DNA from: Auanema rhodensis
Taxonomy: Eukaryota > Animalia > Nematoda
DNA length: 64,000 nt
Direction of reading: 5' to 3'
Assembly (NCBI GenBank): GCA_964057225.1
Contig: OZ059900.1
Span: 26,722,001-26,786,000, forward strand
Made by a program: the position numbers and the translations under genes
Part shown: in pieces, positions 1 through 64,000 of the stretch
How the letters are laid out: each line of letters begins with the position of its first letter
Position numbering within the stretch: the first letter of the stretch is position 1
The notes under the pieces: generated by a model
Database searches by the model: none
Told to the model about the DNA's origin: nothing
The model's input: the letters and a program-made list of their open reading frames with translations, nothing else

Positions 1-323
1 TCTATGAATAAGTCTAAGCATGAGATTTATGACTAAGCATATGACTAAGTCTAAGCATGAGATCTATGACTAAGTCTAAGCATGAGATCTATGACTAAGT
101 CTAAGCATGAGATCTATGACTAAGTCTAAGCATGAGATTTATGACTAAGTCTAAGCATGAGATCTATGACTAAGTCTAAGCATGAGATCTATGACTAAGT
201 CTAAGCATGAGATCTATGACTAAGTCTAAGCATGAGATCTATGACTAAGTCTAAGCATGAGATCTATGACTAAGTCTAAGCATGAGATCTATGACTAAGT
301 TTAAGCATGAGATCTATGACTAA
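1..323 (-). repeat. 25-bp telomere-variant tandem repeat (G-strand GCTTAGACTTAGTCATAGATCTCAT), ~13 copies, runs off the window start
   Basis: Unit ATGAGATCTATGACTAAGTCTAAGC repeats with a 25-bp period; it contains two degenerate TTAGGC units and grades directly into canonical GCCTAA repeats. Confidence 0.95.
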
Positions 324-338
324 GCCTAAGCCTAAGCC
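320..338 (-). repeat. Short canonical nematode telomere tract (TTAGGC)x3
   Basis: CTAAGCCTAAGCCTAAGCC on the + strand. Confidence 0.9.
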
Positions 339-474
339 ATATGGAATAACTGAACCCATATGGAATAACTGAACCCATAGGAATAACTGAACCCATATTG
401 AATAACTGAACCCATATCGAATAACTGAACCCATATGGAATAACTGAACCCATATCGAATAACTGAACCCATAT
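338..474. repeat. 19-bp tandem repeat CATATGGAATAACTGAACC, 7 copies
   Basis: Units start at 338, 357, 376 (18 bp), 394, 413, 432 and 451. Confidence 0.95.
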
Positions 475-1729
475 TTTCGATATCACTATGCGAACATATG
501 TTAAATTGAGTAAAGGAAAGTATTGGATTTGTAGGGACAAAAATCTCGTACTGTCTGAGGAAACAGTTGTTTATCCTTCAAATTCAATTAGATTAGATTC
601 AATGATAATAGTAAAGGATACCTGTGTTTACAATTTAAAGCAGGAATCTGTTGTTGCCATTATTGTTAGGAAGCCGACAATTGTCAGATTAGGCTGGTTG
701 TTAGGAAATAGTTTAACAGAAATAGGAAAAACATTCAGCATGAAGTTGGATCTAACCTTTTTCTCACTTATGGAAGGAGGTTCTGCTTTTTACTACTTTG
801 GTGGTTTATGGTTTAAGTATGATAAAGATGATAGATTGCTCGGAGACCTTCCTTCAGAATGTAATTTAAAATTATTGGAGAATTTCGGACTCTCATCATT
901 CACAGGCATAGATTTAGGAATCGGGCCTGGCTCTTTATGGCATTATAACAAGAAAGAGTTCTTTGAAAGAGAAATGTCCAGATTCCCAAGTTTTGTTAAG
1001 ATATCTGAAGAAACCCAGAAATTGCTCAATTCAATACCAGACCAAATAATCAAAGTTGAAGATGAAAAGATAAAAGAGCTGTGAGATTTAATGAAAATAT
1101 TGAGTTTTGACCCACCATCTGATTTAAATATGGATATAACAAAACCTCCTGGTTTAGTGGATGATTGGAACAATGATGATTCACTAGACAGGAAGGAAAT
1201 GAAATCAATTGAAAGAACATTTACCAACATAGAGGTAGCAATTGCGAGAGTTGAAGTACCCATGACTGGAAGCTGTAAGTTTATTAGTAATGATGAAAGG
1301 CCACTATTTGAGGATTCTAATGATAAAATCGGGAAGTGGAGCTGTTCATTTTGCAAAGTGAATTTTAATAGAGGAAATTGCTGGGCATGCCATAAGAATC
1401 CATATGGAAAAAATCACTTTCCTGTCTTGCTTTTCACAGAAGAGCACAGAATTGAGCTTAAGACTGGCATTGCCATTAAGATGATTGGAGATAGCATAAC
1501 TTGGTTCAGTCATGACAATTGCCTGCTCATACAAGATTCACACTCAGTATCAGCACAGATTGATGGGAGAATTGTTGAGTTGAGTGAGGATTGGAGACAA
1601 ATAGTGAACATATCGTCTTGTGAATTGGAAAGAAGGATTATATTAATGGATAGGATAAATTGGAGAAAACACTTTGCGTTTTTGTTCAGAAGTGATGAGG
1701 GGGGGGGGATTTTTTTCATTTCAAATTAA
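473..1729 (+). pseudogene. Single ~410-codon intronless reading frame broken by one TGA (1082-1084); unknown protein with a C4 zinc-finger motif, possibly virus-derived
   Basis: ORFs 488-1084 and 1091-1729 are in the same frame (KIKEL*DLMKIL), and the frame stays open back to the 19-bp repeat. Motif WSCSFCKVNFNRGNCWAC has RanBP2-like spacing. GC is higher than the flanks. The frame ends in a G-run at ~1698-1708 that runs into a repeat. Confidence 0.55.
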
Positions 1730-2882
1730 AGAAAAAATATCTAAATTTACAATTGATACATATTATTCAAAAAGGTTTTTGAAATGCAAACAAAAATGCT
1801 TTCTAAATTTTCTTGTATTAATTATTATTATTCTAGTATTTTTTCCGTTAAACAGAATTTATTAACTATCTGACAATATTCGATCATGTTCTAATATCTG
1901 AAGTATATTAGAGTGAGATGATTAAACAATTCAGAAAAAAAATATATATATACAAAAACAGAACATTTAATAAGCAGTTTTTAGCATGAAAAAAATGTAT
2001 TAACCGAACAAATTTATATGCTTTATATATATATGTGTCTGTGTGTGGGTGTGTGGGTGTTCGTTTTATGACTCTATCATTTTTTTCTTTGCTATAAGCA
2101 TGATAGTTTTACGTTTATATGTTACATTTAATTTATTGTTTGTTGTAAATCTTATAATTTTGCCATAAGGCATATAAAAATTTGAGAAGAAAACCTAAAA
2201 TATAACAAACAATTATTGATGTTCATTATTATTTAATACTTATAGTAAACATATACTTTTTGTCGTCATAAATGTTGTTTTCAATAATGTAAAAGTCAGA
2301 AAAAAGATGAAGATATGATAGACACTTTAATTATTTACTCATAGATTCATGCATTGATATATTAACACAAATTAATATTTATATGATAGAAAAATGAGAA
2401 CATTAAAAAAAAAGAAGAAGAAAAATTATATACACAGATCATGGTATTTTTAATTTATTTCAGGTCATAAATTTTTTTTATCTTGTTTGGAAGAATAATA
2501 AATTATTTGTTTGCGAAAAAAAAAGAGTGATAAACATAGTATAGTCTCTAAACCATACATATTTTTTGCCATTAGGTGAATAACTGACTTATTATTAATA
2601 ATCTAATGAAAACTTTTTGAAAAATTATTACGCTGAGAGTGTAAATTTATCGATCTAGTTTAGAAAAAATTAAATTTTTAGTTGAGTTTAAACCAGGAAT
2701 GCTTGATTAGTTATTCCATCAATTTTGCATTTCTACATTTCAAATTAATGAAAAAATATCTAAATTTACAATTGATACATATTATTCAAAAAGGTTTTTG
2801 AAAAGCAAACAAAAATGCTTTCTAAATTTTCTTGTATTAATTATTATTATTCTAGTATTTTTTCCGTTAAACAGAATTTATT
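1717..2882 (+). repeat. Direct duplication of ~147 bp (1717-1863 and 2736-2882)
   Basis: CATTTCAAATTAA...CCGTTAAACAGAATTTATT occurs twice at a 1019-bp offset with about 2 mismatches. Confidence 0.9.
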
Positions 2883-2886
2883 TTTC

Positions 2887-3490
2887 GAGGACGAGCATTT
2901 TTAGTAGGACGGGGATGTCGCAGTTGGCTATAATCATCTAGCTATGTTTTATGTGGAATATATAACGTATAATTATCCACAAACACAGTCAAAAGACTGT
3001 AAAATAAAAAAGAAAAGAAAACAAATGAAAAAGAAGAATTAATTGAAAAAATATAAAAAACAAAAACAGACTTCGACCGATTAAAATAAATCACAAATAT
3101 CTTATATCAACAATTTTAGGTAAACAATTTATCTTATCACTAATCTTAGATGTGCACAGCTGATAATTCTAAATACGGTAACTGATCTTGGCAACATGCC
3201 CAAAGTTGTAACTTTGTTAGAAGTCGTCTAAATGAAAATAAGAATGTTATTCGTGCTCGTCGTTGCAAGACGAGTTCAACTGTACTACATTCATGTAGTT
3301 AACTATATAAGTATGTGATTTTATATGATATAGGTTTTATCAATATTTCACATACTTTTATGATAAATAAGTTTCAACGAAATGTACAGAGTGTTTGTGG
3401 ATAATTATACGTTATATATTCTACATAAAACATAGCTAGATGATTATAGCCAACTGCGACATCCCCGTCCTACTGAAAATTCTCGTCCTC
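2887..3490. mobile_element. Non-autonomous DNA transposon (MITE), ~600 bp with ~100-bp TIRs
   Basis: GAGGACGAGCATTTTTAGTAGGACGGGGATGTCGCAGTTGGC...CACAAACAC (2887-~2986) is the reverse complement of 3391-3490. There is no coding capacity and the TSD is not clear. Confidence 0.85.
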
Positions 3491-3509
3491 TAAATTAAAT
3501 TTTCAATTT

Positions 3510-4060
3510 TAATCAAAATATTATCATTGTTAGTACCAATATATTATGGACTTGTTCTAACAATTTAATTTCATCTTGAAAGTATTTTATTTCAGAGACA
3601 GAGATTTTTAAATTTGTAGCTATTTCAGCTTATTTTTTCTCAGCTTTGACTCTAGGTCTACAGCCAATTTTAGTATGATTTAAAATCATTTCTTGAGCAA
3701 AAGATAGAATGTTATCTATATTACTCTTAAATTTTTCAAAATTAAAAGGTAGTCTTACCTCGTTCATTTCGATATCCAGTTCCTCACTTATAATGGAGAA
3801 AAAAAATTTGATTTCTTCTCAAAATCAAAAATTAGAGAAAGTTAATAACTTTCTCATTTCTTTCTCAAATACTTCCAAAAGTTAATTAACACTTAGAAAG
3901 TGCTAAAAAAAATTTTTTTTTCCGGAGCTGTTTAAGCAAGAAAAGATAAACTTACTTACTACAGTCCTCCTTCACTTTGGTTTCTTTTAAACATAACTTG
4001 CTACTTCTGGCAAGTGAAATAAGGCCCCTTTTACATTCTTCTAACTGGGGAGAAAACACA
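3510..4060 (-). pseudogene. Degraded intron-containing coding remnant, product unknown
   Basis: The minus strand reads SEELDIEMNEVRLPFNFEKFKSNIDNILSFAQEMILNHTKIGCRPRVKAEKK*AEIATNLKISVSEIKYFQDEIKLLEQ with an internal stop. A GTAAGT...AAACAG intron-like stretch lies at ~3928-3959. Confidence 0.35.
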
Positions 4061-4131
4061 TGATACAGGCAATATACATATTAATTATGGATAAAACGGA
4101 TAAAACAAAATGGCACAGGTGGCTGATAGCA

Positions 4132-4388
4132 TTAAACAGATGAATTTAAGACCTCCATGTATTTAACTGGTGGAAGTTCACCTCTAACATCCATAGCTTC
4201 CATCTCTTTTGCGAAGATTCTATGTCGAATCGACATCGTAAAGGCCACTTGGTAATAAACTAAGTTTAGCCGGGATGCCCCATATTTATCAATTAAAGCA
4301 TTCTCTGGAAGAGAGAGGTTCATAGTCCACCTATCCTGGAGTCTTAACCTAGCCAAGTAAATGGAATCTCTAACCATCTTTTGGTCCT
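4132..4388 (-). pseudogene. 5'-truncated coding fragment (C-terminus of an unknown protein), cut at a telomere-like junction
   Basis: 81-aa ORF; the frame stays open upstream of the Met (QDQK-MVRDS) up to the GGCTTAGGCTTA junction at 4389. Confidence 0.4.
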
Positions 4389-4760
4389 GGCTTAGGCTTA
4401 ACTATCAAACTTTGGTTCAGGTATATCGAGCTTAGGCTTAATTATCGAACTCAGACTTAGGTATATCAAGCATAAAAAGCTTTTCCAAAATTAGGCTTTT
4501 TTCATCTTTGAGCTTATGCATATTCCGATTAAGGCTCATGCTTCGAGAAAGGCCTAGATTAAATCAGATTTATATTGATTTAGATTTTGTCATAAAGTTC
4601 TGGAAGAACAATCTGTACTTAATGTAATTTTCAATCTTCTTCAACAATCTACAATCTGTACTTAATGTAATTTTAATGTAATTGATGTACATCTCCAGCG
4701 AATCTCAAATAAATATCAAACTAGTTCTTGACTAAACAACAGAAGGTTTTCCCTTGACCA

Positions 4761-4960
4761 TGGAATGTTCTAGAATATTTTAGAATATTCAGGAATGTTC
4801 TAGAGTGTTCTAGAATGTTATGGAATGTTCTGGAATGTTTTAGAATATTCAGGAATGTTCTAGAATGTTCTAGAATGTTCTGGAATGTTCTAGAATGTTC
4901 TAGAATGTTTTAAAATAATCTGGAATATTTTAGAATATTCTCGAATGGAATAGAATGTTC
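4761..4960. promoter_or_regulatory. 10-bp tandem array (TAGAATGTTC) x20 forming contiguous heat-shock-element (nGAAnnTTCn) matches
   Basis: GAATGTTCTAGAATGTTC is a perfect alternating nGAAn array. Function is not shown. Confidence 0.6.
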
Positions 4961-5294
4961 CTTTTATTAATTTTGTAATAATATAGAACAATCAATAGTT
5001 ACATTATGTATTATGTAATTGCAGATTAGAAGAAAGTCTGAAGTAAATCAATAGTCACATGATGGATTTCGTAATTGTTAATCAAAAGTACATCTCAAGT
5101 AAATATCAAGTAAATCAATAGTCACATGATGGATTTCGTAATTGTTCATCAAAAGTACATCTCAAATAAATCTCAAGTAAATCTCAGACTAGATATCAAG
5201 TAAACAACAAGAGGTTTTCACTTGACCATGGAATATTCTCGAATGGAATAGAATGTTCCCTTTATTAATTTTGTAATAATATAGAACAATCAAT

Positions 5295-6280
5295 AGCTAC
5301 ATTATGTATTTTGTAATTGCAGATTAGAAGAAAGTTTGAAGTAAATCAATAGTCACATGATGGATTTCGTAATTGTTAATCAAAAGTACATCTCAAGTAA
5401 ATATCAAGTAAATCTCAAACTAGATATCATGTAAACAACAAGTAAGTCTCAAGTAAATCTCAAGTAAATCTCAAACTAGATATCATGTAAACAACAAGTA
5501 ACTCTCAAGTAAATCTCAAGTAAATCTCAAACTAGATCTCATGTAAACAACAAGTAAATCTCAAGTAAATCTCAAGTAAATCAATAGTCACATGATGGAT
5601 TTCGTAATTGTTAATCAATAGTACATCTCAAGTAAATATCAAGTAAATCTCGAACTAGCTCTCATGTAAACAACAAGTAAATCTCAAGTAAATCTCAAAC
5701 TAGATCTCATGTAAACAACAAGTAAATCTCAAGTAAATCTCAAGTAAATCAATAGTCACATGATGGATTTCGTAATTGTTAATCAATAGTACATCTCAAG
5801 TAAATCTCAAGTAAATCTCAAACTAGATATCATGTAAACAACAAGTAAATCTCAAGTAAATCTCAAGTTAATCTCAAACTAGATATCATGTAAACAACAA
5901 GTATATCTCAAGTAAATCTCAAACTAGATCTCATGTAAACAACAAGTAAATCTCAAGTAAATCTCAAACTAGATCTCATGTAAACAACAAGTAAATCTCA
6001 AGTAAATCTCAAACTAGATATCATGTAAACAACAAGTAAATCTCAAGTAAATCAATAGTCACATGATGGATTTTGTAATTGTTAATCAAAAGTACATCTC
6101 AAGTAAATATCAAGTAAATCTCAAACTAACTCTATTGTAAACAACAAGTAAATCTCAAGTAAATCTCAAGTAAATCAATAGTCACATGATGGATTTCGTA
6201 ATTGTTAATCAAAAGTACATCTCAAGTAAATATCAAGTAAATCTCAAACTAGATCTCATGTAAACAACAAGTAAATCTCA
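5295..6280 (+). repeat. Spacer of the foldback, built from 11-bp AAGTAAATCTC units and longer composite units
   Basis: Recurrent AAGTAAATCTC, CAAACTAGATCTCATGTAAACAAC and AATCAATAGTCACATGATGGATTTCGTAATTG blocks. Confidence 0.9.
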
Positions 6281-6614
6281 ATTGATTGTTCTATATTATT
6301 ACAAAATTAATAAAGGGAACATTCTATTCCATTCGAGAATATTCCATGGTCAAGTGAAAACCTCTTGTTGTTTACTTGATATCTAGTCTGAGATTTACTT
6401 GAGATTTATTTGAGATGTACTTTTGATGAACAATTACGAAATCCATCATGTGACTATTGATTTACTTGATATTTACTTGAGATGTACTTTTGATTAACAA
6501 TTACGAAATCCATCATGTGACTATTGATTTACTTCAGACTTTCTTCTAATCTGCAATTACATAATACATAATGTAACTATTGATTGTTCTATATTATTAC
6601 AAAATTAATAAAAG

Positions 6615-6814
6615 GAACATTCTATTCCATTCGAGAATATTCTAAAATATTCCAGATTATTTTAAAACATTCTAGAACATTCTAGAACATTCCAGAACAT
6701 TCTAGAACATTCTAGAACATTCCTGAATATTCTAAAACATTCCAGAACATTCCATAACATTCTAGAACACTCTAGAACATTCCTGAATATTCTAAAATAT
6801 TCTAGAACATTCCA
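6615..6814. promoter_or_regulatory. Second HSE-like array (mirror copy in the right arm)
   Basis: (GAACATTCTA)n, the reverse complement of 4761-4960. Confidence 0.6.
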
Positions 6815-7751
6815 TGGTCAAGGGAAAACCTTCTGTTGTTTAGTCAAGAACTAGTTTGATATTTATTTGAGATTCGCTGGAGATGTACATCAATTACATT
6901 AAAATTACATTAAGTACAGATTGTAGATTGTTGAAGAAGATTGAAAATTACATTAAGTACAGATTGTTCTTCCAGAACTTTATGACAAAATCTAAATCAA
7001 TATAAATCTGATTTAATCTAGGCCTTTCTCGAAGCATGAGCCTTAATCGGAATATGCATAAGCTCAAAGATGAAAAAAGCCTAATTTTGGAAAAGCTTTT
7101 TATGTTTGATATACCTAAGTCTGAGTTCGATAATTTAATATATGATAGTTAAGCCTAAGCTCGATTTACCTAAGCTAGAGTTTGATAGTTATGCCTTAAG
7201 CCAAATTTTGTTTCCATTTCAAGTGAAATTGTTTTCGAAGATTCTGGAACTTCTAGAACATTCGATAGTTTTTCAGAAAGTTCATAAACTTATTTTGATC
7301 CCGATAACTGGAACTTAAATATGCAGCAGAATCAGCAACATCAACTTCTCGCTTTCCTTTTATTTATTGCATTTTGTTTCATATTATTTTATATTATAGT
7401 AATGTAAATTACGTTTATAAATATTAAAAATTTTCTTCTTCTAGAACTTTCGATTGTTTTCCAGAAATTCATTTTTTTATTATTTCTCTTTACTGTTCCT
7501 TTATCCAAGCTTAAATCAATATTCGCGTAAGTTGCAATCGGGGGCTAAAACGGTGATGACTCAAGCGCCTTTGGCCATCCCACGGTTTCTGGGAAGATGT
7601 CGCCCAGGATAAGGCATGAATCATCCTCCTACAGCTTTAACCTTCCCACTCACAACATCTCGGGTATTCATAATCTGAACCCGCCCCCCCAAACATCTCT
7701 CTGCTTCTTTTTACCTCCTTCCGCTCCATAGTATCTTGCCTCCTCGGGTTA

Positions 7752-7760
7752 GTATATAAG
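7752..7760 (+). promoter_or_regulatory. Candidate TATA box GTATATAAG
   Basis: Matches the nematode GTATAWWAG consensus; it follows a locally GC-richer stretch and lies ~100 bp before the nucleoprotein-like frame. Confidence 0.3.
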
Positions 7761-7861
7761 CCGAGCCAATTTATCGTTTCTTCATGTGTTAAAGTATCAA
7801 CCAGTTGTGCTGCCTTCCTCCTATTCCTATCGTTCTTGTATTTTAATTTATCCTTGGCTGA

Positions 7862-8485
7862 ATAAACTTCAATGCCGAATCTTTGATTTCGGTCATAACA
7901 GAAAAATTGAATAAAGGAGGTAAGAAATCTGGGACGTTGTCAACAATAGCCGATGCCCTCAGTACTACTTCATACAGTAGGATGAAAACTACAATAGAGT
8001 ATGTCTGCGATAACCTCAAATCATCTGTACTAACCAACAAGCTTTATTTGATGGCCGTCATTCTGATTAGATTGTTATTCAAATCAGATTCTCATGTGTT
8101 GAAACAGCTGGGTTCAGAAAATCAGCAGCCCCTTTTACCAGGATTTCCAACGGTTGAACAACACAAGTTGTACCTCCTGAAAGAACAGCTCAAACCGCAC
8201 ACTCCTCTCCTCGGATATTTTCTGACTTTATGCGATGCTGCAGCGAAGTCATCTGACACGTCTGGTTTAAACAAGCCCCAAGCTGACTTTTTTGCTAGAT
8301 TTTTCAGAGTGAGGTGTGCCTACTACGGGACTACGGCAGTTTCTATTTTCATGTCCGTTAGAAGTGCGGAAATTTTCCGTTGTCCTGAGTTCAATCGTAG
8401 GCTTCTGTCTAAGATGACGAGGTCTAGCTTTCAAAAGGTTATGGTTGCCTTGAGGACGAATCAGAACAAAGATCATCCAATATAG
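7862..8485 (+). pseudogene. Endogenous viral element: rhabdovirus-like nucleoprotein internal fragment
   Basis: YLMAVILIRLLFKSDSHVLK and RCAYYGTTAVSIF...LLSKMTRSSFQKVMVALRT resemble the A-x-x-L-x-RL-x-x-KS and S-x-T-G-M-H-A-x-x-L-F blocks of plant-rhabdovirus/varicosavirus N (recalled, not searched). It is intronless, lacks an ATG at the frame start, and its 3' end is cut by the 42-bp array. Confidence 0.55.
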
Positions 8486-10114
8486 CTAAGCCTAAGCTCA
8501 AAGATCAATATCTAAGCCTTAATATAGCTAAGCCTAAGCTCAAAGATCAATATCTAAGCCTTAATATAGCTAAGCCTAAGCTCAAAGATCAATATCTAAG
8601 CCTCAATATAGCTAAGCCTAAGCTCAAAGATCAATATCTAAGCCTCAATATAGCTAAGCCTAAGCTCAAAGATCAATATCTAAGCCTCAATATAGCTAAG
8701 CCTAAGCTCAAAGATCAATATCTAAGCCTCAATATAGCTAAGCCTAAGCTCAAAGATCAATATCTAAGCCTCAATATAGCTAAGCCTAACCTCAAAGATC
8801 AATATCTAAGCCTTAATATAGCTAAGCCTAAGCTCAAAGATCAATATCTAAGCCTTAATATAGCTAAGCCTAAGCTCAAAGATCAATATCTAAGCCTCAA
8901 TATAGCTAAGCCTAAGCTCAAAGATCAATATCTAAGCCTCAATATAGCTAAGCCTAAGCTCAAAGATCAATATCTAAGCCTCAATATAGCTAAGCCTAAG
9001 CTCAAAGATCAATATCTAAGCCTCAATATAGCTAAGCCTAAGCTCAAAGATCAATATCTAAGCCTCAATATAGCTAAGCCTAAGCTCAAAGATCAATATC
9101 TAAGCCTCAATATAGCTAAGCCTAAGCTCAAAGATCAATATCTAAGCCTCAATATAGCTAAGCCTAAGCTCAAAGATCAATATCTAAGCCTCAATATAGC
9201 TAAGCCTAAGCTCAAAGATCAATATCTAAGCCTCAATATAGCTAAGCCTAAGCTCAAAGATCAATATCTAAGCCTCAATATAGCTAAGCCTAAGCTCAAA
9301 GATCAATATCTAAGCCTCAATATAGCTAAGCCTAAGCTCAAAGATCAATATCTAAGCCTCAATATAGCTAAGCCTAAGCTCAAAGATCAATATCTAAGCC
9401 TCAATATAGCTAAGCCTAAGCTCAAAGATCAATATCTAAGCCTCAATATAGCTAAGCCTAAGCTCAAAGATCAATATCTAAGCCTCAATATAGCTAAGCC
9501 TAAGCTCAAAGATCAATATCTAAGCCTCAATATAGCTAAGCCTAAGCTCAAAGATCAATATCTAAGCCTCAATATAGCTAAGCCTAAGCTCAAAGATCAA
9601 TATCTAAGCCTCAATATAGCTAAGCCTAAGCTCAAAGATCAATATCTAAGCCTCAATATAGCTAAGCCTAAGCTCAAAGATCAATATCTAAGCCTCAATA
9701 TAGCTAAGCCTAAGCTCAAAGATCAATATCTAAGCCTCAATATAGCTAAGCCTAAGCTCAAAGATCAATATCTAAGCCTCAATATAGCTAAGCCTAAGCT
9801 CAAAGATCAATATCTAAGCCTCAATATAGCTAAGCCTAAGCTCAAAGATCAATATCTAAGCCTCGATATAGCTAAGCCTAAGCTCAAAGATCAATATCTA
9901 AGCCTCAATATAGCTAAGCCTAAGCTCAAAGATCAATATCTAAGCCTCAATATAGCTAAGCCTAAGCTCAAAGATCAATATCTAAGCCTCAATATAGCTA
10001 AGCCTAAGCTCAAAGATCAATATCTAAGCCTCAATATAGCTAAGCCTAAGCTCAAAGATCAATATCTAAGCCTCAATATAGCTAAGCCTAAGCTCAAAGA
10101 TCAATATCTAAGCC
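8479..10114 (-). repeat. 42-bp telomere-variant tandem repeat, ~39 nearly identical copies
   Basis: Unit AATATAGCTAAGCCTAAGCTCAAAGATCAATATCTAAGCCTC; the G-strand contains GGCTTAG and GCTTAGGCTTAG. Confidence 0.97.
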
Positions 10115-10133
10115 CCGAATAAATTATATATAG

Positions 10134-12278
10134 AATATTTAAGGAGAATCAATACATATGTGGATACGAGACTGTAAAATCAGATGGTTTCGGAGACTAT
10201 AAATTAAGTAAGGGCGGAAAAGTGTGGGACGCGCACATTTTCAGAAATTTCTATGAGAAGGTAACTCTACTTTGTAACTCGCCTAATAGGAGGTTTTCAG
10301 AATGGGAGCAGCACCTTTTATGGATTCTCCATTAACCACTGTAAAATGCATAGCAATATTTACCTTGCGGATCTAGGTTAGACTGTTGTGAATAAATGAT
10401 ATCTACATTCATTTATATTTATATTTAAGGTTATATTACGCCGGATATCCCTCGTTTACTGTTCAGAACAAAGAAGATCATTAGAGCTGGAGACCAGCTC
10501 TGCTGGGATTACACAGGATATTCTAATACTAATAGAGTCGATTTCGGCGATTCCTATATCTGTGTGAGTTTGAATAAGAAGGTTTTCTCTATAAGTCCTA
10601 TTTCAGTTGATGAACCAAAAAAAAATTTATGAGTGCTACATTTCAACCCCCTTTTCTCTGAAATTTAACAAAAAATTCCGTTCTCCTGGAGCTATGATAC
10701 AAACTCAAGTATCATCTTATTTCGAGCCTGCCAAAAAAAAAAAAAGGAATGTCCGTGAGTTATCAAGAATTATATATATTTTAATGAGATTATCAAGGAA
10801 AATGAAGAAGTTGAGGTTGAAGAGGAGGAAGAAGAAGAGGAGGAGGCCGAAAACTGGCTGGAAACTCAGTGTGACAATCTCATTAAATCGAATTATGAAG
10901 ATGAGGACGAAGAAAAAGAAGATGAGGAGGACGAAGATGAGGAGGAGGATGCTGAGGCTCTTTTGGAAACTTTGCTGAAGGAAGCTACTAGCGAGGAAGA
11001 AGATGAAAAAGGTGAAATTTAATATGCAATAACTTTTTATAAAGATGAAACCTTCAGGCAGAAGCCCTACACACCCTAATCTGTCAGAGCTATTGAAAAC
11101 TTTCGATTTCATTACAAAGAAAGGTGATAATTAATTATTGAAGAAATAAATATTATTTTGTAGTCGATATTGAAAAACAACAAGAGGCCAACTTGATTAT
11201 TTCCTTTTTTAAGAAAAAAGAAAAAAAGGTATTACTCCCCTGATGGGGTGGTTAATCAAACTGTTTAGATGGGAGAGAATATTAGGAGAAGAATAACCCT
11301 ATGCAAGCTATCATACCCCCTTGAGCGATATAAATTCAAGAATTTCACAGAATATGAAGAGAAAGTTAGATCCCATTTGTCGGGTAAAAAACGGGAGGAA
11401 AAATTATATTATATACCCAAAAAATCTGATTCTGTTAAATCCAATGAAAGAGAGAAAGTTCTGGGTACACTTTTTTTATTAGCAGAAAATGATTTGAGAA
11501 AGGTATTACATTATCCAATATAAGTACATTAGATTTTAGAGTGTCCTCAACATGCTTGTGCTGTTGCTCCATGATACTAAGAAGGAAGAGCTCTGCGCCA
11601 GGAAACAAATGCTAGAGGTTACTGCTACGTTATGGAACATGTGGAAGAAGGTTATTTTTTCAAAAGAAGAAGAAGAAATTGACAACAGCATTAAGGAAGT
11701 CAGATTCAGGTTGAGGGAGGTAATAAAAGAGTATATATAATCATATTGTAATATCATCTCAGGAAATTAACCTTCATTCAAATAAAGAAAAAGGTCCTTT
11801 CACCTTTTTCACCTTTTACTATGCGTTTCAACGATTTTTTGTTTCCGAAATGGAAAAGTTAACATCGTGGGATGACTTCGTTATGTCTAAAGCTGAATGG
11901 AAAAAAATGGGATTGTTGATAGCGTTATCTATCAACGCATTCAACTGCTCCCGCACTGAACACTACTACAAACTGTTTGTACCTGACATTAAAAAGGTTG
12001 GTATTATTCAGAAGAAATTAATAAATAATCATAGGAAGAAGAAGAGGAGGTGATATCTTTGAATATAAGAGTTGGAAAGGGAGGAAGAAGTCAACTGCTG
12101 CTTCTACCGAAACACTATGAATATTTTTCAAGATGTTATCTCTCAGCTAGCAAACGATATGCTGTTCTTTACAAGAAAAGCAAACTGCTTTTCCCTTTCA
12201 GTCTAAGCTCGAAAAGCCTTATAACTAATTTAAAGGAAGTCTTTGACGTACCGTGGCCAATAAGTGAAGGATTCGCAG
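10134..12278 (+). pseudogene. Multi-exon SET-domain + acidic linker + tyrosine recombinase gene (Crypton-like element), 5'-truncated and broken
   Basis: Exons 10134-10260, 10301-10376 and 10430-10563 splice in frame to IFKENQYICGY...YGFSINHCKMHSNI...DIPRLLFRTKKIIRAGDQLCWDY (SET motifs NH-x and GxxLxxDY). An E/D-rich exon lies at ~10789-11011. Later exons give AFNCSRTE (catalytic R) and IRVGKGGRSQLLLLP (catalytic K). At least one in-frame stop at ~11077. Confidence 0.8.
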
Positions 12279-12308
12279 TTAGTAAAAGCATTAGTAAAAG
12301 AAAAATTT

Positions 12309-12736
12309 TCAAATAAAATTCCCTAGATACTTTGTAAAGTTATCTTCCAGTTTTGACTTTTCTAATAGCTTCTCTTTGTATTCGAATTCGAAATCTCTCC
12401 CTGCGCAATATCTCAGTTTAGTATAGCTAGCAAGGGCTGCAAATTCAAAATAAGTTCATTCCATAATTATAACCTCACCTATCATTAGATCGCTCAACCC
12501 ATATGAACTGTTTCTGATATCCATTGAATGACCTTCGGCCGTTGCCTGGAGTTCGTTGTCTCGTTCTGATCGGTTTAATTCATGGAGCTTGTCGAAGCTG
12601 TCAACAGCTTTTATAGAGCTTTGTCTATAAGAAGATCATATTATTTGGAATAATGACTACTTACCTTATAGCTGCGAATCCTTCACTTATTGGCCACGGT
12701 ACGTCAAAGACTTCCTTTAAATCAGTTATAAGGCTT
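12309..12736 (-). pseudogene. Inverted 3' portion of the tyrosine recombinase gene
   Basis: 12672-12736 is an inverted copy of 12214-12278. It continues FAAIR|QSS (40-bp intron 12625-12664) to AEGHSMDIR. Removing one A from an A-run restores GHSMDIRNSSY (H+9=Y, canonical YR spacing) and an in-frame last exon ending at TGA 12309-12311. Confidence 0.78.
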
Positions 12737-12802
12737 AGGCTTAGGCTTAGGCTTAGGCTTAGGCTTAGGCTTAGGCTTAGGCTTAGGCTTAGGCTTAGGC
12801 TT
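12731..12802 (+). repeat. Interstitial telomere tract (AGGCTT)x12
   Basis: 72 bp of perfect TTAGGC repeat. Confidence 0.98.
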
Positions 12803-13240
12803 GACAGACCACCACGATTTAGTCATCTCATATGTTTCGCTCATAACAGTCACTGTAGCTTTTGTTATCGTCTAGGACGGTTATTTCATACTAATATTGT
12901 TACAATTCTTTTCTAATTACTCATTTTATCTTGATTTAATTATTTCTATTATCTTCATACGTACTCCTTATTTCGATTTAAAATTTTATTTTATCTCTAT
13001 TTTCATCCTGATTTAATGATTTTTATTAACTTCATTTTTTTCAACTTCATCTCTTGATTCATTGTTCATTGTATCTTTTTCATTCTTCTTATCTTATTTT
13101 TCATTCTTCTTGAAAATTTTTCGAAATTAATAATTTTTTTTAGTGTCCACTCAAGATTTAGTGAAATATTTTATAATAAAATCGAACCTTAAGGTAAATT
13201 ATTTGCTTTTCTGAAATTCTGAATAATAATTTCATTCAGT

Positions 13241-13957
13241 ATGTCTTACGTGGTTCTCTTGTCCAAAGAAAAACTTCATGGAAATTCGTTTGCTTATAAT
13301 GTAGTGTATGTACACTGTGAAAAAAAAGGAATACGCAAATCCGAAAACTTCATTACTCGCGAACAATATGAAGCATTGTTGGAAAAAAACACTATCTCAG
13401 AAACATTTGATTTTTCTCAAATTGAAATGCCATTGCCAGCACAAACATCAACGAGTTTTTTTGATATTGTAGCAGATATCGAGAACAATAACTCATTCCC
13501 CGCCTGCACATCTGATGAAAGATGTTTCAGAAAATTGTTAAAATATCTAGATTTTCACTTTTTTGATTCCAAAATCTTCTCCTACGGCATATCCATTCAA
13601 GTAAAATGTAATAGTAATGTCACAATGAAAGACAAACATGCTTATACTACGAGAAAATGCAATAATATTTCGATAACATTTTTTTGTTCTTCATTTCTTG
13701 AAAAAAAGCGCGACAGTGCAAAAAAAACTGCTTTTTCATTCAGAAAAGACAAAAAAATGGAATTACTTTCGGTTATGGTTCATGAACTCATTCATGTTTA
13801 TGAATTTCTACACATAAAGTGTCTAATAAACCCAAGTATTATACCCATATCTATTGCTTCCAGTTTATTGCTAGAACACGGGGCAACTTTTTGTTCGCTT
13901 ATGAATCATATTAATCGCAGGAAAGCAAAATTTGTTTTAGAAAGATATGCACATTGA
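13241..13957 (+). CDS. SprT-like zinc metalloprotease domain protein, 238 aa, intronless
   Basis: LLSVMVHELIH (HExxH) followed by EHGATFCSLMNHIN (HG-x-x-F-x-x-x-M-x-x-IN), the SprT/Spartan/GCNA signature. A TTCAG acceptor lies just before the ATG and AATAAA is at 13976-13981. Confidence 0.8.
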   Translation: MSYVVLLSKEKLHGNSFAYNVVYVHCEKKGIRKSENFITREQYEALLEKNTISETFDFSQIEMPLPAQTSTSFFDIVADIENNNSFPACTSDERCFRKLLKYLDFHFFDSKIFSYGISIQVKCNSNVTMKDKHAYTTRKCNNISITFFCSSFLEKKRDSAKKTAFSFRKDKKMELLSVMVHELIHVYEFLHIKCLINPSIIPISIASSLLLEHGATFCSLMNHINRRKAKFVLERYAH

Positions 13958-14059
13958 TTTGTTTACTTTGAACTCAATAAATATTGTTGAAACCTCATCG
14001 TCGTATTTTTATTTTCTCAGGAACTTAATTTATACAATATTAAAATAAGAAACATGAAA

Positions 14060-17000
14060 CATTTGGAAAAACATATGACCTTTTAAATGTTGAATTTTTT
14101 GGTGATTTCAAGATTGTTTAAAACAATTTATCTCAAAATAGACACATAGAAAATGAATTGTGAGTTGATATATGAATGAAAATGGGTCATTCAACATATT
14201 ATCGCAAGGCGCTTGTTACAGGATCAATTTTGGAAAAACATATGACCTTTTAAATGTTGGTTTTTTTTTAATTTTTGGATGGCTCAAGTTTGAAAGAACA
14301 TATGATCTTTTGAATCTTGGGTTTTTTGGTGATTTTCACAATTTTTAAAATAGTTCATCTCAAAAATGACACATAGGAAATCAATCGATAGTTCATATAT
14401 GAATGAGAATGTATCATTCAGCTTACTTTCGAAAAGGGCTTGTTGTTGGCTCAAGTTTGAAAGAACATATGATCTTTTAAAAGTTCGTGGTTTTCCGTGA
14501 TTTGTACTTTTTTTATAACAGTTTATCTGAAAAATGACACACAGAAAATAGATCGTGGGTTGATATATGATACAAAATGTGTTATTCAACATAGAATCAG
14601 AGAGGGCTTGTCACTGACTCAAATTTGGAGGAACATATGAACAACTTTTATGTTATGATGAAACATGACCACAATGATCAACGTCAGATCTCATGTGTAT
14701 TTTCTCAAATTTGATTCATGGAAAAGTTCTGTTTTTCTCAAAATGTGTGAAAATAAATATGTAGAACTTAATTCCGAACGGGGCTATTATTTATTTTACC
14801 AGGAACTCATTCTATCACACTGAAACTGATTCGACTGGTTTTATCGATTGATTGAAAGAAACAGTCTCTTTTCGAGTTTCTATGTTTAAATGTTGAAAGC
14901 GTTTGAATGAACATTTTTTGATTTTTAACTTTCAACCTCAAATTTGTTATAGCAATTATATATTTTTGATAGATTCGAGAAGTTTATTTTTTTTATAAAA
15001 TGTTTCAGTACAAACTCATTTAAGAAATTTATGGAAGAACTTCTCTCATATCTACAATTTCTTTTTTCTTTATTTGACGCAATTGAGAAAATTCTTTTTG
15101 TTTCTTGAAATAATTACAAAGATTTGTGATTTGCGATTTGCCTGGTGATTTTCACAACTTTCAAAGTAGTTTATCTCAAAAATAACATACAAGAACTAGA
15201 TTGTGGGTTAATATATGGAACAAAATGTGTTATTCAACAGATTATCGCAAAATGGCTTGTTACTGACTCAAATTTGGAAGAACATATGACCTTTAAAAAT
15301 TTAGGTTTTTGGGTGATTTGCACAATTTTTAGAATAGTTTATTTCAAAAATGACACATAGAAAATATATCGTGGGTTAATATATGAATGAAAAAGTGTCA
15401 TTCAACAGGTTATCAAAAGGGGCTTGTTAATGACTGAAATTCGGAAAAACTTATGATCTCTTAAAACTCTTGGTTTTTGGTGATTTGTACGTTTTTTAAA
15501 GCAGTTTAAATCAAAAATGACACACAGCAACTAGATCGTGGGTTAAAATATGAAACAAAATGTGTTATTCAACAGATTATCGCAAAAAGCTTGTTACTGA
15601 CTCAAATTTGGAAGAACATATGACCTTTTAAAATTTGGGTTTTTGGGTGATTTGCACAATTTTTAGAATAGTTTATTTCAAAAATGACATATAGAAAATA
15701 TATGGTGAGTTGATATATAAATGAAAATGTGTCATTCAACAGATTATCAAGAGAGGCTTGTTACTTACTGAAATTCGGAAAAACTTATGATCTCTTAAAA
15801 CTCTTGGTTTTTGGGTGATTTTCACAATTTTTAAAATAGTTTAAAACTACTCCGATACAAAAAGCTTAATTCGAATTTCTTCATTTTTGAACGAAAAACT
15901 GTATACTAACTATATTTATTTAAAACGAGTAACTATATTTTTTTAAAACGAGTAGTTAAAATTTCAACTTTTTCTAATTCAGGCAAGTAGTTGAAATTCA
16001 ACTACTCCAAGATGAGTAATCTCCCAAAAAATAACATTTATACATCATTTCACAATTCAATTCGTATGTGGCATTTTTGAGATAAACTTTTTTTAAAATT
16101 ATGAAATTCACCAAAAAACCCAACATTTGAAAGGTCATATGTTTTTCCAAACTTGAGTCAGTAACAAGCCCCTTCTGATAATCTGTTAAATGACACATGT
16201 TCATTCAGATATCAACTCACAATTCAATTCGTATGTGTCGATTTTGAGATAAATTGTTTTAAACAATCTTGAAAATCACCCAAAAACCAAGAGTTTTAAG
16301 AGATCATAAGTTTTTCCGAATTTCAGTAAGTAACAAGCCTCTCTTGATAATCTGTTGAATGACACATTTTCATTTATATATCAACTCACCAAGTATTTTC
16401 TATATGTCATTTTTGAAATAAACTATTCTAAAAATTGTGCAAATCACCCAAAAACCCAAATTTTAAAAGGTCATATGTTCTTCCAAATTTGAGTCAGTAA
16501 CAAGCTTTTTGCGATAATCTGTTGAATAACACATTTTGTTTCATATTTTAACCCACGATCTAGTTGCTGTGTGTCATTTTTGATTTAAACTGTTTTAAAA
16601 AACGTACAAATCACCAAAAACCAAGAGTTTTAAGAGATCATAAGTTTTTCCGAATTTCAGTCATTAACAAGCCCCTTTTGATAACCTGTTGAATGACACT
16701 TTTCAATTCATATATCAACCCACGATATATTTTCTATGTGTCATTTTTGAAATAAACTATTCTAAAAATTGTGCAAATCACCCAAAAACCCAAATTTTTA
16801 AAGGTCATATGTTCTTCCAAATTTGAGTCAGTAACAAGCCATTTTGCGATAATCTGTTGAATAACACATTTTGTTTCATATTTTAACCCACGATCTAGTT
16901 GCTGTGTGTCATTTTTGTTTTAAACTGTTTTAAAAAACGTACAAATCACCAAAAACCAAGAGTTTTAAGAGATCATAAGTTTTTCCGAATTTCAGTCATT

Positions 17001-17196
17001 AACAAGCCCCTTTTGATAACCTGTTGAATGACACTTTTTCATTCATATATTAACCCACGATATATTTTCTATGTGTCATTTTTGAAATAAACTATTCTAA
17101 AAATTGTGCAAATCACCCAAAAACCCAAATTTTTAAAGGTCATATGTTCTTCCAAATTTGAGTCAGTAACAAGCCATTTTGCGATAATCTGTTGAA
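14060..17196. repeat. Diverged ~167-bp repeat family with a unique insert; orientation flips at ~15845
   Basis: Recurrent GGTGATTT...CAAAAATGACAC...TTCAACAGATTATC...CTTGTTACTGACTCAAATTTGGAAGAACATATGACC blocks at ~167-bp spacing; they are reverse-complemented after ~15845. Confidence 0.88.
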
Positions 17197-20100
17197 TAAA
17201 TTTCAAAGTCATGGTAACCATGACTTTGAAATTTACGTGAACTTTAATTTATGCTAATTAAATGTACACGTGATGTGCACTTGGTATGTAACTCGCTTCA
17301 CGTGAAAGATAAAGAGATGTGGTTTTCAAAATTAAATTCCTCATGTCCATATTAGTCTAAAAACAAATTTTTATTGATATTGGTTCATGGTAACCATGTC
17401 TTTGAAATTTACGTGAACTTTAATTTATGCTAATTAAATGTACACGTGATGTGCACTTGGTATGTAACTCGCTTCACGTGAAAGATAAAAAGATGCGGTT
17501 TTCAAAATTAGATTCCCCATGTCCATATTAGTCTAAAAACAAATTTTTATTGATATTGGTGCATGGTAACCATGTCTTTGAAATTTACGTGAACTTTAAT
17601 TTATGCTAATTAAATGTACACGTGATGTGCACTTGGTATGTAACTCGCTTCACGTGAAAGATAAAGAGATGCGGTTTTCAAAATTAGATTCCCCATGTCC
17701 ATATTAGTCTAAAAACAATTTTTTATTGATATTGGTGCATGGTAACCATGACTTTGAAATTTACGTGAACTTTAATTTATGCTAATTAAATGTACACGTG
17801 ATGTGCACTTGGTATGTAACTCGCTTCACGTGAAAGATAAAGAGATGCGGTTTTCAAAATTAGATTCCCCATGTCCATATTAGTCTAAAAACAAATTTTT
17901 ATTGATATTGGTTCATGGTAACCATGTCTTTGAAGTTTACGTGAACTTTAATTTATGCTAATTAAATGTACACGTGATGTGCATTTGGTATGTAACTCGC
18001 TTCACGTGAAAGATAAAGAGATGCGGTTTCCAAAATTAGATACCCCATGTCCATATTAGTCTAAAAACAAATTTTTATTGATATTGGTTCATGGTAACCA
18101 TGACTTTGAAATTTACGTGAACTTTAATTTATGCTAATTAAATGTACACGTGATGTGCACTTGGTATGTAACTCGCTTCACGTGAAAGATAAAGAGATGT
18201 GGTTTTCAAAATTAGATTCCCCATGTCCATATTAGTCTAAAAACAAATTTTTATTGATATTGGTTCATGGTAACCATGTCATTGAAATTTACGTGAACTT
18301 TAATTTATGCTAATTAAATGTACACGTGATGTGCACTTGGTATGTAACTCGCTTCACGTGAAAGATAAAGAGATGCGGTTTTCAAAATTAGATTCCCCAT
18401 GTCCATATTAGTCTAAAAAAAAATTTTTATTGATATTGGTGCATGGTAACCATGACTTTGAAATTTACGTGAACTTTAATTTATGCTAATTAAATGTACA
18501 CGTGATGTGCACTTGGTATGTAACTCGCTTCACGTGAAAGATAAAGAGATGCGGTTTTCAAAATTAGATTCCCCATGTCCATATTAGTCTAAAAACAAAT
18601 TTTTATTGATATTGGTTCATGGTAACCATGACTTTGAAATTTACGTGAACTTTAATTTATGCTAATTAAATGTACACGTGATGTGCACTTGGTATGTAAC
18701 TCGCTTCACGTGAAAGATAAAGAGATGCGGTTCTCAAAATTAGATTCCCCATGTCCATATTAGTCTAAAAACAAATTTTTATTGATATTGGTTCATGGTA
18801 ACCATGTCTTTGAAATTTACGTGAACTTTAATTTATGCTAATTAAATGTACACGTGATGTGCACTTGGTATGTAACTCGCTTCACGTGTAAGATAAAGAG
18901 ATGCGGTTTTCAAAATTAGATTCATCATGTCCATATTAGTCTAAAAACAAATTTTTATTGATATTGGTGCATGGTAACCATGACTTTGAAATTTACGTGA
19001 ACTTTAATTTATGCTAATTAAATGTACACGTGATGTGCACTTGGTATGTAACTCGCTTCACGTGAAAGATAAAGAGATGCGGTTTTCAAAATTAGATTCC
19101 ACATGTCCATATTAGTCTAAAAACAAATTTTTATTGATATTGGTTCATGGTAACCATGTCTTTGAAGTTTACGTGAACTTTAATTTATGCTAATTAAATG
19201 TACACGTGATGTGCATTTGGTATGTAACTCGCTTCACGTGAAAGATAAAGAGATGCGGTTTCCAAAATTAGATTCCCCATGTCCATATTAGTCTAAAAAC
19301 AAATTTTTATTGATATTGGTTCATGGTAACCATGACTTTGAAATTTACGTGAACTTTAATTTATGCTAATTAAATGTACACGTGATGTGCACTTGGTATG
19401 TAACTCGCTTCACGTGAAAGATAAAGAGATGTGGTTTTCAAAATTAGATTCCCCATGTCCATATTAGTCTAAAAACAAATTTTTATTGATGTTGGTTCAT
19501 GGTAACCATGTCATTGAAATTTACGTGAACTTTAATTTATGCTAATTAAATGTACACGTGATGTGCACTTGGTATGTAACTCGCTTCACGTGAAAGATAA
19601 AGAGATGCGGTTTTCAAAATTAGATTCCCCATGTCCATATTAGTCTAAAAAAAAATTTTTATTGATATTGGTGCATGGTAACCATGACTTTGAAATTTAC
19701 GTGAACTTTAATTTATGCTAATTAAATGTACACGTGATGTGCACTTGGTATGTAACTCGCTTCACGTGTAAGATAAAGAGATGCGGTTTTCAAAATTAGA
19801 TTCATCATGTCCATATTAGTCTAAAAACAAATTTTTATTGATATTGGTGCATGGTAACCATGACTTTGAAATTTACGTGAACTTTAATTTATGCTAATTA
19901 AATGTACACGTGATGTGCCCTTGGTATGTAACTCGCTTCACGTGAAAGATAAAGAGATGCGGTTTTCAAACTTAGATTCCCCATGTCCATATTAGTCTAA
20001 AAACAAATTTTTATTGATATTGGTTCATGGTAACCATGACTTTGAAATTTACGTGAACTTTAATTTATGCTAATTAAATGTACACGTGATGTGCACTTGG

Positions 20101-23100
20101 TATGTAACTCGCTTCACGTGAAAGATAAAGAGATGCGGTTTTCAAAATTAGATTCCCCATGTCCATATTAGTCTAAAAACAAATTTTTATTGATATTGGT
20201 TCATGGTAACCATGACTTTGAAATTTACGTGAACTTTAATTTATGCTAATTAAATGTACACGTGATGTGCACTTGGTATGTAACTCGCTTCACGTGAAAG
20301 ATAAAGAGATGCGGTTTTCGAAATTAGATTCCCCATGTCCATATTAGTCTAAAAACAAATTTTTATTGATATTGGTTCATGGTAACCATGTCTTTGAAAT
20401 TTACGTGAACTTTAATTTATGCTAATTAAATGTACACGTGATGTGCACTTGGTATGTAACTCGCTTCACGTGAAAGATAAAGAGATGCGGTTTTCAAAAT
20501 TAGATTCCCCATGTCCATATTAGTCTAAAAACAAATTTTTATTGATATTGGTGCATGGTAACCATGACTTTGAAATTTACGTGAACTTTAATTTATGCTA
20601 ATTAAATGTACACGTGATGTGCACTTGGTATGTAACTCGCTTCACGTGAAAGATAAAGAGATGCGGTTTTCGAAATTAGATTCCCCATGTCCATATTAGT
20701 CTAAAAACAAATTTTTATTGATATTGGTTCATGGTAACCATGTCTTTGAAGTTTACGTGAACTTTAATTTATGCTAATTAAATGTACAAGTGATGTGCAT
20801 TTGGTATGTAACTCGCTTCACGTGAAAGATAAAGAGATGCGGTTTTCAAAATTAGATTCCCCATGTCCATATTAGTCTAAAAACAAATTTTTATTGATAT
20901 TGGTTCATGGTAACCATGTCTTTGAAATTTACGTGAACTTTAATTTATGCTAATTAAATGTACACGTGATGTGCACTTGGTATGTAACTCGCTTCACGTG
21001 AAAGATAAAGAGATGCGGTTTTCAAAATTAGATTCCCCATGTCCATATTAGTCTAAAAACAAATTTTTATTGATATTGGTGCATGGTAACCATGACTTTG
21101 AAATTTACGTGAACTTTAATTTATGCTAATTAAATGTACACGTGATGTACACTTGGTATGTAACTCGCTTCACGTGAAAGATAAAGAGATGCGGTTTCCA
21201 AAATTGGATTCCCCATGTCCATATTAGTCTAAAAACAAATTTTTATTGATATTGGTTCATGGTAACCATGACTTTGAAATTTACGTGAACTTTAATTTAT
21301 GCTAATTAAATGTACAAGTGATGTACACTTGGTATGTAACTCGCTTCACGTGAAAGATAAAAAGATGCGGTTTTCAAAATTAGATTCCCCATGTCCATAT
21401 TAGTCTAAAAACAAATTTTTATTGATATTGGTTCATGGTAACCATGTCTTTGAAATTTACGTGAACTTTAATTTATGCTAATTAAATGTACACGTGATGT
21501 GCACTTGGTATGTAACTCGCTTCACGTGAAAGATAACGAGATGTGGTTTTCAAAATTAGATTCCCCATGTCCATATTAGTCTAAAAACAAATTTTTATTG
21601 ATATTGGTTCATGGTAACCATGTCTTTGAAATTTACGTGAACTTTAATTTATGCTAATTAAATGTACACGTGATGTGCACTTGGTATGTAACTCGCTTCA
21701 CGTGTAAGATAAAGAGATGCGGTTTTCAAAATTAGATTCATCATGTCCATATTAGTCTAAAAACAAATTTTTATTGATATTGGTGCATGGTAACCATGAC
21801 TTTGAAATTTAAGTGAACTTTAATTTATGCTAATTAAATGTACACGTGATGTGCCCTTGGTATGTAACTCGCTTCACGTGAAAGATAAAGAGATGCGGTT
21901 TTCAAACTTAGATTCCCCATGTCCATATTAGTCTAAAAACAAATTTTTATTGATATTGGTTCATGGTAACCATGACTTTGAAATTTACGTGAACTTTAAT
22001 TTATGCTAATTAAATGTACACGTGATGTGCATTTGGTATGTAACTCGCTTCACGTGAAAGATAAAGAGATGCGGTTTTCAAAATTAGATTCCCCATGTCC
22101 ATATTAGTCTAAAAACAAATTTTTATTGATATTGGTTCATGGTAACCATGTCTTTGAAGTTTACGTGAACTTTAATTTATGCTAATTAAATGTACACGTG
22201 ATGTGCACTTGGTATGTAACTCGCTTCACGTGAAAGATAAAGAGATGCGGTTTTCAAAATTAGATTCCCCATGTCCATATTAGTCTAAAAACAAATTTTT
22301 ATTGATATTGGTGCATGGTAACCATGTCTTTGAAGTTTACGTGAACTTTAATTTATGCTAATTAAATGTACACGTGATGTGCACTTGGTATGTAACTCGC
22401 TTCACGTGAAAGATAAAGAGATGCGGTTTTCAAAATTAGATTCCCCATGTCCATATTAGTCTAAAAACAAATTTTTATTGATATTGGTGCATGGTAACCA
22501 TGTCTTTGAAGTTTACGTGAACTTTAATTTATGCTAATTAAATGTACACGTGATGTGCACTTGGTATGTAACTCGCTTCACGTGAAAGATAAAGAGATGC
22601 GGTTTTCAAAATTAGATTCCCCATGTCCATATTAGTCTAAAAACAAATTTTTTTGATATTGGTTCATGGTAACCATGTCTTTGAAATTTACGTGAACTTT
22701 AATTTATGCTAATTAAATGTACACGTGATGTGCACTTGGTATGTAACTCGCTTCACGTGAAAGATAAAGAGATGCGGTTTTCAAAATTAGATTCCCCATG
22801 TCCATATTAGTCTAAAAACAAATTTTTTTGATATTGGTTCATGGTAACCATGTCTTTGAAATTTACGTGAACTTTAATTTATGCTAATTAAATGTACACG
22901 TGATGTGCACTTGGTATGTAACTCGCTTCACGTGAAAGATAAAGAGATGCGGTTTTCGAAATTAGATTCCCCATGTCCATATTAGTCTAAAAACAAGTTT
23001 TCATTGATATTGGTTCATGGTAACCATGTCTTTGAAATTTACGTGAACTTTAATTTATGCTAATTAAATGTACACGTGATGTGCACTTGGTATGTAACTC

Positions 23101-26100
23101 GCTTCACGTGAAAGATAAAGAGATGCGGTTTTCGAAATTAGATTCCCCATGTTCGTATTAGTCTAAAAACAAATTTTTATTGATATTGGTTCATGGTAAC
23201 CATGTCTTTGAAATTTACGTGAACTTTAATTTATGCTAATTAAATGTACACGTGATGTGCACTTGGTATGTAACTCGCTTCACGTGAAAGATAAAGAGAT
23301 GCGGTTTTCAAAATTAGATTCCCCATGTCCATATTAGTCTAAAAACAAATTTTTATTGATATTGGTGCATGGTAACCATGACTTTGAAATTTACGTGAAC
23401 TTTAATTTATGCTAATTAAATGTACACGTGATGTACACTTGGTATGTAACTCGCTTCACGTGAAAGATAAAGAGATGTGGTTTTCAAAATTGGATTCCCC
23501 ATGTCCATATTAGTCTAAAAACAAATTTTTATTGATATTGGTTCATGGTAACCATGACTTTGAAATTTACGTGAACTTTAATTTATGCTAATTAAATGTA
23601 CAAGTGATGTACACTTGGTATGTAACTCGCTTCACGTGAAAGATAAAAAGATGCGGTTTTCAAAATTAGATTCCCCATGTCCATATTAGTCTAAAAACAA
23701 ATTTTTATTGATATTGGTTCATGGTAACCATGTCTTTGAAATTTACGTGAACTTTAATTTATGATAATTAAATGTAAACGTGATGTGCACTTGGTATGTA
23801 ACTCGCTTCACGTGTAAGATAAAGAGATGTGGTTTTCAAAATTAGATTCATCATGTCCATATTAGTCTAAAAACAAATTTTTATTGATATTGGTGCATGG
23901 TAACCATGACTTTGAAATTTACGTGAACTTTAATTTATGCTAATTAAATGTACACGTGATGTGCCCTTGGTATGTAACTCGCTTCACGTGAAAGATAAAG
24001 AGATGCGGTTTTCAAACTTAGATTCCCCATGTCCATATTAGTCTAAAAACAAATTTTTATTGATATTGGTTCATGGTAACCATGACTTTGAAATTTACGT
24101 GAACTTTAATTTATGCTAATTAAATGTACACGTGATGTGCACTTGGTATGTAACTCGCTTCACGTGAAAGATAAAGAGATGCGGTTCTCAAAATTAGATT
24201 CCCCATGTCCATCTTAGTCTAAAAACAAATTTTTATTGATATTGGTGCATGGTAACCATGACTTTGAAATTTACGTGAACTTTAATTTATGCTAATTAAA
24301 TGTACACGTGATGTGCACTTGGTATGTAACTCGCTTCACGTGAAAGATAAAGAGATGCGGTTTTCAAAATTAGATTCCCCATGTCCATATTAGTCTAAAA
24401 ACAAATTTTTATTGATATTGGTTCATGGTAACCATGTCTTTGAAGTTTACGTGAACTTTAATTTATGCTAATTAAATGTACACGTGATGTGCATTTGGTA
24501 TGTAACTCGCTTCACGTGAAAGATAAAGAGATGCGGTTTTCAAAATTAGATTCCCCATGTCCATATTAGTCTAAAAACAAATTTTTATTGATATTGGTTC
24601 ATGGTAACCATGTCTTTGAAGTTTACGTGAACTTTAATTTATGCTAATTAAATGTACACGTGATGTGCACTTGGTATGTAACTCGCTTCACGTGAAAGAT
24701 AAAGAGATGCGGTTTTCAAAATTAGATTCCCCATGTCCATATTAGTCTAAAAACAAATTTTTATTGATATTGGTGCATGGTAACCATGACTTTGAAATTT
24801 ACGTGAACTTTAATTTATGCTAATTAAATGTACACGTGATGTGCACTTGGTATGTAACTCGCTTCACGTGAAAGATAAAGAGATGCGGTTTTCAAAATTA
24901 GATTCCCCATGTCCATATTAGTCTAAAAACAAATTTTTATTGATATTGGTTCATGGTAACCATGACTTTGAAATTTACGTGAACTTTAATTTATGCTAAT
25001 TAAATGTACACGTGATGTGCACTTGGTATGTAACTCGCTTCACGTGTAAGATAAAGAGATGTGGTTTTCAAAATTAGATTCATCATGTCCATATTAGTCT
25101 AAAAACAAATTTTTATTGATATTGGTGCATGGTAACCATGACTTTGAAATTTACGTGAACTTTAATTTATGCTAATTAAATGTACACGTGATGTACACTT
25201 GGTATGTAACTCGCTTCACGTGAAAGATAAAGAGATGCGGTTTTCAAAATTGGATTCCCCATGTCCATATTAGTCTAAAAACAAATTTTTATTGATATTG
25301 GTTCATGGTAACCATGACTTTGAAATTTACGTGAACTTTAATTTATGCTAATTAAATGTACAAGTGATGTACACTTGGTATGTAACTCGCTTCACGTGAA
25401 AGATAAAAAGATGCGGTTTTCAAAATTAGATTCCCCATGTCCATATTAGTCTAAAAACAAATTTTTATTGATATTGGTTCATGGTAACCATGTCTTTGAA
25501 ATTTACGTGAACTTTAATTTATGCTAATTAAATGTACACGTGATGTGCACTTGGTATGTAACTCGCTTCACGTGTAAGATAAAGAGATGTGGTTTTCAAA
25601 ATTAGATTCATCATGTCCATATTAGTCTAAAAACAAATTTTTATTGATATTGGTGCATGGTAACCATGACTTTGAAATTTACGTGAACTTTAATTTATGC
25701 TAATTAAATGTACACGTGATGTGCCCTTGGTATGTAACTCGCTTCACGTGAAAGATAAAGAGATGCGGTTTTCAAACTTAGATTCCCCATGTCCATATTA
25801 GTCTAAAAACAAATTTTTATTGATATTGGTTCATGGTAACCATGACTTTGAAATTTACGTGAACTTTAATTTATGCTAATTAAATGTACACGTGATGTGC
25901 ACTTGGTATGTAACTCGCTTCACGTGAAAGATAAAGAGATGCGGTTCTCAAAATTAGATTCCCCATGTCCATCTTAGTCTAAAAACAAATTTTTATTGAT
26001 ATTGGTGCATGGTAACCATGACTTTGAAATTTACGTGAACTTTAATTTATGCTAATTAAATGTACACGTGATGTGCACTTGGTATGTAACTCGCTTCACG

Positions 26101-29100
26101 TGAAAGATAAAGAGATGCGGTTTTCAAAATTAGATTCCCCATGTCCATATTAGTCTAAAAACAAATTTTTATTGATATTGGTTCATGGTAACCATGTCTT
26201 TGAAGTTTACGTGAACTTTAATTTATGCTAATTAAATGTACACGTGATGTGCATTTGGTATGTAACTCGCTTCACGTGAAAGATAAAGAGATGCGGTTTT
26301 CAAAATTAGATTCCCCATGTCCATATTAGTCTAAAAACAAATTTTTATTGATATTGGTTCATGGTAACCATGTCTTTGAAGTTTACGTGAACTTTAATTT
26401 ATGCTAATTAAATGTACACGTGATGTGCACTTGGTATGTAACTCGCTTCACGTGAAAGATAAAGAGATGCGGTTTTCAAAATTAGATTCCCCATGTCCAT
26501 ATTAGTCTAAAAACAAATTTTTATTGATATTGGTGCATGGTAACCATGACTTTGGAATTTACGTGAACTTTAATTTATGCTAATTAAATGTACACGTGAT
26601 GTGCACTTGGTATGTAACTCGCTTCACGTGAAAGATAAAGAGATGCGGTTTTCAAAATTAGATTCCCCATGTCCATATTAGTCTAAAAACAAATTTTTAT
26701 TGATATTGGTTCATGGTAACCATGACTTTGAAATTTACGTGAACTTTAATTTATGCTAATTAAATGTACACGTGATGTGCCCTTGGTATGTAACTCGCTT
26801 CACGTGAAAGATAAAGAGATGCGGTTTTCAAAATTAGATTCCCCATGTCCATATTAGTCTAAAAACAAATTTTTATTGATATTGGTGCATGGTAACCATG
26901 ACTTTGAAATTTACGTGAACTTTAATTTATGCTAATTAAATGTACACGTGATGTACACTTGGTATGTAACTCGCTTCACGTGAAAGATAAAGAGATGCGG
27001 TTTTCAAAATTAGATTCCCCATGTCCATATTAGTCTAAAAACAAATTTTTATTGATATTGGTTCATGGTAACCATGACTTTGAAATTTACGTGAACTTTA
27101 ATTTATGTTAATTAAATGTACAAGTGATGTACACTTGGTATGTAACTCGCTTCACGTGAAAGATAAAAAGATGCGGTTTCCAAAATTAGATTCCCCATGT
27201 CCATATTAGTCTAAAAACAAATTTTTATTGATATTGGTTCATGGTAACCATGTCTTTGAAATTTACGTGAACTTTAATTTATGCTAATTAAATGTACACG
27301 TGATGTGCACTTGGTATGTAACTCGCTTCACGTGAAAGATAAAGAGATGCGGTTTTCAAAATTAGATTCCCCATGTCCATATTAGTCTAAAAACAAATTT
27401 TTATTGATATTGGTGCATGGTAACCATGACTTTGAAATTTACGTGAACTTTAATTTATGCTAATTAAATGTACACGTGATGTGCCCTTGGTATGTAACTC
27501 GCTTCACGTGAAAGATAAAGAGATGCGGTTTTCAAACTTAGATTCCCCATGTCCATATTAGTCTAAAAACAAATTTTTATTGATATTGGTTCATGGTAAC
27601 CATGACTTTGAAATTTACGTGAACTTTAATTTATGCTAATTAAATGTACACGTGATGTGCCCTTGGTATGTAACTCGCTTCACGTGAAAGATAAAGAGAT
27701 GCGGTTCTCAAAATTAGATTCCCCAAGTCCATATTAGTCTAAAAACAAATTTTTATTGATATTGGTTCATGGTAACCATGTCTTTGAAGTTTACGTGAAC
27801 TTTAATTTATGCTAATTAAATGTACACGTGATGTGCACTTGGTATGTAACTCGCTTCACGTGAAAGATAAAGAGATGCGGTTTTCAAAATTAGATTCCCC
27901 ATGTCCATATTAGTCTAAAAACAAATTTTTATTGATATTGGTGCATGGTAACCATGACTTTGAAATTTACGTGAACTTTAATTTATGCTAATTAAATGTA
28001 CACGTGATGTGCACTTGGTATGTAACTCGCTTCACGTGAAAGATAAAGAGATGCGGTTTTCAAAATTAGATTCCCCATGTCCATATTAGTCTAAAAACAA
28101 ATTTTTTTGATATTGGTTCATGGTAACCATGTCTTTGAAATTTACGTGAACTTTAATTTATGCTAATTAAATGTACACGTGATGTGCACTTGGTATGTAA
28201 CTCGCTTCACGTGAAAGATAAAGAGATGCGGTTTTCAAAATTAGATTCCCCATGTCCATATTAGTCTAAAAACAAATTTTTATTGATATTGGTTCATGGT
28301 AACCATGACTTTGAAATTTACGTGAACTTTAATTTATGCTAATTAAATGTACACGTGATGTGCCCTTGGTATGTAACTCGCTTCACGTGAAAGATAAAGA
28401 GATGCGGTTCTCAAAATTAGATTCCCCAAGTCCATATTAGTCTAAAAACAAATTTTTATTGATATTGGTTCATGGTAACCATGTCTTTGAAGTTTACGTG
28501 AACTTTAATTTATGCTAATTAAATGTACACGTGATGTGCACTTGGTATGTAACTCGCTTCACGTGAAAGATAAAGAGATGCGGTTTTCAAAATTAGATTC
28601 CCCATGTCCATATTAGTCTAAAAACAAATTTTTATTGATATTGGTGCATGGTAACCATGACTTTGAAATTTACGTGAACTTTAATTTATGCTAATTAAAT
28701 GTACACGTGATGTGCACTTGGTATGTAACTCGCTTCACGTGAAAGATAAAGAGATGCGGTTTTCAAAATTAGATTCCCCATGTCCATATTAGTCTAAAAA
28801 CAAATTTTTTTGATATTGGTTCATGGTAACCATGTCTTTGAAATTTACGTGAACTTTAATTTATGCTAATTAAATGTACACGTGATGTGCACTTGGTATG
28901 TAACTCGCTTCACGTGAAAGATAAAGAGATGCGGTTTTCAAAATTAGATTCCCCATGTCCATATTAGTCTAAAAACAAATTTTTATTGATATTGGTTCAT
29001 GGTAACCATGACTTTGAAATTTACGTGAACTTTAATTTATGCTAATTAAATGTACACGTGATGTGCACTTGGTATGTAACTCGCTTCACGTGAAAGATAA

Positions 29101-32100
29101 AGAGATGTGGTTTTTAAAATTAGATTCCCCATGTTCATATTAGTCTAAAAACAAATTTTTATTGATATTGGTTCATGGTAACCATGACTTTGAAATTTAC
29201 GTGAACTTTAATTTATGCTAATTAAATGTACACGTGATGTGCACTTGGTATGTAACTCGCTTCACGTGAAAGATAAAGAGATGCGGTTCTCAAAATTAGA
29301 TTCCCCAAGTCCATATTAGTCTAAAAACAAATTTTTATTGATATTGGTTCATGGTAACCATGTCTTTGAAATTTACGTGAACTTTAATTTATGCTAATTA
29401 AATGTACACGTGATGTGCACTTGGTATGTAACTCGCTTCACGTGAAAGATAAAAAGATGCGGTTTCCAAAATTAGATTCCCCATGTCCATATTAGTCTAA
29501 AAACAAATTTTTATTGATATTGGTTCATGGTAACCATGTCTTTGAAATTTACGTGAACTTTAATTTATGCTAATTAAATGTACACGTGATGTGCACTTGG
29601 TATGTAACTCGCTTCACGTGAAAGATAACGAGATGTGGTTTTCAAAATTAGATTCCCCATGTCCATATTAGTCTAAAAACAAATTTTTATTGATATTGGT
29701 TCATGGTAACCATGTCTTTGAAATTTACGTGAACTTTAATTTATGCTAATTAAATGTACACGTGATGTGCACTTGGTATGTAACTCGCTTCACGTGAAAG
29801 ATAACGAGATGTGGTTTTCAAAATTAGATTCCCCATGTCCATATTAGTCTAAAAACAAATTTTTATTGATATTGGTTCATGGTAACCATGTCTTTGAAAT
29901 TTACGTGAACTTTAATTTATGCTAATTAAATGTACACGTGATGTGCACTTGGTATGTAACTCGCTTCACGTGAAAGATAACGAGATGTGGTTTTCAAAAT
30001 TAGATTCCCCATGTCCATATTAGTCTAAAAACAAATTTTTATTGATATTGGTTCATGGTAACCATGTCTTTGAAATTTACGTGAACTTTAATTTATGCTA
30101 ATTAAATGTACACGTGATGTGCACTTGGTATGTAACTCGCTTCACGTGTAAGATAAAGAGATGCGGTTTTCAAAATTAGATTCATCATGTCCATATTAGT
30201 CTAAAAACAAATTTTTATTGATATTGGTGCATGGTAACCATGACTTTGAAATTTACGTGAACTTTAATTTATGCTAATTAAATGTACACGTGATGTGCCC
30301 TTGGTATGTAACTCGCTTCACGTGAAAGATAAAGAGATGCGGTTTTCAAACTTAGATTCCCCATGTCCATATTAGTCTAAAAACAAATTTTTATTGATAT
30401 TGGTTCATGGTAACCATGACTTTGAAATTTACGTGAACTTTAATTTATGCTAATTAAATGTACACGTGATGTGCCCTTGGTATGTAACTCGCTTCACGTG
30501 AAAGATAAAGAGATGCGGTTCTCAAAATTAGATTCCCCAAGTCCATATTAGTCTAAAAACAAATTTTTATTGATATTGGTTCATGGTAACCATGTCTTTG
30601 AAGTTTACGTGAACTTTAATTTATGCTAATTAAATGTACACGTGATGTGCACTTGGTATGTAACTCGCTTCACGTGAAAGATAAAGAGATGCGGTTTTCA
30701 AACTTAGATTCCCCATGTCCATATTAGTCTAAAAACAAATTTTTATTGATATTGGTGCATGGTAACCATGACTTTGAAATTTACGTGAACTTTAATTTAT
30801 GCTAATTAAATGTACACGTGATGTGCACTTGGTATGTAACTCGCTTCACGTGAAAGATAAAGAGATGCGGTTTTCAAAATTAGATTCCCCATGTCCATAT
30901 TAGTCTAAAAACAAATTTTTTTGATATTGGTTCATGGTAACCATGTCTTTGAAATTTACGTGAACTTTAATTTATGCTAATTAAATGTACACGTGATGTG
31001 CACTTGGTATGTAACTCGCTTCACGTGAAAGATAAAGAGATGCGGTTTTCAAAATTAGATTCCCCATGTCCATATTAGTCTAAAAACAAATTTTTATTGA
31101 TATTGGTTCATGGTAACCATGACTTTGAAATTTACGTGAACTTTAATTTATGCTAATTAAATGTACACGTGATGTGCACTTGGTATGTAACTCGCTTCAC
31201 GTGAAAGATAAAGAGATGTGGTTTTTAAAATTAGATTCCCCATGTTCATATTAGTCTAAAAACAAATTTTTATTGATATTGGTTCATGGTAACCATGACT
31301 TTGAAATTTACGTGAACTTTAATTTATGCCAATTAAATGTACACGTGATGTGCACTTGGTATGTAACTCGCTTCACGTGAAAGATAAAGAGATGCGGTTT
31401 TTGAAATTAGATTCCCCATGTCCATATTAGTCTAAAAACAAATTTTTATTGATATTGGTTCATGGTAACCATGTCTTTGAAATTTACGTGAACTTTAATT
31501 TATGCTAATTAAATGTACACGTGATGTGCACTTGGTATGTAACTCGCTTCACGTGAAAGATAAAGAGATGCGGTTTTCAAAATTAGATTCCCCATGTCCA
31601 TATTAGTCTAAAAACAAATTTTTATTGATATTGGTGCATGGTAACCATGACTTTGAAATTTACGTGAACTTTAATTTATGCTAATTAAATGTACACGTGA
31701 TGTGCCCTTGGTATGTAACTCGCTTCACGTGAAAGATAAAGAGATGCGGTTCTCAAAATTAGATTCCCCAAGTCCATATTAGTCTAAAAACAAATTTTTA
31801 TTGATATTGGTTCATGGTAACCATGTCTTTGAAGTTTACGTGAACTTTAATTTATGCTAATTAAATGTACACGTGATGTGCACTTGGTATGTAACTCGCT
31901 TCACGTGAAAGATAAAGAGATGCGGTTTTCAAAATTAGATTCCCCATGTCCATATTAGTCTAAAAACAAATTTTTATTGATATTGGTTCATGGTAACCAT
32001 GTCTTTGAAGTTTACGTGAACTTTAATTTATGCTAATTAAATGTACACGTGATGTGCACTTGGTATGTAACTCGCTTCACGTGAAAGATAAAGAGATGCG

Positions 32101-35100
32101 GTTTTCAAAATTAAATTCCCCATGTCCATATTAGTCTAAAAACAAATTTTTATTGATATTGGTTCATGGTAACCATGTCTTTGAAATTTACGTGAACTTT
32201 AATTTATGCTAATTAAATGTACACGCGATGTGCACTTGGTATGTAACTCGCTTCACGTGAAAGATAAAGAGATGCGGTTTTCAAAATTAGATTCCCCATG
32301 TCCATATTAGTCTAAAAACAAATTTTTATTGATATTGGTGCATGGTAACCATGACTTTGAAATTTACGTGAACTTTAATTTATGCTAATTAAATGTACAC
32401 GTGATGTACACTTGGTATGTAACTCGCTTCACGTGAAAGATAAAGAGATGCGGTTTTCAAAATTAGATTCCCCATGTCCACATTAGTCTAAAAACAAATT
32501 TTTATTGATATTGGTGCATGGTAACCATGACTTTGAAATTTACGTGAACTTTAATTTATGCTAATTAAATGTACACGTGATGTGCCCTTGGTATGTAACT
32601 CGCTTCACGTGAAAGATAAAGAGATGCGGTTTTCAAAATTAGATTCCCCATGTCCATATTAGTCTAAAAACAAATTTTTATTGATATTGGTGCATGGTAA
32701 CCATGACTTTGAAATTTACGTGAACTTTAATTTATGCTAATTAAATGTACACGTGATGTACACTTGGTATGTAACTCGCTTCACGTGAAAGATAAAGAGA
32801 TGCGGTTTTCAAAATTAGATTCCCCATGTCCATATTAGTCTAAAAACAAATTTTTATTGATATTGGTTCATGGTAACCATGACTTTGAAATTTACGTGAA
32901 CTTTAATTTATGTTAATTAAATGTACAAGTGATGTACACTTGGTATGTAACTCGCTTCACGTGAAAGATAAAAAGATGCGGTTTCCAAAATTAGATTCCC
33001 CATGTCCATATTAGTCTAAAAACAAATTTTTATTGATATTGGTTCATGGTAACCATGTCTTTGAAATTTACGTGAACTTTAATTTATGCTAATTAAATGT
33101 ACACGTGATGTGCACTTGGTATGTAACTCGCTTCACGTGAAAGATAACGAGATGTGGTTTTCAAAATTAGATTCCCCATGTCCATATTAGTCTAAAAACA
33201 AATTTTTATTGATATTGGTTCATGGTAACCATGTCTTTGAAATTTACGTGAACTTTAATTTATGCTAATTAAATGTACACGTGATGTACACTTGGTATGT
33301 AACTCGCTTCACGTGAAAGATAAAGAGATGCGGTTTTCAAAATTAGATTCCCCATGTCCATATTAGTCTAAAAACAAATTTTTATTGATATTGGTTCATG
33401 GTAACCATGACTTTGAAATTTACGTGAACTTTAATTTATGTTAATTAAATGTACAAGTGATGTACACTTGGTATGTAACTCGCTTCACGTGAAAGATAAA
33501 AAGATGCGGTTTCCAAAATTAGATTCCCCATGTCCATATTAGTCTAAAAACAAATTTTTATTGATATTGGTTCATGGTAACCATGTCTTTGAAATTTACG
33601 TGAACTTTAATTTATGCTAATTAAAAGTACACGTGATGTGCCCTTGGTATGTAACTCGCTTCACGTGAAAGATAAAGAGATGCGGTTTTCAAACTTAGAT
33701 TCCCCATGTCCATATTAGTCTAAAAACAAATTTTTATTGATATTGGTTCATGGTAACCATGACTTTGAAATTTACGTGAACTTTAATTTATGCTAATTAA
33801 ATGTACACGTGATGTGCCCTTGGTATGTAACTCGCTTCACGTGAAAGATAAAGAGATGCGGTTCTCAAAATTAGATTCCCCAAGTCCATATTAGTCTAAA
33901 AACAAATTTTTATTGATATTGGTTCATGGTAACCATGTCTTTGAAGTTTACGTGAACTTTAATTTATGCTAATTAAATGTACACGTGATGTGCACTTGGT
34001 ATGTAACTCGCTTCACGTGAAAGATAAAGAGATGCGGTTCTCAAAATTAGATTCCCCATGTCCATATTAGTCTAAAAACAAATTTTTATTGATATTGGTG
34101 CATGGTAACCATGACTTTGAAATTTACGTGAACTTTAATTTATGCTAATTAAATGTACACGTGATGTGCACTTGGTATGTAACTCGCTTCACGTGAAAGA
34201 TAAAGAGATGCGGTTTTCAAAATTAGATTCCCCATGTCCATATTAGTCTAAAAACAAATTTTTTTGATATTGGTTCATGGTAACCATGTCTTTGAAATTT
34301 ACGTGAACTTTAATTTATGCTAATTAAATGTACACGTGATGTGCACTTGGTATGTAACTCGCTTCACGTGAAAGATAAAGAGATGCGGTTTTCAAAATTA
34401 GATTCCCCATGTCCATATTAGTCTAAAAACAAATTTTTATTGATATTGGTTCATGGTAACCATGACTTTGAAATTTACGTGAACTTTAATTTATGCTAAT
34501 TAAATGTACACGTGATGTGCACTTGGTATGTAACTCGCTTCACGTGAAAGATAAAGAGATGTGGTTTTTAAAATTAGATTCCCCATGTTCATATTAGTCT
34601 AAAAACAAATTTTTATTGATATTGGTTCATGGTAACCATGACTTTGAAATTTACGTGAACTTTAATTTATGCCAATTAAATGTACACGTGATGTGCACTT
34701 GGTATGTAACTCGCTTCACGTGAAAGATAAAGAGATGCGGTTTTTGAAATTAGATTCCCCATGTCCATATTAGTCTAAAAACAAATTTTTATTGATATTG
34801 GTTCATGGTAACCATGTCTTTGAAATTTACGTGAACTTTAATTTATGCTAATTAAATGTACACGTGATGTGCACTTGGTATGTAACTCGCTTCACGTGAA
34901 AGATAAAGAGATGCGGTTTTCAAAATTAGATTCCCCATGTCCATATTAGTCTAAAAACAAATTTTTATTGATATTGGTGCATGGTAACCATGACTTTGAA
35001 ATTTACGTGAACTTTAATTTATGCTAATTAAATGTACACGTGATGTACACTTGGTATGTAACTCGCTTCACGTGAAAGATAAAGAGATGCGGTTTTCAAA

Positions 35101-38100
35101 ATTAGATTCCCCATGTCCATATTAGTCTAAAAACAAATTTTTATTGATATTGGTTCATGGTAACCATGTCTTTGAAGTTTACGTGAACTTTAATTTATGC
35201 TAATTAAATGTGCACGTGATGTGCACTTGGTATGTAACTCGCTTCACGTGAAAGATAAAGAGATGCGGTTTTCAAAATTAGATTCCCCATGTCCATATTA
35301 GTCTAAAAACAAATTTTTATTGATATTGGTGCATGGTAACCATGACTTTGAAATTTACGTGAACTTTAATTTATGCTAATTAAATGTACACGTGATGTGC
35401 ACTTGGTATGTAACTCGCTTCACGTGAAAGATAAAGAGATGCGGTTTTCAAAATTAGATTCCCCATGTCCATATTAGTCTAAAAACAAATTTTTATTGAT
35501 ATTGGTTCATGGTAACCATGACTTTGAAATTTACGTGAACTTTAATTTATGCTAATTAAATGTACACGTGATGTGCACTTGGTATGTAACTCGCTTCACG
35601 TGAAAGATAAGGAGATGTGGTTTTTAAAATTAGATTCCCCATGTCCATATTAGTCTAAAAACAAATTTTTATTGATATTGGTTCATGGTAACCATGTCTT
35701 TGAAATTTACGTGAACTTTAATTTATGCTAATTAAATGTACACGCGATGTGCACTTGGTATGTAACTCGCTTCACGTGAAAGATAAAGAGATGCGGTTTT
35801 CAAAATTAGATTCCCCATGTCCATATTAGTCTAAAAACAAATTTTTATTGATATTGGTGCATGGTAACCATGACTTTGAAATTTACGTGAACTTTAATTT
35901 ATGCTAATTAAATGTACACGTGATGTACACTTGGTATGTAACTCGCTTCACGTGAAAGATAAAGAGATGCGGTTTTCAAAATTAGATTCCCCATGTCCAT
36001 ATTAGTCTAAAAACAAATTTTTATTGATATTGGTTCATGGTAACCATGACTTTGAAATTTACGTGAACTTTAATTTATGTTAATTAAATGTACAAGTGAT
36101 GTACACTTGGTATGTAACTCGCTTCACGTGAAAGATAAAAAGATGCGGTTTCCAAAATTAGATTCCCCATGTCCATATTAGTCTAAAAACAAATTTTTAT
36201 TGATATTGGTTCATGGTAACCATGTCTTTGAAATTTACGTGAACTTTAATTTATGCTAATTAAATGTACACGTGATGTGCACTTGGTATGTAACTCGCTT
36301 CACGTGAAAGATAACGAGATGTGGTTTTCAAAATTAGATTCCCCATGTCCATATTAGTCTAAAAACAAATTTTTATTGATATTGGTTCATGGTAACCATG
36401 TCTTTGAAATTTACGTGAACTTTAATTTATGCTAATTAAATGTACACGTGATGTGCACTTGGTATGTAACTCGCTTCACGTGTAAGATAAAGAGATGCGG
36501 TTTTCAAAATTAGATTCATCATGTCCATATTAGTCTAAAAACAAATTTTTATTGATATTGGTGCATGGTAACCATGACTTTGAAATTTACGTGAACTTTA
36601 ATTTATGCTAATTAAATGTACACGTGATGTGCCCTTGGTATGTAACTCGCTTCACGTGAAAGATAAAGAGATGCGGTTTTCAAACTTAGATTCCCCATGT
36701 CCATATTAGTCTAAAAACAAATTTTTATTGATATTGGTTCATGGTAACCATGACTTTGAAATTTACGTGAACTTTAATTTATGCTAATTAAATGTACACG
36801 TGATGTGCCCTTGGTATGTAACTCGCTTCACGTGAAAGATAAAGAGATGCGGTTCTCAAAATTAGATTCCCCAAGTCCATATTAGTCTAAAAACAAATTT
36901 TTATTGATATTGGTTCATGGTAACCATGTCTTTGAAGTTTACGTGAACTTTAATTTATGCTAATTAAATGTACACGTGATGTGCACTTGGTATGTAACTC
37001 GCTTCACGTGAAAGATAAAGAGATGCGGTTTTCAAAATTAGATTCCCCATGTCCATATTAGTCTAAAAACAAATTTTTATTGATATTGGTGCATGGTAAC
37101 CATGACTTTGAAATTTACGTGAACTTTAATTTATGCTAATTAAATGTACACGTGATGTGCACTTGGTATGTAACTCGCTTCACGTGAAAGATAAAGAGAT
37201 GCGGTTTTCAAAATTAGATTCCCCATGTCCATATTAGTCTAAAAACAAATTTTTTTGATATTGGTTCATGGTAACCATGTCTTTGAAATTTACGTGAACT
37301 TTAATTTATGCTAATTAAATGTACACGTGATGTGCACTTGGTATGTAACTCGCTTCACGTGAAAGATAAAGAGATGCGGTTTTCAAAATTAGATTCCCCA
37401 TGTCCATATTAGTCTAAAAACAAATTTTTATTGATATTGGTTCATGGTAACCATGACTTTGAAATTTACGTGAACTTTAATTTATGCTAATTAAATGTAC
37501 ACGTGATGTGCACTTGGTATGTAACTCGCTTCACGTGAAAGATAAAGAGATGTGGTTTTTAAAATTAGATTCCCCATGTTCATATTAGTCTAAAAACAAA
37601 TTTTTATTGATATTGGTTCATGGTAACCATGACTTTGAAATTTACGTGAACTTTAATTTATGCCAATTAAATGTACACGTGATGTGCACTTGGTATGTAA
37701 CTCGCTTCACGTGAAAGATAAAGAGATGCGGTTTTTGAAATTAGATTCCCCATGTCCATATTAGTCTAAAAACAAATTTTTATTGATATTGGTTCATGGT
37801 AACCATGTCTTTGAAATTTACGTGAACTTTAATTTATGCTAATTAAATGTACACGTGATGTGCACTTGGTATGTGACTCGCTTCACGTGAAAGATAAAGA
37901 GATGCGGTTCTCAAAATTAGATTCCCCAAGTCCATATTAGTCTAAAAACAAATTTTTATTGATATTGGTTCATGGTAACCATGTCTTTGAAGTTTACGTG
38001 AACTTTAATTTATGCTAATTAAATGTACACGTGATGTGCACTTGGTATGTAACTCGCTTCACGTGAAAGATAAAGAGATGCGGTTTTCAAAATTAGATTC

Positions 38101-41100
38101 CCCATGTCCATATTAGTCTAAAAACAAATTTTTATTGATATTGGTTCATGGTAACCATGTCTTTGAAGTTTACGTGAACTTTAATTTATGCTAATTAAAT
38201 GTACACGTGATGTGCACTTGGTATGTAACTCGCTTCACGTGAAAGATAAAGAGATGCGGTTTTCAAAATTAAATTCCCCATGTCCATATTAGTCTAAAAA
38301 CAAATTTTTATTGATATTGGTTCATGGTAACCATGTCTTTGAAATTTACGTGAACTTTAATTTATGCTAATTAAATGTACACGCGATGTGCACTTGGTAT
38401 GTAACTCGCTTCACGTGAAAGATAAAGAGATGCGGTTTTCAAAATTAGATTCCCCATGTCCATATTAGTCTAAAAACAAATTTTTATTGATATTGGTTCA
38501 TGGTAACCATGTCTTTGAAATTTACGTGAACTTTAATTTATGCTAATTAAATGTACACGTGATGTGCACTTGGTATGTAACTCGCTTCACGTGAAAGATA
38601 AGGAGATGTGGTTTTTAAAATTAGATTCCCCATGTCCATATTAGTCTAAAAACAAATTTTTATTGATATTGGTGCATGGTAACCATGACTTTGAAATTTA
38701 CGTGAACTTTAATTTATGCTAATTAAATGTACACGTGATGTACACTTGGTATGTAACTCGCTTCACGTGAAAGATAAAGAGATGCGGTTTTCAAAATTAG
38801 ATTCCCCATGTCCATATTAGTCTAAAAACAAATTTTTATTGATATTGGTTCATGGTAACCATGTCTTTGAAATTTACGTGAACTTTAATTTATGCTAATT
38901 AAATGTACACGCGATGTGCACTTGGTATGTAACTCGCTTCACGTGAAAGATAAAGAGATGCGGTTTTCAAAATTAGATTCCCCATGTCCATATTAGTCTA
39001 AAAACAAATTTTTATTGATATTGGTGCATGGTAACCATGACTTTGAAATTTACGTGAACTTTAATTTATGCTAATTAAATGTACACGTGATGTACACTTG
39101 GTATGTAACTAGCTTCACGTGAAAGATAAAGAGATGCGGTTTTCAAAATTAGATTCCCCATGTCCATATTAGTCTAAAAACAAATTTTTATTGATATTGG
39201 TTCATGGTAACCATGACTTTGAAATTTACGTGAACTTTAATTTATGTTAATTAAATGTACAAGTGATGTACACTTGGTATGTAACTCGCTTCACGTGAAA
39301 GATAAAAAGATGCGGTTTCCAAAATTAGATTCCCCATGTCCATATTAGTCTAAAAACAAATTTTTATTGATATTGGTTCATGGTAACCATGTCTTTGAAA
39401 TTTACGTGAACTTTAATTTATGCTAATTAAATGTACACGTGATGTGCACTTGGTATGTAACTCGCTTCACGTGAAAGATAACGAGATGTGGTTTTCAAAA
39501 TTAGATTCCCCATGTCCATATTAGTCTAAAAACAAATTTTTATTGATATTGGTTCATGGTAACCATGTCTTTGAAATTTACGTGAACTTTAATTTATGCT
39601 AATTAAATGTACACGTGATGTACACTTGGTATGTAACTCGCTTCACGTGAAAGATAAAGAGATGCGGTTTTCAAAATTAGATTCCCCATGTCCATATTAG
39701 TCTAAAAACAAATTTTTATTGATATTGGTTCATGGTAACCATGACTTTGAAATTTACGTGAACTTTAATTTATGTTAATTAAATGTACAAGTGATGTACA
39801 CTTGGTATGTAACTCGCTTCACGTGAAAGATAAAAAGATGCGGTTTCCAAAATTAGATTCCCCATGTCCATATTAGTCTAAAAACAAATTTTTATTGATA
39901 TTGGTTCATGGTAACCATGTCTTTGAAATTTACGTGAACTTTAATTTATGCTAATTAAAAGTACACGTGATGTGCCCTTGGTATGTAACTCGCTTCACGT
40001 GAAAGATAAAGAGATGCGGTTTTCAAACTTAGATTCCCCATGTCCATATTAGTCTAAAAACAAATTTTTATTGATATTGGTTCATGGTAACCATGACTTT
40101 GAAATTTACGTGAACTTTAATTTATGCTAATTAAATGTACACGTGATGTGCCCTTGGTATGTAACTCGCTTCACGTGAAAGATAAAGAGATGCGGTTCTC
40201 AAAATTAGATTCCCCAAGTCCATATTAGTCTAAAAACAAATTTTTATTGATATTGGTTCATGGTAACCATGTCTTTGAAGTTTACGTGAACTTTAATTTA
40301 TGCTAATTAAATGTACACGTGATGTGCACTTGGTATGTAACTCGCTTCACGTGAAAGATAAAGAGATGCGGTTCTCAAAATTAGATTCCCCATGTCCATA
40401 TTAGTCTAAAAACAAATTTTTATTGATATTGGTGCATGGTAACCATGACTTTGAAATTTACGTGAACTTTAATTTATGCTAATTAAATGTACACGTGATG
40501 TGCACTTGGTATGTAACTCGCTTCACGTGAAAGATAAAGAGATGCGGTTTTCAAAATTAGATTCCCCATGTCCATATTAGTCTAAAAACAAATTTTTTTG
40601 ATATTGGTTCATGGTAACCATGTCTTTGAAATTTACGTGAACTTTAATTTATGCTAATTAAATGTACACGTGATGTGCACTTGGTATGTAACTCGCTTCA
40701 CGTGAAAGATAAAGAGATGCGGTTTTCAAAATTAGATTCCCCATGTCCATATTAGTCTAAAAACAAATTTTTATTGATATTGGTTCATGGTAACCATGAC
40801 TTTGAAATTTACGTGAACTTTAATTTATGCTAATTAAATGTACACGTGATGTGCACTTGGTATGTAACTCGCTTCACGTGAAAGATAAAGAGATGTGGTT
40901 TTTAAAATTAGATTCCCCATGTTCATATTAGTCTAAAAACAAATTTTTATTGATATTGGTTCATGGTAACCATGACTTTGAAATTTACGTGAACTTTAAT
41001 TTATGCCAATTAAATGTACACGTGATGTGCACTTGGTATGTAACTCGCTTCACGTGAAAGATAAAGAGATGCGGTTTTTGAAATTAGATTCCCCATGTCC

Positions 41101-44100
41101 ATATTAGTCTAAAAACAAATTTTTATTGATATTGGTTCATGGTAACCATGTCTTTGAAATTTACGTGAACTTTAATTTATGCTAATTAAATGTACACGTG
41201 ATGTGCACTTGGTATGTAACTCGCTTCACGTGAAAGATAAAGAGATGCGGTTTTCAAAATTAGATTCCCCATGTCCATATTAGTCTAAAAACAAATTTTT
41301 ATTGATATTGGTGCATGGTAACCATGACTTTGAAATTTACGTGAACTTTAATTTATGCTAATTAAATGTACACGTGATGTACACTTGGTATGTAACTCGC
41401 TTCACGTGAAAGATAAAGAGATGCGGTTTTCAAAATTAGATTCCCCATGTCCATATTAGTCTAAAAACAAATTTTTATTGATATTGGTTCATGGTAACCA
41501 TGTCTTTGAAGTTTACGTGAACTTTAATTTATGCTAATTAAATGTGCACGTGATGTGCACTTGGTATGTAACTCGCTTCACGTGAAAGATAAAGAGATGC
41601 GGTTTTCAAAATTAGATTCCCCATGTCCATATTAGTCTAAAAACAAATTTTTATTGATATTGGTGCATGGTAACCATGACTTTGAAATTTACGTGAACTT
41701 TAATTTATGCTAATTAAATGTACACGTGATGTGCACTTGGTATGTAACTCGCTTCACGTGAAAGATAAAGAGATGCGGTTTTCAAAATTAGATTCCCCAT
41801 GTCCATATTAGTCTAAAAACAAATTTTTATTGATATTGGTTCATGGTAACCATGACTTTGAAATTTACGTGAACTTTAATTTATGCTAATTAAATGTACA
41901 CGTGATGTGCACTTGGTATGTAACTCGCTTCACGTGAAAGATAAGGAGATGTGGTTTTTAAAATTAGATTCCCCATGTCCATATTAGTCTAAAAACAAAT
42001 TTTTATTGATATTGGTTCATGGTAACCATGTCTTTGAAATTTACGTGAACTTTAATTTATGCTAATTAAATGTACACGCGATGTGCACTTGGTATGTAAC
42101 TCGCTTCACGTGAAAGATAAAGAGATGCGGTTTTCAAAATTAGATTCCCCATGTCCATATTAGTCTAAAAACAAATTTTTATTGATATTGGTGCATGGTA
42201 ACCATGACTTTGAAATTTACGTGAACTTTAATTTATGCTAATTAAATGTACACGTGATGTACACTTGGTATGTAACTCGCTTCACGTGAAAGATAAAGAG
42301 ATGCGGTTTTCAAAATTAGATTCCCCATGTCCATATTAGTCTAAAAACAAATTTTTATTGATATTGGTTCATGGTAACCATGACTTTGAAATTTACGTGA
42401 ACTTTAATTTATGTTAATTAAATGTACAAGTGATGTACACTTGGTATGTAACTCGCTTCACGTGAAAGATAAAAAGATGCGGTTTCCAAAATTAGATTCC
42501 CCATGTCCATATTAGTCTAAAAACAAATTTTTATTGATATTGGTTCATGGTAACCATGTCTTTGAAATTTACGTGAACTTTAATTTATGCTAATTAAATG
42601 TACACGTGATGTGCACTTGGTATGTAACTCGCTTCACGTGAAAGATAACGAGATGTGGTTTTCAAAATTAGATTCCCCATGTCCATATTAGTCTAAAAAC
42701 AAATTTTTATTGATATTGGTTCATGGTAACCATGTCTTTGAAATTTACGTGAACTTTAATTTATGCTAATTAAATGTACACGTGATGTGCACTTGGTATG
42801 TAACTCGCTTCACGTGTAAGATAAAGAGATGCGGTTTTCAAAATTAGATTCATCATGTCCATATTAGTCTAAAAACAAATTTTTATTGATATTGGTGCAT
42901 GGTAACCATGACTTTGAAATTTACGTGAACTTTAATTTATGCTAATTAAATGTACACGTGATGTGCCCTTGGTATGTAACTCGCTTCACGTGAAAGATAA
43001 AGAGATGCGGTTTTCAAACTTAGATTCCCCATGTCCATATTAGTCTAAAAACAAATTTTTATTGATATTGGTTCATGGTAACCATGACTTTGAAATTTAC
43101 GTGAACTTTAATTTATGCTAATTAAATGTACACGTGATGTGCCCTTGGTATGTAACTCGCTTCACGTGAAAGATAAAGAGATGCGGTTCTCAAAATTAGA
43201 TTCCCCAAGTCCATATTAGTCTAAAAACAAATTTTTATTGATATTGGTTCATGGTAACCATGTCTTTGAAGTTTACGTGAACTTTAATTTATGCTAATTA
43301 AATGTACACGTGATGTGCACTTGGTATGTAACTCGCTTCACGTGAAAGATAAAGAGATGCGGTTTTCAAAATTAGATTCCCCATGTCCATATTAGTCTAA
43401 AAACAAATTTTTATTGATATTGGTGCATGGTAACCATGACTTTGAAATTTACGTGAACTTTAATTTATGCTAATTAAATGTACACGTGATGTGCACTTGG
43501 TATGTAACTCGCTTCACGTGAAAGATAAAGAGATGCGGTTTTCAAAATTAGATTCCCCATGTCCATATTAGTCTAAAAACAAATTTTTTTGATATTGGTT
43601 CATGGTAACCATGTCTTTGAAATTTACGTGAACTTTAATTTATGCTAATTAAATGTACACGTGATGTGCACTTGGTATGTAACTCGCTTCACATGAAAGA
43701 TAAAGAGATGCGGTTTTCAAAATTAGATTCCCCATGTCCATATTAGTCTAAAAACAAATTTTTATTGATATTGGTTCATGGTAACCATGACTTTGAAATT
43801 TACGTGAACTTTAATTTATGCTAATTAAATGTACACGTGATGTGCACTTGGTATGTAACTCGCTTCACGTGAAAGATAAAGAGATGTGGTTTTTAAAATT
43901 AGATTCCCCATGTTCATATTAGTCTAAAAACAAATTTTTATTGATATTGGTGCATGGTAACCATGACTTTGAAATTTACGTGAACTTTAATTTATGCCAA
44001 TTAAATGTACACGTGATGTACACTTGGTATGTAACTCGCTTCACGTGAAAGATAAAGAGATGCGGTTTTCAAAATTAGATTCCCCATGTCCATATTAGTC

Positions 44101-47100
44101 TAAAAACAAATTTTTATTGATATTGGTTCATGGTAACCATGTCTTTGAAATTTACGTGAACTTTAATTTATGCTAATTAAATGTACACGTGATGTGCACT
44201 TGGTATGTAACTCGCTTCACGTGTAAGATAAAGAGATGCGGTTTTCAAAATTAGATTCATCATGTCCATATTAGTCTAAAAACAAATTTTTATTGATATT
44301 GGTGCATGGTAACCATGACTTTGAAATTTACGTGAACTTTAATTTATGCTAATTAAATGTACACGTGATGTGCCCTTGGTATGTAACTCGCTTCACGTGA
44401 AAGATAAAGAGATGCGGTTTTCAAACTTAGATTCCCCATGTCCATATTAGTCTAAAAACAAATTTTTATTGATATTGGTTCATGGTAACCATGTCTTTGA
44501 AGTTTACGTGAACTTTAATTTATGCTAATTAAATGTACACGTGATGTGCACTTGGTATGTAACTCGCTTCACGTGAAAGATAAAGAGATGCGGTTTTCAA
44601 AATTAAATTCCCCATGTCCATATTAGTCTAAAAACAAATTTTTATTGATATTGGTTCATGGTAACCATGTCTTTGAAATTTACGTGAACTTTAATTTATG
44701 CTAATTAAATGTACACGCGATGTGCACTTGGTATGTAACTCGCTTCACGTGAAAGATAAAGAGATGCGGTTTTCAAAATTAGATTCCCCATGTCCATATT
44801 AGTCTAAAAACAAATTTTTATTGATATTGGTTCATGGTAACCATGTCTTTGAAATTTACGTGAACTTTAATTTATGCTAATTAAATGTACACGTGATGTG
44901 CACTTGGTATGTAACTCGCTTCACGTGAAAGATAAGGAGATGTGGTTTTTAAAATTAGATTCCCCATGTCCATATTAGTCTAAAAACAAATTTTTATTGA
45001 TATTGGTGCATGGTAACCATGACTTTGAAATTTACGTGAACTTTAATTTATGCTAATTAAATGTACACGTGATGTACACTTGGTATGTAACTCGCTTCAC
45101 GTGAAAGATAAAGAGATGCGGTTTTCAAAATTAGATTCCCCATGTCCATATTAGTCTAAAAACAAATTTTTATTGATATTGGTTCATGGTAACCATGTCT
45201 TTGAAATTTACGTGAACTTTAATTTATGCTAATTAAATGTACACGCGATGTGCACTTGGTATGTAACTCGCTTCACGTGAAAGATAAAGAGATGCGGTTT
45301 TCAAAATTAGATTCCCCATGTCCATATTAGTCTAAAAACAAATTTTTATTGATATTGGTGCATGGTAACCATGACTTTGAAATTTACGTGAACTTTAATT
45401 TATGCTAATTAAATGTACACGTGATGTACACTTGGTATGTAACTAGCTTCACGTGAAAGATAAAGAGATGCGGTTTTCAAAATTAGATTCCCCATGTCCA
45501 TATTAGTCTAAAAACAAATTTTTATTGATATTGGTTCATGGTAACCATGACTTTGAAATTTACGTGAACTTTAATTTATGTTAATTAAATGTACAAGTGA
45601 TGTACACTTGGTATGTAACTCGCTTCACGTGAAAGATAAAAAGATGCGGTTTCCAAAATTAGATTCCCCATGTCCATATTAGTCTAAAAACAAATTTTTA
45701 TTGATATTGGTTCATGGTAACCATGTCTTTGAAATTTACGTGAACTTTAATTTATGCTAATTAAATGTACACGTGATGTGCACTTGGTATGTAACTCGCT
45801 TCACGTGAAAGATAACGAGATGTGGTTTTCAAAATTAGATTCCCCATGTCCATATTAGTCTAAAAACAAATTTTTATTGATATTGGTTCATGGTAACCAT
45901 GTCTTTGAAATTTACGTGAACTTTAATTTATGCTAATTAAATGTACACGTGATGTGCACTTGGTATGTAACTCGCTTCACGTGTAAGATAAAGAGATGCG
46001 GTTTTCAAAATTAGATTCATCATGTCCATATTAGTCTAAAAACAAATTTTTATTGATATTGGTGCATGGTAACCATGACTTTGAAATTTACGTGAACTTT
46101 AATTTATGCTAATTAAATGTACACGTGATGTGCCCTTGGTATGTAACTCGCTTCACGTGAAAGATAAAGAGATGCGGTTTTCAAACTTAGATTCCCCATG
46201 TCCATATTAGTCTAAAAACAAATTTTTATTGATATTGGTTCATGGTAACCATGACTTTGAAATTTACGTGAACTTTAATTTATGCTAATTAAATGTACAC
46301 GTGATGTGCCCTTGGTATGTAACTCGCTTCACGTGAAAGATAAAGAGATGCGGTTCTCAAAATTAGATTCCCCAAGTCCATATTAGTCTAAAAACAAATT
46401 TTTATTGATATTGGTTCATGGTAACCATGTCTTTGAAGTTTACGTGAACTTTAATTTATGCTAATTAAATGTACACGTGATGTGCACTTGGTATGTAACT
46501 CGCTTCACGTGAAAGATAAAGAGATGCGGTTTTCAAAATTAGATTCCCCATGTCCATATTAGTCTAAAAACAAATTTTTATTGATATTGGTGCATGGTAA
46601 CCATGACTTTGAAATTTACGTGAACTTTAATTTATGCTAATTAAATGTACACGTGATGTGCACTTGGTATGTAACTCGCTTCACGTGAAAGATAAAGAGA
46701 TGCGGTTTTCAAAATTAGATTCCCCATGTCCATATTAGTCTAAAAACAAATTTTTTTGATATTGGTTCATGGTAACCATGTCTTTGAAATTTACGTGAAC
46801 TTTAATTTATGCTAATTAAATGTACACGTGATGTGCACTTGGTATGTAACTCGCTTCACGTGAAAGATAAAGAGATGCGGTTTTCAAAATTAGATTCCCC
46901 ATGTCCATATTAGTCTAAAAACAAATTTTTATTGATATTGGTTCATGGTAACCATGACTTTGAAATTTACGTGAACTTTAATTTATGCTAATTAAATGTA
47001 CACGTGATGTGCACTTGGTATGTAACTCGCTTCACGTGAAAGATAAAGAGATGTGGTTTTTAAAATTAGATTCCCCATGTTCATATTAGTCTAAAAACAA

Positions 47101-50100
47101 ATTTTTATTGATATTGGTTCATGGTAACCATGACTTTGAAATTTACGTGAACTTTAATTTATGCCAATTAAATGTACACGTGATGTGCACTTGGTATGTA
47201 ACTCGCTTCACGTGAAAGATAAAGAGATGCGGTTTTTGAAATTAGATTCCCCATGTCCATATTAGTCTAAAAACAAATTTTTATTGATATTGGTTCATGG
47301 TAACCATGTCTTTGAAATTTACGTGAACTTTAATTTATGCTAATTAAATGTACACGTGATGTGCACTTGGTATGTGACTCGCTTCACGTGAAAGATAAAG
47401 AGATGCGGTTCTCAAAATTAGATTCCCCAAGTCCATATTAGTCTAAAAACAAATTTTTATTGATATTGGTTCATGGTAACCATGTCTTTGAAGTTTACGT
47501 GAACTTTAATTTATGCTAATTAAATGTACACGTGATGTGCACTTGGTATGTAACTCGCTTCACGTGAAAGATAAAGAGATGCGGTTTTCAAAATTAGATT
47601 CCCCATGTCCATATTAGTCTAAAAACAAATTTTTATTGATATTGGTTCATGGTAACCATGTCTTTGAAGTTTACGTGAACTTTAATTTATGCTAATTAAA
47701 TGTACACGTGATGTGCACTTGGTATGTAACTCGCTTCACGTGAAAGATAAAGAGATGCGGTTTTCAAAATTAAATTCCCCATGTCCATATTAGTCTAAAA
47801 ACAAATTTTTATTGATATTGGTTCATGGTAACCATGTCTTTGAAATTTACGTGAACTTTAATTTATGCTAATTAAATGTACACGCGATGTGCACTTGGTA
47901 TGTAACTCGCTTCACGTGAAAGATAAAGAGATGCGGTTTTCAAAATTAGATTCCCCATGTCCATATTAGTCTAAAAACAAATTTTTATTGATATTGGTGC
48001 ATGGTAACCATGACTTTGAAATTTACGTGAACTTTAATTTATGCTAATTAAATGTACACGTGATGTACACTTGGTATGTAACTCGCTTCACGTGAAAGAT
48101 AAAGAGATGCGGTTTTCAAAATTAGATTCCCCATGTCCATATTAGTCTAAAAACAAATTTTTATTGATATTGGTGCATGGTAACCATGACTTTGAAATTT
48201 ACGTGAACTTTAATTTATGCTAATTAAATGTACACGTGATGTGCCCTTGGTATGTAACTCGCTTCACGTGAAAGATAAAGAGATGCGGTTTTCAAAATTA
48301 GATTCCCCATGTCCATATTAGTCTAAAAACAAATTTTTATTGATATTGGTGCATGGTAACCATGACTTTGAAATTTACGTGAACTTTAATTTATGCTAAT
48401 TAAATGTACACGTGATGTACACTTGGTATGTAACTCGCTTCACGTGAAAGATAAAGAGATGCGGTTTTCAAAATTAGATTCCCCATGTCCATATTAGTCT
48501 AAAAACAAATTTTTATTGATATTGGTTCATGGTAACCATGACTTTGAAATTTACGTGAACTTTAATTTATGTTAATTAAATGTACAAGTGATGTACACTT
48601 GGTATGTAACTCGCTTCACGTGAAAGATAAAAAGATGCGGTTTCCAAAATTAGATTCCCCATGTCCATATTAGTCTAAAAACAAATTTTTATTGATATTG
48701 GTTCATGGTAACCATGTCTTTGAAATTTACGTGAACTTTAATTTATGCTAATTAAATGTACACGTGATGTGCACTTGGTATGTAACTCGCTTCACGTGAA
48801 AGATAACGAGATGTGGTTTTCAAAATTAGATTCCCCATGTCCATATTAGTCTAAAAACAAATTTTTATTGATATTGGTTCATGGTAACCATGTCTTTGAA
48901 ATTTACGTGAACTTTAATTTATGCTAATTAAATGTACACGTGATGTGCACTTGGTATGTAACTCGCTTCACGTGTAAGATAAAGAGATGCGGTTTTCAAA
49001 ATTAGATTCATCATGTCCATATTAGTCTAAAAACAAATTTTTATTGATATTGGTGCATGGTAACCATGACTTTGAAATTTACGTGAACTTTAATTTATGC
49101 TAATTAAAAGTACACGTGATGTGCCCTTGGTATGTAACTCGCTTCACGTGAAAGATAAAGAGATGCGGTTTTCAAACTTAGATTCCCCATGTCCATATTA
49201 GTCTAAAAACAAATTTTTATTGATATTGGTTCATGGTAACCATGACTTTGAAATTTACGTGAACTTTAATTTATGCTAATTAAATGTACACGTGATGTGC
49301 CCTTGGTATGTAACTCGCTTCACGTGAAAGATAAAGAGATGCGGTTCTCAAAATTAGATTCCCCAAGTCCATATTAGTCTAAAAACAAATTTTTATTGAT
49401 ATTGGTTCATGGTAACCATGTCTTTGAAGTTTACGTGAACTTTAATTTATGCTAATTAAATGTACACGTGATGTGCACTTGGTATGTAACTCGCTTCACG
49501 TGAAAGATAAAGAGATGCGGTTTTCAAAATTAGATTCCCCATGTCCATATTAGTCTAAAAACAAATTTTTATTGATATTGGTGCATGGTAACCATGACTT
49601 TGAAATTTACGTGAACTTTAATTTATGCTAATTAAATGTAGACGTGATGTGCACTTGGTATGTAACTCGCTTCACGTGAAAGATAAAGAGATGCGGTTTT
49701 CAAAATTAGATTCCCCATGTCCATATTAGTCTAAAAACAAATTTTTTTGATATTGGTTCATGGTAACCATGTCTTTGAAATTTACGTGAACTTTAATTTA
49801 TGCTAATTAAATGTACACGTGATGTGCACTTGGTATGTAACTCGCTTCACGTGAAAGATAAAGAGATGCGGTTTTCAAAATTAGATTCCCCATGTCCATA
49901 TTAGTCTAAAAACAAATTTTTATTGATATTGGTTCATGGTAACCATGACTTTGAAATTTACGTGAACTTTAATTTATGCTAATTAAATGTACACGTGATG
50001 TGCCCTTGGTATGTAACTCGCTTCACGTGAAAGATAAAGAGATGCGGTTTTCAAACTTAGATTCCCCATGTCCATATTAGTCTAAAAACAAATTTTTATT

Positions 50101-53100
50101 GATATTGGTTCATGGTAACCATGACTTTGAAATTTACGTGAACTTTAATTTATGCTAATTAAATGTACACGTGATGTGCCCTTGGTATGTAACTCGCTTC
50201 ACGTGAAAGATAAAGAGATGCGGTTCTCAAAATTAGATTCCCCAAGTCCATATTAGTCTAAAAACAAATTTTTATTGATATTGGTTCATGGTAACCATGT
50301 CTTTGAAGTTTACGTGAACTTTAATTTATGCTAATTAAATGTACACGTGATGTGCACTTGGTATGTAACTCGCTTCACGTGAAAGATAAAGAGATGCGGT
50401 TTTCAAAATTAGATTCCCCATGTCCATATTAGTCTAAAAACAAATTTTTATTGATATTGGTGCATGGTAACCATGACTTTGAAATTTACGTGAACTTTAA
50501 TTTATGCTAATTAAATGTACACGTGATGTGCACTTGGTATGTAACTCGCTTCACGTGAAAGATAAAGAGATGCGGTTTTCAAAATTAGATTCCCCATGTC
50601 CATATTAGTCTAAAAACAAATTTTTTTGATATTGGTTCATGGTAACCATGTCTTTGAAATTTACGTGAACTTTAATTTATGCTAATTAAATGTACACGTG
50701 ATGTGCACTTGGTATGTAACTCGCTTCACGTGAAAGATAAAGAGATGCGGTTTTCAAAATTAGATTCCCCATGTCCATATTAGTCTAAAAACAAATTTTT
50801 ATTGATATTGGTTCATGGTAACCATGACTTTGAAATTTACGTGAACTTTAATTTATGCTAATTAAATGTACACGTGATGTGCACTTGGTATGTAACTCGC
50901 TTCACGTGAAAGATAAAGAGATGTGGTTTTTAAAATTAGATTCCCCATGTTCATATTAGTCTAAAAACAAATTTTTATTGATATTGGTTCATGGTAACCA
51001 TGACTTTGAAATTTACGTGAACTTTAATTTATGCCAATTAAATGTACACGTGATGTGCACTTGGTATGTAACTCGCTTCACGTGAAAGATAAAGAGATGC
51101 GGTTTTCAAAATTAGATTCCCCATGTCCATATTAGTCTAAAAACAAATTTTTTTGATATTGGTGCATGGTAACCATGACTTTGAAATTTACGTGAACTTT
51201 AATTTATGCTAATTAAATGTACACGTGATGTGCACTTGGTATGTAACTCGCTTCACGTGAAAGATAAAGAGATGCGGTTTTCAAAATTAGATTCCCCATG
51301 TCCATATTAGTCTAAAAACAAATTTTTATTGATATTGGTTCATGGTAACCATGACTTTGAAATTTACGTGAACTTTAATTTATGCTAATTAAATGTACAC
51401 GTGATGTGCACTTGGTATGTAACTCGCTTCACGTGAAAGATAAAGAGATGCGGTTTTCAAAATTAGATTCCCCATGTCCATATTAGTCTAAAAACAAATT
51501 TTTTTGATATTGGTTCATGGTAACCATGTCTTTGAAATTTACGTGAACTTTAATTTATGCTAATTAAATGTACACGTGATGTGCACTTGGTATGTAACTC
51601 GCTTCACGTGAAAGATAAAGAGATGCGGTTTTCAAAATTAGATTCCCCATGTCCATATTAGTCTAAAAACAAATTTTTATTGATATTGGTTCATGGTAAC
51701 CATGACTTTGAAATTTACGTGAACTTTAATTTATGCTAATTAAATGTACACGTGATGTGCACTTGGTATGTAACTCGCTTCACGTGAAAGATAAAGAGAT
51801 GTGGTTTTTAAAATTAGATTCCCCATGTTCATATTAGTCTAAAAACAAATTTTTATTGATATTGGTTCATGGTAACCATGACTTTGAAATTTACGTGAAC
51901 TTTAATTTATGCTAATTAAATGTACACGTGATGTGCACTTGGTATGTAACTCGCTTCACGTGAAAGATAAAGAGATGCGGTTTTCAAAATTAGATTCCCC
52001 ATGTCCATATTAGTCTAAAAACAAATTTTTTTGATATTGGTGCATGGTAACCATGACTTTGAAATTTACGTGAACTTTAATTTATGCTAATTAAATGTAC
52101 ACGTGATGTGCACTTGGTATGTAACTCGCTTCACGTGAAAGATAAAGAGATGCGGTTTTCAAAATTAGATTCCCCATGTCCATATTAGTCTAAAAACAAA
52201 TTTTTATTGATATTGGTTCATGGTAACCATGACTTTGAAATTTACGTGAACTTTAATTTATGCTAATTAAATGTACACGTGATGTGCACTTGGTATGTAA
52301 CTCGCTTCACGTGAAAGATAAAGAGATGTGGTTTTTAAAATTAGATTCCCCATGTTCATATTAGTCTAAAAACAAATTTTTATTGATATTGGTTCATGGT
52401 AACCATGACTTTGAAATTTACGTGAACTTTAATTTATGCCAATTAAATGTACACGTGATGTGCACTTGGTATGTAACTCGCTTCACGTGAAAGATAAAGA
52501 GATGCGGTTTTTGAAATTAGATTCCCCATGTCCATATTAGTCTAAAAACAAATTTTTATTGATATTGGTTCATGGTAACCATGTCTTTGAAATTTACGTG
52601 AACTTTAATTTATGCTAATTAAATGTACACGTGATGTGCACTTGGTATGTGACTCGCTTCACGTGAAAGATAAAGAGATGCGGTTTTCAAAATTAGATTC
52701 CCCATGTCCATATTAGTCTAAAAACAAATTTTTATTGATATTGGTGCATGGTAACCATGACTTTGAAATTTACGTGAACTTTAATTTATGCTAATTAAAT
52801 GTACACGTGATGTGCACTTGGTATGTAACTCGCTTCACGTGAAAGATAAAGAGATGCGGTTTTCAAAATTAGATTCCCCATGTCCATATTAGTCTAAAAA
52901 AAAAAATTTTTATTGATATTGGTTCATGGTAACCATGACTTTGAAATTTACGTGAACTTTAATTTATGTTAATTAAATGTACAAGTGATGTACACTTGGT
53001 ATGTAACTCGCTTCACGTGAAAGATAAAAAGATGCGGTTTCCAAAATTAGATTCCCCATGTCCATATTAGTCTAAAAACAAATTTTTATTGATATTGGTT

Positions 53101-56100
53101 CATGGTAACCATGTCTTTGAAATTTACGTGAACTTTAATTTATGCTAATTAAATGTACACGTGATGTGCACTTGGTATGTAACTCGCTTCACGTGAAAGA
53201 TAACGAGATGTGGTTTTCAAAATTAGATTCCCCATGTCCATATTAGTCTAAAAACAAATTTTTATTGATATTGGTTCATGGTAACCATGTCTTTGAAATT
53301 TACGTGAACTTTAATTTATGCTAATTAAATGTACACGTGATGTGCACTTGGTATGTAACTCGCTTCACGTGTAAGATAAAGAGATGCGGTTTTCAAAATT
53401 AGATTCATCATGTCCATATTAGTCTAAAAACAAATTTTTATTGATATTGGTGCATGGTAACCATGACTTTGAAATTTACGTGAACTTTAATTTATGCTAA
53501 TTAAATGTACACGTGATGTGCACTTGGTATGTAACTCGCTTCACGTGAAAGATAAGGAGATGTGGTTTTTAAAATTAGATTCCCCATGTCCATATTAGTC
53601 TAAAAACAAATTTTTATTGATATTGGTTCATGGTAACCATGTCTTTGAAATTTACGTGAACTTTAATTTATGCTAATTAAATGTACACGCGATGTGCACT
53701 TGGTATGTAACTCGCTTCACGTGAAAGATAAAGAGATGCGGTTTTCAAAATTAGATTCCCCATGTCCATATTAGTCTAAAAACAAATTTTTATTGATATT
53801 GGTGCATGGTAACCATGACTTTGAAATTTACGTGAACTTTAATTTATGCTAATTAAATGTACACGTGATGTACACTTGGTATGTAACTCGCTTCACGTGA
53901 AAGATAAAGAGATGCGGTTTTCAAAATTAGATTCCCCATGTCCATATTAGTCTAAAAACAAATTTTTATTGATATTGGTTCATGGTAACCATGACTTTGA
54001 AATTTACGTGAACTTTAATTTATGTTAATTAAATGTACAAGTGATGTACACTTGGTATGTAACTCGCTTCACGTGAAAGATAAAAAGATGCGGTTTCCAA
54101 AATTAGATTCCCCATGTCCATATTAGTCTAAAAACAAATTTTTATTGATATTGGTTCATGGTAACCATGTCTTTGAAATTTACGTGAACTTTAATTTATG
54201 CTAATTAAATGTACACGTGATGTGCACTTGGTATGTAACTCGCTTCACGTGAAAGATAACGAGATGTGGTTTTCAAAATTAGATTCCCCATGTCCATATT
54301 AGTCTAAAAACAAATTTTTATTGATATTGGTTCATGGTAACCATGTCTTTGAAATTTACGTGAACTTTAATTTATGCTAATTAAATGTACACGTGATGTG
54401 CACTTGGTATGTAACTCGCTTCACGTGTAAGATAAAGAGATGCGGTTTTCAAAATTAGATTCATCATGTCCATATTAGTCTAAAAACAAATTTTTATTGA
54501 TATTGGTGCATGGTAACCATGACTTTGAAATTTACGTGAACTTTAATTTATGCTAATTAAATGTACACGTGATGTACACTTGGTATGTAACTCGCTTCAC
54601 GTGAAAGATAAAGAGATGCGGTTTTCAAAATTAGATTCCCCATGTCCATATTAGTCTAAAAACAAATTTTTATTGATATTGGTTCATGGTAACCATGACT
54701 TTGAAATTTACGTGAACTTTAATTTATGTTAATTAAATGTACAAGTGATGTACACTTGGTATGTAACTCGCTTCACGTGAAAGATAAAAAGATGCGGTTT
54801 CCAAAATTAGATTCCCCATGTCCATATTAGTCTAAAAACAAATTTTTATTGATATTGGTTCATGGTAACCATGTCTTTGAAATTTACGTGAACTTTAATT
54901 TATGCTAATTAAATGTACACGTGATGTGCACTTGGTATGTAACTCGCTTCACGTGAAAGATAACGAGATGTGGTTTTCAAAATTAGATTCCCCATGTCCA
55001 TATTAGTCTAAAAACAAATTTTTATTGATATTGGTTCATGGTAACCATGTCTTTGAAATTTACGTGAACTTTAATTTATGCTAATTAAATGTACACGTGA
55101 TGTGCACTTGGTATGTAACTCGCTTCACGTGTAAGATAAAGAGATGCGGTTTTCAAAATTAGATTCATCATGTCCATATTAGTCTAAAAACAAATTTTTA
55201 TTGATATTGGTGCATGGTAACCATGACTTTGAAATTTACGTGAACTTTAATTTATGCTAATTAAATGTACACGTGATGTGCCCTTGGTATGTAACTCGCT
55301 TCACGTGAAAGATAAAGAGATGCGGTTTTCAAACTTAGATTCCCCATGTCCATATTAGTCTAAAAACAAATTTTTATTGATATTGGTTCATGGTAACCAT
55401 GACTTTGAAATTTACGTGAACTTTAATTTATGCTAATTAAATGTACACGTGATGTGCACTTGGTATGTAACTCGCTTCACGTGAAAGATAAAGAGATGCG
55501 GTTCTCAAAATTAGATTCCCCAAGTCCATATTAGTCTAAAAACAAATTTTTATTGATATTGGTTCATGGTAACCATGTCTTTGAAGTTTACGTGAACTTT
55601 AATTTATGCTAATTAAATGTACACGTGATGTGCACTTGGTATGTAACTCGCTTCACGTGAAAGATAAAGAGATGCGGTTTTCAAAATTAGATTCCCCATG
55701 TCCATATTAGTCTAAAAACAAATTTTTATTGATATTGGTGCATGGTAACCATGACTTTGAAATTTACGTGAACTTTAATTTATGCTAATTAAATGTACAC
55801 GTGATGTGCACTTGGTATGTAACTCGCTTCACGTGAAAGATAAAGAGATGCGGTTTTCAAAATTAGATTCCCCATGTCCATATTAGTCTAAAAACAAATT
55901 TTTTTGATATTGGTTCATGGTAACCATGTCTTTGAAATTTACGTGAACTTTAATTTATGCTAATTAAATGTACACGTGATGTGTACTTGGTATGTAACTC
56001 GCTTCACGTGAAAGATAACGAGATGTGGTTTTCAAAATTAGATTCCCCATGTCCATATTAGTCTAAAAACAAATTTTTATTGATATTGGTTCATGGTAAC

Positions 56101-57784
56101 CATGTCTTTGAAATTTACGTGAACTTTAATTTATGCTAATTAAATGTACACGTGATGTGCACTTGGTATGTAACTCGCTTCACGTGTAAGATAAAGAGAT
56201 GCGGTTTTCAAAATTAGATTCATCATGTCCATATTAGTCTAAAAACAAATTTTTATTGATATTGGTGCATGGTAACCATGACTTTGAAATTTACGTGAAC
56301 TTTAATTTATGCTAATTAAATGTACACGTGATGTGCCCTTGGTATGTAACTCGCTTCACGTGAAAGATAAAGAGATGCGGTTTTCAAACTTAGATTCCCC
56401 ATGTCCATATTAGTCTAAAAACAAATTTTTATTGATATTGGTTCATGGTAACCATGACTTTGAAATTTACGTGAACTTTAATTTATGCTAATTAAATGTA
56501 CACGTGATGTGCACTTGGTATGTAACTCGCTTCACGTGAAAGATAAAGAGATGCGGTTCTCAAAATTAGATTCCCCAAGTCCATATTAGTCTAAAAACAA
56601 ATTTTTATTGATATTGGTTCATGGTAACCATGTCTTTGAAGTTTACGTGAACTTTAATTTATGCTAATTAAATGTACACGTGATGTGCACTTGGTATGTA
56701 ACTCGCTTCACGTGAAAGATAAAGAGATGCGGTTTTCAAAATTAGATTCCCCATGTCCATATTAGTCTAAAAACAAATTTTTATTGATATTGGTGCATGG
56801 TAACCATGACTTTGAAATTTACGTGAACTTTAATTTATGCTAATTAAATGTACACGTGATGTGCACTTGGTATGTAACTCGCTTCACGTGAAAGATAAAG
56901 AGATGCGGTTTTCAAAATTAGATTCCCCATGTCCATATTAGTCTAAAAACAAATTTTTTTGATATTGGTTCATGGTAACCATGTCTTTGAAATTTACGTG
57001 AACTTTAATTTATGCTAATTAAATGTACACGTGATGTGTACTTGGTATGTAACTCGCTTCACGTGAAAGATAAAGAGATGCGGTTTTCAAAATTAGATTC
57101 CCCATGTCCATATTAGTCTAAAAACAAATTTTTATTGATATTGGTTCATGGTAACCATCACTTTGAAATTTACGTGAACTTTAATTTATGCTAATTAAAC
57201 GTACACGTGATGTGCACTTGGTATGTAACTCGCTTCACGTGAAAGATAAAGAGATGTGGTTTTTAAAATTAGATTCCCCATGTTCATATTAGTCTAAAAA
57301 CAAATTTTTATTGATATTGGTTCATGGTAACCATGACTTTGAAATTTACGTGAACTTTAATTTATGCCAATTAAATGTACACGTGATGTGCACTTGGTAT
57401 GTAACTCGCTTCACGTGAAAGATAAAGAGATGCGGTTTTTGAAATTAGATTCCAAATGTCCATATTAGTCTAAAAACAAATTTTTATTGATATTGGTTCA
57501 TGGTAACCATGTCTTTGAAATTTACGTGAACTTTAATTTATGCTAATTAAATGTACACGTGATGTGCACTTGGTATGTAACTCGCTTCACGTGAAAGATA
57601 AAGAGATGCGGTTTTCAAAATTAGATTCCCCATGTCCATATTAGTCTAAAAACAAATTTTTATTGATATTGGTGCATGGTAACCATGACTTTGAAATTTA
57701 CGTGAACTTTAATTTATGCTAATTAAATGTACACGTGATGTACACTTGGTATGTAACTCGCTTCACGTGAAAGATAAAGAGATG
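17197..57784. repeat. 176-bp satellite DNA array, ~230 monomers, very homogeneous
   Basis: TTTGAAATTT recurs at 17225, 17401, 17577 and onward (period 176); monomer CATGGTAACCATGACTTTGAAATTTACGTGAAC...TTGATATTGGTT. Confidence 0.99.
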
Positions 57785-58674
57785 AATGGAAATGTGCATA
57801 TTGGTGCTGGAATCGCTACGCATGCCTATGTTGTTCCCGAAAACTTGAAATATGTGAATTACTCGTGAGTTGTTTTTCATTTATGCTGATGTATTATATG
57901 TGCTTTTCAGTACTGCTGTGAAAGGTTTTGTACAATTTGGAGAACTGAAGTTAAGAATTTCGGATCTTGCCGGACCTCTTCTGAATGCTGTCAATCTTGC
58001 TACTGTTGCGACTGCCAGTTATGCTGCAACTCCTGCTGATGTCACACTTGTTTTTGGATGTGCCCTATCTACTGGATTAAGTTCTTGGAATGAAAATGGA
58101 CCGATACGCGAGATGAATGCCGAGGAACTCAAGAGTTTGGAGAAATACTTCCGTGTAGCTGATGGGGAGAAGATCTTTGATGAAGTTGTGCACACCTTCC
58201 TCGTGCCTGCGGGTTTTTCACCTGCAATGTATGCTGAATCAGTGAAAGTGATGATCGCGGGAAAGCTACAGTGGTGGACCACGGGACATCACTTAGGATC
58301 TGTACGGACTGAAAAAGCTGGGGACGAAACGAGAAGAACCGGATATTTATGGAAAGTGCTGAGAGAGTCAACATCATGGACCGATATTTCATCTTCAACG
58401 AATCTGATCCTTCTTCATGCAGCGCTCCATTTCTGTGACACGAGGAAAGTAATGAAAACCATAACCGGATCTGAGAAAATTAGGATTCAATTCGACCAAA
58501 TTGTTCCTATAACTACTGGAGGAGACGTAAGGATTAGGATTGCTCCATACGGTGCCGGAGCGAAAAGATGGGTGAATTCTTATAAGTCATGCACTGCAAT
58601 GAAAGCATCCCCAGTCATCTACTTTCTTGATCGGATCTTACAAAATGACATTGTTGACGTCCTCAATTATGGGC
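57782..58674 (+). pseudogene. Endogenous viral element: qinvirus-like nucleoprotein fragment with one 46-bp intron (57865-57910)
   Basis: KLQWWTTGHHLG, ALHFCDTRKVM and DVRIRIAPYGAGAKR match the order of the K-x-N-W-W-x-x-N-H-H-x-G, H-W-x-S-T and D-x-x-L-R-x-x-x-x-P-A-G-T motifs I recall for Qinviridae N. GTGAGT...TTTTCAG splices exon 57782-57864 in frame (YVNYS|TAVKGF). It is bounded by the satellite at the 5' end and by TTAGGC at the 3' end. Confidence 0.68.
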
Positions 58675-58800
58675 TTAGGCTTAGGCTTAGGCTTAGGCTT
58701 AGGCTTAGGCTTAGGCTTAGGCTTAGGCTTAGGCTTAGGCTTAGGCTTAGGCTTAGGCTTAGGCTTAGGCTTAGGCTTAGGCTTAGGCTTAGGCTTAGGC
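58672..58800 (+). repeat. Interstitial telomere tract GGC(TTAGGC)x21
   Basis: Perfect repeat directly fused to the coding frame (...LNYG|LRLRLR). Confidence 0.98.
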
Positions 58801-59780
58801 AAGCGTGATTCAGAAACATGGTGGGGGCTCGCCGCCCCCACACCCCCGCTTGCTTCTGGCTCAGATACTATTACGACAATTTAGTGTTCACATGGTTACA
58901 CGGTATGGCCACAATGTGTATATCATCTTAAGTGTGGTACGAGTATCACAATTCATTCATTTCAGGAATCGTATGCTATAATTAAGATTGGGGGCTAGCC
59001 GCCCCCACACCCCCGCTTTCTTCTGCTTCAAATACTATAAAGTCAATTTACTGTTCACATGCTTACGCGGTATGGCTATAATGTATATATCATCTTAAGA
59101 GTGGTATGATTATCAGAATGTTATACATCAAAACTCGTATGGCCACAATGTATATATCATCTTAAGAGTGGTATGATTATCAGAATGTTGTACATCAAAA
59201 CTCGTATGGCCACAATGTATATATCATCTTAAGTGTGGTATGATTATCAGAATGTTGTACATCAAAACTCGTTTGGCCACAATGTATATATCATCTTATC
59301 CCAAAAACAAAGCTTCTTCAGCGGTATCCATGCGGATTTTATAAAAAATCTCGCTGCGTTGCCCTAAATTGTACAGGAGAAACATACAAAGCATGACGGA
59401 CGCTTCTCGGAGCATAATTTTTTTTTCCTGAAAATAAAACTTCAAGATTAAGAAAAAAATAGCATTACGTCTTCAGAGCTTGTTTCTTCATAGGTCGAAA
59501 GAAAATTCTGGAGACGAGGATGGGCAAAACATCGGAATTTCCTATAAAGCATATAAAACGTAGGGAGCGTGGTAGCCATTTTCGATAAAGTTTTTTCTTT
59601 ATTCAGGCCCTCAAAGTTGAAGAATTTTGATAACTAGTGCTTGGTGAATTACCGGTTCAACAATTTTCCTTATTCTTTTAATGACTTTAGTCGACCTATG
59701 AAGAAACAAGCTATGAAAACGTAATGCTATTTTTTTCTTAATCTTGAAGTTTTATTTTCATGTTTTTCTGAATCACGCTT
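58801..59780. mobile_element. ~1-kb non-coding element with terminal inverted repeats, sitting between convergent telomere tracts
   Basis: AAGCGTGATTCAGAAA at 58801-58816 and its perfect reverse complement at 59765-59780. Inside are two GGGGGCT(C/A)GCCGCCCCC hairpin blocks (~58823, ~58990), ~66-68-bp tandem units (~59070-59299) and a nested ~70-bp inverted repeat (59429-59498 / 59691-59760). Confidence 0.7.
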
Positions 59781-59819
59781 GCCTAAGCCTAAGCCTAAGC
59801 CTAAGCCTAAGCCTAAGCC
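59781..59819 (-). repeat. Interstitial telomere tract (TTAGGC)x6 on the minus strand
   Basis: (GCCTAA)6GCC on the + strand. Confidence 0.98.
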
Positions 59820-60660
59820 ATCCAGGACACTTCTTCCGAATAAACAGCTTGAGCTGCACTACATGCCGCTTGTTGATAACGCAAGTGGGGCTTGTCGGTA
59901 GTAGCCTTCCAGACATACCACCCCCAGTCATCCAACTCATAGAATGTCCTAGCCGCTTGAGCGCCTAAAGCTACACTATGGCAGTAAGCCAAAGTTCCCA
60001 TAAACAATTCGATTGCCGTTTCAGAATGGCACATATCCAGCGTGGGAGAGGCTTCATTGGTTACTTGAAGGCTCAGGGAGCTGAAGAAATTACACAGTGG
60101 TTTTCTAAACTTGGGCTTTGGGAATACGGTGGCCAAGGGAGTAAGATAAGAAGGCACAGCAAATAGAATCATCCCACTCTCGGGGTGTCTTCTCAAGCGC
60201 TGGTTGGCGAGCAGAGCAGCATGTTGCCGCCCATATTCGCATTGAAGGCCGTAGCCTAACATTCCTGCTAGTTGTAGCACGGTAGTCTTCCAGTTATCAG
60301 GTGAGAGCGTGGTGAACCCTGCGCGACGCACCAGATCTTGTGGCAGAACATCAGCTGGCTGGTCATTACCAACAGCAAGCTCGTTGAAAAGCCTGTCGTC
60401 AATAATTATCAGCACAGCGGCTCGCCCATTGTCGCCAATCAGTTCAGGGACGTACACTCGATTAGCCAACGGATCAAGGTTAACTACTCCCTCCAGAGGT
60501 GGGGTGTTAACAGAGACGCGCTGGTCAGGGTGAGCAGCAAGCAAGGTGTAAGCGGCGAAAGCCGAACTCCATGTAAGGCCAGTCTTCCTGAGCACGATTG
60601 TAGCTCCTGGACTACAGGCATTGCCTGCCAAAAGATTGCGCATGTTTTGGTTCATTGGAA
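59813..60660 (-). pseudogene. GC-rich intronless coding fragment (~280 codons), probable endogenous viral element, possibly toti-like capsid
   Basis: Uninterrupted frame at roughly 50% GC in a very AT-rich background. It is cut by the 167-bp repeat family at the 5' end and by TTAGGC at the 3' end (the stop comes from the telomere repeat). The family call rests only on loose resemblance (LLAAHP...P; W..TVLQLAGMLG..QC..G). Confidence 0.45.
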
Positions 60661-63600
60661 ACATATATGATCTTTTAAAAGTTCGTGGTTTTCGGTGATT
60701 TGTACTTTTTTTATAACAGTTTATCTGAAAAATGACACACAGGAAATAGATCGTGGGTTGATATATGATACAAAATGTGTTATTCAACATAGAATCAGGG
60801 AGGGCTTGTCACTGACTCAAATTTGGAGGAACATATGAACAACTTTTATGTTATGATGAAACATGACCACAATAATCAACGTCAGATCTCATGTGTATTT
60901 TCTCAAATTTGATTCATGGAAAAGTTCTGTTTTTCTCAAAATGTGTGAAAATAAATATGTAGAACTTAATTCCGAACGGGGCTATTATTTATTTTACCAG
61001 GAACTCATTCTATCACACTGAAACTGATTCGACTGGTTTTATCGATTGATTGAAACAGTCTCTTTTCGAGTTTCTATGTTTAAATGTTGAAAGCGTTTGA
61101 ATGAACATTTTTTGATTTTTAACTTTCAACCTCAAATTTGTTATAGCAATTATATATTTTTGATAGATTCGAGAAGTTTATTTTTTTTTATAAAATGTTT
61201 CAGTACAAACTCATTTAAGTATATGATGAGACAAGAATTATAAAAATTATGGAAGAACTTCTCTCATATCTACAATTTCTTTTTTCTTTATTTGACGCAA
61301 TTGAGAAAATTCTTTTTGTTTCTTGAAATAATTACAAAGATTTGTGATTTGCGATTTGCCCGGTGATTTGTACGTTTTTTAAAGCAGTTTAAATCAAAAA
61401 TGACACACAGCAACTAGATCGTGGGTTAAAATATGGAACAAAATGTGTTATTCAACAGATTATCGCAAAATGGCTTGTTACTGACTCAAATTTGGAAGAA
61501 CATATGACCTTTAAAAATTTGGGTTTTTGGGTGATTTGCACAATTTTTAGAATAGTTTATTTCAAAAATGACACATAGAAAATATATCGTGGGTTGATAT
61601 ATGAATGAGAAAGTGTCATTCAACAGGTTATCAAAAGGGGCTTGTTAATGACTGAAATTCGGAAAAACTTATGATCTCTTAAAACTTTTGGTTTTTGGTG
61701 ATTTGTACGTTTTTTAAAACAGTTTAAATCAAAAATGACACACATCAACTAGATCGTGGGTTAATTTATGAAACAAAATGTGTTATTCAACAGATTATCG
61801 CAAAAAGCTTGTTACTGACTCAAATTTGGAAGAACATATGACCTTTTAAAATTTGGGTTCTTGGGTGATTTGCACAATTTTTAGAATAGTTTATTTCAAA
61901 AATGACATATAGAAAATATATGGTGAGTTGATATATAAATTAAAATGTGTCATTCAACAGATTATCGAAAGAGGCTTGTTACTGACTGAAATTCGGAAAA
62001 ACTTATGATCTCTTAAAACTCTTGGTTTTTGGTGATTTGAAAATTTTATAAAAAAGTTTATCTCAAAATAGACACACAGCAACTAGATCGTGGGTTAATT
62101 TATGAAACAAAATGTGGTATTCAACAGATTATCGCAAAAAGCTTGTTACTGACTCAAATTTGGAAGAACATATGACCTTTTAAAATTTGGGTTTTTGGGT
62201 GATTTGCACAATTTTTAGAATAGTTTATTTCAAAAATGACACATAGAAAATATATCGTGAGTTGATATATGAATGAAAAAGTGTCATTCAACAGGTTATC
62301 AAAAAGGGCTTGTAACTGACTGAAATTCGGAAAAACTTATGATCTCTTAAAACTCTTGGTTTTTGGTGATTTGTACGTTTTTTAAAACAGTTTAAATCAA
62401 AAATGACACATACGAATTGAATTGTGAGTTAATATCTGAATGAACATGTGTTATTTAACAGATTATCAGAAGGGGCTTGTTACTGACTCAAGTTTGGAAA
62501 AACATATGACCTTTAAAAATTTGGGTTTTTGGGTGATTTGCACAATTTTTAGAATAGTTTATTTCAAAAATGACACATAGAAAATATATCGTGAGTTGAT
62601 ATATGAAGGAAAAAGTGTCATCCAACAGGTTATCAAAAGAGGCTTGTTACTGACTGAAATTCGGAAAAACTTATGATCTCTTAAAACTCTTGGTTTTTGG
62701 GTGATTTTCACAATTTTTAAAATAGTTTATCTCAAAATCGACACATACGAATTGAATTGTGAGTTGATATCTGAATGAACATGTGTCATTTAACAGATTA
62801 TCATAAGGGGCTTGTTACTGACTCAAGTTTGGAAAAACATATGACCTTTCAAATGTTGGGTTTTTTGGTGAATTTCACAATTTTAAAAAAAGTTTATCTC
62901 AAAAATGCCACATACGAATTGAATTGTGAAATGATGTATGAATGTTATTTTTTGGGAGATTACTCATCTTGGAGTAGTTGAATTTCAACTACTTGCCTGA
63001 ATTAGCAAAAGTTGAAATTTTAACTACTCGTTTTAAAAAAATATAGTTACTCGTTTTAAATAAATATAGTTAGTATACAGGTTTTCGTTCAAAAATGAAG
63101 AAATTCGAATTAAGCTTTTTGTATCGGAGTAGTTGAAATTCAACTACTTCCCCGCAATCAGTTGGTGAACAAACAATAAAGAAATTCAAATCAAGTTCTT
63201 TGTATCGGAGCCATAATCAATGTGTATTTTCTCGAATTTGATTCATGGAAAAGTTCTGTTTTTCTCAAAATGTGTGAAAATAAATATGTAGAACTTAATT
63301 CCGAACGGGGCTATTATTTATTTTACCAGGAACTCATTCTATCACACTGAAACTGATTCGACTGGTTTTATCGATTGATTGAAACAGTCTCTTTTCGAGT
63401 TTCTATGTTTAAATGTTGAAAGCGTTTGAATGAACATTTTTTGATTTTTAACTTTCAACCTCAAATTTGTTATAGCAATTATATATTTTTGATAGATTCG
63501 AGAAGTTTATTTTTTTTTATAAAATGTTTCAGTACAAACTCATTTAAGTATATGATGAGACAAGAATTATAAAAATTATGGAAGAACTTCTCTCATATCT

Positions 63601-64000
63601 ACAATTTCTTTTTTCTTTATTTGACGCAATTGAGAAAATTCTTTTTGTTTCTTGAAATAATTACAAAGATTTGTGATTTGCGATTTGCCCGGTGATTTGT
63701 ACGTTTTTTAAAGCAGTTTAAATCAAAAATGACACACAGCAACTAGATCGTGGGTTAAAATATGGAACAAAATGTGTTATTCAACAGATTATCGCAAAAT
63801 GGCTTGTTACTGACTCAAATTTGGAAGAACATATGACCTTTAAAAATTTGGGTTTTTGGGTGATTTGCACAATTTTTAGAATAGTTTATTTCAAAAATGA
63901 CACATAGAAAATATATCGTGGGTTGATATATGAATGAGAAAGTGTCATTCAACAGGTTATCAAAAGGGGCTTGTTAATGACTGAAATTCGGAAAAACTTA
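60661..64000 (+). repeat. ~167-bp repeat family, same as 14060-17196, with a 2329-bp tandem duplication
   Basis: 60661-~62030 parallels 14461-15840; ~62640-63133 is the inverse of 15845-~16330; the sequence from 60892 recurs from 63221. Confidence 0.9.

What the first reader, a model, noticed from the sequence alone, without database searches (positions are those of the whole stretch)
320..59819. Window is a chain of fragments, each capped at GGCTTA in telomere polarity: possible telomere-healing-and-fusion archive
Seen: seven junctions enter telomeric or telomere-variant DNA at GGCTTA with the G-rich strand running away from the adjacent piece. They are 338(-, after the 19-bp array), 4389(+), 7202(-), 10114(-), 12732(+), 58672(+) and 59819(-). 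Pieces 339-4388 and 10115-12730 are capped at both ends like linear mini-chromosomes. Most caps cut straight through genes. The captured material is enriched in virus-like and transposon genes. Established: nematode telomerase heals breaks using short homology, including during programmed DNA elimination, and C. elegans can cap ends with telomere-flanked TALT templates. Inference: broken or eliminated DNA was capped with TTAGGC, variant arrays or long templates, then concatenated into a heterochromatic and possibly germline-limited or small-RNA-producing locus.
Basis: partly seen in the sequence, partly recalled or inferred. Interest (0 to 1): 0.9.

Follow-up and report, generated by a model that had tools for sequence, protein, structure and literature searches.

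The report
Telomere-healing scars in discarded nematode DNA
In DNA that a nematode (very likely Auanema rhodense) likely keeps only in its germline, seven short telomere tracts all start in the same sequence register; they are likely scars where broken pieces, one from an RNA virus, were capped by telomerase and then stitched together.

Summary
The seven junctions exist as stated and are all the telomere-like tracts in the window. Six enter at GGCTTA and one at AGGCTT (P about 0.001, or 0.02 counting paired caps once). The 40.6-kb satellite matches the FISH probe for AT-1, an autosome-terminal repeat eliminated from the soma of Auanema rhodense, in 142 places. Two cut sites have uncut copies in the window, and both carry the priming bases (AGGCTT, GG). 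One capped piece is a truncated qinvirus nucleocapsid gene with a likely intron.

Corrections: the polarity claim is true by construction, so doubly capped 'mini-chromosomes' are not in excess. Junctions 4389 and 7202 are two ends of one palindrome. Only two caps clearly cut genes, and only one piece is shown to be viral. The flanks do not match the Oscheius elimination motif (P=0.12), so these are probably not recycled somatic fragments.

Best reading: germline breaks primed by telomerase at GG(C), extended by template copying from telomere-flanked or variant repeats, then fused, in DNA the soma discards. This resembles C. elegans TALT/BIR subtelomere patchworks. The GGC register and the telomere-capped viral insert are the new elements.

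The parts
1..338 (-). 25-bp telomere-variant array, ending in 19 nt of perfect repeat (320-338); cap 1
   Evidence: related variant arrays occur at high depth in public contigs
339..474 (.). 19-bp minisatellite (7.3 copies); uncut units carry GG where the cap starts
467..1729 (+). Unclassified intronless ORF region with one in-frame stop (205 + 214 aa); one contig at base depth
2875..3875 (.). Diverged multi-copy host repeat pieces, including a 112-bp inverted-repeat pair
4132..4388 (-). Unclassified open frame (84 aa) running up to cap 2
4389..7202 (.). Palindrome C: arms 4389-5294 and 6281-7202, tips of ~40-bp telomere-variant repeats starting GGCTTA (caps 2 and 3), tandem-repeat centre
   Evidence: junction 4389 bridged in 2 of 4 runs
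7203..8477 (+). Piece D with an unclassified ORF from 7862, cut at its 3' end by the far end of the 42-bp array
8478..10114 (-). 42-bp telomere-variant array (39 copies, 99% alike), entered at GGCTTAG; cap 4
10115..12731 (+). Piece F: degraded gene, apparently intron-containing, with a weak SET match (E 0.12) and an acidic stretch; ends in a fold-back copy (12669-12736 inverts 12214-12281)
12732..12802 (+). Perfect TTAGGC tract, 71 nt; cap 5; the uncut copy shares AGGCTT at the cut
13223..13957 (+). ORF with an HExxH motif, weak SprT-like match (E 0.056, below cut-off)
14062..17199 (.). 167/334-bp repeat blocks in palindromic arrangement (related block at about 60640-64000)
17209..57784 (.). 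176-bp satellite array matching AT-1, the autosome-terminal germline-restricted repeat of A. rhodense
   Evidence: 142 exact probe matches, 0 in 100 shuffles
57785..58671 (+). Qinvirus nucleocapsid-derived piece J, truncated at both ends, with a likely 46-nt GT..TTTTCAG intron at 57865-57910
58672..58800 (+). Perfect TTAGGC tract, 129 nt; cap 6
58801..59780 (.). Linker K, entered from both tracts through the same 16-20 nt; right end built from inverted copies of 59429-59498 and of its own left end
59781..59819 (-). Perfect TTAGGC tract, 39 nt; cap 7
59820..60650 (-). Piece L: intronless GC-rich (51%) open frame of about 276 aa running into cap 7; unclassified

Best explanation
The window is satellite-rich DNA carrying the AT-1 repeat that Auanema rhodense removes from its soma, and its seven telomere tracts are likely scars of germline break repair in which telomerase primed on a GG(C) at each broken end. 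Steps: (1) Linear ends arose in host DNA and in reverse-transcribed RNA-virus DNA (viral origin of piece J shown; how the breaks arose inferred). (2) Repeats were added in the GGC register using 2-6 nt of homology (register and two homologies shown; telomerase as the enzyme inferred from Oscheius and Caenorhabditis data). (3) The short telomere seed invaded telomere-flanked or variant-repeat templates and copied them with template switches (copied and inverted segments shown; break-induced replication inferred). (4) The extended ends were joined to each other or to satellite, internalising the caps (inferred). (5) The patchwork persists because somatic cells discard this DNA, so selection against it is weak (inferred; no function is required).
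For: AT-1 probe: 142 exact matches. Shared register: 6 of 7 GGCTTA plus 1 AGGCTT, P 0.0011, or 0.022 for five events. The same register is used by rhabditid telomere addition: more than 98% at GGC in O. tipulae, GG in two Caenorhabditis species. C. elegans subtelomere junctions begin TTA/CTT and Ascaris has no preference. Both internal uncut copies carry the priming bases: AGGCTT at 12732 (GGCTT begins 0.05% of unique positions) and GG at 338 (2 of 19 positions per unit). Template switching: the fold-back before 12732, the inverted copies at K's right end, C arms identical apart from the outer 98 columns. Minisatellite and AT-rich host DNA are capped in the same way as coding pieces, and both sense and antisense strands run into caps. 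J is qinvirus-derived (profile E 1.1e-18 among 658 segments; 28% identity to the Xinzhou nematode virus 3 protein). Precedent for periodic germline telomere arrays and TALT/BIR patchworks.
Against: No direct evidence for telomerase. Only about five events are independent, and only 2 of 7 had an uncut copy to test; the GG match is weak (about 1 in 10 by chance). Perfect repeats also occur inside other copies of the 25-bp array (table 5c), so short perfect runs may be copied, not newly made. In Ascaris embryos, X-ray breaks were not telomere-healed. Other telomere joints shown as loose ends in public contigs are not all in the GGC register (about 5 of the 11 I could read among the 24 of 55 rows shown; placements ambiguous). 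No record bridged a whole tract, so the order of pieces across tracts is unverified.
Confidence: 0.55

Rival explanations
1. No telomerase step: broken ends invaded existing telomeric or variant arrays directly by microhomology-mediated break-induced replication (ALT-like).
For: Four of seven caps are variant arrays or templates with only 6-19 nt of perfect repeat; template switches are evident; periodic ALT-like germline telomeres are reported in C. auriculariae.
Against: Homology-driven invasion has no reason to favour the GGC phase; in AT-rich DNA the simulated commonest entry is TTAGGC (0.21) and the rarest GGCTTA (0.13).
Confidence: 0.17
2. Reverse transcription primed from a nick in the C-rich telomere strand at a fixed position (a telomere-targeting retroelement acting in trans) copied viral and host RNAs next to telomere repeats.
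For: A fixed nick would give a fixed register; J and L read in sense into the G-rich strand; J must have passed through RNA.
Against: No poly-A at any cap; other caps abut antisense strands, a minisatellite and a fold-back copy; no reverse transcriptase was recognised in the ORFs scanned.
Confidence: 0.1
3. The pieces are fragments cut and capped during somatic programmed elimination that re-entered the germline.
For: The GGC register is that of elimination sites; both sides of such breaks are capped in O. tipulae; the 4389 flank matches a half-site at 6 of 10.
Against: Mean half-site match 4.0 of 10 against 3.3 for 149 background GGC sites, P=0.12; the best of 4 intact cores in the window matches 11 of 29. 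Elimination occurs in somatic blastomeres. The A. rhodense matrix itself was not available.
Confidence: 0.06
4. C and K (with their tracts) are transposons with telomere-like terminal inverted repeats inserted into genes.
For: Both are bounded by inverted GGCTTA-starting ends.
Against: The two flanks are unrelated (J versus L; GC 0.38 versus 0.26 around C). No target duplication beyond the GC that any two opposite caps share. C's arm lies at about twice base depth, a rough hint that no dispersed family exists. No empty site among the 24 of 78 loose-end rows shown. It does not explain 338, 10114 or 12732.
Confidence: 0.06
5. The chain is an assembly chimera joined through telomeric repeats.
Against: 4389 bridged with 0 differences in 2 runs; the L/167-bp joint is covered in 4 of 4 runs from 3 studies; the tel2/K joint in 2 studies. 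The microhomology and fold-backs are not typical assembler products.
Confidence: 0.06

Closest known systems
C. elegans TALT / BIR subtelomere patchworks (Kim 2019 PMC6581047; Kim 2021 PMC8034613)
   Same: Short internalised telomere tracts followed by copied templates, inversions and multiple template switches near chromosome ends.
   Different: No tandem same-orientation template copies here; templates are entered head-on from both sides; fixed GGC entry; lies in soma-eliminated DNA; includes viral sequence.
Neotelomere addition during programmed DNA elimination in Oscheius tipulae and Auanema rhodense (SFE sites)
   Same: Telomere repeats begin at GGC; very likely the same organism and eliminated compartment.
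   Different: Caps are heritable and internal, and the flanks lack the O. tipulae motif.
Germline-restricted AT-1 repeat blocks of A. rhodense (bioRxiv 10.64898/2026.08.27.747507)
   Same: The 176-bp array matches the AT-1 probe; eliminated DNA is reported as repeat- and transposon-rich.
   Different: The main text has 0 hits for 'interstitial' or 'virus', and 'viral' only in reference titles; supplements were not seen.
Qinviridae nucleocapsid (Xinzhou nematode virus 3, Shahe qinvirus-like virus 1, Wuhan insect virus 15)
   Same: Shared core motifs over about 150 profile positions.
   Different: Truncated genomic copy with a likely spliceosomal intron, ending in telomere repeats; introns are reported for related nematode yue-like viruses, not for qinviruses in the passages seen.
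Interstitial telomeric sequences of C. elegans (PMC6800518)
   Same: Short perfect and degenerate internal tracts; telomerase action at breaks is a proposed origin.
   Different: There they are mostly intronic and depleted from exons; here they join unrelated pieces and share one register.

Membership tests
SFE-directed elimination break (Oscheius/Auanema) | Telomere repeats primed at GGC | tested here: met
   7 of 7 compatible
SFE-directed elimination break (Oscheius/Auanema) | Flank matches the 29-bp motif half-site | tested here: not met
   O. tipulae consensus: mean 4.0 vs 3.3 of 10, P=0.12
SFE-directed elimination break (Oscheius/Auanema) | Flank matches the A. rhodense motif matrix | not testable with these tools
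   motif given only in a figure and closed supplement
A. rhodense germline-restricted terminal DNA | Contains the AT-1 repeat | tested here: met
   142 exact probe matches
A. rhodense germline-restricted terminal DNA | Read depth lower than somatic single-copy DNA | not testable with these tools
   only contigs, no somatic baseline
TALT (template for ALT) | Unique sequence flanked by telomeric or variant repeats | tested here: met
   K and C, but flanks are inverted, not co-oriented
TALT (template for ALT) | Tandem copies at several chromosome ends | tested here: inconclusive
   no tandem copies in the window; K roughly 2-3 times base depth; no genome held
Terminal-inverted-repeat transposon with telomere-like ends | Terminal inverted repeats | tested here: met
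Terminal-inverted-repeat transposon with telomere-like ends | Target-site duplication with continuous flanks | tested here: not met
   flanks unrelated
Terminal-inverted-repeat transposon with telomere-like ends | Dispersed copies or empty sites | tested here: inconclusive
   C arm about twice base depth; 24 of 78 loose-end rows seen
Qinvirus-derived endogenous viral element (piece J) | Homology to qinvirus nucleocapsid | tested here: met
   the profile included P0002, which was found with J, but the pairwise match to the named nematode virus does not depend on it
Qinvirus-derived endogenous viral element (piece J) | Present in host DNA | tested here: met
Telomere-targeting retroelement insertion | Poly-A or element 3' end at the junction, reverse transcriptase in cis | tested here: not met
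Small-RNA-producing cluster | Small RNAs map to the locus | not testable with these tools
   no RNA holder listed, which is no evidence either way

The most novel reading that the evidence does not exclude
In nematodes with programmed DNA elimination, telomerase caps free linear DNA in the germline, including reverse-transcribed RNA-virus genomes, and the new telomere acts as a recombination handle that drags the piece into soma-discarded repeat blocks. This would be a telomere-mediated route of virus endogenisation that builds a germline-only store of viral sequence, possibly feeding small-RNA defence.
Probability: 0.25. Interest if true: 0.8.

Novelty: new variant of a known kind. Interest (0 to 1): 0.5.

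Why it matters
It offers a heritable record of germline telomere healing in a species where healing has been described only at somatic elimination sites. It gives a simple genome-wide test (entry register of internal tracts) of whether the elimination-type priming rule also acts on unprogrammed breaks. If more capped pieces prove viral, it points to a new way RNA-virus sequence enters animal germlines and helps explain what accumulates in eliminated DNA.

Tried and rejected
No whole genome is held, so the genome-wide register survey was impossible.

Identity searches that found nothing for pieces B, D, F, H and L: Pfam (only sub-threshold SprT-like and SET), NCBIfam, PDB sequences, word-based protein search for D (22) and for J (13), viral contigs, prokaryote genomes, E. 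coli, phages. Atlas hits for J and L were under 0.8. Folds of D and of P0002 were low confidence (pLDDT 44 and 36) and their fold searches meaningless. P0001 is a repetitive subtilase-type protein, rejected as spurious. The metagenome scan, PDB search with alignment A1 and homologue search with P0002 (56) gave no further relatives; the viral scan with P0002 (57) reported one relative but returned no locus.

My impressions that D resembles a negative-strand virus nucleoprotein, L a toti-like capsid and F a tyrosine-recombinase element are recalled and came from no call.

The idea that C inserted into one gene was rejected (flank GC 0.38 vs 0.26). Rfam: 0 matches. No RNA holder listed. Contig depths are used only as rough hints. 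Earlier findings: none. Parts without contig cover prove nothing.
Full report
OBSERVATION. All seven coordinates carry GGCTTA on the stated strand. A scan for telomere-like sequence on both strands found seven clusters and no others, so the set was not cherry-picked. Perfect runs are 19, 12, 6, 7, 71, 129 and 39 nt; six enter at GGCTTA and the one at 12732 at AGGCTT. With random phase and AT-rich flanks, six or more of seven share a phase in 0.11% of simulations. Two pairs are not independent: 4389 and 7202 are the tips of one palindrome, and 58672 and 59819 lead into the same short template. Counting five events gives 2.2%. The register is therefore real but rests on few events. The polarity statement carries no information, because each internal tract has one side where the G strand runs away; the six inter-tract pieces are two outward-outward, two inward-inward and two mixed.

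ORGANISM AND COMPARTMENT. No genome is held. The 176-bp array (17209-57784) contains the published FISH probe for AT-1 exactly in 142 places, against none in 100 shuffles. [quoted passage not shown] The paper's smallest repeat unit is 167 nt, and 167-bp blocks flank the array here. No intact motif of the O. tipulae type lies in the window (best of four cores 11 of 29). I infer that the whole window is germline-restricted A. rhodense DNA; depth against a somatic baseline could not be measured.

ARE THE JOINS REAL. Nine runs guessed as DNA, from three studies, hold 57785-60655 or part of it. Four were laid on two stretches. Junction 4389 is bridged without differences in two runs of one study, possibly the source. 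59819 and the tel2/K joint are reached with 27-29 telomeric bases, under the tool's 31-base bar, and the joint between L and the 167-bp block is covered in all four runs. No record spans a whole tract, as expected for such contigs.

PRIMING TEST. Two cuts have an uncut copy in the window. Bases 12669-12736 are an inverted copy of 12214-12281; the uncut copy continues through AGGCTT and then leaves the repeat, a six-base homology (GGCTT starts 0.05% of unique positions). At 338 the cap replaces the end of a 19-bp unit whose other copies read GG at that position (2 of 19 positions). Telomere addition starts at GGC in over 98% of cases in O. tipulae and after GG in two Caenorhabditis species, whereas C. 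elegans junctions begin TTA or CTT and Ascaris shows no preference. The flanks, however, do not resemble the O. tipulae motif (consensus from the supplement): mean 4.0 of 10 against 3.3 for 149 background GGC sites, P=0.12. Against easy healing of unprogrammed breaks, X-ray breaks in Ascaris embryos were not capped, and other telomere joints seen as loose ends were not all in the GGC phase.

TEMPLATES AND FUSIONS. Four caps continue into variant repeats (25, about 40, about 40 and 42 bp). C's arms differ only in their outer 98 columns and lie at about twice base depth, suggesting one arm was copied from the other after a switch from a related variant repeat. K's right end is built from an inverted copy of 59429-59498 followed by an inverted copy of its own left end and tract. 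The far end of the 42-bp array meets D near a shared CAAAGATCA. These are the kinds of structure reported for C. elegans TALT and break-induced replication, and periodic germline telomere arrays are reported in C. auriculariae. The flanks of C and of K are unrelated, which argues against transposon insertion.

CARGO. Piece J matched an unnamed 452-aa protein (E 6.4e-4 among 1.84 billion). A motif scan from that protein returned three viral contigs whose proteins are named as Xinzhou nematode virus 3, Shahe qinvirus-like virus 1 nucleocapsid and Wuhan insect virus 15. J matches the first at 28% over 117 residues (pairwise E 4e-11), and a profile of the four finds J at E 1.1e-18 among 658 segments. 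The next, weak hit (E 1.4) is the frame just upstream and matches the profile's N-terminus across a 46-nt GT..TTTTCAG stretch, which supports a real intron; related nematode yue-like viruses carry such introns. The ORFs in B, D, F, H and L remain unclassified (see Tried and rejected). L is 51% GC and had no match in E. coli, phage or prokaryote collections. Virus enrichment is thus shown for one piece only.

VERDICT. The most likely history is germline break, telomerase priming at GG(C), template copying from telomere-bearing repeats, and end joining, tolerated because the soma discards the region. The paper itself proposes weak surveillance as the reason repeats accumulate there. It works like a TALT/BIR patchwork with an elimination-type priming register; it is not shown to be a member of either class. 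Searches for a prior description (and keywords in the A. rhodense paper) listed none by title or abstract start, but the library is incomplete.

PAPERS SEEN. 10.64898/2026.08.27.747507: abstract, Results parts 1-2 of 3, Discussion, Methods part 1 of 2, FISH section, keyword passages; its figures and supplements (repeat table, motif) were not seen and may bear on the motif test and on novelty. PMC13060919: abstract, Results part 1 of 2, passages, supplement passages. PMC13370393: abstract, sections 4 and 10, passages. PMC8034613: abstract and section 27. Passages only: 10.1101/2022.08.19.504554, PMC12770441, PMC9071541, PMC6581047, PMC10980081, PMC8022731, PMC6800518.

Noticed in passing
window 57865-57910: Likely spliceosomal intron inside a qinvirus nucleocapsid-derived sequence; introns are reported for nematode yue-like viruses, so this may record an intron-bearing qinvirus or later host domestication.
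   Followed up: partly
O. tipulae motif consensus: The elimination motif reads like a degenerate head-to-head fusion of two telomere tracts around GGCTTAGCC; such motifs could have arisen from telomere fusions. The 42-bp variant unit resembles its left half by eye.
   Followed up: no
window 12195-12218 (minus strand): Beyond the GGCTT used for priming, the uncut copy continues with a telomere-variant-like stretch similar to the tips of C and to the 25-bp unit; possibly an older degenerate cap.
   Followed up: no
window 1-338 and public contigs: Relatives of the 25-bp variant array with embedded perfect repeats occur at high depth in two runs; they may be a major germline telomere-associated repeat.
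   Followed up: no
window 1711-1863 and 2730-2882: 153-bp direct repeat (97%) inside piece B, showing B is itself a composite.
   Followed up: no
window 14438-17199 and 60640-64000: 167/334-bp repeat element present as a palindrome on one side of AT-1 and as ~2.3-kb tandem copies on the other; possibly the second autosome-terminal repeat (AT-2).
   Followed up: no
window 13223-13957: Intact-looking 244-aa intronless ORF with an HExxH motif and a weak SprT-like match.
   Followed up: partly
window 707-746: A long unrelated contig shares a short stretch here in three runs and lies at several times the depth of piece B; a weak hint that B is under-represented relative to other DNA.
   Followed up: no

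Follow-up and report, generated by a model that had tools for sequence, protein, structure and literature searches.

Short internal telomere tracts in mammals arise when telomerase inserts repeats at internal breaks, and in this model the empty site has both flanks contiguous. Hermetz et al. (2014, PMC3907307) described a disomic spacer in human fold-back inverted duplications. In nematodes, TTAGGC repeats are added de novo directly onto unique sequence at programmed DNA elimination sites of Ascaris, Oscheius tipulae, Caenorhabditis auriculariae and C. monodelphis, and at C. elegans me8 (PMC9071541, PMC10980081, PMC13370393). The de novo addition sites of C. auriculariae and C. monodelphis obey a GG rule (PMC13370393), GGC priming has been proposed for telomere addition in O. 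tipulae (PMC10980081), and the telomeres of C. elegans begin with TTA or CTT, with 1 nt being enough in Ascaris (PMC9071541). Internal telomere tracts and clusters of TTAGRC-containing units in nematode subtelomeres have been interpreted as marks that ALT/BIR left when it repaired damaged telomeres (Lim et al. 2023, PMC10760449), and the described nematode systems include TALT (Seo et al. 2015, PMC4595603).

The locus analysed here combines elements of these systems within a 64-kb stretch of DNA (the window), which is nematode-type and not human: its GC content is ~32%, its introns are 40–42 nt long with TTTCAG-type acceptors, and its telomere motif is TTAGGC. If U denotes the upstream exons of a predicted gene, X one further exon and D the rest of the gene, the plus strand reads U-X-rc(D)-rc(X)-(TTAGGC)n and the minus strand reads telomere-X-D-rc(X)-rc(U), a piece of the gene in its usual order that doubles back beyond D (Table 1). 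The two inverted arms (65 nt each) flank a spacer of 393 nt that is unique in the window, and this spacer is contiguous with one arm: from arm 2, exon X leads in frame, across two introns, into exons B and C, a contiguity judged within the locus. Because D runs on from arm 2 and stands in the opposite orientation to arm 1, we read the locus, with a probability of about 0.55, as a fold-back (sister-fusion) inverted duplication that broke a second time 65 nt into an arm, was repaired with telomere repeats and persists as a heritable scar.

Table 1. Positions of the predicted gene pieces, junctions and repeats in the window (1-based; strand where assigned).
Feature	Position	Strand	Details
Array of 25-bp unit	40-331		Unit holds the telomere motif
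Further inverted duplication	4419-5294 / 6281-7156		Arms 876 nt, 99%; spacer 986 nt
Array of 42-bp unit	8478-10114		x39; unit holds the telomere motif
Copy 1: predicted upstream exons (U) and arm-1 exon	10780-12278	+	Three-frame reading; canonical GT/AG borders
Arm 1 (X)	12214-12278	+	Reference for the telomere site; left flank is TCTAAGCTCGAA, which arm 2 has lost
Proposed fold-back (disomy/inversion) junction	12278/12279		End of arm 1, 7 nt before the donor, abuts the far end of the copy-2 3' UTR
Single-copy spacer, predicted rest of gene (D)	12279-12671	-	393 nt
Predicted 3' UTR	12308-12279	-	30 nt
Predicted stop codon	12311-12309	-	
Predicted exon C	12436-12312	-	
Predicted intron	12478-12437	-	42 nt, GTGAGG…TTGCAG
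Predicted exon B	12624-12479	-	
Predicted intron	12664-12625	-	40 nt, GTAAGT…TATAG
Last 7 nt of exon X, then GTAAGT donor	within 12279-12671	-	In the spacer
Arm 2 (X')	12672-12736	-	Same predicted exon as arm 1, 5' part replaced by telomere repeats
Genomic AGGCTT seed	12731-12736	+	Common to both arms; GG at 12732-12733 before CTTAGGC
Added repeats	12737-12802	+	11 perfect AGGCTT units
Distal junction	12802/12803		…AGGCTT/GACAGACCACC; unrelated AT-rich DNA beyond
ORF with SprT-like HELIH motif	13241-13957		Beyond the AT-rich DNA
Further inverted duplication	15143-15836 / 16258-16951		Arms 694 nt, 96%; spacer 421 nt
176-bp satellite	17209-57784		~40.6 kb, 97% matches
167/334-bp repeat arrays			Outside the satellite, within the window
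Perfect internal TTAGGC tracts (n=3)	12731-12802, 58672-58800, 59781-59819		
Further inverted duplication	58762-58816 / 59765-59819		Arms 55 nt, perfect (39 nt telomere and 16 nt unique); spacer 948 nt
Further inverted duplication	59429-59498 / 59691-59760		Arms 70 nt, 97%; spacer 192 nt

Judged by reading frames and splice sites, both arms represent the same predicted coding exon of one orphan gene. In copy 1 a continuous open reading frame spans 12035-12316, closed by a new stop codon, 12314-12316; its part from 12035 to 12278 passes straight through the future telomere site (…FPFSLSSKSLITNLKEVFDVPWPISEGFA), and a chain of short exons precedes it, reaching back to ~10780. In copy 2 the minus strand of arm 2 is read in the arm-1 frame (…SLITDLKEVFDVPWPISEGFA), which is preserved across both splices (split codons AG/A and G/CC). 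Copy 1 thus consists of U and X and lacks the 3' part of the gene, copy 2 consists of X and D and lacks the 5' part, and the two overlap in X only (65 nt). Homology searches, run exon by exon, returned no relatives: a Pfam search of seven exon or ORF pieces gave neither a family for the broken gene nor a transposon domain, PDB sequence searches with two pieces of the gene found nothing related, a word search with the 88-aa ORF gave no matches, and a full HMMER search with the 81-aa exon against 1.84 billion representative proteins gave 0 hits at E <= 0.001. A faint likeness of the exons to a tyrosine-recombinase core (…SRTEH…, …GKGGRS…LLP…) was backed by no search and was dropped.

A strict inverted comparison of 12214-12278 with 12672-12736 gives 64 identical positions out of 65, and a repeat search extends the arms to 12214-12281 and 12669-12736 (68 nt, 97%). 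Within the 64-kb window, self-BLAST recovers the pair at E = 6.7e-27 as the only repeat of this segment. The first-pass annotation had noticed that the two 65-bp copies differ at one position, and this is confirmed: position 12227 is A where the reverse complement of 12723 has G, a difference that changes N to D in arm 2. Such a mismatch is unexpected for sister copies, so that either a later mutation occurred or the arms are not sisters. Read on the minus strand, arm 1 is GTTATAAGGCTT-TTCGAGCTTAGACTG and arm 2 is GTTATAAGGCTT-AGGCTTAGGC. The same annotation called 12214-12278 the uncut copy, which holds at the telomere site; its other end is truncated at 12278/12279, which lies 7 nt short of the exon donor. 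It also proposed two element copies joined tail-to-tail. The gene copies are indeed convergent, but their truncations are complementary with an overlap of exactly 65 nt, and they look unlike two independent elements.

The tract at 12731-12802 is a perfect (AGGCTT)x12 with 0 mismatches. At the same point AAGGCTT is followed by TTCGAG in arm 1 and by AGGCTT in arm 2, which bears out the earlier proposals that the other arm serves as a pre-break reference and that the tract starts on a pre-existing AGGCTT, a 6-nt microhomology. Because arm 1 carries the same AGGCTT, the unit at 12731-12736 is genomic; the remaining 11 units, 66 nt in all, are new, with the exact addition point ambiguous within the 6 bases of that unit. 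The chance of at least 6 in-phase bases at a random break is 6/4096, or 0.0015. The locus therefore presents a seed compatible with the telomerase template (6 nt in phase), repeats that abut unique sequence with the G strand pointing away, and a pre-break copy that diverges exactly at the repeat junction, provided that the arms share descent; surviving arm 1 would record the pre-break sequence on that same proviso. A healed end would carry a terminal tract, whereas this one is internal, 72 bp long and followed by unique DNA from 12803. Since the G-rich strand runs 5'->3' rightwards, away from arm 2, the former chromosome end would have pointed right by the strand orientation rule for telomere repeats given in PMC6800518. 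This direction is not independent evidence for a cap, because the microhomology itself forces it.

The window contains five tract starts, all of them in the phase GG/CTTAGGC (AAGG/CTT, TGGG/CTT, ATGG/CTT, ATGG/CTT and CTGG/CTT). With random phases, the four non-focal sites would agree with probability (1/6)^3, or ~0.005, a figure that assumes independence and includes two short tracts. The GG (GGC) that precedes the added CTTAGGC agrees with both the GG rule and the GGC priming of the nematode addition sites, and the overlap here is 6 nt where Ascaris needs 1 nt. The shared phase suggests a template-defined start and fits priming by telomerase, whose involvement is itself a reading of the sequence; telomerase, recombination and end joining would all give the same outcome and cannot be told apart at this level. 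The earlier interpretation of the site as a footprint of telomerase healing, later internalised by fusion at 12803, consequently stands in part: the AGGCTT seed and the cap orientation agree with it, but telomerase is deduced only, and a join made in one step, with no later fusion, leaves the same sequence.

The layout suggests the following order of events. A double-strand break would have occurred ~30 nt past the stop codon of the orphan gene, and the end may then have folded back, or unequal resection may have been followed by fusion with the sister chromatid, either way giving an inverted duplication with 12279-12671 as the single-copy loop. The organism, a nematode, is presumably holocentric, so no dicentric is required here. 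The palindromic chromosome would have broken again 65 nt into one arm, inside a coding exon; the hairpin formed by the 65-bp stem is strong (-108 kcal/mol, compared with -45 for shuffled sequences; z = -15), and such a tendency fits a second break near the palindrome centre. At the junction that is visible in the sequence, the 3' end …AAGGCTT would have annealed to the telomerase template and been extended in register by TTAGGC repeats. The short cap may finally have been made internal by fusion with another end or by break-induced replication, in which case an internal telomere tract elsewhere would have been the source and would have placed 12803 onwards beyond the cap. The inverted microhomology at 12278/12279 begins with a mismatched base followed by TA (TTAG against CTAT); at 0-2 nt it is within chance and says nothing for or against a fold-back. 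The reverse order, with healing first and inversion later, is less economical and needs an extra U-X copy from another chromatid.

Compared with the human fold-backs and with breakage-fusion-bridge products, the locus shares the arm-contiguous single-copy spacer between inverted arms and the telomere cap at the outer end; it differs in scale, with a 393-nt spacer and a 65-nt retained arm against spacers of 0.8-70 kb and Mb-sized arms, in an inverted microhomology of at most 2 nt at the junction, and in a cap that is now internal (PMC3907307). As at the nematode de novo addition sites, TTAGGC follows directly on unique sequence; in contrast to elimination sites, there is no common upstream motif, and the tract is fixed in a germline-type assembly as an internal element and not as a somatic end. 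Like the nematode subtelomere tracts (PMC10760449, PMC4595603), it is a perfect internal tract beside unique blocks, in a region that also holds the 25-bp and 42-bp telomere-motif arrays; here, however, the locus itself supplies the pre-break sequence against which its proximal junction can be read, whereas the key evidence for BIR in those studies is homologous blocks at other chromosome ends. The mammalian insertion model also predicts a short perfect tract that starts at a microhomology, but the right flank here is unrelated to what follows AGGCTT in the reference arm, and we rejected a simple repeat insertion with both flanks kept on this ground. The processes involved are known, and the locus adds a further instance of them without revealing a new mechanism.

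Among the alternatives, the principal one, which we regard as possible, if rather unlikely, is a join made in one step in which the broken AGGCTT 3' end annealed to an existing internal TTAGGC tract or to a short telomere elsewhere and never bore a free telomere of its own. The end would then have been ligated by polymerase theta or microhomology end joining, or the tract and 12803 onwards would have been copied by microhomology- or break-induced replication. This calls for one event rather than two, predicts an identical sequence, and suits a short tract of 72 bp that gives way abruptly to unique DNA. For nematode subtelomere blocks, BIR starting in internal telomere tracts has been proposed (PMC10760449), and a preprint describes the internal-tract route in C. 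elegans telomerase mutants, whose shortened telomeres begin DNA synthesis within internal tracts, aided by polymerase theta (bioRxiv 10.1101/2022.09.04.506531). Random microhomology nevertheless predicts the shared GG/CTTAGGC phase (5/5) less well than telomerase does, and 12803-14061 has no second copy in the 64 kb checked. An error of assembly, by which a telomere-ended contig or reads (from a germline end, or from a healed somatic end if the species carries out programmed DNA elimination) were misjoined to unrelated DNA at 12802/12803, appears improbable to us. The joins 12278/12279, 12736/12737 and 12802/12803 are known from one assembly, repeats are extremely abundant in the window, assemblies of eliminating nematodes combine somatic reads ending in telomere repeats with germline reads that run past the site (PMC13370393), and an exact look-up of ten window ORFs, 4 of them crossing junctions, found none in a public protein collection. 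Against this, any long read spans a 72-bp tract, and two more perfect tracts are also internal. The fold-back chimeras that form in sequencing libraries are palindromes without a spacer, unlike the 65-nt arms and 393-nt spacer seen here; the fold-back part does not look like such an artefact, and we rejected that reading on account of the spacer.

Two further readings concern the inverted arms. That two paralogues or mobile-element copies were truncated separately and came to lie tail-to-tail, with the telomere part of the account unchanged, would agree with 1 mismatch per 65 nt and with a region that is a patchwork of gene fragments. We consider this distinctly improbable: the truncations complement each other with only a 65-nt overlap, no further copy exists in the window, no relatives appear in 1.84 billion representative proteins, no transposon domain is found, and more independent events are needed than for a fold-back. 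We give hardly any credence to a Foldback- or MITE-type transposon of 523 bp (12214-12736) with 65-bp terminal inverted repeats, inserted beside a telomere-like tract. Long terminal inverted repeats and a strong hairpin are what such an element would show, but the interior consists of a gene tail that is spliced in frame and runs on from one arm, on the left the arm belongs to a longer ORF, the flanks CTCGAA and AGGCTT do not form a target-site duplication, and the element is single-copy in the window.

On the fold-back reading, the locus offers a natural, base-pair-resolved case in which an inversion by fold-back and a further break are combined with telomere repeats seeded on a genomic match of 6 nt, while the sequence as it stood before the break survives 450 bp away. 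Together with the uniform GG/CTTAGGC phase it supplies a small data point on the choice of start by nematode telomerase and on the way in which broken, re-capped pieces make up satellite-rich chromosome-end domains. Its value would rise only if the site still serves as a break site or if the domain is germline-restricted. The first-pass annotation had suggested a present-day somatic break site, for which we find nothing in support: no 8-12-mer within 110 nt upstream is common to the five tract starts above shuffled controls, where sites of the SFE type would share a conserved motif. That the window is a germline-restricted (somatically eliminated) chromosome-end domain, with the GG-phased internal tracts as fossils of elimination-type breakage and healing in the germ line whose fragments were rejoined, is a long shot; if true, the locus would hold the before-and-after sequence of one such event.

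The DNA beyond the distal junction shows no relation to the gene. Region 12803-14061 has neither an inverted nor a direct match to it and no second copy within the 64-kb window. Searches for relatives of the HELIH-motif ORF and of the ORF at 59822-60790 found none, a scan of both GC-rich ORFs in viral contigs gave no matches, and a single-sequence AlphaFold model of a neighbouring ORF has a pLDDT of 36. Rfam and tRNA scans gave no matches, a 24-mer of the satellite had 0 matches in metagenomes, and the arm, scanned as exact DNA in metagenome and genome contigs, likewise had 0. Outside the satellite, the window is a patchwork of repeat arrays, telomere-motif unit arrays, TTAGGC tracts and short gene fragments, and, as in an ALT/BIR subtelomere, a perfect internal tract and clusters of telomere-motif units occur in one region. 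Because telomere-derived unit arrays and other spacer-bearing inverted duplications accompany a 40-kb satellite, the window looks like a subtelomere or an eliminated-type domain with repeated damage. Three ORFs (57870-58671, 60640-59820 and 7883-8485) end abruptly at telomere or telomere-derived repeats.

A single phase is shared by all five telomere-tract starts in the 64-kb window, with unique sequence ending in GG ahead of CTTAGGC. This phase agrees with the rule published for DNA-eliminating Caenorhabditis species, in which GG precedes the addition site (PMC13370393).

Features of the window, with positions, strand and main characteristics
Feature	Position	Strand	Characteristics
Telomere-tract starts	12731, 58672, 59819(-), 338(-), 4389		phase unique…GG|CTTAGGC
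GC-rich ORF fragment	57870-58671	+	GC 44-46%, intronless, about 270 aa
GC-rich ORF fragment	60640-59820	-	GC 44-46%, intronless, about 270 aa
Perfect inverted repeat	58762-59819		arms 55 nt (39 nt telomere repeat + 16 nt, AAGCGTGATTCAGAAA); insert 948 nt
Near-perfect palindrome	4340-7235		arms 876 nt, 99%
Tandem array, telomere motif within unit	40-474		25-bp unit x11.7 (at 40-331)
Tandem array, telomere motif within unit	8478-10114		42-bp unit x39, 99% matches
176-bp satellite array	17209-57784		40.6 kb, about 230 copies, 97% matches
167/334-bp repeat arrays flanking the satellite	14062-17199, 61362-62914		both orientations present
200-aa ORF	7883-8485		enters first unit of 42-bp telomere-motif array and ends there
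SET domain C-terminal remnant	10438-10566		…AGDQLCWDY…; Pfam E 0.087
238-aa ORF	13241-13957		intronless; HELIH…HG motif; weak SprT-like Pfam match, E 0.049

The two GC-rich ORF fragments face each other, and the 3′ end of both is cut by a perfect TTAGGC tract. The 16 nt next to the telomere repeat are identical in both arms of the inverted repeat, and this 55-nt repeat bracketing the insert thus represents one tract-to-unique junction present in two copies of opposite orientation. Within the insert, a 67-bp tandem repeat is accompanied by palindromic motifs rich in G/C. Homology searches with the two ORF fragments returned no relatives and a single-sequence structure model gave no usable result; a foreign or viral origin as inserts is a speculative possibility for both.

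In the exon at the break, where telomere repeats replace coding sequence, two telomere-like hexamers (CTAAGC…AAGCCT) lie 5 nt apart at 12202-12219, and the break-distal one is missing from the capped arm, the exon copy that runs into the repeats. The pair may reflect chance, which would place such hexamers within 20 nt in about 6% of cases, or it may mark a seed-rich spot that favours capping.

Telomere-like sequence also occurs within longer repeat units. The arrays with 25-bp and 42-bp units, to which a 19-bp array is additional, are similar to what has been reported from the subtelomeres of panagrolaimids as 'TTAGRC-containing unit clusters' (PMC10760449). The large palindrome is centred on about 1 kb of 11/22/56-bp arrays and carries degenerate telomere-like 40-bp units at its outer arm ends. 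An exact 24-mer from the 176-bp satellite had no match in public metagenome contigs.

Two ORFs and a domain remnant also lie near these repeats. The 200-aa ORF may be a further gene fragment cut at a repeat boundary. The ORF with the HELIH…HG motif, for which a word search found no relatives, is located immediately downstream of the telomere tract at 12731-12802, and the SET domain remnant is flanked by the 42-bp array on one side and by the broken orphan gene on the other.

Follow-up and report, generated by a model that had tools for sequence, protein, structure and literature searches.

A doubly truncated qinvirus-like nucleocapsid fragment with a candidate spliceosomal intron between satellite and telomeric repeats in nematode DNA

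Results

Layout of the locus

The window, by which we mean the whole 64-kb stretch of DNA that was analyzed, consists largely of one satellite: a 176-bp repeat in 230.6 copies occupies positions 17209-57784, about 40.6 kb. Directly behind it, on the forward strand, lies a fragment of a nucleocapsid (N) gene related to those of the qinviruses. The fragment comprises a 5'-truncated exon 1 of 26 codons plus a split codon (57785-57864), with the motif NGxxxxG at its start, a candidate U2-type intron of 46 nt in phase 2 (57865-57910) whose splicing we infer from its sequence, and an exon 2 of 253 open codons (57911-58671). Exon 2 covers positions 60-251 of the 423 positions of the family profile, and the C-terminal part of N is missing. 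The 3' cut is made by 21.5 copies of TTAGGC (58672-58800, forward strand), whose G-rich strand is directed away from the N fragment, as in an added telomere. The reading frame of the fragment continues through this tract and meets a stop at 58806-58808.

Further along the window follow a 980-nt element bounded by inverted repeats (58801-59780), lying beyond both telomere tracts; a mirror tract of 6.5 copies of GCCTAA (59781-59819, reverse strand); a second open stretch capped by that tract, which we call fragment B (59820-60631, reverse strand, 270 open codons); and a 167-bp satellite. The inverted-repeat ends of the 980-nt element are perfect over 19 nt when the adjoining GGC is counted, and its interior holds 67- and 167-nt repeats together with a nested 70-nt inverted pair at 59429-59760. 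Both telomere tracts point at this element, which is the opposite of the orientation at linear chromosome ends. TTAGGC repeats and short introns that end in TTTCAG are nematode traits. The N fragment is RNA-virus-derived sequence that stands in DNA between host flanks (satellite on one side, TTAGGC repeats on the other), as in a non-retroviral endogenous viral element (EVE).

Exon 2 is a divergent homologue of qinvirus nucleocapsid proteins

A first-pass annotation, made from the sequence of the window alone, had called the gene a qinvirus-like nucleoprotein, and profile searches bear this identity out. Exon 2 scored 51 bits on a profile of four isolate-type S-segment proteins and 59 bits (E 7e-20) on a profile of 21 full-length homologues. 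Three of the four isolate-type proteins could be named by exact look-up, namely the nucleocapsid of Shahe qinvirus-like virus 1 and the proteins of Xinzhou nematode virus 3 and Wuhan insect virus 15; the contigs of these named S-segment proteins measure 1.6-1.9 kb, as the ICTV profile gives for S segments (PMC10721934). Single pairwise comparisons with the isolate-type S proteins gave E-values from 9e-11 to 4e-6, and identity to qinvirus N proteins in local alignments was 20-31%. The best pairwise matches were tied, between the N protein of Xinzhou nematode virus 3 (48.9 bits) and that of the family locus L058 (49.3 bits).

The homologues derive from a motif scan that returned 57 loci, 4 viral and 53 metagenomic; 26 of them scored above 40 bits on the family profile, 20 of those in-sample. 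Because the homologues had been picked by this motif, we masked it in a control, and exon 2 then scored 21.7 bits, whereas none of the reported shuffles (748 of 1000) exceeded 7.7. A search of 1.84 billion representatives gave two hits. One (P0002) is a member of the family, and the other (P0001), a 3083-aa repetitive subtilase, was rejected as spurious.

Searches of exon 2 against Pfam, NCBIfam and PDB sequences gave no significant match, and the named qinvirus N proteins are likewise without a Pfam hit. In a word-based homologue search exon 2 found no match, and P0002 and the two-sequence alignment matched themselves only; no locus was recovered when peptide patterns from exon 2, P0002 or both together served as queries. 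The structure models had mean pLDDT values of 35.0 and 36.8, were unusable, and gave no Foldseek match at E <= 0.001. We consider the Foldseek list from such low-pLDDT models to be noise and discount the protein of Xinzhou nematode virus 3 that appears in it at rank 29 (E 3.1). The ESM Atlas was uninformative for exon 2 (best score 0.78).

In a tree of 25 rows, from which 31 non-family loci, the partial loci L007, L012 and L049, and L058 were excluded, the window protein sits on a very long branch (4.34) in no starred clade, and we claim no sister group for it. The branch of the Xinzhou nematode virus 3 protein is as long (4.57). Judged from its sequence, exon 2 is a divergent homologue of the N proteins of the Qinviridae.

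Exon 1 and the truncated ends

That exon 1 is part of the same gene, as had been proposed, is the most likely reading. It opens with the family motif NGxxxxG, which is found near the N-terminus in 20 of the 21 homologues, and its 12-mer ranks first among the 16,914 stop-free six-frame peptides of the window (64 of 20,000 shuffles reach its score). On a 12-column matrix built from 17 of the 21 homologues (four near-duplicates were removed), exon 1 scores 12.0 bits, within the leave-one-out range of 8.9-31.5, and the read-through frame has nothing above 0. On matrices of 18 and 24 columns the scores of exon 1 fall to 3.9 and -4.3 bits, below every leave-one-out member, and the full-profile alignment stops short of exon 1 (59.7 vs 59.0 bits, 9 of 1000 shuffles). 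The pairwise gain from exon 1 is clear against the Shahe protein (0 of 300 shuffles) and P0002 (1 of 300), smaller against the Wuhan protein (14 of 300) and L058 (51 of 300), and absent against the Xinzhou protein. The NG motif lies 144 residues from the core motif; the family range is 98-195, with a median of 114.

The first-pass annotation placed the gene at 57782-58674 and took it to be a truncated copy. The truncation holds, while the ATG at 57782-57784, which had been read as the start, closes the 176-bp satellite in register: of the 179 occurrences of the 16-mer that finishes in this ATG, one continues into the gene. All 21 homologues carry 10-74 residues ahead of the NG motif, and the copy is therefore truncated at its 5' end. 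The methionine of the fragment would then be either satellite-derived or a 3-nt microhomology. With about 280 codons, compared with 376-538 aa for the full-length N ORF in the homologues, the copy is doubly truncated and probably dead, and a functional N product is improbable.

The 46-nt insert is very probably an intron

The insert at 57865-57910 has the properties that were first attributed to it. It starts with GTGAGT, ends with TTTTCAG and has a GC content of 30%, lower than the 40% and 44% of exons 1 and 2. Unspliced, the frame of exon 1 terminates one codon into the insert; once the 46 nt (3n+1) are taken out, the two exons share one frame through the split codon. Both exons are free of stops, and the ends of the fragment are its sole lesions, in agreement with the earlier description of a gene without other damage. 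The TTTTCAG consensus and a short length are typical of nematode introns, and the insert combines all the features of a nematode U2-type intron (GTRAG donor, TTTTCAG acceptor, short, AT-rich and frame-restoring).

On both strands of the 64 kb, the strict pattern GTRAG..(30-55 nt)..TTTYCAG matches at this place alone. A looser intron pattern yields six further candidates of 37-66 nt in 1-17200. There are 12 in-frame GT-AG pairs, of which this one alone has both consensus sites, and a frame-restoring pair of this type arose by chance in 315 of 100,000 shuffles of 57821-58022. The frame of exon 2 is also open backwards through the insert to 57858, with no in-frame ATG; the 18 read-through residues before exon 2 matched 1 of the 21 homologues at p<0.05 and gave no convincing family match. 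We considered and dropped a reading of TTTTCAG as a trans-splice acceptor, since the family motif lies upstream in another frame. Taking the signals of the insert and the mixed evidence on exon 1 together, we regard it as very probable that the insert is a real spliceosomal intron, one whose splicing is predicted from these signals. Among the sequencing runs listed for the stretch none was RNA, and three small runs guessed to be RNA gave no match to it, which speaks neither for nor against splicing.

The insert might instead reflect an ordinary indel or insertion that shifted the frame where N is variable, or exon 1 might be unrelated filler, in both cases with splice signals that arose by chance. 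Such a reading could appeal to the homology of exon 1, which resides mainly in some 12 residues and weakens across longer blocks, to the spacing between the NG and core motifs, which exceeds the family median, and to the open exon-2 frame within the insert. It would nonetheless have to ascribe to coincidence that consensus sites, typical length, AT-richness and frame restoration all occur together, which few of the shuffles reproduce, and that the splice pair has the window's best match to the N-terminal motif on one side and the core match on the other. The real exon 1 also outscores its shuffled versions against the Shahe N protein and P0002, with the smaller advantage noted above against the Wuhan protein and L058, and we consider it improbable that the insert is anything other than an intron. 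More improbable again are an assembly chimera at this locus and membership of the protein in a cellular family. A chimera is suggested by the position of the junctions next to a 40-kb satellite and telomere repeats, but the stretch is present in sequencing runs, guessed to be DNA, beyond the possible source samples. Nine runs guessed to be DNA, from three studies, contain all or part of it, and two of the nine may be its source: run X3, from the same study as the possible source, holds 0.97 of the words of the stretch, run X4 of a second study holds 0.78, runs X5, X6, X7 and X9 hold 0.21-0.48, and X8 of a third study has a 276-nt contig identical to the window at 58008-58283. As for a cellular family, which the first-pass annotation had named as one outcome that would overturn its view, Pfam, NCBIfam and PDB offer none and the named viral N proteins match.

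Telomere tracts, fragment B and other features of the window

The junction between the N fragment and the TTAGGC tract reads GGC. This junction and the orientation of the tract are compatible with telomere healing, under a viral and a host origin of the intron alike. The layout of fragment B is the mirror image of that of the N fragment, with satellite, sense strand and then TTAGGC; its GC content of 51% lies within a region of about 30% GC. The junction of fragment B with its satellite, a repeat like the 167-bp satellite, is also at an ATG. Searches for homologues of fragment B found none, and the ESM Atlas gave hypothetical proteins only, with low recognition. By our own impression fragment B is reminiscent of a dsRNA-virus capsid.

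Elsewhere in the window, a second internal TTAGGC tract of 12 copies (12731-12802) starts where one arm of a near-perfect inverted duplication ends. In the other arm (12200-12270) AGGCTT is already present, as it should be if telomerase primed on an end that resembled a telomere. A gene fragment at 10208-10606, which by eye we take to resemble a SET-domain C-terminus, contains three short intron-like pairs (37, 40 and 43 nt) in the host style of intron. Open frames of 205-244 codons at 467-1726, 7862-8482 and 13223-13954 have no Pfam hit above the cut-off; the last includes HELIH, presumably a zinc metalloprotease site.

A second family locus with candidate introns

Among the family loci, the qin-like N gene of L047 (1-2969) is interrupted by AT-rich GT-AG inserts, two at 906-989 and 1684-1791 and a third at 481-545. 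The first two (84 and 108 nt) are multiples of three and keep the frame. A further, less certain insert begins at 691. The N halves of L047 combine into one profile match (positions 9-361), the second half running for 392 codons to the end of the contig. The contig opens with an A/C-rich leader, like the named qinvirus segments: 24 of its first 25 nt are A or C, more than in any other window of that contig, and AAACACG occurs within the first 40 nt of L047, L002, L038 and L040 (4 of 20 contigs). On these sequence features L047 is a candidate for either an intron-bearing qinvirus segment or a host gene. The positions of its introns differ from that of the intron studied here, and the tree does not group it with the window protein.

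The split loci L007, L012, L037 and L049 have no clear intron; L007 and L012 resemble broken copies. L032 carries an intact, uninterrupted qin-like N ORF of 444 aa (79-1410, reverse strand) on a contig of 64,551 nt and is likely an EVE in another organism. The termini of L002 and of L058 are complementary, as in complete negative-strand segments.

Origin of the intron

The first-pass annotation concluded that the viral gene had gained its intron after endogenisation and that the truncated copy had therefore moved as DNA. The former does not follow as stated, because negative-strand viruses, including yue-like viruses of nematodes, carry introns themselves. Four yue-like viruses of the soybean cyst nematode are described with 1-10 read-supported GU/AG introns in RNA1, and two of the four with introns in RNA2 as well; the same account gives no BLASTN hit for these viruses in Heterodera assemblies (PMC12770441). 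A rhabdo-like virus is reported to have three AU-rich introns of 98-132 nt, and the report refers to another, of 76 nt, in a Culex rhabdovirus (10.1101/2022.10.18.512700). Within the qinvirus N family, L047 may be a further case of introns borne by a virus. The movement as DNA is not supported either: the intron would persist in cDNA made from genomic or antigenomic RNA that has not been spliced, so it cannot decide between transfer as DNA and transfer as cDNA, and consequently it says nothing about how TTAGGC was added.

The annotation had itself named a nuclear-replicating virus that splices as the alternative. A virus that splices now looks at least as likely as gain in the host. We favor, at about even odds, the view that the intron of the truncated N copy was already present in viral RNA and that the copy was captured from that RNA before splicing. 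The source would be a qinvirus of nematodes that relies on the spliceosome of its host, so that the intron is found in genome and antigenome and is lost in mRNA only. Unspliced viral RNA may then have been copied by the reverse transcriptase of a host retroelement; on a negative-sense genomic template, sense cDNA would extend from a break in the satellite, with the 3-nt ATG overlap, toward the C-terminus. Telomerase would have added TTAGGC to the free 3' end, which would afterwards have been joined to the inverted-repeat element. One point against capture of this kind is that no retroelement turned up next to the N fragment.

The competing explanation is that an intronless qinvirus N gene was endogenised long ago, became a host gene and gained the intron there, and that a fragment of this gene was copied as DNA into a satellite break and capped by telomerase; it predicts the same satellite and telomere junctions as viral capture. 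Some of the evidence points this way. Full-length N is one uninterrupted ORF at 21 of 22 family loci (20 profile loci and L058, against one with introns; five further loci are partial or broken), and in the account of PMC12770441 introns are given for yue-like viruses only and none for the two nematode qin-like viruses. The same source reports a hypothetical protein of Nippostrongylus brasiliensis (WKY10110) as the best hit of a qinvirus RNA2 protein, that is, an N-like gene annotated in a nematode. The GC3 of the two exons (0.35 and 0.38) is below that of the named qinviruses (0.49-0.61) and falls inside the range of the four longer non-repeat ORFs in 1-17200 (0.28-0.44), which is host-like; it is also inside the range of the metagenomic homologues (0.30-0.48). 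The size and signals of the intron agree with those of the host-like candidates in the window, as both a viral and a host origin would predict. The very long branch of the window protein, the lack of a close viral relative and the single family hit among the 1.84 billion representatives could reflect life as a host gene, but because a viral protein, that of Xinzhou nematode virus 3, has an equally long branch, a long branch does not imply domestication. L047 would add support if it is a host gene.

Gain in the host requires two rare events, domestication and the gain of an intron inside a viral coding region, whereas an intron of viral origin needs only a feature already reported in nematode negative-strand viruses. 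In planthopper EVEs described with exon-intron structure, the viral part lies wholly in the last exon (PMC10636211), so intron gain within viral coding sequence would not be usual either, and such descriptions suggest that EVEs seldom have introns within their viral part. That the copy is undamaged apart from its ends also fits a viral origin of the intron. We view domestication followed by intron gain as a possible but doubtful account, and the antiviral role suggested in the first-pass annotation as conjectural. With somewhat more confidence, though short of even, we tentatively propose the following wider picture: some qinviruses replicate in the nucleus and bear host-type introns in N; the locus is a germline fossil of unspliced RNA captured at a break and capped by telomerase; L047 is a living segment of such a virus; and fragment B is perhaps a second capture.

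Discussion

Implications

Qinvirus EVEs are already known, a fragment of the RNA-dependent RNA polymerase (RdRp) having been described from an ant (PMC6540820), and introns in negative-strand viruses are known but rare. In our literature search, outside which most subscription journals lay, neither qinviruses nor their EVEs were reported to contain an intron. The ICTV lists the replication of qinviruses as unknown (PMC10721934). If the intron came with the virus, it would point to nuclear transcription of qinviruses and would add the Qinviridae to the groups with spliceosomal introns, namely yue-like, orthomyxo-, borna- and a few rhabdo-like viruses. An intron-bearing DNA fossil would further mean that viral introns have the age and stability needed for endogenisation. 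Introns in EVEs are often taken as a sign of domestication (PMC10636211, where this view is expressed), and this inference fails where the virus itself splices. If the intron was gained in the host instead, the locus would record a rare intron gain inside an RNA-virus coding region, and there would be a virus-derived host gene in a nematode still to be found. Should fragment B be viral, a second viral RNA may have been captured in the same way.

Comparison with known systems

The N fragment resembles the S-segment N proteins of the Qinviridae, the nucleocapsid fold of which is related to that of mononegaviral N (PMC10721934), in its homology at profile positions 60-251, with the core KxxWWxxxHHxG and the downstream GYxxK and DxRxR positions, and in its N-terminal NGxxxxG. 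Unlike the Shahe, Xinzhou and Wuhan proteins, it is cut at both ends, lies in chromosomal DNA, is interrupted by an intron and falls outside any supported clade; each of the four isolate-type S segments has one uninterrupted ORF. The Qinviridae have a two-segment negative-sense RNA genome with a polymerase of the qinvirus clade on the L segment, whereas the virus considered here is known from a DNA fragment of N alone.

The soybean cyst nematode viruses SCNYV1a, 1b, 2 and 3, as presented in PMC12770441, are the closest parallel for the intron: they are nematode negative-strand viruses with canonical GU/AG introns in their genes, including those of the small segment. They are assigned to the Goujianvirales, not the Qinviridae, their RNA2 proteins are reported without a significant database hit, and no DNA form of them is recorded there; the sequence in the window, in contrast, is DNA and matches qinvirus N. 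As an RNA-virus gene fragment in animal DNA, the locus is like the planthopper ToEVEs described in PMC10636211 and the ant qinvirus RdRp EVE described in PMC6540820. In the ToEVEs the viral sequence is given as lying inside the last exon, whereas here the intron is inside the virus-derived coding region, and the flanks are satellite and telomere repeats instead of a host gene.

TTAGGC is the telomere repeat of Ascaris and Oscheius, and the junction is like the de novo TTAGGC additions described for Ascaris and Oscheius tipulae (PMC10980081) in that the tract stands directly on unique DNA with its G-rich strand outward. The GGC at the junction is the priming triplet given for O. tipulae in that work, and here it may be template or repeat. 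Unlike the Ascaris and O. tipulae additions as described there, the tract is internal and faces a second tract across the 980-nt inverted-repeat element.

Follow-up and report, generated by a model that had tools for sequence, protein, structure and literature searches.

Telomere–ITS synthesis in Caenorhabditis elegans is among the closest described counterparts of the locus reported here: in the available part of its description (bioRxiv 10.1101/2022.09.04.506531), synthesis starts from telomeres of 47–232 bp at perfect telomere homology, uses some tracts recurrently and shifts templates at 1–2 nt, with small changes at the transitions. Neotelomeres of rhabditid nematodes are primed at GG(C), according to portions of PMC13060919 and PMC13370393, and the tracts described below start in the same way. 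Here we analyse a cassette from Auanema rhodensis in which two telomere tracts converge between two foreign-looking gene fragments, and which we regard, with some reservation, as the probable fusion scar of two telomere-capped foreign fragments.

A cassette of converging tracts

The window (the whole stretch of DNA analysed, 64,000 nt) contains the cassette in the layout given by the first-pass annotation, with truncated ORFs converging on a tract (58672–58800), a 980-bp linker and a second tract (59781–59819); inspection of the sequence confirmed each of these parts, the ORF beyond each tract being cut. The features are as follows.

17209..57784 (no strand): 176-bp satellite, 230.6 copies, 97% matches; last unit cut and joined to the virus-related fragment
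57782..57864 (+): short piece, coding-like, in a different frame; best placement on the N-terminal block of qinvirus relatives, non-significant
57858..58671 (+): main frame of a 3′-truncated gene related, by similarity searches, to the Qinviridae small-segment protein (putative nucleoprotein)
57865..57910 (+): 46-nt AT-rich stretch, 30% GC, where the frame changes; its ends resemble splice sites, judged by their pattern against shuffles
58672..58800 (+): perfect (TTAGGC)21.5, 129 bp, G-strand, first letters GGC
58801..58820 (+): left copy of the shared end of ~20 nt (the cap); start of the donor-type linker
58822..59298 (+): 167-bp and 67-bp repeat modules with relatives at other genomic sites; in three of four runs, a loose end at 58982
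59301..59692 (+): second module, with a 70-nt arm at 59429–59498; 58801–59692 apparently common to a second locus that diverges after 59692
59691..59760 (−): inverted copy of 59429–59498 with 2 differences; 2-nt overlap (TC) with the shared part
59761..59780 (−): right copy of the shared end, with 2 extra nt in the A run; abuts the 70-nt copy at TG
59781..59819 (−): perfect (TTAGGC)6.5 on the minus strand, that is (GCCTAA)6.5, 39 bp, first letters GGC
59820..60664 (−): intronless ORF fragment, 51% GC, 283 codons, no relative found; 5′ end joined inside the 167/334-bp repeat element
60640..64000 (no strand): 167/334-bp repeat element, ~94% identical to copies at 14438–17199

Read along the G-strand, both tracts open at GGC directly after the end of the ORF. 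Their inner joints also correspond: AAGCGTGATTCAGAAA occurs twice in the window (from 58801 on the plus strand and from 59780 on the minus strand), the same 16-mer standing in register at both, as the annotation had claimed. The expectation for this word is 0.04 per window, and none of 100 shuffles held two copies. The match extends over ~20 nt, the A run of the right copy being 2 nt longer. We likewise judge the earlier argument that converging tracts require two separate ends to be right.

The outer flanks of the cassette share no duplication of 2–11 nt. The cap had no match in viral contigs and bears no resemblance to the termini of the two qinvirus segments, and other ORFs of the window had no relatives among viral contigs. 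Rfam gave only sub-threshold matches over 57500–61000, with no family at gathering score, and no match over 1–17500.

Coding fragments on the two sides

The left ORF (57858–58673, plus strand) reads on into the tract and is, on protein similarity, a relative of the Qinviridae (Yingvirus) small-segment protein. It matched P0004 (E = 7.6e-4 in a search among 1.84 billion sequences), is 25–31% identical to the proteins of Hubei qinvirus-like virus 1, Xinzhou nematode virus 3 and P0004, and scores 64 bits against a profile built from these three relatives. A pattern search gave 52 matches, two of which were confirmed, both named Yingvirus proteins. No match to the ORF was returned by a word-index search, no more relatives of P0004 by two follow-up searches, and nothing among metagenome contigs by an alignment-based search; predicted folds were too poor to inform (pLDDT 34). 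Another candidate relative, P0003, was discarded as a spurious match.

Upstream, the placement of 57782..57864 on qinvirus relatives was equalled by 284 of 2,000 shuffles, and adding this piece did not improve the profile score (28 of 500 shuffles equally good). The splice-site-like pattern of 57865..57910, which was first spotted by eye and then shuffle-tested, appeared in 5 of 2,000 dinucleotide shuffles of 57785–58671, and the stretch is likely intron-like. Introns are reported from nematode yue-like viruses in the available part of PMC12770441, which gives none for its two qin-like viruses, and the word 'intron' is absent from the portion of PMC6900638 at hand. The left-gene fragment would make the question of introns in nematode qinviruses testable.

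The right frame (minus strand) is open for 283 codons and terminates at a TAG within the tract; the longest frame in 1,000 shuffles had 202, and the ORF is coding-like. It had no significant match in Pfam, PDB sequences, ESM Atlas, PHROGs or NCBIfam, among viral or metagenome contigs, or in a 5.8-billion-sequence search (near lengths only), and its single-sequence fold (pLDDT 36) found no match at E ≤ 0.001. Of the 'virus gene' and 'virus-like gene' first proposed, the former is thus borne out by Qinviridae similarity, and the latter label is unproven because the right ORF is coding-like but without a relative in the databases searched.

Linker anatomy and contigs from public runs

The right-hand 90 bp of the linker consist of a reversed copy of its first ~20 nt followed by 70 nt of its interior, with a jump at 2 nt of homology (TG) and a join at another 2 nt (TC). 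Read inward, this end maps in order to the forward linker at 58791–58816 and then at 59429–59498. Homologies of 2 nt readily arise by chance. The two linker ends form imperfect inverted repeats of ~20–23 nt, as the terminal inverted repeats (TIRs) of a transposon do, and the linker modules adjoin other sequence at other sites (loose ends at 58982 and 59301).

We screened 12 listed runs from three studies for words of the stretch and found all or part of it in nine, with at least half of its words in seven; the best-holding run may be the source sample. Word shares of 0.87–0.90 for the stretch in three runs (run kind guessed as DNA) imply that they contain most of the left gene. No RNA run is among the listed holders, which has no bearing on expression. 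Contigs from four of the nine holding runs (X1, X3, X4 and X6) were compared over 58783–60720, with contig depth taken as no measure of copy number. The right ORF and its flanking repeat lie on one contig in all four. Single contigs join tract and right ORF in two runs (X1 and X3) and tract and left linker end in two (X3 and X6), in each case with 27–29 tract letters, under the 31-letter bridging rule. Among the contigs listed, none spans the whole stretch and none lies over 59749–59790.

In all four runs the longest linker contig ends at 59692. A window-type contig (59663–59743) stands at right-ORF depth in the three runs that list it (32.5/32.7, 8/8.4 and 3/3.9), whereas 59502–59692 is deeper (50.8, 21.8 and 5.06). 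The bin 59628–59692 carries surplus depth of 11.4 in X1, 7.21 in X3 and 1.67 in X4, as expected if a branching contig shares sequence no farther than 59692. The following bin, 59693–59757, is wholly accounted for by listed contigs in X3 and X4; X1 has a depth of 26.9 beyond them, which may represent a putative short node common to both arms, and X6 shows no surplus before 59692 and nothing after. The branch point agrees within 2 nt with the edge of the inverted arm at 59691. In X3 a contig of tract and cap reaches the full depth of the linker (22.3), which places a tract to the left of the second copy too. The contig ends and summed depths of three of the four runs lead us to infer a second locus that shares the tract and 58801–59692 and then diverges, leaving exactly where the inverted right-hand part begins.

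Telomere-primed copying and fusion as a probable origin

On the reading that we favour, a qinvirus gene and another foreign gene, both as DNA copies, would have been joined by their 5′ sides to host repeats, and telomerase would have capped the broken 3′ ends of both at GG(C). The tract with 58801–59692 would also lie at the second, differently continuing locus that the contigs point to. The 39-bp right telomere would have paired in register with a tract of this kind, copied ~20 nt while slipping in the A run, shifted template at TG to a site ~610 nt farther and copied 70 nt, after which the copied end would have been joined through TC to a linker copy broken at 59692. The enzyme might, by analogy with C. 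elegans, be polymerase theta. On this view, one short telomere probably copied what lay behind the other tract and so gave rise to the matching inner ends; the apparent TIR would be a by-product, not the end of an element, and the linker is probably not a transposon.

Several observations match this course of events. Both tracts are short and perfect, the 39-bp one just below the published range and the 129-bp one within it; a duplicated donor is indicated by the second locus (three of four runs); and the TG, the TC and the longer A run are such as template shifts leave, a pattern weak by itself. That telomerase capped the foreign fragments we infer in part from phase: all three long tracts open at GGC or AGGC (~0.04, by hand, under uniform phase), which is modest evidence. 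The third of them (12732) begins at a seed that is also present, without a tract, in its twin arm.

Of the origins offered in the first-pass annotation, a common TTAGGC-primed cap at both ends comes closest to this account, with the amendment that a single donor seems to have been the source of the shared end; a linker element bridging two ends applies only loosely, in that the linker joins two tracts, and no element with two termini was found. If the fusion reading is true, the locus is a natural, base-resolved case of the copying and fusion known from C. elegans telomerase mutants, and telomere-primed copying can imitate an inverted-repeat transposon.

A wider interpretation, which we put forward as speculative and rather unlikely, is that broken or uncapped germline chromosome ends take up RNA viruses: a host repeat end would prime reverse transcription on unspliced negative-strand viral RNA, telomerase would cap the product and telomere-primed fusion would bury it. 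Because the repeat end would have primed on unspliced negative-strand RNA, repeat, sense gene with intron kept and telomere would follow one another on both sides. If so, telomere healing is a route for the integration of non-retroviral viruses, and nematode qinviruses use host splicing.

Alternative explanations

The annotation's third proposal was a TA-duplicating transposon within a telomere–telomere fusion. In its fuller form, a non-autonomous DNA transposon with GGC-ended inverted repeats of ~23 nt entered the centre of a head-to-head telomere fusion with TA duplication, or the linker is a hybrid of two copies inserted oppositely in two tracts. We think this improbable. Its imperfect inverted ends do share one register, an element beginning at GGC would fit a 2-nt TA duplication, the head-to-head target that it needs is seen in one X4 contig (a direct tract junction with one loose end), and 4389–7209 holds a foldback element whose inward ends resemble telomeres. 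A TA (or GC) target duplication fits formally, only for a palindromic target. Against it, and against the related view of a common MITE, the second copy departs at 59693, the edge of the inverted segment, without the right 'TIR'; no further linker copy with both termini is found among the contigs listed; and linker depth is just ~1.3–2.6 times that of the right ORF. Moreover, the contigs listed hold no strand-change joint for a same-orientation copy, the modules are differently flanked elsewhere, and the inner 70-nt arm is left unexplained.

The tracts could also be older telomere pieces attached by end joining. Here the fusion would be the same, with pre-existing telomere or interstitial tracts cut and end-joined to the foreign fragments in a region where satellites, elements and foreign DNA accumulate. 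The other ends of the same fragments do abut non-telomeric repeats, and other foreign-looking ORFs of the window adjoin telomere-like satellites and element ends, not pure tracts; both tracts, however, are perfect and start with GGC, and the tract at 12732 looks seed-primed, and we hold this version to be as improbable as the transposon.

Less likely still, the shared ~20 nt would have been reverse-transcribed from the telomerase RNA leader, 5′ of the template, and added by read-through at both ends before the filler. The cap has a suitable register and length, the C. elegans template lying at position 29 of the RNA in the available part of PMC12921731, and telomerase-RNA pieces adjoin rodent interstitial tracts (part of PMC2246262). 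However, the portion of the PMC12921731 supplement at hand, on other species, holds no match to the cap, the Caenorhabditis template consensus given there has a different phase, the third long tract lacks such a cap, and donor copying already accounts for the right one.

Local misassembly, in which real pieces were joined through collapsed telomere repeats, is very unlikely. It draws on the fact that no listed contig spans the cassette or covers 59749–59790, and that the comparison began at 58783, to the right of the joint between left gene and tract; yet the window-specific contig over the inner join recurs at right-ORF depth in three runs of two studies, tract–ORF and tract–linker contigs come from separate runs, and the word shares of 0.87–0.90 in three runs imply that most of the left gene is present. 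Least probable of all is a site of programmed DNA elimination, whose linker would be removed in the soma to leave two ends with ready telomere seeds: the satellite-rich setting resembles eliminated rhabditid DNA and GG(C) priming fits, but the joints lack the GGC-3nt-GCC palindrome given in the available part of PMC13060919, and the linker is deeper than the right ORF in all four runs, a comparison confounded by the second copy.

Comparison with known systems

Our literature search, with most subscription journals outside its coverage, found neither an endogenous viral element nor a TIR transposon with TTAGGC. Non-retroviral endogenous elements of Qinviridae (Yingvirus) are, like the left fragment, truncated relatives embedded in host repeats; the present one differs in having a perfect telomere tract as its end and an intron-like stretch. 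Should the fusion reading hold, an RNA-virus fossil directly abuts a fresh telomere tract, and the role of end healing in fixing viral DNA in nematode germlines becomes testable.

Among telomeric arrangements, TERC-ITS of rodents (part of PMC2246262) also have a constant piece of non-telomeric DNA next to an inserted tract. TALT of C. elegans, in the portion of PMC8034613 available, is likewise unique DNA copied with the aid of flanking telomere repeats, but its flanks run in one direction and its copies are tandem, whereas the present locus has converging tracts and no array. Fusion-type interstitial tracts such as human 2q13-14 (PMC6410037, in part) share converging tracts inside a chromosome; in our case the tracts are short and perfect, with 980 bp of templated filler between them.

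The greatest resemblance is to fusions in C. elegans telomerase mutants, in which, as here, a short perfect tract primes in register, copies tract-adjacent DNA and shifts at 1–2 nt before the ends are fused. Telomere–ITS fusions of that kind join former chromosome ends and need polymerase theta and RTEL-1. In the part of PMC8034613 at hand, 20 of 20 fused ends had lost their telomeric repeats, whereas both tracts are kept here. Unlike the mutant fusions, this DNA occurs in runs of several studies, in which nothing points to a mutant background, and its fused ends bear foreign gene fragments.

Structure and setting of the cassette

The window is composed of AT-rich, repeat-filled eukaryotic DNA with tracts of TTAGGC, the telomere repeat of nematodes (PMC12921731), which points to a nematode source. 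The cassette (57782–60660) runs from a truncated left gene through a telomeric tract, a linker of ~1 kb and an opposed telomeric tract to a converging right gene:

17209–57784, 176-bp satellite (repeat analysis)
57858–58673, plus strand, truncated left ORF (protein and profile matches to Qinviridae)
58672–58800, plus strand, perfect (TTAGGC)21.5 (sequence inspection)
Inside the linker, 167-bp and 67-bp repeat modules (repeat analysis)
59429–59498 and 59691–59760, 70-nt inverted pair (inverted-repeat analysis)
59781–59819, perfect (GCCTAA)6.5, with GCCTAA on the plus strand (sequence inspection)

Read on the G strand, each tract begins at GGC immediately past a truncated, sense-oriented ORF and gives way to AAGCGTGATTCAGAAA, which occurs twice in the window versus 0.04 occurrences expected. 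The common end at the two inner joints (the cap) matches over ~20 nt, with two extra A in the right copy. The first-pass annotation had described this arrangement, of two cut, converging ORFs with tracts joined in register to a common sequence, correctly. No duplication of 2–11 nt was found between the outer flanks. Satellite and cassette are flanked by ~94% copies, direct and inverted, of one 167/334-bp repeat element (14438–17199 and 60640–64000).

The two coding fragments

Searching the left ORF protein against 1.84 billion representatives gave two matches, one of them spurious; the remaining match, P0004, is a 452-aa protein that stands alone on its 1542-nt contig. An alignment of the left ORF with P0004, compared with viral contigs, yielded 52 pattern hits, of which two loci were confirmed: proteins of Hubei qinvirus-like virus 1 and Xinzhou nematode virus 3 (both Yingvirus, Qinviridae). 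The left ORF scores 64 bits against a profile built from the three relatives alone. Alignment and profile match demonstrate that the predicted product is related to a Qinviridae protein, upholding the earlier description of a virus gene. The relatives are 376–460 aa long, and the window copy ends well short of their C-terminal end. The product is a putative nucleoprotein; database records list a hypothetical protein.

A 46-nt stretch (30% GC) with splice-site-like ends separates two reading frames close to the 5′ end of the left gene. Because this pattern, tested after being spotted by eye, arose in 5/2,000 shuffles, and because nematodes are reported to harbour yue-like viruses with introns (PMC12770441), a putative intron is plausible. 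The best match of a qin-like protein described there is a Nippostrongylus protein. The piece upstream of the frame change is best placed at the relatives' N-terminal block, not significantly (284/2,000 shuffles as good), and contributes nothing to the three-relative profile score.

The right ORF has 283 open codons, compared with a longest frame of 202 in 1,000 shuffles, and a GC content of 51% versus about 30–35% in surrounding DNA; by these measures it is foreign-looking coding DNA. Its earlier label, a virus-like gene, holds for coding character, with a viral origin at most putative: no significant relative was found in Pfam, a 5.8-billion collection (near lengths only), PDB, ESM Atlas, viral/metagenome contigs, PHROGs, NCBIfam or a fold search.

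Other foreign-looking and telomere-like elements occur in the window. At 1–1729, a 25-bp telomere-like array ends in a short GCCTAA run (324–338), followed by a 19-bp repeat and two intronless in-frame ORFs (467–1084 and 1085–1729) separated by one stop, for which neither family nor viral-contig matches were found. A foldback element (4389–7209; 876-bp inverted arms, 99%) has inward-facing telomere-like seeds at its ends and unrelated flanks, its left end adjoining an ORF fragment (4132–4401, minus strand). Its subterminal repeat resembles a 42-bp unit with telomere-like words; at 7862–10114, 39 copies of this unit are fused to a 207-codon ORF that found no relatives in viral contigs. Host-like sequence at 10100–12200, which holds an acidic coding segment and what look like short introns, is flanked by two telomere-like blocks, and a 244-codon ORF (13223–13957) has a weak SprT-like match under the cut-off (E = 0.056).

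Public runs and a second linker locus

Most cassette parts exist outside the assembly: the stretch was present, whole or in part, in 9 of 12 listed runs from three studies. Joints were checked in contigs only, from four of the nine positive runs (X1, X3, X4 and X6), against 58783–60720, a range from the left tract to just beyond the right ORF. The right ORF was continuous with the outer repeat on one contig in 4/4 runs. A single contig linked the tract to the right ORF in X1 and X3 and to the left end of the linker in X3 and X6; each of these contigs holds 27–29 tract letters, below the 31-letter bridging rule. Among contigs listed for the four runs, none crossed the entire stretch or 59749–59790. 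Several single-base differences among runs were seen at 58860–59610.

The contig over the linker's right half ends at 59692 in 4/4 runs. A contig at 59663–59743 and the right ORF have nearly equal depths (32.5/32.7, 8/8.4 and 3/3.9), and the linker before this contig is deeper (50.8, 21.8 and 5.06). Surplus depth in bin 59628–59692 was 11.4 (X1), 7.21 (X3) and 1.67 (X4), or by hand calculation ~25, 16 and 4 over 30 letters, near the second-copy expectation; bin 59693–59757 was wholly explained by listed contigs in X3 and X4. From the contig stops, the depth difference and the surplus before 59692, we infer a second locus that carries the linker through 59692 and then diverges, with the tool's warning that contig depth does not equal copy number. 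Counting against it, X1 leaves 26.9 depth unassigned in 59693–59757, and X6 has neither surplus depth nor a right end. The X3 tract–cap contig is at full linker depth, so the second locus would have a left-hand tract too. Between runs, the ratio of second-copy to window-copy depth varies, which, with the linker single-base differences, hints at polymorphism.

Origin of the cassette

The branch point lies within 2 nt of the inverted-arm start. Inward from the right tract, the right end maps in order to forward linker 58791–58816 and then 59429–59498; these pieces meet at TG, and the joint to the forward strand is at TC. We consider the cassette probably to be a telomere-fusion scar, in which templated filler joins two telomere-capped fragments, a qinvirus fossil and a second gene. 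The right telomere would have paired with a left-type tract, copied from it, switched template and copied again, and the copied end would then have been joined to the forward linker strand; as one event, this would account for both the apparent terminal inverted repeats (TIRs) and the inner inverted pair. The second locus may have been the donor, with telomerase capping the gene fragments and polymerase theta as the presumed enzyme.

Some weight remains with a transposon bearing TIRs at a telomere junction. Duplication of TA or GC fits formally, as the first-pass annotation had proposed for TA, and one X4 contig with a loose end at 59784 reads a direct head-to-head telomere junction (a true fusion or library fold-back). 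However, the two-terminus element of that proposal is opposed by the stop at 59692, where the second copy departs, the depth drop and the surplus confined to sequence before it; a transposon also accounts for the apparent TIR only, not the inner pair, and requires a second copy cut by chance at the same base. Telomerase-RNA read-through is compatible with the cap's length (parts of PMC12921731 and PMC2246262), but the cap had no match in the portion of the PMC12921731 supplement covering other species, and the right copy is explained without read-through. Both gene fragments show the order host repeat, sense gene, telomere, the order expected if negative-strand RNA were reverse-transcribed from a DNA end as primer; with two cases, one lacking viral assignment, we regard that origin as improbable. 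A programmed DNA elimination site agrees with the satellite setting (10.64898/2026.08.27.747507, in part) but not with the motif at the joints or the linker depth.

Comparison with telomere fusions and neotelomeres

In telomerase mutants of C. elegans, telomeres 47–232 bp long initiate DNA synthesis where they meet perfect homology in interstitial tracts, some of which are used recurrently; polymerase theta promotes template shifts at 1–2 nt, which are accompanied by small changes (bioRxiv 10.1101/2022.09.04.506531). The window's three long tracts begin at GGC or AGGC (~0.04 under uniform phase, calculated by hand). The third, (TTAGGC)12 near 12732, stands on a seed also present in a twin arm without a tract. 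There, a 68-bp inverted repeat (12214–12800) has one arm ending in the tract, and its twin has AGGCTT as well but runs on into non-telomeric DNA, which suggests that the seed primed the addition of a telomere. Head-to-head fusion tracts are already known (PMC6410037, in part). In the portion of PMC8034613 describing long reads of ALT survivors, fused ends lack repeats and TALT flanks are unidirectional, whereas the cassette tracts are retained and converge. Priming of new telomeres in rhabditids takes place at GGC or just past a GG (PMC13060919 and PMC13370393), and the cassette tracts likewise start at GGC.
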